Virus record (IMG/VR): IMGVR_UViG_2919361683_000002
Location: 145,711 to 176,963 of that record
Source of the DNA: a virus
Direction: 5' to 3' (one strand)
Length of the DNA stretch: 31,253 nt
Shown here: positions 1 through 31,253 of the stretch, in pieces
Numbering within the stretch: position 1 is the stretch's first letter
Layout: every line of letters starts with the position of its first letter
Made by a program: the position numbers and the translations under genes
The notes under the pieces: model-generated
Told to the model about the DNA's origin: nothing
Seen by the model: the letters and a program-made list of their open reading frames with translations, nothing else
The model's database searches: none

Positions 1-2
1 GT

Positions 3-548
3 TTGAAATATGGATACAGAGAATATTCTAACAAAGACTATGTAATCAAGATCGAAACGCAGTATAAAGAACATGAAGTAGAAGACTTAAAAAAAATTTA
101 TGAAATACAAGTTGAGAATTATATCGGCAAAAAAATGCGATCAAGTGGAGACGATCATCCATTAAATGCTGTTACTATTTTAAAATTAGAAAACCATCTA
201 ATTCAGCTACTAAGCGAAGAAATATTTAATGCATATAAAAAAGAAACAATTAATTATTTCTTGGAGTATCAATCATGCAACAAATTACTTGAAATCAACG
301 ATGAAGAAATGAAAGAATTCAAAAGTAATTGTAAAACAATCGAAACTATTGTAGAGAAGTTAAAGACAGGAAATTTGAATAGTCAATTAAATAGTATTTA
401 TGGAATGTCTATTAGTTCCCGTATCGACAAATTTGAAGAGATTTTAAATGATATGTATCAAGTCGTTAAACGATACGATACATTTATCTCATTGTCTAAA
501 GATTTTGAAGGAATAGTTAAACAGGATTATAATTACATTTTGTTGTAG
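3..548 (+). CDS. Hypothetical phage protein, probably 5'-truncated by the window edge
   Basis: Open frame from the window start, ending just before the nrdD start; no recognisable motif. Confidence 0.6.
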   Translation: MKYGYREYSNKDYVIKIETQYKEHEVEDLKKIYEIQVENYIGKKMRSSGDDHPLNAVTILKLENHLIQLLSEEIFNAYKKETINYFLEYQSCNKLLEINDEEMKEFKSNCKTIETIVEKLKTGNLNSQLNSIYGMSISSRIDKFEEILNDMYQVVKRYDTFISLSKDFEGIVKQDYNYILL

Positions 549-552
549 GGAG

Positions 553-2502
553 ATGGTACATACGCAATTATTTTATAAAAGCGATTTATATAAGTTAGGC
601 GAAGGAATAATTTCAGGTAAAAATGAAGATATAACAAAAGAAAATGCAAATCTAAACGGCGAGTCCTATAGTGGGAAGATGAATAGATTTGGTTCTGAAT
701 ATAGTAAAATGTATGCACGAAATGTAGTATTACCTGAAAGTTTGGTAAAGGCAATAGATGAAGGATATGTCTATGTACATGATTTGGATCATTACGCAAT
801 TGGGACACACAACTGCTTATTTATTCCCTTTGATAAGTTATTGGCAAATGGATTCGAAGTTAGCGATAAAGGATCTGTAAGAACTCCAAACTCAATCATG
901 ACCGCGATGGCACAAGCAGCTATTATTTTTCAATGCCAACAAAACAGTCAGTATGGGGGTTGTGGAGCTTCAAAGTTTGACTGGGATTTAGCTCCATATG
1001 TAACTAAGTCATTTAAAAAGCACTTTAAAAAAGGACAAAAGTACTTTAATGAGTTTTATTCAGAAGTTGAAGATGACCAATTATATATAGACAATGTAGA
1101 ACTTAGCAAGGTGTTTCCGAAATCTTATACATATGCAACCGAAGAAACTAAAATTGAAACATATCAAGCATCTGAGAGTTTGATTCATAATCTTAATACA
1201 ATGGCATCTCGTGCTGGAGGACAAGTACCGTTTACCAGTGTAACCTTTGGTCTTTGCACTTCGACTGAAGGAAGATTGATTTCTGATTCACTACTAACAG
1301 CATCAATAAATGGATTAGGACACTCAGAAACAGCGATATTTCCGCAATTAATTTTTCAATGTAAAAAAGGAATCAACCAAGACGAATCTGATCCTAATTA
1401 TGATTTATTCATGAAAGCACTTGAATGTTCAAGTAAACGACTCTTTCCGAATTTCGTTAACGTAGATGCTGACTTCAATCTTCAATATTACGACCCAAAT
1501 AAACCAGATACAGCAATTGCAACGATGGGTTGCAGAACCCGTGTAATATCTAACCGTTTTGGAGAACCTTCTCAGTCTGGTCGAGGTAATCTTTCTTTTA
1601 ATTCTGTTAACCTAACGAAACTAGGAATTGAGTATGGAATAGTTAATGGTCGTAAAGAAAGAGATATTGATGGATTTATGGACAAGCTAGATGAAGTTCT
1701 TGATGTAGCTCTCGAAGGTTTAGTTCATCGTTACAATATTCAATGTGAACAACCTGCGAAGGCAAGTGACTTTATGATGCAAAATGGTTCTTGGGTTGGT
1801 GGCGAGAAACTAAAGCCAAACGAGAAACTTGGTGATTTACTTCGTGTGGGTTCGATTAGTATTGGATTTGTGGGATTGGCTGAATGTCTTAAGGCGCTAT
1901 TTGGAGTTCATCATGGTGAGAGTCCAAGTGCATGGAAAGCAGGATATAGCATCATTTCTTACATCAAGAATTTTTGCGATAAAAAGTCTGATGAATATGA
2001 TATGAATATCACTTGTTTCGCTACTCCAGCAGAAAGCCTTGCGGGTAAGTTTGCGAAATTACTTCAAAATCAATACGGAAAAATTGAGGGTGTAACAGAT
2101 AGAGATTATCTAACTAATTCTTTTCATGTACCAGTCTATTATGAGATTAAAGCATACGAAAAAATTGAGCGCGAAGCCCCTTTTCACAAATTAACTAACG
2201 CAGGACACATTTCTTATGTTGAATTGGACGGAAACGCAAGGAACAATCTGCAAGCATTTAAACGAATTGTTCAATATGCTTTGAATAAAAACATGGGATA
2301 TTTCAGCGTTAATCATCCCATAGACAAATGTTTATCTTGTAATTTTGATGGAGTGATAAATAAAGAATGCCCTATTTGTGGAGAGAGCGATGAAGAAAAT
2401 ATCTCACGGATTCGCAGGGTTACAGGATATTTAGTCGGCAATCTGAATCGATTTAACTCAGCAAAAAGAGCGGAAGAAAAAGATAGATTAAAACATAAGT
2501 AA
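553..2502 (+). CDS. nrdD: Anaerobic (class III) ribonucleoside-triphosphate reductase, no N-terminal ATP cone
   Basis: YVHDLD, THNC, MGCRT finger loop, GRGNLSF, ATPAES, YLTNSFH, CxxC...CPxCG zinc site and the RRVTGYL glycyl-radical motif. Confidence 0.95.
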   Translation: MVHTQLFYKSDLYKLGEGIISGKNEDITKENANLNGESYSGKMNRFGSEYSKMYARNVVLPESLVKAIDEGYVYVHDLDHYAIGTHNCLFIPFDKLLANGFEVSDKGSVRTPNSIMTAMAQAAIIFQCQQNSQYGGCGASKFDWDLAPYVTKSFKKHFKKGQKYFNEFYSEVEDDQLYIDNVELSKVFPKSYTYATEETKIETYQASESLIHNLNTMASRAGGQVPFTSVTFGLCTSTEGRLISDSLLTASINGLGHSETAIFPQLIFQCKKGINQDESDPNYDLFMKALECSSKRLFPNFVNVDADFNLQYYDPNKPDTAIATMGCRTRVISNRFGEPSQSGRGNLSFNSVNLTKLGIEYGIVNGRKERDIDGFMDKLDEVLDVALEGLVHRYNIQCEQPAKASDFMMQNGSWVGGEKLKPNEKLGDLLRVGSISIGFVGLAECLKALFGVHHGESPSAWKAGYSIISYIKNFCDKKSDEYDMNITCFATPAESLAGKFAKLLQNQYGKIEGVTDRDYLTNSFHVPVYYEIKAYEKIEREAPFHKLTNAGHISYVELDGNARNNLQAFKRIVQYALNKNMGYFSVNHPIDKCLSCNFDGVINKECPICGESDEENISRIRRVTGYLVGNLNRFNSAKRAEEKDRLKHK

Positions 2503-2552
2503 TTATATGGGTGGGCGGTAGGGTATAAGGAGGTTGAAATGCGAGAAATCGA

Positions 2553-2903
2553 ATGTTAATTGTATATGACTCACTTACAGGCAACGTAGAACGATTTGTA
2601 AAGAAACTAGGAATGAGAAATATTAAGATCGATGATGGCTTACTCATTGATGAACCTTTCGTTTTAATTACGTATACAACTGGATTTGGAGAAGTGCCCA
2701 AAAGAGTTGTAGATTTTGTTAAAAATAATGAGTATTATATGAAGGGCGTTATATCTAGTGGTAACCGTAACTGGGGTCTTAAGTTTGGCAAAGCAGCAGA
2801 AATTATATCACATGAATATTGTATTCCTTTGATTCACAAATTTGAACTCTCAGGTAACCAAATGGACATTGAAATTATAAACGAAAGGATTAAAAATATT
2901 TGA
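2553..2903 (+). CDS. nrdI: Class Ib RNR flavodoxin NrdI
   Basis: YDSLTGNVERFV, TYTTGFGEVP, SSGNRNWG, FELSG motifs; directly upstream of nrdE. Confidence 0.95.
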   Translation: MLIVYDSLTGNVERFVKKLGMRNIKIDDGLLIDEPFVLITYTTGFGEVPKRVVDFVKNNEYYMKGVISSGNRNWGLKFGKAAEIISHEYCIPLIHKFELSGNQMDIEIINERIKNI

Positions 2904-4975
2904 AATACTTAGAATTGAACAACCTAATTATGAAGAAAAAAGACGGATTCTTTGACCTTGAAAAAGATTATGAAGCAATCAAAGAGTTTGAAAAAGAAGT
3001 AATTAAAAATACAGTACATTTCAATAATAATGAAGAACGAATGAAGCATCTAATTGAGAATGACTATTACATAGATTTTTACGAACTTTATAGCAAAGAT
3101 GAAATAAATAAGCTACATGAAATAGCTTATAGCTACAAATTTAAATTTGCTTCATATATGGCTATTCAAAAGTTTTATAACGATTATGCATTGAAGACAA
3201 ACGATAAAAACAATTATCTTGAGGATATCGAGCAACACAATTGTGTGGTCGCAATGTATTTGGCACAAGGGCAGTATGAAGTGGCAGTGAACATTCTAAA
3301 AGGATTAATGGAGCAACGAATTCAACCTAGCACTCCTACGTATTTGAATGCTGGACGCAGCAGAAGAGGAGAAATGGTGTCTTGTTTCTTACTTGAGATG
3401 GATGATTCTTTAAACTCCATCAACTATGTACTTAATACTTGTATGCAGCTCTCTAAGATTGGTGGAGGTGTTGCAGTAAACCTTTCTAAGTTACGTGGAC
3501 GAGGAGAACCAATTAAAGGTGTAGAAGGCGCAGCTAAAGGAATAAGTCCTGTTTTGAAGCTCATGGAAGATGCTTTTTCCTATGCTGATCAAATGGGGCA
3601 ACGCAAAGGCTCAGGAGCAGGATACTATAATATCTTTGGATGGGATGTTCAAGAATTCTTGGATAGTAAAAAAATTAATGCTGATGAAAAGTCCCGACTT
3701 AAGACACTCTCTATCGGTCTCATAGTACCTCAAAAATTCTACGAACTTGCTGAGCAAGATAAACCTCTATATGTATTTGCACCATATTCAGTATACAAAG
3801 CTTATGGAATTCATCTTGATGACATGAATATGGATGAGATGTATGAAGAACTACTGAAGAATGAAGCGGTTAAAAAGAAGCGTCTAGATGCGAGAGATAT
3901 GATCACTAAAATTGCTGTATCGCAACTTGAATCTGGCTATCCATACATAGTAAATAGAGATAACGCTAATAGTACACATGCTTTAAAAGGAATTGGAAAT
4001 ATAAAGATGTCAAATCTATGCACTGAAATTTTTCAGCTACAAGAAACTTCAGAAATTAATGATTATGGACAAGACGACATAATCCGTAAGGACATTAGCT
4101 GCAATTTGGCTTCATTGAACATTGTGAACGTTATGGAATCTAAAAACATCAAGGAGTCTGTATTCACAGGAATTTATGCAATCGACTCTGTGTCGAGATT
4201 GACCAACATCGGTAATGCTCCCGGTGTAAAATTAGCCAATGATGAATTGCATTCGATTGGACTTGGAGCAATGAACCTGCATGGATTTTTAGCGAAAAAC
4301 CGTATTGCCTATGAAAGTAATGAAGCCATTGAATTCGTTAGAGCATTTTTTGCTGCTATGAATTTTTACTCTCTTGAAGCAAGTATGGAACTTTCTAAGA
4401 AGTATGGCTCATTTAAAGGGTTTGAACTTTCCGAATATGCAAACGGAAATTACTTTACAATGTACGAAAAAGAAGACTTCAATCCAGTCAATGAGAAGAT
4501 CAAAAAGTTATTTGAAGGTATTAATCTCCCGACCAAAAAAGATTGGAATAGATTGAAAACGCAAGTTGCTGAATTTGGTTTGGCTAATGCATACAGACTC
4601 ACAATTGCTCCAACGCAATCCATTAGTTACGTACAAAATTCAACGTCAAGTGTTATGCCAATCGTTGAACCTATAGAAACAAGAACTTACGCCAATTCAA
4701 CAACATATTACCCTATGCCGTTTTTGGCACGAGATAACTTCTTCTTCTATAAGTCTGCATACAATATGGATATGTTTAAAATGATTGATTTGATTTCAGA
4801 AATTCAGAGACATATCGATCAAGGCGTATCAACAATATTGTATGTGAATAGTGATGTGTCCACAAAAGAATTGGGAAGGTACTATGTATATGCCAATAAG
4901 AAAGGTCTCAAATCTTTGTATTATACACGCACTAAAAAATTATCTGTAGAAGAATGTACAAGCTGTGCTATTTAA
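2900..4975 (+). CDS. nrdE: Class Ib ribonucleotide reductase alpha subunit
   Basis: QPSTPTYLNAGR, VSCFLL, GGGV, SNLCTEI, SCNLASLN, IAPTQSIS, KSLYY and C-terminal CTSC; TTG start overlaps the nrdI stop. Confidence 0.96.
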   Translation: MKYLELNNLIMKKKDGFFDLEKDYEAIKEFEKEVIKNTVHFNNNEERMKHLIENDYYIDFYELYSKDEINKLHEIAYSYKFKFASYMAIQKFYNDYALKTNDKNNYLEDIEQHNCVVAMYLAQGQYEVAVNILKGLMEQRIQPSTPTYLNAGRSRRGEMVSCFLLEMDDSLNSINYVLNTCMQLSKIGGGVAVNLSKLRGRGEPIKGVEGAAKGISPVLKLMEDAFSYADQMGQRKGSGAGYYNIFGWDVQEFLDSKKINADEKSRLKTLSIGLIVPQKFYELAEQDKPLYVFAPYSVYKAYGIHLDDMNMDEMYEELLKNEAVKKKRLDARDMITKIAVSQLESGYPYIVNRDNANSTHALKGIGNIKMSNLCTEIFQLQETSEINDYGQDDIIRKDISCNLASLNIVNVMESKNIKESVFTGIYAIDSVSRLTNIGNAPGVKLANDELHSIGLGAMNLHGFLAKNRIAYESNEAIEFVRAFFAAMNFYSLEASMELSKKYGSFKGFELSEYANGNYFTMYEKEDFNPVNEKIKKLFEGINLPTKKDWNRLKTQVAEFGLANAYRLTIAPTQSISYVQNSTSSVMPIVEPIETRTYANSTTYYPMPFLARDNFFFYKSAYNMDMFKMIDLISEIQRHIDQGVSTILYVNSDVSTKELGRYYVYANKKGLKSLYYTRTKKLSVEECTSCAI

Positions 4976-4995
4976 ACGAACAGGAGAGTAACTAG

Positions 4996-5964
4996 ATGAC
5001 ATTAAAAGCTGTAAATTGGAACAGAGAAGACGATGGGTTTACTCAGACATTTTGGAAGCAGAATATTGAACAATTTTGGACGGATGATGAGATTCCGCTA
5101 TCCGATGACAAGATGAGCTGGGTCGATTTAATGCCGACTGAACAAGACGTATATAAAAGGGTATTGGGTGGTTTGACGTTACTTGATACTCTACAGGGAG
5201 GGGTAGGGATGCCCCAAATTTTAGAGCAAGTCGAAGGACTCCAACGAAAAGCAGTATTTGGTTTTATGGGTATGATGGAGCAAATCCATGCCAAATCATA
5301 CAGCAGCATTTTTACCACATTGGCTACTAATGAAGAAATTGATGAAATTTTTGAATGGGTGGAACAAAATAAACATCTTCAACAAAAGGCTAAAACAATA
5401 AAGCAATACTACATTAATATTAGAACCAAAAGAGATTTTTATATGGCAATGGCTGCTTCTGTTCTTTTGGAAAGCTATTTGTTTTACAGTGGATTCTTCT
5501 ATCCTCTGTACTTAGCTGGACAGGGTAAATTAACAGCCAGTGGAGAAATCATTGATCTTATTTTGCGTGACGAAGCCATTCACGGTCTATACACAGGTTT
5601 AATCGCTCAAGAAGTGTACGAATCAATGAACAAACGTGACAAGGATCGAGTAAGGGAGGAAGTGCTTGATCTCGTTGCTGAACTATACAAAAATGAAGCG
5701 GAATATACTGACGAGTTATATGCTGTTATTGGTCTTGAAGAGGAAGTTAAAAAGTATGTACGTTATAATGCGAATCGTGCCTTGCAGAATCTAGGCTTTG
5801 ATAATTACTTTCCAGTAGAAGATATTAATCCAATTGTACAGAATGGTATCAGTACGAATACAAAGCAGCATGACTTCTTTTCGAAAAAAGGGAATGGCTA
5901 TGTCAGAACAACAAATATTGAAAGAATGACAGACGCAGATTTCAAGTTTGATTTTAATAAGTAG
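4996..5964 (+). CDS. nrdF: Class Ib ribonucleotide reductase beta subunit
   Basis: AVNWN, LTLLDTLQ, MEQIHAKSYS, LESYLFYSGF, RDEAIHG, HDFFS..GNGY; RBS AGGAG. Confidence 0.96.
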   Translation: MTLKAVNWNREDDGFTQTFWKQNIEQFWTDDEIPLSDDKMSWVDLMPTEQDVYKRVLGGLTLLDTLQGGVGMPQILEQVEGLQRKAVFGFMGMMEQIHAKSYSSIFTTLATNEEIDEIFEWVEQNKHLQQKAKTIKQYYINIRTKRDFYMAMAASVLLESYLFYSGFFYPLYLAGQGKLTASGEIIDLILRDEAIHGLYTGLIAQEVYESMNKRDKDRVREEVLDLVAELYKNEAEYTDELYAVIGLEEEVKKYVRYNANRALQNLGFDNYFPVEDINPIVQNGISTNTKQHDFFSKKGNGYVRTTNIERMTDADFKFDFNK

Positions 5965-6000
5965 AACTAAAAAAGATATATAAGGGAGCAATTAATACAT

Positions 6001-6783
6001 ATGACAACTAAAAATAGTCAACAAGTAAAACAACCATTTTATAATATCGGTGATAAAGTTTACATTAAGCCGCTTAAGGTAAAAGGTGTTGTTAAGGGGC
6101 AACTAAATGGTCTTGCTGTCGTTACATACTTCATAAAAGATAAAAGACGTACAAATAAGTTCGAAACGCAAATGCTCAGAAAATATAAGGATAAGCAGAC
6201 TTCTACTAATGATGGATTTATTAATATTGATTTAAACGGAAACCTTCATCTTAAAAATGTAAAGATTCAAAATGATAGCCATTCTAGTGATTTCTTCAAG
6301 GTACGTGAATTCCAAAAGGCATTTAATTGCCCTGCTCCAGATGTGCCAACCGTACTGTCAGACAAATTAGCAATCAATCGTGCCTCTTTTATTCTTGAGG
6401 AAGTGATTGAGTTGTTGTATGCTACTGCTGGTAATAAAGAGAGGTTCGATAAGTTTTTTGCTGAATTAGTCCTGAACGCCGAGGAAACCTACGATAAACA
6501 GCTCACTAAGCCTTTTCCTGAAGATCGTCTAATTGGACAAATTGATGCTCTTACTGACATCAAGTATTTTGCTGAAGGTGGATTTGTTGAGACTTCTGTT
6601 ATTCCAGATAGAATTTTTGATTTAGTACATCAAGCAAACATGTCTAAAATTTTCCCTGATGGTAAGCCACACTACAATGAAGTAGGTAAGGTAATTAAGC
6701 CTGAAGGCTGGGAAGCTCCAGAACCTAAGATTGAAGAAGAAGTAAAACGACAAATTAAGCTTGGTGCAAAACGGTTTAACTAG
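6001..6783 (+). CDS. All-alpha NTP pyrophosphatase (MazG/DR2231-like, putative dUTPase) with an extra N-terminal beta-rich domain
   Basis: VREFQKAF, EEVIEL, IDALTDIKYF, VHQANMSK..DGK...GKVIKPEGW pattern; located between nrdF and thyX. Confidence 0.75.
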   Translation: MTTKNSQQVKQPFYNIGDKVYIKPLKVKGVVKGQLNGLAVVTYFIKDKRRTNKFETQMLRKYKDKQTSTNDGFINIDLNGNLHLKNVKIQNDSHSSDFFKVREFQKAFNCPAPDVPTVLSDKLAINRASFILEEVIELLYATAGNKERFDKFFAELVLNAEETYDKQLTKPFPEDRLIGQIDALTDIKYFAEGGFVETSVIPDRIFDLVHQANMSKIFPDGKPHYNEVGKVIKPEGWEAPEPKIEEEVKRQIKLGAKRFN

Positions 6784-6793
6784 TATAATCTTG

Positions 6794-6817
6794 GGCGGTG
6801 GTAATTCCACTGCCTTT
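6794..6817 (+). terminator. GC-rich hairpin with short U tract (weak terminator or processing stem)
   Basis: GGCGGTGG-taatt-CCACTGCC-TTT between the NTP-PPase gene and thyX. Confidence 0.4.
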
Positions 6818-6844
6818 AAAATTGATCAAAAGGAGAATTTATAT

Positions 6845-7528
6845 ATGAACAAAATCGATGTACTAGACAAGGGTTATGTAAGATTGGTAGATGTAATGGG
6901 TTCAGATCTTACAGTGGCTAATGCTGCTCGTGTATCCTATGCAAAAGAGTCAAAAGAACTAACTGAAAAGGATATTAAGTTAATTAAATTTCTAGCGCGA
7001 GAAGATCATACAAGCCCTTTTAGACATGCATTTCTCCAGTTTGAAGTATATGCACCTCTTATGGTAGCTCGACAATGGTGGAAATATATCGTTGGCTCTG
7101 ACCATACAATGGACGCATGGAACGAGTCTAGTCGCCGTTACATCACTGAAGAACCGAACTTTCATGTACCAGCATTTAATGAGTGGCGTTCTAAACCTGA
7201 AAACTCAAAGCAAGGCAGCGGAGATATTGTTAAATTTGAGCTTGGCGAAGAAGCTACATATCGACTTATTAAAACCATTGAGGATGCAGAAAGCAATTAT
7301 GAGTGGGCCATTGAAAAAGGGATCTGTGCAGAACAAGCAAGACTGTTTCTCCCAGCGTATAGTATGTATGTGCGTTGGTATTGGTCTACATCACTCCAAG
7401 GAGTTTGCCATTTCCTAAACCAGAGACTTGAACATGACGCTCAAAAGGAAATCCAAGAATACGCAAAAGCAGTTATCGAATTGGCAAAAGAAAGATTCCC
7501 TGTTAGCATTGACGAATTAAATAAATAA
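6845..7528 (+). CDS. thyX: FAD-dependent thymidylate synthase ThyX
   Basis: GYVRLVD.MGSD..VANAARVSY, HTSPFRH, NESSRRY, EQARLFLP, QRL...AQKEI. Start moved from 6761 to ATG 6845, behind RBS AAGGAG. Confidence 0.93.
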   Translation: MNKIDVLDKGYVRLVDVMGSDLTVANAARVSYAKESKELTEKDIKLIKFLAREDHTSPFRHAFLQFEVYAPLMVARQWWKYIVGSDHTMDAWNESSRRYITEEPNFHVPAFNEWRSKPENSKQGSGDIVKFELGEEATYRLIKTIEDAESNYEWAIEKGICAEQARLFLPAYSMYVRWYWSTSLQGVCHFLNQRLEHDAQKEIQEYAKAVIELAKERFPVSIDELNK

Positions 7529-7545
7529 AAATAATGAAATGCCTA

Positions 7546-7574
7546 TATACAAAAATAATTAAATATGATAATAT
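7546..7574 (+). promoter_or_regulatory. Candidate sigmaA-type promoter
   Basis: TATACA-17 nt-TAATAT with extended TG; same architecture as 18775-18803. Confidence 0.45.
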
Positions 7575-7575
7575 G

Positions 7576-7607
7576 AGTACAGGTTAAACGAAGCCTGTAC
7601 TTTTTTT
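7576..7607 (+). terminator. Intrinsic terminator of the nrd-thyX block
   Basis: AGTACAGG-loop-CCTGTACT followed by a T run. Confidence 0.75.
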
Positions 7608-7631
7608 ATTAGGAGGTTGATAGTTTGAAAG

Positions 7632-8171
7632 TTGCACACAAGAAAGGAAGTGAAGAGTACGCTCTTCTTCATAACAAACATTGCACCTACGATCATATTG
7701 GGATTAATGATGAGGTATGGTCGTCGAATATTCAAAGAAGATTTTTCTCAAATAAATTCAAAATTAAATAGAGAATCGATCTTCAATTCATTTTGTTTTA
7801 CTATTATGGGCTTCTCGATTCTATCAAAATTATCTTCATTAGTGGTAGCACAGCAACCAGTAATACCACATATTCAAACACCAATTATGTATGTGTATGC
7901 CATAGCATTTAGTCCTGTTTTTGAAGAATTGATTTGTAGAAAGTATATATTTACAAAACTACATAAACACTACAACTTTTGGCTATCAGCAATTTTAAGT
8001 TCCATCGTTTTTGCAGTACCACACTTCAACGCAGTTAATTTTATAGGGTATGTGTTTATCGGAATTGTGTGGAGTTGGTATTATAAAAAGACAGATAACA
8101 TTCTAGTACCAATATTCAGTCATCTATTATTTAATTACTTTGTTATTTTAATAATGTCTTTGAAAGGGTGA
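7632..8171 (+). CDS. CPBP/CAAX (Abi-family) intramembrane metalloprotease
   Basis: Hydrophobic segments with EELICR, FAVPH and SHLLFN motifs; start uncertain. Confidence 0.85.
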   Translation: MHTRKEVKSTLFFITNIAPTIILGLMMRYGRRIFKEDFSQINSKLNRESIFNSFCFTIMGFSILSKLSSLVVAQQPVIPHIQTPIMYVYAIAFSPVFEELICRKYIFTKLHKHYNFWLSAILSSIVFAVPHFNAVNFIGYVFIGIVWSWYYKKTDNILVPIFSHLLFNYFVILIMSLKG

Positions 8172-8407
8172 AACATATGAACTTATCAAGAGAAGCAGAA
8201 ACATTATTGAGTTTGTGTTGGGTAGACAATGAACCGAGATCTACAACTTTCCTTGTTGGTGAAAAAATGATTTTTAATGGAATCGAGTTTAAGCCTAACG
8301 AAGAAACGTATAATGAATTATTGGAGTATCAGTCCAGCTCTCCAAGACCATATAAGATTGAGAAGTTTGGCAAGTTCGTTAATCTCACAGGAAGGAAGGT
8401 GAATTAA
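8168..8407 (+). CDS. Hypothetical phage protein
   Basis: ORF coupled to the upstream gene; in-frame ATG a few codons in. Confidence 0.65.
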   Translation: MKHMNLSREAETLLSLCWVDNEPRSTTFLVGEKMIFNGIEFKPNEETYNELLEYQSSSPRPYKIEKFGKFVNLTGRKVN

Positions 8408-8409
8408 AT

Positions 8410-8592
8410 TTGATTCAAAATATTATACATAAGATATTTTGGAGTAAAGCATTTGAGGAAATCAGAGAAGGACATAGGAAAATGTGCTATGAACTAGGCA
8501 TTAAAGATGGTCAGGATGAATTTGATAAAAATAATAAATTCTATAAAGAGTTTGCTGAAGCAATTAACAATGAATCAACCATATTAAATTAA
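8410..8592 (+). CDS. Hypothetical phage protein
   Basis: 60-aa ORF with upstream GGAAGG, tightly packed. Confidence 0.55.
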   Translation: MIQNIIHKIFWSKAFEEIREGHRKMCYELGIKDGQDEFDKNNKFYKEFAEAINNESTILN

Positions 8593-8616
8593 ATAATACA
8601 TAGGAGAACTAGTTGA

Positions 8617-8904
8617 ATGAAAGTGAGTAACAGAGTTATTGAGCAGTTTAAAGTGTGTTGTCCAATTAGTTATTTAAAGTGTGATTCAATCACTGATGTT
8701 GAATACAAAATTAAAAGGGCAGTTACATTGGGAACCAAGTTTGCTGAATATGGAGAGACTAAGCACATACAGTATTATCACCTTCAGTTTACAGTGCAGA
8801 ATGGAAAAGTAATTGATCTGACTAAGAATTATGATAGATACATAGATGTACGTGAGAATGTCAAAAAAGCATATGATCGACTCGAAGGAAAGTTGCTAGT
8901 ATAA
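8617..8904 (+). CDS. Hypothetical phage protein
   Basis: RBS AGGAG, 95 aa. Confidence 0.7.
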   Translation: MKVSNRVIEQFKVCCPISYLKCDSITDVEYKIKRAVTLGTKFAEYGETKHIQYYHLQFTVQNGKVIDLTKNYDRYIDVRENVKKAYDRLEGKLLV

Positions 8905-8911
8905 CTCTTTG

Positions 8912-8927
8912 TAAAAGCCGTCTTTTA
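8912..8927. repeat. Palindromic junction site 1 (TAAAA-GCCGTC-TTTTA)
   Basis: Read directly; 7 nt after the stop of 8617-8904. Confidence 0.8.
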
Positions 8928-9013
8928 TCAAAATAGATAGTACAGACAACAATGGATTGAGAACACTAACTAATACATATAGAATAAAATAAATATATCG
9001 GAGGATAAATATT

Positions 9014-9295
9014 ATGAGAAAAGTGATTTTAGGAGCAAATAAAGAAATGATCGGGATGTATGTGGATCAAGTGTTAGAAAAATATGATGACAGTTTAATG
9101 GTCTTGGCTCCACCTTCAGGGACGATTAGCACTTATGCACCATCCAAGAAAGGAAAGAACAAGGGCTATTATCGAATCAAACTTGAAGTTTGGATTCCTG
9201 AAGATGCAATTAAGGGTGAGGACGCACTAAATGATTTTGGTGCATCTATTTTAATGAGACTACCCAAAGATAGAGTTGCTGACCATTTGAAGTAA
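9014..9295 (+). CDS. Hypothetical phage protein
   Basis: RBS GGAGG, 93 aa. Confidence 0.75.
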   Translation: MRKVILGANKEMIGMYVDQVLEKYDDSLMVLAPPSGTISTYAPSKKGKNKGYYRIKLEVWIPEDAIKGEDALNDFGASILMRLPKDRVADHLK

Positions 9296-9324
9296 ACTAT
9301 GCAAACAAATAAGGAGATAATTCA

Positions 9325-9579
9325 ATGAAAAGCAGTGCGGATTGTGAACTGATTAGTGTTTCACTTAGTAGTGAAAATTATTTTGGCAAAGATGATGAAC
9401 TTAATGGAAGTGCAAAAATTAAAGTTGATATCTCGATGGGGAAATTATTTGGAAAAACATTGGAGTGTTCAGAAACAGAATATATCAGTCTGTCAATGTT
9501 CTCTAAAGGAACTCAACAAAAAGCAATAGAATTATTTGAACAAATTAAAATAGAAATTAAGAACGAGATAAAAATCTAA
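9325..9579 (+). CDS. Hypothetical phage protein
   Basis: RBS AAGGAG, 84 aa. Confidence 0.7.
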   Translation: MKSSADCELISVSLSSENYFGKDDELNGSAKIKVDISMGKLFGKTLECSETEYISLSMFSKGTQQKAIELFEQIKIEIKNEIKI

Positions 9580-9584
9580 TTTTA
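9569..9584. repeat. Palindromic junction site 2 (TAAAA-ATCTAA-TTTTA, arms extend to GATAAAA/TTTTATC)
   Basis: Spacer contains the stop of 9325-9579; RBS AGGAGG follows. Confidence 0.8.
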
Positions 9585-9610
9585 TCAAAATATATAGGAG
9601 GATATAATAT

Positions 9611-9997
9611 ATGACACAAATATTGACACGGGAGCAAGTGTTGACGATGGAACCAGCGGAAATCGACCGTCATATTCACACGATATTGTTTAATGGTGAA
9701 GATTTAACAGGATTTAAGTATAAACATGTAACCTATACAATACCCGACAGGCGCGTTTTTGTTAAAGAAATTGATACAGGCGTGATATGGAGAGAATGTC
9801 TAGCTTATTCCCTAGAGATATCATCTGCATGGGAAGCAGAAAAGAAGATCAAGGAACTGAGATTACAGGCTAAATATTGCATAGCATTAAAACAGATTGT
9901 TATTGGTACAGGCGAATATGTAGGAATGTTTGATTATATCCACGCAACACCTGAACAACGTTGCAAAGCCGCGTTATTGGCTGTACTGGACATATAG
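9611..9997 (+). CDS. Phage protein, BC1872/ABA-sandwich-like
   Basis: EID..I, YS..ISSAW and C-terminal ATPEQRCKAALLAV pattern; RBS AGGAGG. Confidence 0.55.
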   Translation: MTQILTREQVLTMEPAEIDRHIHTILFNGEDLTGFKYKHVTYTIPDRRVFVKEIDTGVIWRECLAYSLEISSAWEAEKKIKELRLQAKYCIALKQIVIGTGEYVGMFDYIHATPEQRCKAALLAVLDI

Positions 9998-10010
9998 GAG
10001 GAAGTTGAAA

Positions 10011-10421
10011 ATGAACAATAAACATCGTGGCAAGCACATTGAAACAGATGAGTGGATCTACGGCTACTTAATCGGTGACGATGTAATCGTTGGAGATATT
10101 GTTGTATGGGATGATCAATATTTCTGTACAGAATATTGGTATAAGGTTGATCCAGATACGGTTGGACGGAACATTGGTAAAATTAGCATCGAAAATGACG
10201 AGGAATTATATGAGGGAGATATTCTTGCACCAACTCTGGCTTATAAAGAACATGAAGTAAAAATTATTTGCTACGACAGAAATCAATCAAAATACAAAGC
10301 AGTACCATTGAGTATGTATTTGATTAACGCAGGCAATGGTGGGTGGACAGGTTATGATATAGAATGGCTTCCACATAAGATTGGCAACATTCACGACAAT
10401 CCTGAACTATTGGAGGTATGA
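10011..10421 (+). CDS. YopX-family protein
   Basis: RGK....EWIYG, VDPDTVG, YEGDIL, IGNIHDNPELLE; start moved to ATG 10011 behind AGGAGG. Confidence 0.85.
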   Translation: MNNKHRGKHIETDEWIYGYLIGDDVIVGDIVVWDDQYFCTEYWYKVDPDTVGRNIGKISIENDEELYEGDILAPTLAYKEHEVKIICYDRNQSKYKAVPLSMYLINAGNGGWTGYDIEWLPHKIGNIHDNPELLEV

Positions 10422-10702
10422 AAATGAAATTGTTTAGAGTGGATAATAAATATACTAGTTACGGGTTAAACAGCTACTTAGTAATCGCAAAGACAGAGCA
10501 AGAAGCCATAGAAATGGCAGGGGCTAAACTTAGGAAATATGCTCTTGATACTAACTTTACTATTAATGAATTGGCCTACAGACAAGTTGGAATACAAATA
10601 AATAATATTTTTGAACATATCGGTCAAGCTAGTTATTTGTCATACTTTACAGCTACATGTCTGACTGAAGATGTTGCCCATAAGCAAACAATAAAAATTT
10701 AA
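10418..10702 (+). CDS. Hypothetical phage protein
   Basis: ATGA overlap with the YopX gene; RBS GGAGG. Confidence 0.7.
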   Translation: MKMKLFRVDNKYTSYGLNSYLVIAKTEQEAIEMAGAKLRKYALDTNFTINELAYRQVGIQINNIFEHIGQASYLSYFTATCLTEDVAHKQTIKI

Positions 10703-10712
10703 TGTGGGAGAC

Positions 10713-10976
10713 ATGAAAATGAAAGAGAAATATTCTTTTAAATTTACAGGTTATCCAAGTGGAGATCACGAAGCATATTGTTTTGATGTTTGTAAGTCAG
10801 ATTATAGACATACCACATCGAATGAGCCAGATAAAGTATTTGATAAATCATGTTTTCATAAAGGTTACTATAGATTGTATCCAGACGATTTGTTGTTAGG
10901 AATAGCTGAACAACACAAGAAATATAAATTTGAGATTATCATTAAAGTCAAAGAGGAAAGGGTAGATAATCAATGA
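10713..10976 (+). CDS. Hypothetical phage protein
   Basis: GGGAG then ATG at 10713/10719. Confidence 0.65.
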   Translation: MKMKEKYSFKFTGYPSGDHEAYCFDVCKSDYRHTTSNEPDKVFDKSCFHKGYYRLYPDDLLLGIAEQHKKYKFEIIIKVKEERVDNQ

Positions 10977-11149
10977 ACTACTTAGAAGTTACTATGCGTG
11001 GATTGTCCAATATGCTCTACAATATCTCGCAAAACCCAAGTAAAGAGAACTGCAATGTCATGTTGGACAGCATTAAGAGAACACTTGCCGATTATAATGA
11101 AGCAGGTGGGAATATCAATATTAAAGATTTTAGGGAGAAGGGGCAATGA
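10973..11149 (+). CDS. Small hypothetical protein (58 aa, MNYLEVTMRG...), not in ORF track
   Basis: ATGA overlaps at both ends; fills the gap exactly. Confidence 0.65.
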   Translation: MNYLEVTMRGLSNMLYNISQNPSKENCNVMLDSIKRTLADYNEAGGNINIKDFREKGQ

Positions 11150-11520
11150 ACCAAATGTTTAAAAAAGAAGAAGTGGAATTTTATTTGAATTTACATGATG
11201 GTGTAACAAATAAGATTTATGACATCATTCAATTACATAGTTCAATTGATAATAAATATTATGAAGTCAATGAAATACAATATAAAAATAACGTCATCAT
11301 AGTGGATGTTGAATATTATAAATATGGAGATCTTGAGTACGATAGCATACATATTGATCCGCGAATGCTGTACGACGATGAGTTCTTTAATGAACTCAAG
11401 AATGAGTCTGAGCAAGTTGAGAACGAGCGATCAAATCAAATTAAAACTAAAGAGCAGCACAGAATAAAGGAAGAATTAGAAAAGGCGCGCCAGTTAATTG
11501 CTAAGTATGAACAACAATAA
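11146..11520 (+). CDS. Hypothetical protein with C-terminal coiled coil
   Basis: ATGA-coupled; GGAG upstream. Confidence 0.7.
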   Translation: MNQMFKKEEVEFYLNLHDGVTNKIYDIIQLHSSIDNKYYEVNEIQYKNNVIIVDVEYYKYGDLEYDSIHIDPRMLYDDEFFNELKNESEQVENERSNQIKTKEQHRIKEELEKARQLIAKYEQQ

Positions 11521-11522
11521 GA

Positions 11523-11538
11523 TAAAAGTCTAGTTTGA
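11523..11538. repeat. Palindromic junction site 3 (TAAAA-GTCTAG-TTTGA, one mismatch)
   Basis: Begins 2 nt after the stop of 11146-11520. Confidence 0.7.
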
Positions 11539-11563
11539 TCAGAAACAATGAAAGGGCGAAAGA

Positions 11564-11824
11564 ATGGAAGTATTTATGGGTGGGACTATTATGGTGAATA
11601 CAGAAAAGAGAAGCGTTGTGTCTGGAAGTTATGTAGTATCTTTTCATCCAAAAATGTCGGGTAAAAATATCACTACAATTGATGGTAAATGTTACATAGA
11701 TGGATATGAGTTAGTTGAGGTAAATGGAAAAGAACTTTTTGGTCGCTATGGCACAGAATATTTTAATGAAGATGATCAAATACCTGTTTTATTTAGAGTA
11801 AGAGTTTCTGATTGTGCGAATTAA
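11564..11824 (+). CDS. Hypothetical phage protein
   Basis: 86-aa ORF after AAAGGG. Confidence 0.6.
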   Translation: MEVFMGGTIMVNTEKRSVVSGSYVVSFHPKMSGKNITTIDGKCYIDGYELVEVNGKELFGRYGTEYFNEDDQIPVLFRVRVSDCAN

Positions 11825-11867
11825 GTAGTTATTAAATAAAATGGAATATATTCCATAAGAAGAGGGG

Positions 11868-12470
11868 ATGCAAGTGAATAAAATAGAAAGTCTAATTAAT
11901 GATTTCATGAAGAGTATCTTTCACGATGAGATAGTTATTGCTAATTTTAGTGAAGAGAGCAGAGATATTGAATTCACATTGATTAACAAACTCTTTGAAG
12001 ACGAAACGTATGTGTTGATAGATACTTACTGTCAGGATGAAAACGAGCTTGTCGAATATCTATCTAAATATTTCTTTGATAATTTTAAGGAGTATCTTGA
12101 GGATCTGCGTAAATCAGCGGATTTGGTATTATGCGATGAACCAGACGAAATGGAGTATGAAAATTGTTATCCCTCAATTGATGGTATTGCTTATAGTATG
12201 GGGTTTGACATTGACGATGATGGACATTGGACTGAACGTTCAAATGATGATTTTGAATGGTGGAGCTATGACAATTGTGGCCCACACACTTACTATGAAG
12301 AAATAGATGGTGACAATGTTTATGAATATGAAGATCACATATTTTTCAAAATACGCCGAATAATCAATAGGGCAGATTACGAGAAAAAAATTATGCCATT
12401 TTCAGACCATGAATACAGCGATGATCCGTTTGAAATGAAACCACGACAGAATTTGCAGAACAATTTGTGA
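11868..12470 (+). CDS. Highly acidic hypothetical protein
   Basis: About a quarter of residues are D/E; purine-rich RBS. Confidence 0.7.
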   Translation: MQVNKIESLINDFMKSIFHDEIVIANFSEESRDIEFTLINKLFEDETYVLIDTYCQDENELVEYLSKYFFDNFKEYLEDLRKSADLVLCDEPDEMEYENCYPSIDGIAYSMGFDIDDDGHWTERSNDDFEWWSYDNCGPHTYYEEIDGDNVYEYEDHIFFKIRRIINRADYEKKIMPFSDHEYSDDPFEMKPRQNLQNNL

Positions 12471-12491
12471 AATTCTACTGGAGGAAGATGA

Positions 12492-13610
12492 ATGAGTAAA
12501 TATGAATTAAGTTTATCAAAAGATTATGTTCCTGATTGGACAGTTGTCGATGCTGTACGTGAATTGTTTCAAAATGCACTCGATCAACAAACTACATCAA
12601 ACGATAATAAAATGTTCTTCGAATACGAGAATGAAACTCGAAAGCTGTGCATTGGAAACAAGTCGTCTATCCTTAATGTGAAAACTCTTCTGCTTGGCTC
12701 TTCAACCAAACGTGACGATCCCAATACAATTGGTCAATTTGGAGAAGGATATAAAATTGCCACACTAGTATTGACCCGACTAAATAAACCAGTGACCTTT
12801 TATAACTATGGTGCAAAAGAAGTTTGGAAGCCGAGATTTGTTAATAGTCGTCGTTATGGGGAAGATATCTTAACCTTTTTCGTCGATAAGAAATACCCTT
12901 GGGACAAAGTACCTGATAACAATCTAACTATTGTTATTGAGAATATCACAAATCAAGAATATCAAGATATTGTTGAGTCTAATCTTCATTTGCAAGATGT
13001 TGGGGAAATTATTGAAAGCAGCTTTGGTCGAATACTTGAAGAAGAAAGATATAAAGGTAAAGTGTTTGTTAATGGATTGTTTGTATGTAACTACAGTGAG
13101 TATACGCAAGGATATGATTTTAAGCCTGAGTACATAAAGATTGATAGGGATAGAAAATTGGCTGACTCGTTTGAATTGAAATGGCTATCTTCTAGGATGT
13201 TGAGCGGTGTTAATTCTAATAAGACTGTGGACATGATTAAAAATAGTTCTCCAGATGTTCAATATATTACAAGTGCCTATACAACAAATGCAGACAATAG
13301 GCTAAGAGAGATCGTAGATAATGTATATGATGATTTTAGAAATGAACATGGCGAGAATGCTGTTCCTGTTTCAAATCAAGAAGAATATACAGAAGTATCA
13401 AAATCGGCAAAATATAGACCAGTTTATGTTTCATCGTCACATGCAATTGCAATTAAAACAAGTTACAAATATGTGAAGCCTGTTCTAGAACCAGATAAGA
13501 AAGAGTCGGTAAATAAAAGACTCGTTACATGGTTAGACAGTCACAAACAAAGCTTATCTAAAAAAGCAATTAGACAATTAGAAGAGATTATTGAAGACGT
13601 TGTTGAATAG
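12492..13610 (+). CDS. GHKL (Hsp90/MORC-like HATPase) domain protein
   Basis: N-box AVRELFQNALD; G-box LGSSTK...IGQFGEGYK; RBS GGAGG. Confidence 0.8.
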   Translation: MSKYELSLSKDYVPDWTVVDAVRELFQNALDQQTTSNDNKMFFEYENETRKLCIGNKSSILNVKTLLLGSSTKRDDPNTIGQFGEGYKIATLVLTRLNKPVTFYNYGAKEVWKPRFVNSRRYGEDILTFFVDKKYPWDKVPDNNLTIVIENITNQEYQDIVESNLHLQDVGEIIESSFGRILEEERYKGKVFVNGLFVCNYSEYTQGYDFKPEYIKIDRDRKLADSFELKWLSSRMLSGVNSNKTVDMIKNSSPDVQYITSAYTTNADNRLREIVDNVYDDFRNEHGENAVPVSNQEEYTEVSKSAKYRPVYVSSSHAIAIKTSYKYVKPVLEPDKKESVNKRLVTWLDSHKQSLSKKAIRQLEEIIEDVVE

Positions 13611-13644
13611 TAAAACAAAAAATACTTATAAGGGAGATATTAAA

Positions 13645-14391
13645 ATGACAATTGAACAAAGTACAAAAAATGCTATTAACGAAAAGTTGCAGGATGGAAC
13701 GATAGAGAAACTGTTGACTGATAATTTTGAAAAAGGAGTAAATGAAGCATTTAAGAGCTTGTTCAGTCCATATGGAGATATCACCAAAATCATTCAAAAG
13801 AAAATTGAATCGGTGATGATTCCCTATCTTGAAGGATATGATTATTCAAAATATATTGTAAAACTGAATGATGTTTTAATTGATATTCTAAAGAATACAA
13901 CATTTGACAATAAGAATGTTTTAGAAAATTTCAAATCATTGATGACATCTGAAGAAAGACAAAAAACAATTAATGTTTCAGAGTTATTCGAGAAATGGAC
14001 TAAATATGTATCAAAAAATGTAAGTACAGATGGTCTTGAAGTTATCACAGACGATGGAGTTTACTATCAATACTTAGATGTTAAATTTGAAGTGGAATAC
14101 GAAGACAGTAAGAGTTGGGATCATTACGATTATGCTAAACTAACTTTCGAGTGTGAACAAGATGAAGACATGAATTTCACTATTAGAATGAACCGTTGGA
14201 AGAAAACTTCAGGTAAGGGTTGGGATATCGAGTACAATAGATCGCCTGAACTCAAGTCTCTAAGATATTTAAACGAATTTGAGGTGTTAATTATGAAATT
14301 GTCGCAGAGTTACACTGAACTGATTATTGATGAGGAATATGGGGATGACTCGGTACGACCTGAAGCAGAACCAGAAGCAACATTTAGCTAA
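13645..14391 (+). CDS. Hypothetical phage protein
   Basis: ATG 13645 behind AAGGGAG (track start 13591 overlaps the upstream gene). Confidence 0.75.
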   Translation: MTIEQSTKNAINEKLQDGTIEKLLTDNFEKGVNEAFKSLFSPYGDITKIIQKKIESVMIPYLEGYDYSKYIVKLNDVLIDILKNTTFDNKNVLENFKSLMTSEERQKTINVSELFEKWTKYVSKNVSTDGLEVITDDGVYYQYLDVKFEVEYEDSKSWDHYDYAKLTFECEQDEDMNFTIRMNRWKKTSGKGWDIEYNRSPELKSLRYLNEFEVLIMKLSQSYTELIIDEEYGDDSVRPEAEPEATFS

Positions 14392-14403
14392 TACATATTG
14401 CTG

Positions 14404-14419
14404 TAAAACACTTGTTTTA
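14404..14419. repeat. Palindromic junction site 4 (TAAAA-CACTTG-TTTTA)
   Basis: Intergenic; AAAGGAG follows within 4 nt. Confidence 0.8.
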
Positions 14420-14437
14420 TAGAAAGGAGAGTAAATT

Positions 14438-14608
14438 TTGAAGTGGTTGGTTTGGTCAATTAAGTCTTGGTCATGTGAGCACGAATGGAAATATGACGAA
14501 AGCATTTTTAAAACATATCATCCAGATTACAATTTTACAACGTCCAAGACTAGAGTTTCAGCAACATGTACTAAATGTGGATGGCATCGTAAATATGATA
14601 AATTCTAA
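14438..14608 (+). CDS. Small putative zinc-binding protein (56 aa, CEH...CTKCG), not in ORF track
   Basis: TTG start behind AAAGGAG; CxH and CxxC ligand pattern. Confidence 0.7.
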   Translation: MKWLVWSIKSWSCEHEWKYDESIFKTYHPDYNFTTSKTRVSATCTKCGWHRKYDKF

Positions 14609-14634
14609 ATATTATAAAAAGAGGGGTAATACAT

Positions 14635-15369
14635 ATCAGAACATTAGCAGTTAGTGATCCGCATGGATGTAATGACGAATTTAATTCATTATTGAAAAAA
14701 GTAAAGTACAATCCTTCTCATGACAAACTCATTCTACTTGGAGATTATGTTGATCGAGGACAAAAGAGTAGACAGATGGTTGAACAAGTAATGCAGCTTC
14801 ATAATGAATGGGGTGTAATTGCTCTTAAGGGAAATCATGACGATATGTTTGTGGCTGCAATAAATAATGATATTGAAGAATTAGATGCCCAATGGCTTAA
14901 TAATGGTGGATTTCAAACTATAGAGAGTTATTGTGGGATTAGTTTTTTTGAAGAAGGATTCGAATGGGAGCAATACATAAAAGCAAAAGAGTTCATTAGG
15001 AAGCACTATCAGAACCACATTGATTTCTTGGGGTCACTGCCTTTGTATTATGAAACAGAAAGTCACATATTTGTTCACGCTGGAGTTAATCCATTTTATG
15101 AAGACTGGCGAAATCAGCCTGAGAGCGACTTCATTTGGATTAGAGATATATTCTTTAACAACAAAACAGGCTTAAATAAAACTGTTGTTTTTGGTCATAC
15201 ACCCTGTATCCATTTGCACGAATCTGAGGACATTTGGTTTGATCCTACGGGTGATAAGATCGCCATTGATGGAGCCTGTGCATATGGATTACAAATGAAC
15301 CTGCTTGAAATTACTGAAGAAGGAACATACATAGAAAATTGTGTGCGTAGAGGCGAAATACATGATTAA
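14635..15369 (+). CDS. Ser/Thr protein phosphatase-like metallophosphoesterase (PphA/lambda-phosphatase type)
   Basis: SDPHG, LGDYVDRG, KGNHD, FVHAG, FGHTP, IDGAC. The first motif lies upstream of the track start and requires an ATC (14635) or ATA (14629) start. Confidence 0.85.
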   Translation: MRTLAVSDPHGCNDEFNSLLKKVKYNPSHDKLILLGDYVDRGQKSRQMVEQVMQLHNEWGVIALKGNHDDMFVAAINNDIEELDAQWLNNGGFQTIESYCGISFFEEGFEWEQYIKAKEFIRKHYQNHIDFLGSLPLYYETESHIFVHAGVNPFYEDWRNQPESDFIWIRDIFFNNKTGLNKTVVFGHTPCIHLHESEDIWFDPTGDKIAIDGACAYGLQMNLLEITEEGTYIENCVRRGEIHD

Positions 15370-16018
15370 CAAGAGTCTAAATTATAAAAGAGATCCTAGC
15401 TTGAACAATGAAGAGACGATTAAAGAGGCAAAGCTAACAAACAATAAAGAACTTAGGGATAAGATTATAAATAATAATATTCCATTTGTTAAAAGCCTAG
15501 CTGACCGTTGGTATAAACGAGGAGTCCCAGAAGAGTTTGATGATCTAGTGGGTATGGGAATGGTAGCACTAATGAAGGCTTACAATACATATGACACGAA
15601 CAAGAATATTAAATTTACTTCATATCTTGGAAAAGTAGTATGGAAAGAATTTATGGCACATTCCAGATATAAAAGCATGAAATGCCGTAGCAAGTACTCC
15701 AGTATTAGCTTCAACGAAACACTTCATAAATCAAAAGGCACAGACGAAGAAAAGCTACTTGCTGAAGTTATTTCAAATGATAGTCACCTAGATTATCTGA
15801 CAGTAGAGGATGAAATGTTCAATACGCATTTAGTTGAACAAATGGATACATTGTTGGCGAAGAAGGAGAGAATCGTTGCTGACAAGTACTTTTTCGAAGG
15901 CAAAAGCATATCGGAAATAGGAGTTGAACTTGGCGTGTCACGTCAGGCAGCGCATCAAGCTTTTCAAAGAACAATAAAACGACTGAAACCAATCTATACT
16001 AATTGGGAAGTGGTTTAA
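15362..16018 (+). CDS. Phage-encoded sigma-70-family alternative sigma factor
   Basis: Region 2 (NNIPFVKSLA...DDLVGMGMVALMKAYNTYD..KNIKFTSY) and region 4 HTH (SISEIGVELGVSRQAAHQ); ATG 15362. Confidence 0.88.
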   Translation: MINKSLNYKRDPSLNNEETIKEAKLTNNKELRDKIINNNIPFVKSLADRWYKRGVPEEFDDLVGMGMVALMKAYNTYDTNKNIKFTSYLGKVVWKEFMAHSRYKSMKCRSKYSSISFNETLHKSKGTDEEKLLAEVISNDSHLDYLTVEDEMFNTHLVEQMDTLLAKKERIVADKYFFEGKSISEIGVELGVSRQAAHQAFQRTIKRLKPIYTNWEVV

Positions 16019-16019
16019 T

Positions 16020-16208
16020 CTGAACAGAAAACAACTTTTAACTTTCACTATTAACTTATTAACTATAATGACTGCTTGCTGTCTAGTAGGTGCAATTTAT
16101 GGTCTGATTTATCCCCAAACTACAACCCCTTGGTTTTGGTTTGGATTCTCTGGAGTTTGTTTATTAGGTGTTGTTTTAGATTATTTAGACTATCGAAAAT
16201 TGAAGTAA
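16020..16208 (+). CDS. Small two-helix membrane protein (62 aa from CTG; 46 aa from ATG 16068), not in ORF track
   Basis: LNRKQLLTFTINLLTIMTACCLVGAIYGLIYPQTTTPWFWFGFSGVCLLGVVLDYLDYRKLK; fills the gap after the sigma gene. Confidence 0.6.
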   Translation: MNRKQLLTFTINLLTIMTACCLVGAIYGLIYPQTTTPWFWFGFSGVCLLGVVLDYLDYRKLK

Positions 16209-16221
16209 AACTCATATTTTA
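16206..16221. repeat. Palindromic junction site 5 (TAAAA-CTCATA-TTTTA)
   Basis: Left arm supplies the TAA stop of 16020-16208; AAAGGAG follows. Confidence 0.8.
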
Positions 16222-16240
16222 TAAAGGAGACAGCTATTTT

Positions 16241-16492
16241 GTGGATAAAGGTTTATACAGATATACAAAAAAACTAATTAAACAAGCTTTTCCTAAATAC
16301 AAAAGAATTCAAGTGGGCGCTACACTAACCGAAGTGTTAATAGACAGAGGTGCCAGTTACACAAAAATTCCTTTAGTGAAATTCACAGTTGTATGCAATT
16401 CATATGGTCTCTTTACGACAAATGATCATCAAATAAATGTAGCTGTCGATCAACTGACGAACAAGGTCTATTGGAATTTTGAGAGACTATAG
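16241..16492 (+). CDS. Hypothetical phage protein (83 aa)
   Basis: GTG 16241 behind AAAGGAG, in frame with track ORF 16076-16492. Confidence 0.65.
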   Translation: MDKGLYRYTKKLIKQAFPKYKRIQVGATLTEVLIDRGASYTKIPLVKFTVVCNSYGLFTTNDHQINVAVDQLTNKVYWNFERL

Positions 16493-16520
16493 ATAGTTTG
16501 ATAGATGGAGGAGACACGAT

Positions 16521-17063
16521 ATGAATAAGAAAAAACTCGAAGAACTGTTTTATTCTAAAGAGATGGAACAGATTAGGCTTGATTATTATAATAATGCGTA
16601 TAATCAGGGAAAGTTCGATGAAACATTGAAGAAAATGAATCCTGAAACATTGATCAATATGCACGATGGAGACTTTGAAGTCTGGAAAGGTAAGGTGTGG
16701 TATTCAGATAAAGATCAGTACAACATTTCAGTTGAGGGTTACATGGGGTTTGAAACTATTCAGCAAGGCATTGAGTTATACGAAATGTTTAATGCAGAAC
16801 TATTGAGATACATAGAACAAAACGGTGGTCTGAAAGGTAGGCACGAGTGGAAGAAGGTATATCATACTAGAGCAGTCGAGATATCAAACGAACATGATAG
16901 TTACTGGATTTTTCTTGATGGATACAAATCTGAAGAGATTAGTGACCTTTATTGGTATATGTGTGATGTAATTGAGCAACTGAAACGGCTAAACAAAAAT
17001 TTAAATATAACTAAAATTATGAAAGAGGTAGCATATGAAAATAGTACTCGATTTACTAACTGA
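16521..17063 (+). CDS. Hypothetical phage protein
   Basis: RBS GGAGG, 180 aa. Confidence 0.75.
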   Translation: MNKKKLEELFYSKEMEQIRLDYYNNAYNQGKFDETLKKMNPETLINMHDGDFEVWKGKVWYSDKDQYNISVEGYMGFETIQQGIELYEMFNAELLRYIEQNGGLKGRHEWKKVYHTRAVEISNEHDSYWIFLDGYKSEEISDLYWYMCDVIEQLKRLNKNLNITKIMKEVAYENSTRFTN

Positions 17064-17205
17064 CAACTACAACTCATATTCATCAGAAACAATTGATTTT
17101 GAATCTTACAGTGATTCTTCGGAAGTGGAGATAAGGTTGGGAGACAGAGTGGTTGGTATTGATAAGCAAGAATTAATTAAGTCAATTGAAGCACTATGTA
17201 AGTAA
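17035..17205 (+). CDS. Small hypothetical protein (56 aa, MKIVLDLLTD...), not in ORF track
   Basis: RBS GAGGT; stop coincides with junction site 6. Confidence 0.65.
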   Translation: MKIVLDLLTDNYNSYSSETIDFESYSDSSEVEIRLGDRVVGIDKQELIKSIEALCK

Positions 17206-17218
17206 AAGATGCATTTTA
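17203..17218. repeat. Palindromic junction site 6 (TAAAA-GATGCA-TTTTA)
   Basis: Left arm supplies the TAA stop; GAGGAG follows. Confidence 0.8.
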
Positions 17219-17233
17219 TGAGGAGATGACATA

Positions 17234-17446
17234 ATGGATTTTACTATGGATAACTTTATTAATGAAACAAAACAAAGAGATAATTATATTAAAGAACTTA
17301 AAAATTGCGTACACAAAGATGGTGATGGTTTCCCAAATATCTATGTAGATCGGGTTTGGGGGATCATTGATGGTTTGGATTCTAAAATGAAAGACCGATT
17401 GCTGTTTTGGTTTATAACTGAACACCTGACAATAATTAATGATTGA
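17234..17446 (+). CDS. Hypothetical phage protein
   Basis: RBS GAGGAG, 70 aa. Confidence 0.7.
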   Translation: MDFTMDNFINETKQRDNYIKELKNCVHKDGDGFPNIYVDRVWGIIDGLDSKMKDRLLFWFITEHLTIIND

Positions 17447-17481
17447 TTAAAGGCAATTCTAAACAAGAAAGAAGGGATAAG

Positions 17482-18060
17482 GTGACAATTTGGTATACAA
17501 GCGATACACATTTTAGCCATAAAAACATTCTTCAGCATGAGAATAGACCATTCGGTTCTATTGAACAGATGGATGAAGCCCTGATTGATAATTGGAATCG
17601 TCACATTAACAAAGATGATACTGTGTATCATTTAGGCGATTTTGTATTTGGCGGTATTTCAAAATGGGAAAATATCATTCCACGACTCAAAGGCAAGATT
17701 CATTTAGTAGTGGGAAACCACGATAACGATAAAGTATTGAAGAAGATTCCTCATTATTTTGAATCAATTGAAAACATAATTGTTAAGAAAATTGATAAGC
17801 AGCATTTGTTTTTGTTCCATTATCCCATAGAGGTTGGATTAACTCCAAATGCTTATTCAATACATGGTCATATCCACTCACGTCCTTCTAATATGATTAA
17901 TCAATTAAATGTAGGTGTAGACAGCGATTTTACTAAAGAGAAGGTTGGTTTTGGAAACCCGATTCCTGAAGATGTTATTCTACGCGAACTATTGATTAGA
18001 AAAGAAGTTGTATTGCAACTTAGAGGCAGTAGTAGAGGTGATCAACATAGAGATAAATAA
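17482..18060 (+). CDS. Calcineurin-like metallophosphoesterase (phage type)
   Basis: TSDTHFSH, HLGDF, GNHD, HYP, HGHIH, NVGVD; likely GTG start 17482 (track 17443). Confidence 0.88.
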   Translation: MTIWYTSDTHFSHKNILQHENRPFGSIEQMDEALIDNWNRHINKDDTVYHLGDFVFGGISKWENIIPRLKGKIHLVVGNHDNDKVLKKIPHYFESIENIIVKKIDKQHLFLFHYPIEVGLTPNAYSIHGHIHSRPSNMINQLNVGVDSDFTKEKVGFGNPIPEDVILRELLIRKEVVLQLRGSSRGDQHRDK

Positions 18061-18199
18061 ATACATGGAAATTATTAACAATAAAAAGGACATAAAGTTA
18101 ATTACAGATGAACAGTACGCAAAATACATAAGCAAGCTATGGCAATGGCAAATAAACAGCAGTACAGAATATTATCAATCGGAGGATGATCATTTTTGA
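18008..18199 (+). CDS. Small hypothetical protein, start uncertain
   Basis: Fills the gap before 18215; GAGGTG upstream of internal codons. Confidence 0.4.
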   Translation: MYCNLEAVVEVINIEINKYMEIINNKKDIKLITDEQYAKYISKLWQWQINSSTEYYQSEDDHF

Positions 18200-18214
18200 T
18201 GATCAATAATACAT

Positions 18215-18670
18215 ATGAAATTTTTAAATCAAGATGATATTTTTCAAATTTTAAGAAAATCACTTAAGAAGCATTATGGCAATTTTAGAAGCGAGCCTAA
18301 GATTGAAATTGATGTTGATGTAATGGCTAGTAAATATGATTTTTATTCGAGAAAAATTAGTTTTAGTGGAAAGATTGTATCTTTTAAATATAATGAGGAA
18401 ATCTATAAGAGAAGACTTACTTTGAAAGAAATTGAGGGAATGATTAAATTAGAGTTAGGTGGAGAAGTAAATGTTGCAGCATACATAAATGAGATTGAAG
18501 AAGTCTTAACAAGAGATAGTTACAATAAACACACTGTTTTAGTGGCTACAGTGACAAACGAAGAACTTTCTTTAGATAAAGATTGCACCATGACTTTAAT
18601 CGATATGGCAATCGACATGAACGACAAAGAGTGGTTTATCGAGCTATCAAATAGATATAAGCAATTATAG
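18215..18670 (+). CDS. IDEAL-domain protein
   Basis: C-terminal LIDMAIDMNDKEWFIELS matches the IDEAL-domain pattern. Confidence 0.75.
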   Translation: MKFLNQDDIFQILRKSLKKHYGNFRSEPKIEIDVDVMASKYDFYSRKISFSGKIVSFKYNEEIYKRRLTLKEIEGMIKLELGGEVNVAAYINEIEEVLTRDSYNKHTVLVATVTNEELSLDKDCTMTLIDMAIDMNDKEWFIELSNRYKQL

Positions 18671-18728
18671 TAAAACATGAAAAAGAAAACTTAATGTTTA
18701 TAAGGGTTTTATGAATCAATAATCTACG

Positions 18729-18744
18729 TAAAATCCTGATTTTA
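18729..18744. repeat. Palindromic junction site 7 (TAAAA-TCCTGA-TTTTA)
   Basis: Intergenic, upstream of the parM promoter. Confidence 0.75.
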
Positions 18745-18774
18745 TCAGTTTTAAAATATAAAAATAATTAAATA

Positions 18775-18803
18775 TATACAAGAATAAAAAGCCGTGATAT
18801 AAT
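18775..18803 (+). promoter_or_regulatory. sigmaA-type promoter of the parM operon
   Basis: TATACA-17 nt-TATAAT with extended TG. Confidence 0.7.
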
Positions 18804-18814
18804 TATCTTATAGA

Positions 18815-18874
18815 ATGTATTACATTGTATGACACTGATGGTCACTATCATACTTTGATACTCATTGTATTTGG
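18815..18874. repeat. Degenerate 10-bp-period repeats, candidate parC centromere/operator
   Basis: ATGTATTACA TTGTATGACA CTGATGGTCA CTATCATACT TTGATACTCA TTGTATTTGG between the promoter and the parM RBS. Confidence 0.55.
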
Positions 18875-18884
18875 AGGTAATATC

Positions 18885-19850
18885 ATGGCTTTAAATGTAG
18901 TGAAAAATTTAAGCGTGATTGATCTTGGGTTCAGCTATACCAAGGGAAAGACGGGCAATATAATGTACCTTCAGCCCTCAATCTCTGGCGATGTTCAACC
19001 AATGTTCGAAGAAAACATTAAACCAAATGATTTTTTCTATAATGAAGAATTATTCGTGGGGAATCTTGCACTAAGGCACAGTGAGATTAAATATTTCACG
19101 CTAAAAAATAATAAGAGTGAAGCGATGACTTCCGATGTCTTATTGAAAACTGGTTTAGGATATTTAAACAAAAACAATCCATTTAATATGGTAACCGGAT
19201 TGCCTGTTTTATTTTACTTTAATCAAAAAAACGATATGGAAAAGATGTTGGACAGAATTAACACAGAAAATGCTTATAGTCTCAAAAAAGGCAGGGGAAA
19301 TTATTCGGAGGTTAAACTCTCTATAAATAAATATAAACTTGTTCCACAGGGATATGGCATAGCAATGGATTATCTACTAGATAGTAAAGGAAAGATTCAA
19401 AAAGTACATATCGCAAATAAGAAGATATTGGTGGTTGATTTAGGATTCTACACTCTAAATTTTTTGGGACTAGATAGATTAGAAATCATGAAAGAGTCAA
19501 CAAGCTTATTGCTGGGAGTAGAAAAAGCATATCAGTTATTGCGTAAGTACCTAATGAATACTATAGGTAAGGCTCCAGCTATTTATGAACTGGACAAGCA
19601 TGTGATAAGTGGAATATATGAAGGTAGAAATATAAAACCTTTAATAGCAAAAGCGTTTAGGTCATTAGCGATCCAAATTCAAAATGAAGTTGAAGGGTTA
19701 AACATAGATTTTGATCATTATTTAATTGGTGGAGGTGCAGCACATCAGATTTTTAACATGCTTGATTTTCACAATAAGATACTTTTCGATCAGCTTGCAC
19801 AAATAAGAGGGTATGAAAAAATTGGAGTTAGAGCATGGGGAAGAAATTGA
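18885..19850 (+). CDS. ParM/StbA-family actin-like ATPase
   Basis: IDLGFSYTK, VTGLP, PQG, VDLGFYT and IGGGA actin-fold motifs; ATG 18885 behind GGAGG. Confidence 0.9.
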   Translation: MALNVVKNLSVIDLGFSYTKGKTGNIMYLQPSISGDVQPMFEENIKPNDFFYNEELFVGNLALRHSEIKYFTLKNNKSEAMTSDVLLKTGLGYLNKNNPFNMVTGLPVLFYFNQKNDMEKMLDRINTENAYSLKKGRGNYSEVKLSINKYKLVPQGYGIAMDYLLDSKGKIQKVHIANKKILVVDLGFYTLNFLGLDRLEIMKESTSLLLGVEKAYQLLRKYLMNTIGKAPAIYELDKHVISGIYEGRNIKPLIAKAFRSLAIQIQNEVEGLNIDFDHYLIGGGAAHQIFNMLDFHNKILFDQLAQIRGYEKIGVRAWGRN

Positions 19851-20116
19851 TTAGTGCAAGACTCAGAAACGGAAAAGACGATGATCTCAAAAAGGCACTG
19901 AGTAAACTTCCTGTATATTACGATGAGAGCGACATCGTAAGAGAAGCGCTAAGACAGTTTTTATTCGGACACAAGGGAAGAAAACCTAAAATATTGGGGA
20001 GCAAAGTTGCAATTGATGATGAAGATGTCATGGACACTAACATATTATTAGAAGAAGATGATTCTATTTCACAATCAGATCTTGATAAAAGTTTGGATGA
20101 TTTTATCGGGATTTAG
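19835..20116 (+). CDS. Ribbon-helix-helix DNA-binding protein with acidic tail (ParR-like adaptor)
   Basis: N-terminal strand ISARL followed by two helices ending SDIVREALR; overlaps the parM 3' end. Confidence 0.75.
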   Translation: MGKKLISARLRNGKDDDLKKALSKLPVYYDESDIVREALRQFLFGHKGRKPKILGSKVAIDDEDVMDTNILLEEDDSISQSDLDKSLDDFIGI

Positions 20117-20134
20117 TAGACCTTGGTCTACTAA
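20113..20134. repeat. Inverted repeat TTAGTAGACC-TT-GGTCTACTAA
   Basis: Perfect 10-bp arms overlapping the stop of the ParR-like gene. Confidence 0.7.
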
Positions 20135-20166
20135 TACATAAAAAAATATTTAATAAGGAGTATTTA

Positions 20167-20694
20167 ATGAGTACAAATTACAATGTATATATGTTTTTGA
20201 ATTCAAATTCTGAAGTAATCTATATTGGAAAGACAAAGCAAATCATTGAGAGAATGGAAGCTCAACATTTTACTAAGTCGGGTCATTGCCCAACGTCCTG
20301 TTACTTGGAGACATCAGAAATATGGCATGCAAATACAAAAAGTGAATCAGAAATGGCTATTTATGAAATATATTTAATAAACAAATATAAGCCTAAATAT
20401 AATAAATCACTTTTATATAGAGACGAAGATAACTCTGAGAATCACCTTTTGCCAGATTTAAGTTGGAGTAAATACAAGAAAGAAATTTTAATTGAAACTT
20501 CAAAAAAGGAAACAAAAAAATCAAAAGAAGTTGCGGCTAAGGCAAGACTAAGACCGGGAAAAGATGACGATCTAATTGAAGCATGGAACAATATTCCTGC
20601 ACACAATGATAAATCCGATGTAGTTAGAGAGGCGTTACGGTTATTATTCTTCGGCAAAGCAAATCCTTCTGACATTGATCAAAGCATTTCATAG
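20167..20694 (+). CDS. GIY-YIG nuclease domain fused to a C-terminal ParR-like RHH domain
   Basis: VY...IYIGKT...R...H...E...PKYN pattern; C-terminal ARLRPGKDDDL...SDVVREALR is paralogous to 19835-20116. Confidence 0.8.
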   Translation: MSTNYNVYMFLNSNSEVIYIGKTKQIIERMEAQHFTKSGHCPTSCYLETSEIWHANTKSESEMAIYEIYLINKYKPKYNKSLLYRDEDNSENHLLPDLSWSKYKKEILIETSKKETKKSKEVAAKARLRPGKDDDLIEAWNNIPAHNDKSDVVREALRLLFFGKANPSDIDQSIS

Positions 20695-20905
20695 AAGAAT
20701 CAAAACAGAATCTATAAAATAATCGCGGGGAAGGTAATAGAATATTTAAAGAAGTGAATAGTTCCATTTTAAAAGTGCACTTCGATCTACAATGCACAAT
20801 TTAAGGGAAGTCACAAGGATTAAAGTAAATTAAAAGTTGAATATCTGAAGTTCTTAGTGAATAAGTGTTATGTTAATGGCGTTAAATATTTGAACAAACA
20901 TACCT

Positions 20906-20935
20906 GCATGTTGTAGACCATATTAGGCATATACT
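20906..20935 (+). promoter_or_regulatory. Candidate mother-cell (sigmaE/sigmaK-type) promoter of phage spoVK
   Basis: GCATG-17 nt-CATATACT resembles the sigmaE consensus ATa-N16-18-CATAcaaT. Confidence 0.5.
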
Positions 20936-20957
20936 GTCACAACGAGAGGTGATTACT

Positions 20958-21932
20958 GTGGATGAAAGCTCTAGAAGGATTACTGTTAATGAATCAAGAA
21001 TTAATGTTGTCTTTAAAAGTCAAGAGGCTTATGAAACAATTTCGGAGCAAAATGAAGAAGTTCCATTAACCAGTAATCATTACGAATCCGCAGCAGACAT
21101 ATTTAAGGATTTAGACGACATGATTGGACTTGAAAAGGTAAAAGAACTTGTGTACGAAATTTATGCATTGATACAGGTACAAAAACTTAGAAGTGAAGAA
21201 GGTCTTAAAAGTAGTAATCAGGTATACCATATGATATTCAAAGGGAATCCCGGTACAGGGAAGACGACAGTGGCAAGAATAGCTTCTAAATTGCTAAACA
21301 GAATGGGTATCCTTAGTAAAGGTCATCTAATTGAAGTAGAGCGAGCAGACTTAGTTGGAGAATACATTGGTCACACCGCACAAAAAACACGAGATCTTGT
21401 TAAGAAGGCTATGGGAGGTATTCTTTTTATTGATGAAGCCTACAGTTTGGCTAGAGGAGGAGATAAAGATTTTGGAAAGGAAGCTATAGACTGTCTTGTA
21501 AAAGTCATGGAGGATAGAAGCGATGATTTAATAATTATCCTTGCTGGATATCCAGATGAGATGGGGATGTTTCTTAGAACAAATACAGGTCTTCCATCCC
21601 GGTTTCCAATACAAATAGATTTTCAGGATTACACAACAGATGAACTAATGTTAATTGCAGTAAAGATGGCATATGAAAAAGACTACAACATTACCTCTGA
21701 TGCACTGATAAAGCTAAGAGAAATAATCCAGATTGAGAAAGACTCAAGAAGTAATTTTAGTAATGCACGTTATGTTCGTAATGTGATTGAAAAAGCGATT
21801 CGACACCAAGCTGTCAGAATAATGAGTAGACGTGTGAAGATTTCTAAGCAAAATTTAATGGATATTTTGCCACGAGATATATCAAATTCAAATGTTGAAA
21901 TGAATAAAAGAGAATCTATCATATTGCCATAA
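20958..21932 (+). CDS. spoVK: Phage-borne full-length SpoVK-like AAA+ ATPase (CbbX/SpoVK family)
   Basis: HMIFKGNPGTGKTT Walker A, ERADLVGEYIGHTA, LFIDEAYSL Walker B, GLPSRF, FSNARYVRN. Clearly homologous to the host remnant at 29447-29854. Start GTG 20958 behind GAGAGG (track 20949). Confidence 0.9.
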   Translation: MDESSRRITVNESRINVVFKSQEAYETISEQNEEVPLTSNHYESAADIFKDLDDMIGLEKVKELVYEIYALIQVQKLRSEEGLKSSNQVYHMIFKGNPGTGKTTVARIASKLLNRMGILSKGHLIEVERADLVGEYIGHTAQKTRDLVKKAMGGILFIDEAYSLARGGDKDFGKEAIDCLVKVMEDRSDDLIIILAGYPDEMGMFLRTNTGLPSRFPIQIDFQDYTTDELMLIAVKMAYEKDYNITSDALIKLREIIQIEKDSRSNFSNARYVRNVIEKAIRHQAVRIMSRRVKISKQNLMDILPRDISNSNVEMNKRESIILP

Positions 21933-21949
21933 ATTAAATTGTATTTGTC

Positions 21950-22007
21950 CATAAAGAACAATCATACTTAATTAACTTAGCTAGAAATCCATCGATTGTT
22001 CTTTATG
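21950..22007. repeat. 14-bp perfect inverted repeat with 30-nt loop downstream of phage spoVK
   Basis: CATAAAGAACAATC ... GATTGTTCTTTATG. Confidence 0.7.
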
Positions 22008-22064
22008 AAGCCTCATAAATATTTAAGGGGGTGAGAGGTGCAAAGTATTCATATTAGATTTTAT

Positions 22065-22080
22065 TAAAATCAATATTTTA
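22065..22080. repeat. Palindromic junction site 8 (TAAAA-TCAATA-TTTTA)
   Basis: Directly upstream of the RBS of 22101-22490. Confidence 0.75.
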
Positions 22081-22100
22081 TAAAGAAGGGCGATGCCAAT

Positions 22101-22490
22101 TTGAAATTTAGTGATATTTCCCCCGATGGAATTCCATTTGAGAAATTAGATGTTGAAATGAAAGAAATCATAAAAATACTTAATTTGGATTATGGAATAA
22201 AAACAAAGTACTGCTGCTTTGGACACGAAGATAGGGCTATCATGTACATTATGTTTCATGAAGAAATGAATGATCTAATAGAAGAACTGGCTTTCAAGAT
22301 ATCGGAGCACACAGAAGGAAAAGATTTTGGATTTCATTGCTGGATAAGAAAAGGTAAAAAGGTAGAAAAAAATTGGATCTGTAAAACTAATGGAGCTAAA
22401 AGCCAGAATGAGCGCTACCGAATTCTTCAAAAATTTATTGAAGTTTTGAAGAATAGTGTCGTGATCGATGTAAAGGAGTGTGTTGATTAA
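22101..22490 (+). CDS. Hypothetical phage protein (LN..GIKT..CCFGH motif)
   Basis: TTG start behind GAAGGG; overlaps the dnaE start. Confidence 0.7.
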   Translation: MKFSDISPDGIPFEKLDVEMKEIIKILNLDYGIKTKYCCFGHEDRAIMYIMFHEEMNDLIEELAFKISEHTEGKDFGFHCWIRKGKKVEKNWICKTNGAKSQNERYRILQKFIEVLKNSVVIDVKECVD

Positions 22491-25400
22491 TTTGTGTGAA
22501 AAGTGTAATTCGATTTTGCTCCATAATCATGTCGATAGGGGTTCAAACTTAAGGCTTAGAGATACAACAAATCGAGTGGAAGAGCTGATACAAACAGCTT
22601 ATGATATGGGACATAAGGGAGTTGCTATAACAGATCATGAATCCATCTCAGCTCATGTTAAAGCAATTCAAGCAACAGAAAAACTAAAGCAAGAAGGCAA
22701 GATACATAAAGAATTTAAGCTAATATTAGGTAATGAAATTTATTTGGTGGAGAGCCTTGCAGAAGTAAGAGATAACTATAAATCTGGAGTTACTAAATTT
22801 CCGCATTTTTTGTTATTAGCTAAAGATGAAATTGGTCATGAACAGCTTCGCTATATGAGCTCAAAGGCTTGGTCTGATTCATTTTTCACAGGCCCAATGT
22901 TAAGAACACCAACAGAACGCAGCTTTTTACGATCAGTTATAAAAGAAAATCCAGGACATTTGATTGCTTCGTCTGCATGTTTAGGTTCACCTCATTGCAT
23001 ATACCTTTTGGAAATGAAATCACATTTAGAAAATAACAATAGAGAAGAAGCAAAAAAAAGCTATAAAAAAGTATGTGATTTTACAAATTGGTGTATCGAA
23101 GTATTCGGAAAAGAAAATTTTTATTTAGAGCTGCAACCTGCCTACAGTGAGGAACAGATTTATTGCAACAAGCAATTGCTTCTATTGGCTGATAAATTTG
23201 ATCTTAAATACATAGTAACAACAGATAGTCATTATCTGCGTCCTGAAGATCGAATTGTACATAAAGCATTTCTGAATGCAAAAGAAGGAGAACGGGAAGT
23301 TGATTCATTTTATGAGGCAACCTTTGTACAAAATCACGAGGAGATAAATGCTCGCTTAAGTTATCTAAGTCACGATGTGATAATGAAAGCATTAAACAAT
23401 ACAATAGAAGTCGGTAACAAGATTAAAGATTATACTATTTTAAACCCAACGATTATCCCTAAAATCGATCTTCCAAACTTCGAAATTAGTGGATTATTTC
23501 GTTCAATTTATTCTCAGTATGAATATATAGATAAAATGGCTCACTCGAATAATAGTCAAGATAGATACATAGTAAAATTAATAGAGGATGGATTTAGAGA
23601 GTATCTTCCATACAACACCTACTCGAAAGAAAAATTGCATGAAGTAGCCGCTAGAATTAACACTGAATTAGGTGAACTATGGAAGATATCTGAGAAAATG
23701 AATCAATCAGTAGCAAGTTACTACATTACAGTTCGAGAAATTGTAAATGTTATTTGGGATGATGAGTGTGGGAATAGTTTGGTTGGCCCATCTCGTGGCT
23801 CTTCTGCTGGGTACTTAATTTGCTTCCTCTTGGGAATTACTCAAGTCAATCCTTTAGAGTATGGCATCGAAATGCCGCATTGGAGACACTTGACAGCAGA
23901 GAGACCCGAATTTCCAGATATTGATATCGATACTGAAGCAGCAAAACGGAATCAGATCTTCAGACAACTAAAGAAGTACTTTGGTGAAAACCAAGTTCTA
24001 CAGGTTTGCACATTTGGTACAGAAGCATCAAAATCTGCTGTACAAACAGCAGCTAGAGGGTTAGGGATTGATAATGATACGGCTATGTATGTATCTGGAC
24101 TAATTCCTTTTGAAAGAGGCAGCAGTTGGACGTTATCAGATTGTGTTACTGGAAATGAAGAAAAAGAACGTAAGCCAGTTAAAGAGTTTGTTACTGAAAT
24201 AAATAAATTTGATAATTGGCTCAATGTGGCAATGAAAATTGAGGGACTAGTAAACAAAAGAAGTATTCATGCTAGTGGTGTAATAGTTTTCAATGAAGAA
24301 TATTATAAAACTAATGCTATGATGACTGCTCCCAATGGTACTCATGTAACGCAACTTAGCCTAGAAGACTGTGAAGCCGTATCAAATATGAAATTTGACT
24401 TGTTGACAATTGAGGGTTTGGATAAGATCCGTGTAGCAATGGATTTTTTAATTAAAGAAAATCTTATGGAATGGCAAGGGTCAATTCGCAAAACTTATAA
24501 CAAGTACCTGCATCCCAATATAATTGACATAAAGAGCCAAGAAATATATGACCTAATTGGTTCGGATAGTATAACTGATCTTTTTCAGTTTTCCACAGAA
24601 ATAGGAATACAAACCGTAAAAAGAACTAAACCATCTAATCTAATCGAACTAGCTGCTGCAAACTCACTTATGCGTCTTATGGGTGACCATAACAGCGAAA
24701 CACCAATTGATAGCTTTATCAGATTTAAAAAGGATATTAATGAATGGTACAAGGAATTGCACGAGAATTTTTTAAACGAAGAAGAAATAGAGACCATGAA
24801 GAATCATTTACTTGCATTGAATGGAGTAGCAGACACACAAGAGTCTATAATGCTTCTTTCAATGGATAAAAAAGTGGCAGGATTTACAATTCAAGAAGCA
24901 AATAAGCTCAGGAAAATTATTGCAAAGAAAAAAGCAAATGAAATCGAAGACATAAAGAATAAATTTTATGAAAAAGGATTGGAGTTGAAAAATAGAAAAG
25001 AGATCCTAGATTACGTCTGGAATAAACAAATAGTTAGACAGTTAGGATATTCTTTCTCTGTATTACATACCTTGGCTTATTCAATTATCGCGTTGCAGGA
25101 AGCTAACTTGAATAATATTTACGATCCTATTTATTGGAGAACAGCTTGTTTAACTGTAAACTCTGCTTCCATTCACGATGAAGATGGAGATGAAGATACT
25201 AAAACACAATCCACAAACTACGGGAAAATTGCTTCTGCAATTGGGAACATGCAGAGCCGTGGCGTAAAAATAGGTCTTCCTGATATAAGCAAAGCCGATT
25301 ATGGATTTATTCCCGATACAGAGTTTAATCAAATTGTTTTTGGACTAAAAGGAATCAATGGCATTGGTGATGATGTTGTTCAGAACATTATTAAACATAG

Positions 25401-26430
25401 ACCATATAAATCTTTTGATGATTTTATCGAGAGGATGTTTAATACCTCAATCATCAAAAAATCCCAAGTAATTCAGTTGATTAAAGCAGGTTGCTTTGAA
25501 TCTTTTGGTAATCGTTTAGAAATTATGAAGCAATTTATACATAAGATTTTTACACCTAAACAAAAAGTTACTATGCAGAACTTTAATGCTCTTATTGAAA
25601 ATAATTTGATTCCAGAAGATATGTCCCAATATAAGAGACTGTTCAACTTTAGAAAGTACGTTATCAAAAATGTCTATGGTAAAGAAGGTAAAGAGAAGCT
25701 TTACTTGCTCGATAAAATTTCCACTCCTTTTTATTATGAGTACTTTTCAGGAGAAGCTATAAAAGATTATCATAATAATTTCCCAATCATAGCAGAACGA
25801 ACATTCAAAAAAGAATACGATAAAAAGATGGAAGGAATAAAGAGTTGGTTAACTGAGGATACTACTCTGTCTCTTTTAAATTCGAAGTTATATAAGAATG
25901 AGTGGAACAGTTTAGCATCTGGAACATTGAGTAAATGGGAGATGGACTCTTTATCATTTTACTATACAGAACATGAACTCCAAAACATTGACACATTCAA
26001 ATACGGAATTGTTAACTTTTTTGAATTACCTGAAGAACCAATAGTTGTTGAAATGATTCAATATAGAAATGGATCAACCAGACCTAAATTCAAATTGGAT
26101 TTTATTGCTGGGACTGTATTAGATAAAGACAAAAATAAAAATACAGTAACGATCCTTACAACAACAGGTGTAGTTACTGCAAAATATTATGATGGTGCTT
26201 TTGCACATTACAATAAACAAATATCAAAACTGAAACCAGATGGGACTAAAGAAATTATTGAAAAATCATGGTTTACGCGTGGCAATAAGTTGATCCTGTT
26301 TGGATATCGTAGAGGTTCACAGTTTAGACCGTACAACTATAAAGACTCAAGAGTTAAACATACCACTATGTTTATTGATGAAATTAGAGAAGATGGTTCG
26401 GTAAAAGTAACTACTGAGCGAAAAAGCTAA
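22480..26430 (+). CDS. dnaE: Phage DNA polymerase III alpha subunit (C-family)
   Basis: PHP domain (HNH, AITDH, TTDSHY), GPSRGSSAG, catalytic PDIDID, SIHASG, KFDLL, GYSFS..H..AY, FGLKGINGIG. Confidence 0.95.
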   Translation: MLINLCEKCNSILLHNHVDRGSNLRLRDTTNRVEELIQTAYDMGHKGVAITDHESISAHVKAIQATEKLKQEGKIHKEFKLILGNEIYLVESLAEVRDNYKSGVTKFPHFLLLAKDEIGHEQLRYMSSKAWSDSFFTGPMLRTPTERSFLRSVIKENPGHLIASSACLGSPHCIYLLEMKSHLENNNREEAKKSYKKVCDFTNWCIEVFGKENFYLELQPAYSEEQIYCNKQLLLLADKFDLKYIVTTDSHYLRPEDRIVHKAFLNAKEGEREVDSFYEATFVQNHEEINARLSYLSHDVIMKALNNTIEVGNKIKDYTILNPTIIPKIDLPNFEISGLFRSIYSQYEYIDKMAHSNNSQDRYIVKLIEDGFREYLPYNTYSKEKLHEVAARINTELGELWKISEKMNQSVASYYITVREIVNVIWDDECGNSLVGPSRGSSAGYLICFLLGITQVNPLEYGIEMPHWRHLTAERPEFPDIDIDTEAAKRNQIFRQLKKYFGENQVLQVCTFGTEASKSAVQTAARGLGIDNDTAMYVSGLIPFERGSSWTLSDCVTGNEEKERKPVKEFVTEINKFDNWLNVAMKIEGLVNKRSIHASGVIVFNEEYYKTNAMMTAPNGTHVTQLSLEDCEAVSNMKFDLLTIEGLDKIRVAMDFLIKENLMEWQGSIRKTYNKYLHPNIIDIKSQEIYDLIGSDSITDLFQFSTEIGIQTVKRTKPSNLIELAAANSLMRLMGDHNSETPIDSFIRFKKDINEWYKELHENFLNEEEIETMKNHLLALNGVADTQESIMLLSMDKKVAGFTIQEANKLRKIIAKKKANEIEDIKNKFYEKGLELKNRKEILDYVWNKQIVRQLGYSFSVLHTLAYSIIALQEANLNNIYDPIYWRTACLTVNSASIHDEDGDEDTKTQSTNYGKIASAIGNMQSRGVKIGLPDISKADYGFIPDTEFNQIVFGLKGINGIGDDVVQNIIKHRPYKSFDDFIERMFNTSIIKKSQVIQLIKAGCFESFGNRLEIMKQFIHKIFTPKQKVTMQNFNALIENNLIPEDMSQYKRLFNFRKYVIKNVYGKEGKEKLYLLDKISTPFYYEYFSGEAIKDYHNNFPIIAERTFKKEYDKKMEGIKSWLTEDTTLSLLNSKLYKNEWNSLASGTLSKWEMDSLSFYYTEHELQNIDTFKYGIVNFFELPEEPIVVEMIQYRNGSTRPKFKLDFIAGTVLDKDKNKNTVTILTTTGVVTAKYYDGAFAHYNKQISKLKPDGTKEIIEKSWFTRGNKLILFGYRRGSQFRPYNYKDSRVKHTTMFIDEIREDGSVKVTTERKS

Positions 26431-26441
26431 AGGAGAATAAC

Positions 26442-26570
26442 ATGATGGACAAGATGAGCAAACATAAGATTGAAAGTATTTTGAATCGAAAGCTTAGCGA
26501 GAAAGAGTATAAAGAGATTGTATCTATCGTACTGAACAAGCTTCTAGAGGAAAGCAATAATGAACAATAA
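26442..26570 (+). CDS. Small hypothetical protein (42 aa), not in ORF track
   Basis: AAGGAG RBS right after the dnaE stop; overlaps the next start. Confidence 0.55.
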   Translation: MMDKMSKHKIESILNRKLSEKEYKEIVSIVLNKLLEESNNEQ

Positions 26571-26787
26571 TCTCGACAGATTTGAAACTCAATATCAGAA
26601 GTATAGATTTCCTGATACACAAGATAAGGAGGTGAATAGGTTTTCAACTTGTGCGGGATGTAATGAAGATATCTTAGTTGGAGATGAAATATTGATCTTG
26701 TTTGATGGTTTGACTGTTCACGATGACTACGGTTGTCTAAAGAAAGCAAATGGAGCAAAAAGAATTATTACTGGAGAGGAATGGTAA
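26560..26787 (+). CDS. Small putative zinc-binding protein
   Basis: CAGC...H...C pattern; RBS GAGG. Confidence 0.6.
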   Translation: MNNNLDRFETQYQKYRFPDTQDKEVNRFSTCAGCNEDILVGDEILILFDGLTVHDDYGCLKKANGAKRIITGEEW

Positions 26788-26788
26788 T

Positions 26789-26965
26789 TTGAATTTAGTT
26801 GGTCATAATATTCAACTTGTTAAAGAATTGAAGATACATACATTAAAAAGACTTGAGATGTACAATAAATATGGATTTATAAAGGAAGAGAAGTATGAGG
26901 AACTAGTAAAGCTAGAAACAGATTATTTGGATGATCGATTGAAGATGATGGAGAGCTTGCTATGA
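26789..26965 (+). CDS. Small hypothetical protein
   Basis: TTG 26789 behind GAGGA; ATGA overlap with recU. Confidence 0.55.
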   Translation: MNLVGHNIQLVKELKIHTLKRLEMYNKYGFIKEEKYEELVKLETDYLDDRLKMMESLL

Positions 26966-27558
26966 GTAAAAATGAAGGGAAGCTCTTTGAGGGAGACTTT
27001 CAAGCGTCTGCTGGATCAACTCAGAAGATATTTTTTACCAGAATTAAAGATACTTTTATTCCAGCGGATTTAAGAAACAGAATTAGAGTTACGAAAAATG
27101 ATTATGACTGCATGATGTTTTCTGAGAAGTATCTTTTTACTTTGGAGCTTAAGTCCACAAAACAAAAATCGGTCAGTTTTGATGAAAGTGTAATTAAAAA
27201 GCATCAGATTGATAAATTAAAAGAGGCCAGTGAGTACGACAATGTTATTAGTGGTTTTATTATAAATTTTAGAGAACCAGACAATAGGGTCTTCTTTGTA
27301 CATATCAAGGATTTTGTTAAGTATCAATTTATTGCTCAAAATCAGCTTAGTCACACATATAAGAACAGAGTGAATAAAAGCAGCATACCTATAGGTATAT
27401 GTGAAGAGATAGGGCTAGAAATCAATGGATTTAAAAAAAGAAGCAAGTGGCATTACCACTTAAACGATTTTGTAAAAAATGCAATAAATACATATGGTTT
27501 TAGCAAACAATTTCATGATAAAAGTAGTATTTTACAGAGAGTAGATAACTATTTATAA
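26962..27558 (+). CDS. recU: RecU-like Holliday junction resolvase
   Basis: N.GK.FE, YD, ELKST, HQI..L PD-(D/E)XK pattern of the RecU family. Confidence 0.8.
   Translation: MSKNEGKLFEGDFQASAGSTQKIFFTRIKDTFIPADLRNRIRVTKNDYDCMMFSEKYLFTLELKSTKQKSVSFDESVIKKHQIDKLKEASEYDNVISGFIINFREPDNRVFFVHIKDFVKYQFIAQNQLSHTYKNRVNKSSIPIGICEEIGLEINGFKKRSKWHYHLNDFVKNAINTYGFSKQFHDKSSILQRVDNYL
27519..27534. repeat. Palindromic junction site 9 (TAAAA-GTAGTA-TTTTA)
   Basis: Within the last 13 codons of the recU-like gene. Confidence 0.65.
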
Positions 27559-27594
27559 GCCTTCTTTCAACATAATTAGAGAGGAGGGTGCAGA

Positions 27595-27747
27595 TTGAAA
27601 AGAAGCAACATAAATAGTTTTGAGGTTGTAATACATATTGCTAATGAAAAAGAAGCCAAACCGACAGAAGAATTAAATAATGAATTTATAATTTGGCTGG
27701 AAAATACAATGAAAAAGTATTCTCATTTAGTGCCAAAAGATATATAA
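27595..27747 (+). CDS. Small protein (50 aa, MKRSNINSFEVVIHIANE...), candidate recombination directionality factor
   Basis: Strong RBS GAGGAGG with TTG start, immediately upstream of the integrase; function inferred from position only. Confidence 0.55.
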   Translation: MKRSNINSFEVVIHIANEKEAKPTEELNNEFIIWLENTMKKYSHLVPKDI

Positions 27748-27789
27748 TTAATATATAAAAATAATTAAAAAACTATCAGGAGGAACTTT

Positions 27790-29574
27790 ATGCTCAGGAC
27801 TTTAACAGGTTCAGAAAAATTCACCAAAACTGAGCTTGAAGCCTTGGTCGCAAAGATCAAGGCTCTTATTTATGCTCGTGTATCTACCGATGGGCAGGTT
27901 GATAATTATTCAATAGAATCTCAAATTGAAAGATGCATGGATTTAGCCAAACAAAAGGGGATTAAAGAAGAAGAAGTAGTTGTTCTAATAGAAGATGGGG
28001 AATCAGGTGATAACCCCAATCGCCCAATGATCAACTATGTTTTATTCTTGTTGGAGTATGGGATTGGTGATCATGTTATTTTTCTACATCCCAACAGGAT
28101 GAGTCGTTTTCTTCATTTACAAACACAACTGTCAAATCGCATATGGGGTCTTGGCAAAGATTTCTGGTTTGTTGAGTTTGATTTTGACAAATCGAGTCCA
28201 GAATCAATGTTGAACTTCAACATCCAAGGTTCAATTGCCGAATACAACAAAGCAAAGATATTAGCAGATACTAAGCGTGGCAGAATTACAAAGGTTAAAA
28301 ATGGTCAAATACCGGGTTTAAACAGAATTTATGGGTATACCTATGATACTGAATTGGACACACTAGTTGAGAATCCTGTAGAAAAAGAAATTTATTTGAA
28401 GATGGTTGATATGCTTTTACATAAAGATTATAGCTGTTCTAGGATAGCTGAAGAATTATCTTTGCGTAACGTGCCAGCTCCTAAAAAAGACAGATGGTAT
28501 CAAGTTACGATAAGTAGAATATTTAAAAATGAAACCTACACAGGCAATTATTATTTTGGCAAAACCAAAGTAATCCGTAATGCTGATGGAACAAAGAAAC
28601 AAGTTCCACAACCAAGAGAAGAATGGAGACGAATATCTGTACCTGTTTACATTGATATGGAGACATACCATAGAATTCAGAAGAGACTTGATGAACTAAA
28701 TAAGAACAAACCCGGAAGACCCACAGAAGATTACCTGTTACAAGGAATTTGCCGCTGTGGCAGATGTGGGGCAGCAGTATCATCAGGTGTGACTACGAAA
28801 ACTAAAAATAGATTGCTGAAGTATTACGTATGTCAACATAAAACAAAGAAGTCTTATAAAGTAGGAACTGGCGAATCCAATCCAATTTGCAAAGGACGCA
28901 ATTGGAGAGTGGACTATGTAGATAAAATTATTTGGGAATACGTTAAGAATATAATATCCGAGCCAGCAGAATTTTTTGAACGTATAATTAAACAGCAATC
29001 AGAAAACTCAAACTCTGATGAACTGCTTAAACAAAAAAAGAAATTGGATAAGTCCCTACAGGAAAAAGAAGCGTCTCGCGAACGTTATACAGAGATGTAT
29101 GCGGCTGGAATAATCAAATCAATGAAGGATTTAGAAGATAAAGTGTCAGCCGTAGATGAACAGATTAAAGATATAAAAGAGGAATTGCATACAATAGACC
29201 AAAGCTTATCGACTGTGCTTAATAAGAAAAATCACATCGAATTAGTGCAAAAATCGCTAAGATCTTTTAAATATTTGCTTGATAACGATCATATAGATAT
29301 AGAAACAAAAAGAAAAGTGACGCGATTATTTGTGAAAAAAGTTATGCTCAATGAGGATAATAAAATAAATGTTTATTTACATCTAGGATTTATTGATAAC
29401 GCCGAGAAAGAATCCGATAATAAACATATAAATGTAAACAGTCGCCAAGGCCATGGAAGACCAAAAAAATCAATTTATTTTGATCCTCGCAGGGTATTCG
29501 GGAGAAATGGACTTTTTTTTACGGACAAATCCTGGTCTTCCTTCTCGTTTTCCGATTCAACTGGATTTTCCTGA
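27790..29574 (+). CDS. Large serine recombinase (prophage integrase); ORF extends across attR
   Basis: YARVST catalytic motif, SIESQ, ESG, YGY recombinase domain, CRCGRCG...YYVC...C zinc ribbon, coiled coil; RBS AGGAGG. Confidence 0.95.
   Translation: MLRTLTGSEKFTKTELEALVAKIKALIYARVSTDGQVDNYSIESQIERCMDLAKQKGIKEEEVVVLIEDGESGDNPNRPMINYVLFLLEYGIGDHVIFLHPNRMSRFLHLQTQLSNRIWGLGKDFWFVEFDFDKSSPESMLNFNIQGSIAEYNKAKILADTKRGRITKVKNGQIPGLNRIYGYTYDTELDTLVENPVEKEIYLKMVDMLLHKDYSCSRIAEELSLRNVPAPKKDRWYQVTISRIFKNETYTGNYYFGKTKVIRNADGTKKQVPQPREEWRRISVPVYIDMETYHRIQKRLDELNKNKPGRPTEDYLLQGICRCGRCGAAVSSGVTTKTKNRLLKYYVCQHKTKKSYKVGTGESNPICKGRNWRVDYVDKIIWEYVKNIISEPAEFFERIIKQQSENSNSDELLKQKKKLDKSLQEKEASRERYTEMYAAGIIKSMKDLEDKVSAVDEQIKDIKEELHTIDQSLSTVLNKKNHIELVQKSLRSFKYLLDNDHIDIETKRKVTRLFVKKVMLNEDNKINVYLHLGFIDNAEKESDNKHINVNSRQGHGRPKKSIYFDPRRVFGRNGLFFTDKSWSSFSFSDSTGFS
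29420..29475. other. attR; probable crossover near GCC-AA-GGC (29444-29451)
   Basis: Homology to SpoVK (K-A-M-E-D) begins at 29447 and is absent upstream; short inverted repeat around AA 29447-29448. Confidence 0.7.
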
Positions 29575-29854
29575 CTACACTGTGGATCAACTCATTCAAA
29601 TTTCGGAGATGATGGCTAAGGAACGGGATTATATTCTCATGCCTCAGTCTATACTCAAAATGAAGGAGCATTTGCTAAATGAGCGGAATGACAGTCTCCA
29701 TGCATTTAGTAATGCACGTTATGTTCGTAATGTGATCGAAAAAGCGATTCGGCACCAAGCCGTCAGGCTGCTTAATCAGTACAGGAGTGGGCAACCCGGC
29801 AAGCAGGAATTGATGACGTTGCGACCAGAGGATTTGAAAATGGACAAAAGATAG
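29447..29854 (+). pseudogene. spoVK: 3' portion of host spoVK split by prophage integration
   Basis: KAMEDQKNQFILILAGY...GLPSRF...FSNARYVRN; lacks Walker A/B; sits upstream of hflX as in Bacillales. Confidence 0.9.
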
Positions 29855-29893
29855 GCGATAATAGGAATCTGAATCACATCGAATTGTATGACA

Positions 29894-29935
29894 TCGAACG
29901 AGGGCCGGCCTGACATCAGGTCGGTTTCTGTTCGA
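29894..29935. other. Long imperfect hairpin between spoVK and hflX
   Basis: TCGAAC-GAGGGCCGGCCTGA / TCAGGTCGGTTTCT-GTTCGA arms. Confidence 0.5.
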
Positions 29936-29966
29936 GAGTTGACATGAAAATAAAGGAGCAAACAAT

Positions 29967-31253
29967 ATGGCGAACTCCACTCATGATACACAAACCGAAA
30001 TGCAGGATAAGGCGGTACTGGTCAGTCTAATTACGGATGAAGTCAAACGATCTGGCATCAATACGGAATATTCGTTGGAAGAACTGGTGAAGCTGGCTGA
30101 AACAGCGGGAGTTGAAGTGCTGAGCGTCCTCACACAGAATAGGGAATCCAAGGACTCAAAATGGTTTATTGGCAAAGGAAAAGTAGATGAATTGCGTGCA
30201 GTTGCTGAAGAATTGGGAGCGAATACAGCTATTTTTGATCAGGAACTATCGGGAGCTCAAGTACGAAATCTTGAAGAGAGCCTGGATCTCAAAATAATTG
30301 ACCGGACACAGTTAATTCTGGACATTTTTGCTCAGCGTGCAAAGACACGGGAAGGTATTATCCAGGTTGAACTGGCGCAGTTGTCATACTTACTCCCTCG
30401 ACTGTCTGGACACGGTAAAAATCTTTCGCGGCTCGGTGGCGGAATCGGAACACGTGGTCCTGGTGAAAGCAAGCTAGAGACGGACCGTCGTCACATTCGT
30501 GACCGAATCAGTGATCTGAAACGCCAACTTGAGGAAGTGACGCGTCATCGGTATTTACACAGGGAGCGTAGACAAAAGGCCGGCATCGTCCAGGTGGCAC
30601 TCGTTGGCTATACAAATGCCGGCAAATCAACACTGCTGAAGCAACTGACAGCTGCCGATGTATATATTGAGAACCAACTATTTGCGACGCTTGATCCTAC
30701 CTCTAGAACAATGGAACTGCCGAGTGGCAAAGAAATTATTCTCACAGATACAGTAGGATTTATTCAAAATCTGCCTCATGATTTGGTTGCCTCTTTCCGG
30801 GCCACTTTGGAGGAGGCCAATGAGGCTCATCTCATTTTACATGTCGTGGACGCCTCCTCAGACATGCGTGACGAACAAATGAAAGTTGTAGAGTCAATCC
30901 TGCAACAGCTTGGGGCTGCGGACAAGCCTCAGATCGTATTGTTTAACAAAAAAGATGCTTGCACCCCTGAGCAATTGGAAATGCTCCCTTCTGGGGAAGG
31001 CTATTTGAAAATCAGTGCTTTTGATGAAGCAGATTTGCTACGCATTCGCGAACTGGTTCAGGAGCATCTGAGCGGTGACACACTGAGATTTCGTATTCCT
31101 GCGGAACGTGGGGATTTAACATCGGTGCTTTATCGAATTGGAGATGTACTGCTGACAGAGTATGATGGCAATGATGTCATTTATGAGGTAGAAATTCAAA
31201 GAGGAGAATACGAAAAGTATGGTCATGCGCTTAGTGAGTTCACAGAAAGTTAA
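29967..31253 (+). CDS. hflX: Ribosome-splitting GTPase HflX (host)
   Basis: IGTRGPGESKLE, GYTNAGKST (G1), LFATLD (G2), DTVGF (G3), NKKD (G4); RBS AAGGAG. Confidence 0.97.
   Translation: MANSTHDTQTEMQDKAVLVSLITDEVKRSGINTEYSLEELVKLAETAGVEVLSVLTQNRESKDSKWFIGKGKVDELRAVAEELGANTAIFDQELSGAQVRNLEESLDLKIIDRTQLILDIFAQRAKTREGIIQVELAQLSYLLPRLSGHGKNLSRLGGGIGTRGPGESKLETDRRHIRDRISDLKRQLEEVTRHRYLHRERRQKAGIVQVALVGYTNAGKSTLLKQLTAADVYIENQLFATLDPTSRTMELPSGKEIILTDTVGFIQNLPHDLVASFRATLEEANEAHLILHVVDASSDMRDEQMKVVESILQQLGAADKPQIVLFNKKDACTPEQLEMLPSGEGYLKISAFDEADLLRIRELVQEHLSGDTLRFRIPAERGDLTSVLYRIGDVLLTEYDGNDVIYEVEIQRGEYEKYGHALSEFTES

Follow-up and report, generated by a model that had tools for sequence, protein, structure and literature searches.

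Dispersed palindromes with individual six-base centres as candidate tyrosine-recombinase sites in SPbeta-like phages

The stretch of DNA analysed here (the window) is 31,253 nt long and lies at one end of an SPbeta-like prophage of 177 kb (record G000). Its genes include a small cargo module, a DNA polymerase gene, a Holliday junction resolvase gene and a large serine integrase gene that marks the prophage end (Table 1); an arrangement like that of the integrase across attR has been reported for phage Goe14. Between and inside these genes lie copies of a 16-base palindrome, TAAAA-N6-TTTTA, which occurs about 80 times in the prophage with a six-base centre, or spacer, individual to each copy. 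The window holds nine exact copies; its shuffles average 0.42, and none of 100 reached nine. An earlier, sequence-only reading had listed nine copies. Eight are exact and correctly placed and the one at 11523 has a single mismatch (TTTGA), but the exact copy at 6026 and the variant at 11776 had been missed.

Table 1. Palindromic sites and associated features. Positions are those of the window, except where G000 is named; G001 to G003 are related records, and X3, X7 and X11 are runs
Feature	Position	Strand	Remarks
Exact site, spacer CAACCA	6026..6041	.	Inside 5ʹ end of ORF 6001-6783; spacer and both flanks the same in G001-G003
Exact site, spacer GCCGTC	8912..8927	.	Spacer kept in G002 and G003, GCCATC in G001; contig-piece boundaries at 8935 (end) and 8906 (start)
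Exact site, spacer ATCTAA	9569..9584	.	Spacer holds stop of ORF 9325-9579; clearest address
Variant site TAAAA-GTCTAG-TTTGA	11523..11538	.	Piece boundaries at 11522 (start) and 11541 (end)
One-gene module between two sites	11523..11791	+	Coverage 100% in G002, 0% in G001 and G003; piece 11522-11791 also in run X7
Variant site TCAAA-TACCTG-TTTTA	11776..11791	.	Within the final codons of ORF 11564-11824; piece boundaries at 11791 (end) and 11772 (start)
Exact site, spacer CACTTG	14404..14419	.	Spacer kept in G001-G003; right flank replaced in G002
Exact site, spacer CTCATA	16206..16221	.	Left arm is stop of ORF 16068-16208; right flank replaced in G001; piece ends at 16226
Exact site, spacer GATGCA	17203..17218	.	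Left arm is stop of ORF 17035-17205; right flanks differ in G001 and G002; two pieces end at 17228
Exact site, spacer TCCTGA	18729..18744	.	Left end of ParM-like/partner/GIY-YIG module; G001-G003 share left flank, right replaced; joints of contig pieces from 18742 and 18747 skip ~2 kb
Cargo module: actin-like ParM (PF17989), small partner, GIY-YIG protein	18825..20694	+	Skipped in runs X3 and X11 and in G001
Exact site, spacer TCAATA	22065..22080	.	Precedes optional ORF 22101-22490 (missing directly after the site in G001 and G002) and DNA polymerase gene; three pieces end at 22082
Exact site, spacer GTAGTA	27519..27534	.	Within the final codons of gene 26962-27558 (Holliday junction resolvase); G001 has a replaced left flank; run X11 has a joint to 27519
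Large serine integrase	27790..29574	+	Runs across attR into host spoVK-like gene, AAG at about 29447-29449; marks prophage end
Tyrosine recombinases with intact catalytic residues	G000:35862-36908 and 60278-61327		Pfam and PHROG integrase matches

The whole prophage record contains 64 exact copies, or 83 counting arm variants. When spacer lengths from 0 to 12 were scanned, these 64 copies appeared at 6 bp and 0–6 at each other length. The fixed 6-bp spacer and symmetric profile match the core-site geometry of tyrosine recombinases, in which inverted arms surround a fixed spacer of 6–8 bp. The extended consensus is RTAAAA-N6-TTTTAY (R at 59/64 copies, Y at 52/64), so that the left part of the RTAAAA-N6-TTTTAT first proposed holds, but not its final T, C being as frequent there. 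Weaker outer positions extend the profile to an 11+6+11 shape. The arm variant TTTGA recurs and is enriched only at 6-bp spacing (8 copies vs 0–3), and TTTCA has 23 copies in G005 and 35 in G019, which explains why these two records have few exact copies. The motif spans phages of Paenibacillus, Bacillus, Staphylococcus and Leuconostoc. The sequence-only reading had suggested comparison with shuffles and hosts; besides the shuffles of the window given above, two Paenibacillus host genomes were scanned and showed no excess (18 vs 15 and 14 vs 18). A literature search of article text found no description of the palindrome; it, or an SroD binding site, may be mentioned in figures, supplements or other SPbeta papers.

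Many sites lie at gene ends. Counting ORFs of at least 40 aa across the whole record, the left arm is a stop codon at 18 of 64 sites, and 39 of the 64 are within 40 nt of a stop; some copies lie deep inside genes. By the same count, the left arm serves as a stop at two sites in the window (16206 and 17203) rather than the three claimed, although a stop within a spacer (9569) and a copy in the last codons of a gene (27519) had been correctly recognised. We rejected the possibility that the sites act as RNA hairpins, terminators, promoters or members of an Rfam family, since folding and scans gave no support. Predicted folds range from -1 to -8 kcal/mol, with z below -2 in one of eight and no attC-like hairpin. 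No Rfam family and no terminator-like sequence matched at any site, and promoter-like matches at sites were at chance level (85 vs 95.5 expected).

Comparison of relatives indicates that similarity frequently stops at the palindromes. The pair comparisons count both directions among related genomes and so are not independent, which inflates p-values; with that reservation, in four Paenibacillus-type records the other flank was replaced in 89 of 176 left-shared and 87 of 172 right-shared site comparisons, against 122/513 and 123/477 at site-less stop codons. For nine Bacillus records the counts were 257/542 and 196/423 at sites, against 394/2183 and 377/2153 at site-less stop codons. In the Paenibacillus-type replacements, similarity ended at site positions 14–20 in 63 of the 89 and at -2 to +3 in 63 of the 87, and the spacer was kept within one mismatch in 71/89 and 74/87. 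Site 9569 illustrates this pattern: its spacer is kept with one flank replaced, G001 and G003 sharing the left flank only and G002 the right only, and contig pieces end at 9585, 9585 and 9587 and start at 9569. The Bacillus right-shared class is weaker, with the spacer kept in only 109 of 196 and many ends beyond the site. These patterns are consistent with crossover at the spacer edges between partners that have identical spacers, less clearly so in that class. In four further runs, among the 32 of 59 pieces listed, 13 of 29 ends and 4 of 31 starts are at sites, where ~1% would be expected.

The arms of the sites behave similarly. The left arm differed in 9 of 38 pairs with the left flank replaced and in 0 of 68 with it shared, and the right arm in 20/42 and 6/64, respectively. 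In Bacillus the right arm differed in 33/104 pairs with the flank replaced vs 5/128 with it shared, and the left-arm test was not significant (5/53 vs 6/179). Arm changes thus go for the most part with replacement of the adjoining flank, which puts the crossover inside the site. Together, these observations bear out the proposal that the sites bound exchangeable modules, in that similarity between relatives stops at sites with the spacer kept. The associated prediction for gene gain and loss breakpoints fared less evenly: replacements concentrate at sites, but most simple indels do not, about 9 of 29 touching one by our own judgement of the alignments. Hence, other routes of gene gain and loss must also operate.

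It is striking that the spacers behave as addresses. Between relatives, both the spacers and their order are conserved, and at 39 addresses the spacer is kept at its syntenic place though both flanks have been replaced. As the sequence-only reading had noted for the window, no spacer recurs within a genome. Six records contain no duplicates against 10.4 expected (P about 2e-5), and one-mismatch pairs are below expectation in 16 of 17 records (12 vs 30 in this prophage). Spacer uniqueness within a genome therefore exceeds what chance allows. Neighbouring spacers resemble each other slightly more than random ones do in this prophage (12 vs 5.4, p 0.006), which was not seen in the Bacillus records.

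We propose, with a probability of about 0.7, that the palindromes are tyrosine-recombinase crossover sites that need identical spacers. The site geometry, the breakpoints at the site and the arms that change with their own flank all fit the core-site behaviour first suggested from the window. In this candidate reaction, a recombinase dimer would bind the two arms and exchange strands at the spacer edges, as is standard for tyrosine recombinases. If spacer identity is needed, a site would recombine with its counterpart alone, on a related genome or a sister copy; because all spacers differ, a phage's own genes would be neither deleted nor inverted within its genome. When related phages share a cell, a crossover at one address, paired with another at a different address or in homologous sequence, would replace the intervening module. 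Modules could in this way be swapped between related phages without scrambling gene order. New flanks may be acquired when a site, on rare occasions, recombines with a similar-looking one in foreign DNA.

Which enzyme might act on these sites? The remark that no cognate recombinase is visible in the window was correct, the only recombinase there being the serine integrase. That protein is an unlikely candidate because serine integrases use different chemistry from tyrosine recombinases and because the lytic phage 9183 carries sites. A search of the rest of the prophage for tyrosine recombinases, which the sequence-only reading had recommended, yielded the two intact proteins in Table 1; no solved relative of either was found by sequence. 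The YomM-type gene adjoins the tape-measure gene, outside the window, and its product carries the R, K, H-x-x-R/K, H/W and Y residues. This protein is present in 38 of 38 site-bearing records (in G005, G011 and G012 it was missed by the Pfam scan and found with alignment A1) and in none of three related records without site enrichment, which are the entire negative set. YopP-type proteins likewise keep their catalytic residues, and YopP was first favoured as the sole enzyme; we dropped it because the type is missing from four site-bearing phages, phiLM33_01 (28 sites), PG-2021_4, 9183 and GR1. The YomM type is the only candidate recombinase in four site-bearing records, and phiLM33_01, PG-2021_4 and 9183 each have a single tyrosine recombinase, placed by a quick tree on the YomM side. 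Against YomM, the protein in its slot is divergent and long-branched in G013, G014 and G016, and is in two pieces in G017. We lean slightly towards YomM as the putative enzyme. A whole-word literature search on yomM found no relevant paper.

The palindromes could instead serve a phage-wide DNA-binding protein, such as YopP/SroD, in an operator or architectural function, with ordinary recombination around a site that is retained by need. Symmetric dyads at gene junctions suit this function, as does an SD-like word within 30 nt of 37 of 73 early-region sites; three of nine MrpR target promoters examined also carry a site, SPbeta has turned one recombinase fold into a repressor, and SroD is reported to be an auxiliary repressor. 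However, operators, which had been offered as the alternative to exchange sites, are disfavoured by spacer conservation, and leave unexplained the avoidance of equal and one-mismatch spacers within a genome. They also give no reason for arms that change with their own flank, for copies deep in genes or for even spacing (see below), and the YopP type is absent from the four phages named above. We consider operators unlikely. It is also improbable that the same crossover rule is served by another enzyme, be it YopP/SroD, a YomM-YopP pair or a host Xer recombinase. The YopP type is far more stable than YomM in sequence position across large phages, the 11+6+11 shape recalls dif/pdif sites, and the arms are unchanged although the YomM-slot gene has itself been exchanged (the G000 and SPbeta versions are 26% identical). 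Against this stand the three phages with one tyrosine recombinase on the YomM side of the tree, the symmetric arms in place of two different half-sites, the four host genera of the phages and the lack of motif excess in the two Paenibacillus genomes.

An integron-like array, in which circular cassettes are cut out and can enter at any site, was the other suggestion of the sequence-only reading, and is very unlikely. One-gene modules bounded by two sites do exist, one 1730-bp insert lies between similar spacers, and the likeness of adjacent spacers in this prophage, though not in the Bacillus records, would fit such an array. Nonetheless, address order is conserved, the displaced flank is rarely nearby (1/145 and 11/314 records) and never behind a duplicated spacer, and no duplicated spacer surrounds any of 12 traced inserts. 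The events are thus replacements, not insertions with a duplicated site, and the sites lack attC-like hairpins and Rfam matches. A nuclease that cuts the interrupted palindrome to leave six-base sticky ends, re-ligated only to matching ends, would equally predict spacer retention and duplicate avoidance, and the prophage encodes a ligase-like protein weakly matched in phiLM33_01, but 80 such targets would burden the phage's own genome, proteome comparison found no nuclease common to G000 and phiLM33_01, and an intact tyrosine recombinase co-occurs with the sites, making this highly improbable.

Returning to crossover sites read by a tyrosine recombinase, their distribution hints that they may serve mainly to circularise or resolve copies of the genome. 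Sites are evenly spaced, about every 10 kb, in three small phages, GR1 (CV 0.26), 9183 (0.27) and PG-2021_4 (0.41), with p 0.0003–0.002. The structural half of the prophage, a boundary chosen after the data were seen, shows the same spacing, with 10 sites and a largest gap of 10.3 kb (p 0.002). Even spacing was found in only 3 of 18 whole records and was not significant in G002, phi3Ts and G013. Possibly, though with the odds against it, crossover between sister copies would close a terminally redundant genome into a circle or separate multimers, which would account for sites about 10 kb apart outside the accessory region. SPbeta uses pac/headful packaging, with a terminal redundancy of perhaps 2 kb; Tsamsa has 23 sites, yet short fixed terminal repeats (284 bp). 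Tentatively, at a little under even odds, we suggest that a Firmicutes siphophage lineage has a multiplexed system of one YomM-type recombinase and dozens of orthogonal sites, which began as a means of closing or resolving the genome with a site per 10 kb and expanded to ~80 slots for single-gene exchange and capture at gene borders between related phages, by which phage mosaicism would be programmed.

Several known systems resemble this one in part. Cre/loxP of phage P1 combines a phage tyrosine recombinase, a symmetric site and a requirement for spacer identity, as does engineered heterospecific lox exchange. P1, which like SPbeta packages by a pac/headful mechanism, has one lox site, whereas here 30–80 mutually different sites, with short arms and a 6-bp spacer, would amount to natural multiplexing. 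The pdif/dif modules of Acinetobacter plasmids (XerC/XerD; available part of PMC6449649) also have many short recombinase-type sites in an accessory region, one or a few genes between sites, a 6-bp centre and arms of about 11 bp. The palindromes, likewise multiple 28-bp sites that flank accessory genes, differ in being on phages, with symmetric TAAAA/TTTTA arms, a different spacer at each copy, fixed address order, a probable phage-encoded enzyme and copies also spread evenly in core genes. PeSL cassettes of T4-type phages are repeated intergenic elements that similarly mark modular shuffling in accessory regions; in the accessible portion of PMC2839356 they are promoter-plus-terminator repeats whose mutual recombination yields mini-circles. 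In contrast, the palindromes are 16–28 bp, are neither promoters nor terminators, and would avoid recombining within a genome. Phage integrons (excerpt of PMC9892861) share small genes between sites and a tyrosine recombinase, but the palindromes lack attC hairpins, probably attI and IntI too, and show replacement, not insertion, with no reshuffling of order.

Within SPbeta-like phages, SPBRE, the operator of MrpR/SroF, is a repeated intergenic element bound by a recombinase-fold protein; the available text of PMC10516654 describes MrpR as catalytically dead, with ten binding peaks at promoters. We rejected SPBRE as the palindrome: eight of nine MrpR target promoters examined share a different, non-dyad A-rich word, three of nine hold the palindrome, and SPbeta has 34 dyad sites vs ten peaks. 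The link to the master repressor fold drawn from the window was thus a false lead. Tyrovirus gp50 is the YomM-slot recombinase, and a putative attP behind its gene is described as 11+6+11 in the part of PMC9703825 available, which does not mention dispersed palindromes. That attP is not this palindrome: Tsamsa, PBC2, FADO and 136 carry a different inverted repeat behind gp50.

What is the significance of such sites for phage evolution? Phage mosaics with junctions exactly at gene borders pose an old question, and are usually ascribed to random joining and selection. Now that a site is defined and an enzyme proposed, mosaicism can be tested in SPbeta, which resides in the laboratory strain B. 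subtilis 168 and has 34 copies of the palindrome. If our proposal is correct, yomM would gain a function, and the sites would form a natural orthogonal set of possible use in genome engineering. Four laboratory phi3T/SPbeta hybrids are uninformative about the sites: their crossovers lie in identical stretches of 1.4–18 kb or in short site-less stretches, and none lies within a site alone. Identical phi3T/SPbeta blocks nonetheless start or end at sites, as does a 1404-bp block that extends from GATCAA to TTTGTC.

The palindrome TAAAA-N6-TTTTA, which the sequence-only reading had reported as recurrent, does recur: the window has nine exact copies, against 0.42 in shuffled sequence. The whole record (G000) has 64 copies with a 6-bp spacer and at most 6 with any other spacer length. 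Arms in which one position carries C or G instead (TTTCA, TTTGA) also occur in excess, again for the 6-bp spacer alone; counting them brings the total to 83 sites in the record and 11 in the window. The extended consensus proposed earlier holds for its RTAAAA-N6-TTTTA core but not for its final T, since the two halves of the profile mirror each other (RTAAAA-N6-TTTTAY, the outer positions being weak). The palindrome is family-wide, being present in 20/20 related records (5–56 copies each, versus 0–5 for the reversed pattern), with 34 copies in SPbeta. Staphylococcus, Mammaliicoccus, Tsamsa-like, Geobacillus E3 and Leuconostoc phages have 17–36 copies, and two scanned Paenibacillus host genomes have no excess. 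In the related records G019 and G005, most sites are asymmetric, one of their arms being TTTCA (35 and 23 copies), which suggests a drifted arm preference or a directional form.

The palindromes are real and family-wide, and we propose, with a probability of about 0.7, that they are crossover sites addressed by their spacers, such that each would recombine only with a copy that has the same six central bases. Among G000 and its three closest relatives, sites with one flank in common have the opposite flank replaced in 89/176 and 87/172 comparisons for the two classes, and nine Bacillus records, handled apart, give 257/542 and 196/423; these counts are pairwise and non-independent. At stop codons without a site, the other flank is replaced in 18–26% of cases, versus about half at sites. 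Aligning relatives, a check suggested by the sequence-only reading, revealed that similarity stops at the far arm, with the spacer retained in most cases. For G000 and its relatives, 63/89 breaks are at site positions 14–20 and 63/87 at −2 to +3. Of the one-flank replacements, 71/89 and 74/87 retain the spacer; the right-shared class of the Bacillus records is weaker (109/196). At site 9569 (spacer ATCTAA), two relatives keep the left flank and have a new right flank, and a third has the opposite. The window's spacers have the same order in relatives, and 39 spacers are kept at the syntenic place despite replacement of both flanks. In contigs of four further runs, 13/29 piece ends and 4/31 starts in the window are at sites, among the 32 of 59 pieces listed.

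The arms locate the exchange more precisely. In G000 and its relatives, an arm differs in 9/38 and 20/42 pairs when its own flank is replaced, versus 0/68 and 6/64 when that flank is shared. In the Bacillus records the right arm behaves similarly (33/104 versus 5/128), but the left arm is not significant. Since an arm varies with its own flank, whereas mere conservation of the site would vary both arms alike, these comparisons place the crossover inside the site.

The sequence-only reading also considered the sites as operators of a phage-wide regulator. That reading does not predict spacer avoidance, which selection against self-deletion under a rule of spacer identity does. No spacer is duplicated within a genome in 13/13 records; six less related records have 0 duplicates versus 10.4 expected (P about 2e-5). 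One-mismatch pairs are below expectation in 16/17 records, with 12 versus 30 in G000. Other routes also exist, as only ~9/29 simple indels touch a site. In four laboratory hybrids the crossovers are in long identical or site-less stretches, which the authors put down to homologous recombination. The identical blocks in these hybrids often start or stop at sites. The idea of an integron-like cassette array is not supported, as the events are replacements in fixed slots; a displaced flank is located within 15 kb in 1/145 and 11/314 records, and never behind a duplicated spacer in either set. Identity with SPBRE, the operator of MrpR, or with an RNA structure, terminator or promoter was rejected.

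The proposed system works like pdif modules and heterospecific lox exchange, although membership of the palindromes in pdif modules, heterospecific lox, integrons, PeSL or SPBRE is either contradicted or not established. A literature search of article text found no description of the dispersed palindrome.

Features of the window and of the whole record (G000)
Feature	Position	Remarks
Nucleotide-reductase block	window 553-5964	anaerobic-type reductase gene, then nrdI/nrdE/nrdF-like genes
Sigma-70 family factor	window 15341-16018	phage-encoded
ParM-like actin, small partner, GIY-YIG protein	window 18825-20694	optional module from site 18729
AAA ATPase, full-length	window 20949-21932	prophage-borne
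Serine integrase	window 27790-29574	reading frame crosses attR into second half of host spoVK-like gene, before hflX
YomM-slot protein	G000:35862-36908	adjoins tape-measure gene, site on either side; catalytic residues kept
Replaced YomM-slot gene	G000:35672-37000	break is the site downstream of the gene
YopP-like protein	G000:60278-61327	catalytic residues kept
YopQ/YopR-like pair	G000:95929-98255	separate from YopP-like gene
YopR/MrpR-like protein	outside window	without catalytic set

The nucleotide-reductase block has 1% coverage in G001 and G003 and 91% in G002, close relatives all, and has therefore been exchanged. In the ParM-like module, the C-terminus of the GIY-YIG protein resembles the small ParM partner.

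Which enzyme would act on these sites, and what is their primary role? We infer both. As the sequence-only reading noted, no cognate recombinase is visible in the window; a search of the record located three tyrosine-recombinase folds elsewhere. The YomM type is our candidate on the basis of its distribution: it occurs in 38/38 site-bearing records and is the sole tyrosine recombinase of Leuconostoc phage phiLM33_01 (28 sites), PG-2021_4 and 9183, and GR1 has no YopP type. YopP/SroD is reported to be an auxiliary repressor. In a small negative set, two Enterococcus phages without site excess have no tyrosine recombinase, and that of PMBT24 (0 sites) is distant. The gene in the YomM slot varies too, being replaced between G000 and G001-G003 (~29% identity). 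The YopP-like gene and YopQ/YopR-like pair form a single operon in SPbeta. The Tyrovirus paper (PMC9703825) calls the late position of the YomM-slot gene odd and proposes an attP behind it; this is a different repeat, and was rejected as the dispersed palindrome.

Circularising or resolving genome copies may be the primary job of the sites. Cre/lox of P1 closes a redundant genome or multimer, and closely spaced sites, each with an address of its own, would similarly allow closing of any redundancy or multimer. SPbeta-like phages use headful packaging from a pac site. GR1, 9183 and PG-2021_4 each have 7–10 sites at even distances of roughly 10 kb (CV 0.26–0.41, p 0.0003–0.002), some deep inside genes; in the remaining 15/18 records, sites are not even overall. 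The structural half of G000, its boundary set after seeing the data, has ten sites with a largest gap of at most 10.3 kb (p 0.002). Evenness of this half is significant in G001, G003 and, for CV, SPbeta, but not in G002, phi3Ts or G013. Tsamsa has fixed 284-bp terminal repeats and 23 sites; hence, closing of redundancy cannot be the sole role.

The provirus record is 176,963 bases long and the window forms its right end; the DNA polymerase of the window has 55% identity to SPbeta YorL and 78% to prophage genes of Paenibacillus genomes. Because the integrase frame crosses attR, the C-terminus of the protein is not the same in the prophage as in the circle. The Goe14 description has the same integrase and spoVK-like gene arrangement, and likewise proposes differing C-termini. 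The prophage AAA ATPase has 54% identity over 138 aa to the interrupted spoVK-like gene, and may substitute for it.

Follow-up and report, generated by a model that had tools for sequence, protein, structure and literature searches.

A spoVK-splitting SPbeta-like prophage of Paenibacillus carries its own spoVK gene and likely supplies SpoVK

Some temperate phages, such as those that integrate into tRNA genes, carry in attP a short partial duplicate of the 3' end of the target gene, and integration joins it in frame to the host part. For SPbeta (in spsM) and skin (in sigK), restoration of the target by SprA/SprB-type excision has been described, with a mother-cell promoter setting its timing (Abe et al., 2014, PMC4191935). 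Insertion into spoVK by the integrase family studied here is already published. The phage Goe14 and a prophage of B. subtilis BS155 are SPbeta-like and were described in spoVK at an AAG lysine codon, with attP located within the 3' part of a long serine integrase gene, so that integration truncates the enzyme (Kohm et al., bioRxiv 10.1101/2021.11.22.469490). The locus analyzed here is similar to Goe14 in the insertion at a lysine codon of spoVK and in the integrase-internal attP, whereby the Goe14 codon is that of the published description and not of an alignment with B. subtilis spoVK. It differs in the host genus (Paenibacillus instead of Bacillus), in the shared core (10 bp compared to the 3 bp reported for Goe14) and in a spare spoVK gene, whereas Goe14 has no detected SpoVK homologue. 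Like SPbeta and skin, the prophage encodes a large serine recombinase and splits a mother-cell sporulation gene, but these two elements carry no copy of their target, whereas this one has a complete spare gene behind a predicted promoter of its own. As in phages with a target duplicate, the function of the target gene would be kept by the phage, as we propose below. However, attP bears no partial duplicate of the target; the copy is a gene in its own right, located 7.5 kb from attR, and is a complete xenologue with 57-62% identity instead of a short piece.

The window, i.e., the whole stretch of 31,253 nucleotides analyzed here, belongs to a provirus record of 176,963 bp, and all features described lie on its plus strand. 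The host is a Paenibacillus polymyxa-group bacterium with a giant SPbeta-like prophage inserted within its spoVK. The original prediction had placed a split of the host gene at about position 29447, and this was confirmed, since the spoVK remnant (29447-29854) directly follows the serine integrase and is itself followed by hflX (29967-31253, continuing past the window end; Pfam GTP-bdg_N, GTP-bdg_M and MMR_HSR1). The latter marks the native spoVK locus and adjoins spoVK, a spoVK remnant or a phage-type copy in all 42 loci that yielded a full hflX. The remnant has 408 nt, comprising the last 135 amino acid codons and the stop, with 15 mismatches to the intact gene of G037, and its 133-aa ORF (29453-29854) covers the C-terminal half of SpoVK only (TIGR02881 positions 137-261; AAA_lid_6). 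The GC content changes at the junction from 0.31-0.36 on the phage side to 0.47 on the host side. Crossover takes place at the lysine codon AAG within the attR core AAGGCCATGG (29447-29456), and the identical 10 bp are found at attL of G035, a complete chromosome with a near-identical prophage. In G035, the att cores enclose a prophage of about 174 kb, and the 5' 576 nt of spoVK are located about 174 kb upstream. The exact joined attB is present in G037, an uninterrupted sibling with 99.8% identical hflX. The att cores of four relatives all start at the same lysine codon, and a lysine codon (AAG or AAA) is the crossover in 5 of 5 Paenibacillus junction pairs. At attL, the host reading frame stops two phage-encoded codons past the junction. 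In the 176,963-bp provirus record, attL and the 5' half of spoVK were not found; both were seen in relatives only. In three lysogen runs, the contigs break off precisely at the attR core (29447-29456) and show the split form only, rare molecules being invisible in contigs. A sporulation gene expressed in the mother cell is interrupted and the recombinase gene adjoins an att site, as in the sporulation-gene-intervening elements skin, SPbeta, vfbin, vrin and gin.

The large serine integrase (27790-29574; Pfam Resolvase, Recombinase and Zn_ribbon_recom) is present in its truncated prophage form, with the final 42 codons running into host DNA in a different frame. It shows 41.9% identity to the Goe14 integrase over 99% of its length and has the domains and the long C-terminal extension of the Goe14-type spoVK-targeting large serine integrases. 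In G035, the severed tail of 128 aa is found directly inside attL and has 36% identity to residues 561-679 of the Goe14 integrase, in which the annotated att site corresponds to codon 559 of 693. Unsplit homologues are encoded by ORFs of 665-679 aa. The location of attP within the 3' coding region was seen at the junctions of the window, G035, G001, G002, G060 and G068, and integration therefore truncates the integrase itself. The prophage is SPbeta-like by its size of more than 120 kb, the serine integrase in a sporulation-related locus and a YorL-type polymerase. This DNA polymerase III alpha (22480-26430; Pfam PHP, DNA_pol3_alpha, finger and HHH_6) shares 55.6% identity with SPbeta YorL across 99% of its sequence. 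A conserved phage protein of 198 aa (26962-27558) has no match in Pfam or NCBIfam and is 68% identical in the syntenic prophage of G071.

As predicted, an intact SpoVK homologue with Walker A and B motifs is present 7.5 kb inside the prophage (20958-21932). It is an AAA+ ATPase of 324 aa (PF00004, 1.5e-17; PF17866, 1.8e-17), whose gene lies in the replication module, flanked by a ParM-like ALP/RHH pair and the DNA polymerase III alpha. The gene starts with GTG behind the ribosome binding site GAGGTGAT; binding site and start codon were read from the sequence as GAGAGGTGAT and GTG (20958) at 20945-20960, and this start fits because the deposited homologue P0001 also has 324 aa. Walker A (GNPGTGKT), Walker B (LFIDEAY) and the GLPSRFP segment are exactly those of the host protein. 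The identity to host SpoVK is 57-62% across almost the whole protein and covers some of the N-terminal region, and the comparison with the host remnant gave 54% over 138 aligned positions (E 9e-46), close to the half identity expected for the C-terminal part. The best NCBIfam family is TIGR02881 (spore_V_K) with 407.7 bits, below the equivalog cut-off of 422.95, which is also not reached by native Paenibacillus SpoVK (418.4 and 413.1) or by the sole-copy genes at the native locus (394.6-402.1). By this score, the phage protein comes close to native Paenibacillus SpoVK and is well above CbbX (268) and EccA (240). The phage spoVK is under strong purifying selection, with dN/dS values of 0.053, 0.041, 0.043 and 0.037 in four phage-phage pairs (dS 1.0-1.5). 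At the position equivalent to the insertion site, the codons GTA AAA GTC ATG GAG GAT (host: AAG GCC ATG GAA GAC) are as originally quoted. A special recoding that makes this site resistant to integration did not hold, since the 50-nt window around it is 64% identical to attB, compared to 56.7% for the whole gene, and ranks at the 58th percentile, which is ordinary divergence.

Upstream of the phage spoVK, a two-block promoter was predicted at 20906-20935 (GCATGTT, 15 nt, CATATACT), which we take to be sigmaE-like by comparison with the sigmaE consensus. The blocks GCAT(G/T)TT and CATATACT, 14-15 nt apart, keep a fixed distance of about 10 nt to the ribosome binding site and were found in 11 of 12 copies of the phage-type clade (prophage 6/7, native locus 5/5), even though their synonymous sites are saturated. 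A loose sigmaE-type pattern has a single match on both strands of the 177-kb record, where 0.79 are expected under a Markov model; as this is chance level, the weight of the promoter comes from its position and conservation. Native host spoVK genes have a conserved block of their own, TAATAnn-N14-AATACATT, in 26 of 33 host-type genes examined in the genus. For B. subtilis spoVK, sigmaE and sigmaK promoters and mother-cell expression have been described (PMC517825). Behind the spoVK stop codon, a hairpin with a 14-bp stem (21951-22007; fold -27.1 kcal/mol, z -3.0) is possibly a terminator or processing site. The terminator scan did not call it, since it has no U-run. In four relatives, a hairpin is located in front of the phage-type gene. 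The RNA-library run X9 of a lysogen contains a discrete contig of 1,166 nt spanning only 20875-22041 as well as contigs bridging attR and both split spoVK halves, and a second RNA study (X23) has a contig over 20838-23214, but these libraries may contain DNA. The X9 contig begins 31 nt upstream of the predicted -35 block, so that those transcripts start elsewhere than at the 20906-20935 promoter. The small variable ORF at 22101-22490 (129 aa, no Pfam match) is missing from related prophages in X3 and X23, where contigs skip 22060/22082-22473. These sequence comparisons support the view that the phage spoVK is functional, is kept by selection and has a promoter of the sporulation type.

The distribution of the phage-type gene was surveyed in 93 genomes of the genus. 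Split spoVK was found in five of them, all with a phage-type copy in the prophage. One of these spares is broken; it belongs to P. medicaginis, lies just inside attL and contains an in-frame TAA. Five other genomes (G046, G049, G057, G083 and G017) have a phage-type gene as their sole spoVK, immediately upstream of hflX. In a sister group at the genus level, a gene of the phage-type clade is located beside hflX in four of the five sampled genomes (G106, G402, G374 and G170), and the fifth, G300, kept a host-type spoVK. The sister prophages of G071 and G012 are inserted beside ytfJ, with the host spoVK intact, and carry a phage spoVK under the same constraint as the copies in the splitting prophages. 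Complementation is therefore not the sole selective value of the gene, or the gene is left over from a recent exchange of the integrase. A SpoVK homologue occurs in 11 of 50,697 phage records. These 11 do not include the five Bacillus phages whose integrases match best, Goe14, SPR, SPbetaL2, BUCT082 and BUCT083; for Goe14, the spoVK target is taken from the literature. Likewise, the genome of Alicyclobacillus tolerans with a spoVK-splitting element contains no spare; its third match is CbbX beside RuBisCO. Thus, spoVK splitters without a spare in Bacillus and Alicyclobacillus evidently can persist. The expected association between carrying and targeting spoVK holds for the five split Paenibacillus genomes but not for G071 and G012, the Bacillus phages or Alicyclobacillus.

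These spareless elements would fit a developmental excision that rebuilds the host spoVK in the mother cell by the integrase and a putative directionality factor, like SPbeta/spsM and skin/sigK. The phage spoVK would then be dispensable for host sporulation and serve another use of the phage, e.g., tuning spore maturation. We regard this as unlikely. The integrase, the attP in its 3' coding region and the crossover at a lysine codon are as in Goe14, which as a viable temperate phage has to excise, and mother-cell excision of SPbeta by SprA/SprB was shown (PMC4191935). The broken spare of P. medicaginis and the retention of phage spoVK beside ytfJ also agree with it. However, no directionality factor was identified in this prophage, and Goe14 is described without an sprB equivalent (Kohm et al.). 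Excision also does not explain the conserved sporulation-type promoter or why phage-type genes became the only spoVK at the native locus, followed by scars of the former gene.

The position of the phage spoVK in the replication module would suit an AAA+ ATPase of the phage life cycle (replication, assembly or a remodeller), which resembles SpoVK by ancestry only and sits in a phage inserted in spoVK by coincidence. The gene is carried by G071 and G012 whatever the integration site, and SpoVK-like AAA+ proteins occur in unrelated phages, such as phage G (gp596, 41%), Brevibacillus phage Emery (36%, annotated as stage V sporulation protein K) and Mycobacterium phage Adler (36%). The proteins of phage G and Emery belong to the same AAA+ subfamily (SpoVK/CbbX/EccA) but, at only 36-41% identity, fall outside the Paenibacillus phage-type clade by this measure, and we know of no link of these genes to a split host spoVK. 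A life-cycle function seems improbable, since the identity to host SpoVK of 57-62% stands against only 36-43% to those phage proteins, the clade provides the sole native-locus spoVK in at least five genomes of the genus and four of the sister group, and the gene has its own sporulation-type promoter, with the hairpin before the gene in four relatives.

The origin of the phage-type gene was analyzed by phylogeny. The phage-type copies form a clade (99*) separate from the host-type clade (100*) and outside of all sampled host-type Paenibacillaceae SpoVK. In the hflX tree, the five native-locus carriers fall within a species clade (100*) in which the remaining members carry a host-type or a split spoVK. 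For groups named after the tree had been inspected, AU tests rejected a single clade of all native copies of the genus (p 1.6e-64) and a single clade of the seven prophage copies (p 1.1e-4). In the native-locus carriers, synteny with neighbour species is lost exactly across spoVK and about 180 bp upstream. Behind the phage-type gene, about nine codons of the host-type 3' end are left in G049, the one genome of the G046 group examined, and about 38 decayed codons in G017. The native-locus phage-type genes have a GC content of 0.385-0.437 compared to 0.436-0.507 for the adjoining hflX, whereas host-type spoVK is within about 0.05 of its own hflX. By this phylogeny, the phage spoVK appears as an old gene of the phage lineage, and the idea that it was captured from the present host had to be given up. 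The reverse direction, in which the phage-type gene is the vertical spoVK of some Paenibacillaceae and was picked up by phages more than once without any replacement of host genes, is very improbable, for despite the four sister-group genomes with a clade gene beside hflX and identities that grade smoothly from 99% to 58% in the protein search, the carriers are nested among species with host-type genes, the single native clade is rejected, host-type 3' remnants lie behind the phage-type genes, their GC content is 0.05-0.13 below that of the adjoining hflX, and G300 of the sister group has a host-type gene.

In our opinion, the observations are probably best explained by a prophage of about 174 kb, inserted in the host spoVK by a Goe14-type integrase, whose own spoVK with its predicted mother-cell sigmaE-like promoter supplies SpoVK, so that sporulation can proceed with or without excision. 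The large serine integrase would insert the prophage at the lysine codon of spoVK, and the phage gene, presumably expressed in the mother cell from the sigmaE-like promoter, would stand in for the split host gene. Such trans-complementation, as originally predicted, is plausible because the phage-type lineage provides the only spoVK in several species; the selected gene and its sporulation-type promoter agree with it. The notions of a "captured" and "integration-resistant" copy are dropped. A spare spoVK in a spoVK-splitting phage was not found in the published literature searched. We infer that the phage-type gene can do the work of SpoVK and has taken the place of the host gene several times. 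In this scenario, the insertion would break the host spoVK, the phage copy would fall under selection for sporulation, and after decay of the prophage the phage gene and its promoter would remain at the native locus. Excision may also happen; it and a spare gene are not mutually exclusive. If the phage copy supplies SpoVK, the lysogen would form spores irrespective of prophage excision.

The recombinase open reading frame of the prophage (27790-29574) continues into the remnant of host spoVK in a different frame, and the junction at attR (core 29447-29456) reads ...GCCAAGGCCATGGAAGACC... The splitting of host spoVK at this site, as originally predicted, is confirmed by a 133-aa C-terminal SpoVK piece behind the recombinase (29453-29854), by hflX as the next gene (from 29967) and by the junctions of related prophages. 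In the 176,963-bp record of the window, which extends 175.2 kb to the left of attR, neither a spoVK 5' half nor a GC step at the left end was found. attL was therefore read in the relatives G035, G001, G002, G060 and G068. A recombinase scan of species-representative genomes gave three relevant loci, in Paenibacillus sp. PvR008 (83% identity), P. medicaginis (72%) and Alicyclobacillus tolerans (41%), and all three have a spoVK 3' remnant behind the recombinase and hflX further downstream; a fourth locus in a Bacteroidetes MAG (22%) was discarded as irrelevant. Search of 93 genomes of the Paenibacillus genus of PvR008 revealed a recombinase 96% identical to that of the window in G035. The complete chromosome of this strain carries, in this order, a spoVK 5' fragment (4,399,470-4,400,051), a phage SpoVK gene of 99% identity (4,566,714-4,567,694), the recombinase and the 3' remnant, and about 174 kb separate both att cores. 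AAGGCCATGG is present at both attL and attR of the window/G035 pair; the shared core measures 3 to 10 bp in four further Paenibacillus lysogens, and the same Lys codon always comes first. The host 5' fragment at attL of G035 (about 4990-5010 of the fetched stretch L053) comprises 192 codons with both Walker motifs and is open to two codons beyond the crossover, so that a truncated SpoVK could still be produced from the native promoter in lysogens. In the uninterrupted sibling G037, hflX is 99.8% identical to that of the window and the intact spoVK contains the exact joined attB. Since proteins named P. polymyxa also group with G037 SpoVK in the tree, the host of the window is assigned to the P. 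polymyxa group.

The spoVK insertion itself belongs to an already published type, because integrase, split tail and att placement match those of Goe14. According to the accessible text of its description, this SPbeta-like phage inserts itself at an AAG Lys codon of B. subtilis spoVK, has its attP within the 3' coding part of the integrase gene, loses 131 integrase residues upon integration and shows no sprB equivalent (Kohm et al., bioRxiv 10.1101/2021.11.22.469490). The integrases of the window and of Goe14 share 41.9% identity over 99% of their length. The annotated att site of Goe14 corresponds to codon 559, and residues 561-679 behind it match the attL-side tail of G035 at 36% identity; this tail is a 128-aa ORF just inside attL in which the integrase frame continues. 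The Bacillus phages with the best integrase matches (Goe14, SPR, SPbetaL2, BUCT082 and BUCT083) differ from the prophage of the window in having no SpoVK homologue. An element with a 41%-identical integrase also splits spoVK in the distant genus Alicyclobacillus (A. tolerans, G003), and no additional phage-borne spoVK was found in this genome; a third SpoVK-like match, which had been taken for such a copy, is CbbX adjoining RuBisCO genes. Unsplit integrase homologues (48-53% identity, ORFs of 665-679 aa) were identified in G011, G065, G025, G044 and G085, and as a second integrase in G071. Where read, their flanks have phage-like low GC on both sides or throughout the 20-kb stretch except for one end. 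All six genomes have an intact host spoVK; five of them are devoid of a phage-borne copy, and G071 has a phage-type copy elsewhere, in a prophage beside ytfJ. Four of the six stretches contain a second serine recombinase match, among them G065, G044 and, weakly, G025. In the literature outside subscription journals, no description of a phage-borne spoVK backing up a split host gene was found.

The phage spoVK (20958-21932) most likely starts with GTG at 20958 behind GAGAGGTGAT, and its product of 324 aa has the same length as the deposited homologue P0001. It is an intact SpoVK homologue as predicted, with PF00004 and AAA_lid_6 domains and with Walker A, Walker B and the GLPSRFP segment identical to those of the host. 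Its identity to the host remnant, expected to be roughly one half, was measured as 54%, and that to intact SpoVK of the host type, i.e., the native type of the Paenibacillaceae, ranges from 57 to 62%. The best NCBIfam family is spore_V_K with 407.7 bits (cut-off 422.95), a cut-off rejected as discriminator since native Paenibacillus SpoVK reaches only 413-418. SpoVK homologues were detected in only 11 of 50,697 phage records (phage G, Emery, Adler and faecal contigs), with 33-45% identity. Pairs of phage copies have dN/dS values of 0.037-0.053 at dS 1.0-1.5, which indicates that the protein is strongly constrained. In P. medicaginis (G002), phage spoVK is located just inside attL, directly behind the cut-off integrase tail (6558-7538 of stretch L054). 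The frame of this copy is conserved apart from one in-frame TAA, at codon 149, and its dN/dS against the window copy is 0.097; it is a recent pseudogene unless the stop codon stems from a sequencing error.

The window covers the final 31 kb of the provirus record. Almost all of its genes are located on the plus strand, and GC content is 31-36% in the phage DNA and 47% past about 29.5 kb. Rightwards from 13.6 kb, phosphoesterases come first, followed by a sigma factor, the pair of a ParM-like ALP and a small RHH protein, a GIY-YIG protein, the SpoVK homologue, an ORF of 129 aa, DNA polymerase III alpha (55.6% identity to SPbeta YorL), a conserved 198-aa protein, the large serine recombinase, the 133-aa SpoVK C-terminal piece and hflX. 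The sigma factor (15341-16018; Sigma70 r2 and r4) has weak best matches to the SigB/F/G subfamily, WhiG and sporulation SigE (67-70 bits, far below the cut-offs), and is kept at 49-52% identity in the prophages of G071 and G012. The ParM-like actin (ALP_N) and a 93-aa ORF that overlaps it and has an RHH-like motif (18825-20116) make up a plasmid-style partition pair directly upstream of spoVK, which is kept in sister prophages. The last ~60 residues of the GIY-YIG protein (20167-20694) repeat a motif of the adjoining 93-aa protein (RLR.GKDDDL ... SD.VREALR), and a GIY-YIG-like tail stands directly before the spoVK promoter in G012, G060 and G068. The stretch of the 129-aa ORF (22060-22473) is absent from related prophages of the public sequencing runs X3 and X23, and the region of the 198-aa gene (26926-27559) is swapped for 654 other bases in that of X3.

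A promoter-like pair of blocks (GCATGTT, 15 nt, CATATACT; 20906-20935) is located ~10 nt upstream of the ribosome binding site. We take these blocks to be a good match to the sigmaE consensus of B. subtilis, roughly (G/T)(A/C)ATAnn, 14 nt, CATACAnT. Among 12 copies of the window clade, 11 (6/7 in prophages, 5/5 at the native locus) retain both blocks with a spacing of 14-15 nt and at the same distance from the gene, with the copy of P. medicaginis as the exception and that of G017 as a variant (GAATTAT, CATATAAT). The sequence around the blocks shows no conservation. With a loose pattern, 20906-20935 is the sole site in the whole 177-kb record compared with 0.79 expected by chance, so the promoter is argued from position and conservation, not from rarity. 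A different conserved pair, TAATAnn-N14-AATACATT, belongs to 26 of the 33 host-type genes examined in the genus. For B. subtilis spoVK, one sigmaE and one sigmaK promoter are given in the accessible text of an earlier study (PMC517825). Four relatives have a GC-rich hairpin (GTAGGC TTCG GCCTAC) between the upstream ORF and spoVK, and a hairpin with a 14-bp stem follows the stop codon of the window gene. A scan of 20100-22600 revealed 7 sigma-70 promoter-like sites vs 11.1 expected, and a terminator scan of the same stretch found none.

Public runs were analyzed as Logan contigs, from which rare variants are dropped. In X9, an RNA-library run of a lysogen, one contig spans attR (29372-30400) and a separate contig of 1,166 nt is restricted to 20875-22041, with 98% identity and a start upstream of the predicted promoter. 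X9 has no cover over 22155-27781, where the prophage of this strain may differ. In X23, from a second study, a contig extends from 20838 into the polymerase gene. The presence of phage spoVK in RNA libraries of two studies is a hint of transcription that would also fit DNA carry-over and does not imply sporulation-specificity.

The original prediction regarded the att-equivalent site of the phage copy as recoded. In the 50-nt crossover window, the phage copy and attB are 64% identical compared with 56.7% over the whole gene, which corresponds to the 58th percentile of 50-nt windows and argues against any special recoding. Over 51 nt, 19 positions differ from attB in the phage copy and 13-23 in other phage-type genes, i.e., those of its clade; host-type genes differ among themselves at 8-12. 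The site is probably no integrase substrate, merely through ordinary divergence.

Among the 93 genomes of the genus survey, 81 have a single full-length host-type match (56-64% identity). Split spoVK occurs in five (G001, G002, G035, G060, G068), and a prophage phage-type copy of 66-99% identity is present in each of them. In two further genomes, G071 and G012, a phage-type copy (74%) belongs to the same ALP-RHH-SpoVK-polymerase module, and host spoVK is intact elsewhere. The expected association between splitting and carrying spoVK holds for all split genes of the genus (5/5) and is not strict: G071 and G012 carry without splitting, and the Bacillus and Alicyclobacillus elements carry none. 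As the gene is kept in the two ytfJ-side prophages, it is a trait of the phage lineage that does not strictly accompany the spoVK-type integrase. The prophages of G071 (L052, 3495-5446) and G012 (L061, 3729-5654) end in a different serine recombinase of 495-503 aa adjoining a Spore_YtfJ (gerW-type) gene or fragment; the lineage is also found, then, at a second sporulation gene.

In five genomes of the survey (G046, G049, G057 and G083 with 79%, G017 with 75%), the only spoVK is a phage-type gene, placed directly upstream of hflX. In the SpoVK tree, host-type genes form one clade (support 100) and phage-type genes another (99), in which native-locus copies are nested among prophage copies. The hflX tree places the five carriers within a species clade (100) whose remaining members have host-type or split genes. 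AU tests, with groups named after the tree, rejected a single clade of all native genus copies (p 1.6e-64) and one of the seven prophage copies (p 1.1e-4). Synteny with neighbour species is lost exactly over the native-locus gene and ~180 bp upstream, and the best nucleotide matches within this gap are phage copies (70-74%). Behind the phage-type stop codon of G049, the only genome of the G046 group examined, the host-type last ~9 codons and stop persist, and in G017 a decayed stretch behind the gene aligns to host residues 283-320. GC content is 0.385-0.437 in the replaced genes vs 0.436-0.507 in their own hflX; for host-type genes, the difference from hflX does not exceed about 0.05. Judged from these sequence comparisons, the native-locus phage-type genes of the genus are replacements of host spoVK.

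In an even draw of 401 genomes of the family, a match at E <= 1e-90 was obtained in 374. The sole match of seven genomes outside the genus has 64-70% identity, aligned from the N-terminus, and falls into the phage-type clade. It is located directly upstream of hflX in G106, G402, G374 and G170 and 1.8 kb from hflX in G240; no hflX was found near it within the 5.3-kb stretch fetched for G434 and G400. In the hflX tree, from which G240 was left out because its hflX piece is too short, the first four form one species group with G300. Since G300 retains a host-type gene, replacement probably took place in this sister group as well; the reverse, phages capturing this lineage's own gene, is less firmly excluded here. 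The native-locus phage-type genes of G374, G170 and G240 (L108, L109, L106) seemingly keep a host-type-like upstream block (TAATAAC, 14 nt, AATAGACT), which hints at chimeric replacement of the coding part alone. In a tree of 122 rows, two clades of 31 and 20 rows comprise the phage-type proteins, and both lie outside a clade (95) of 70 host-type Paenibacillaceae proteins; the outgroup branch of the CbbX-rooted SpoVK tree is very long. The position outside the host-type clade argues for an old lineage and against recent capture from the P. polymyxa host; the original prediction had spoken of a captured copy.

It is likely that the phage gene acts as SpoVK in the sporulating lysogen, chiefly because other species manage with a spoVK of its lineage alone. 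That SpoVK is restored mainly or only by excision seems unlikely. Such a route would be consistent with Goe14 and with SPbeta, as far as the accessible text on both goes (PMC4191935; 10.1101/2021.11.22.469490), with the lack of an additional copy in Bacillus and Alicyclobacillus elements and with the broken copy of P. medicaginis. When a rebuilt attB was sought on the intact G037 locus, no bridging contig was found in X1, X2 and X9, whose contigs drop rare variants, stop at the core and continue into phage DNA; X23 has none there. This result weighs neither for nor against excision. Excision may well coexist with complementation. A purely phage-cycle role of phage spoVK as AAA+ protein is still less likely beside its relatives serving as sole spoVK, and transfer in the reverse direction is very improbable.

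Complementation by the phage gene may have had further consequences, and we lean towards several replacements of spoVK by the phage-borne xenologue across the Paenibacillaceae, with a minimum of two events in the genus and a probable recurrence in the sister group, by 'break and replace'. A phage lineage that splits spoVK would supply a working substitute, host sporulation would come to depend on the phage gene, and prophage decay would leave the phage allele with its promoter as sole native-locus spoVK. At 18-23 of 51 positions the replacing alleles differ from attB, so replaced hosts may also be shielded from reinsertion. Such alleles are natural attB variants available for the Goe14-type integrase family. 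The replacement also accounts for sole spoVK genes labelled merely 'AAA family ATPase' by NCBI, and spoVK phylogenies of Paenibacillus, which depart from the species tree, should be used with caution. Prophages interrupting sporulation genes are thought to be tolerated through timed excision in the mother cell; carrying a working copy would be a different solution, instead of or in addition to it. Both the dependence of a host on a prophage gene and the displacement of a core gene by a phage xenologue could be put to the test here. From the genome comparisons, the effect seems to have lasted, with a phage version taking the place of a core developmental gene at its own locus in several species.
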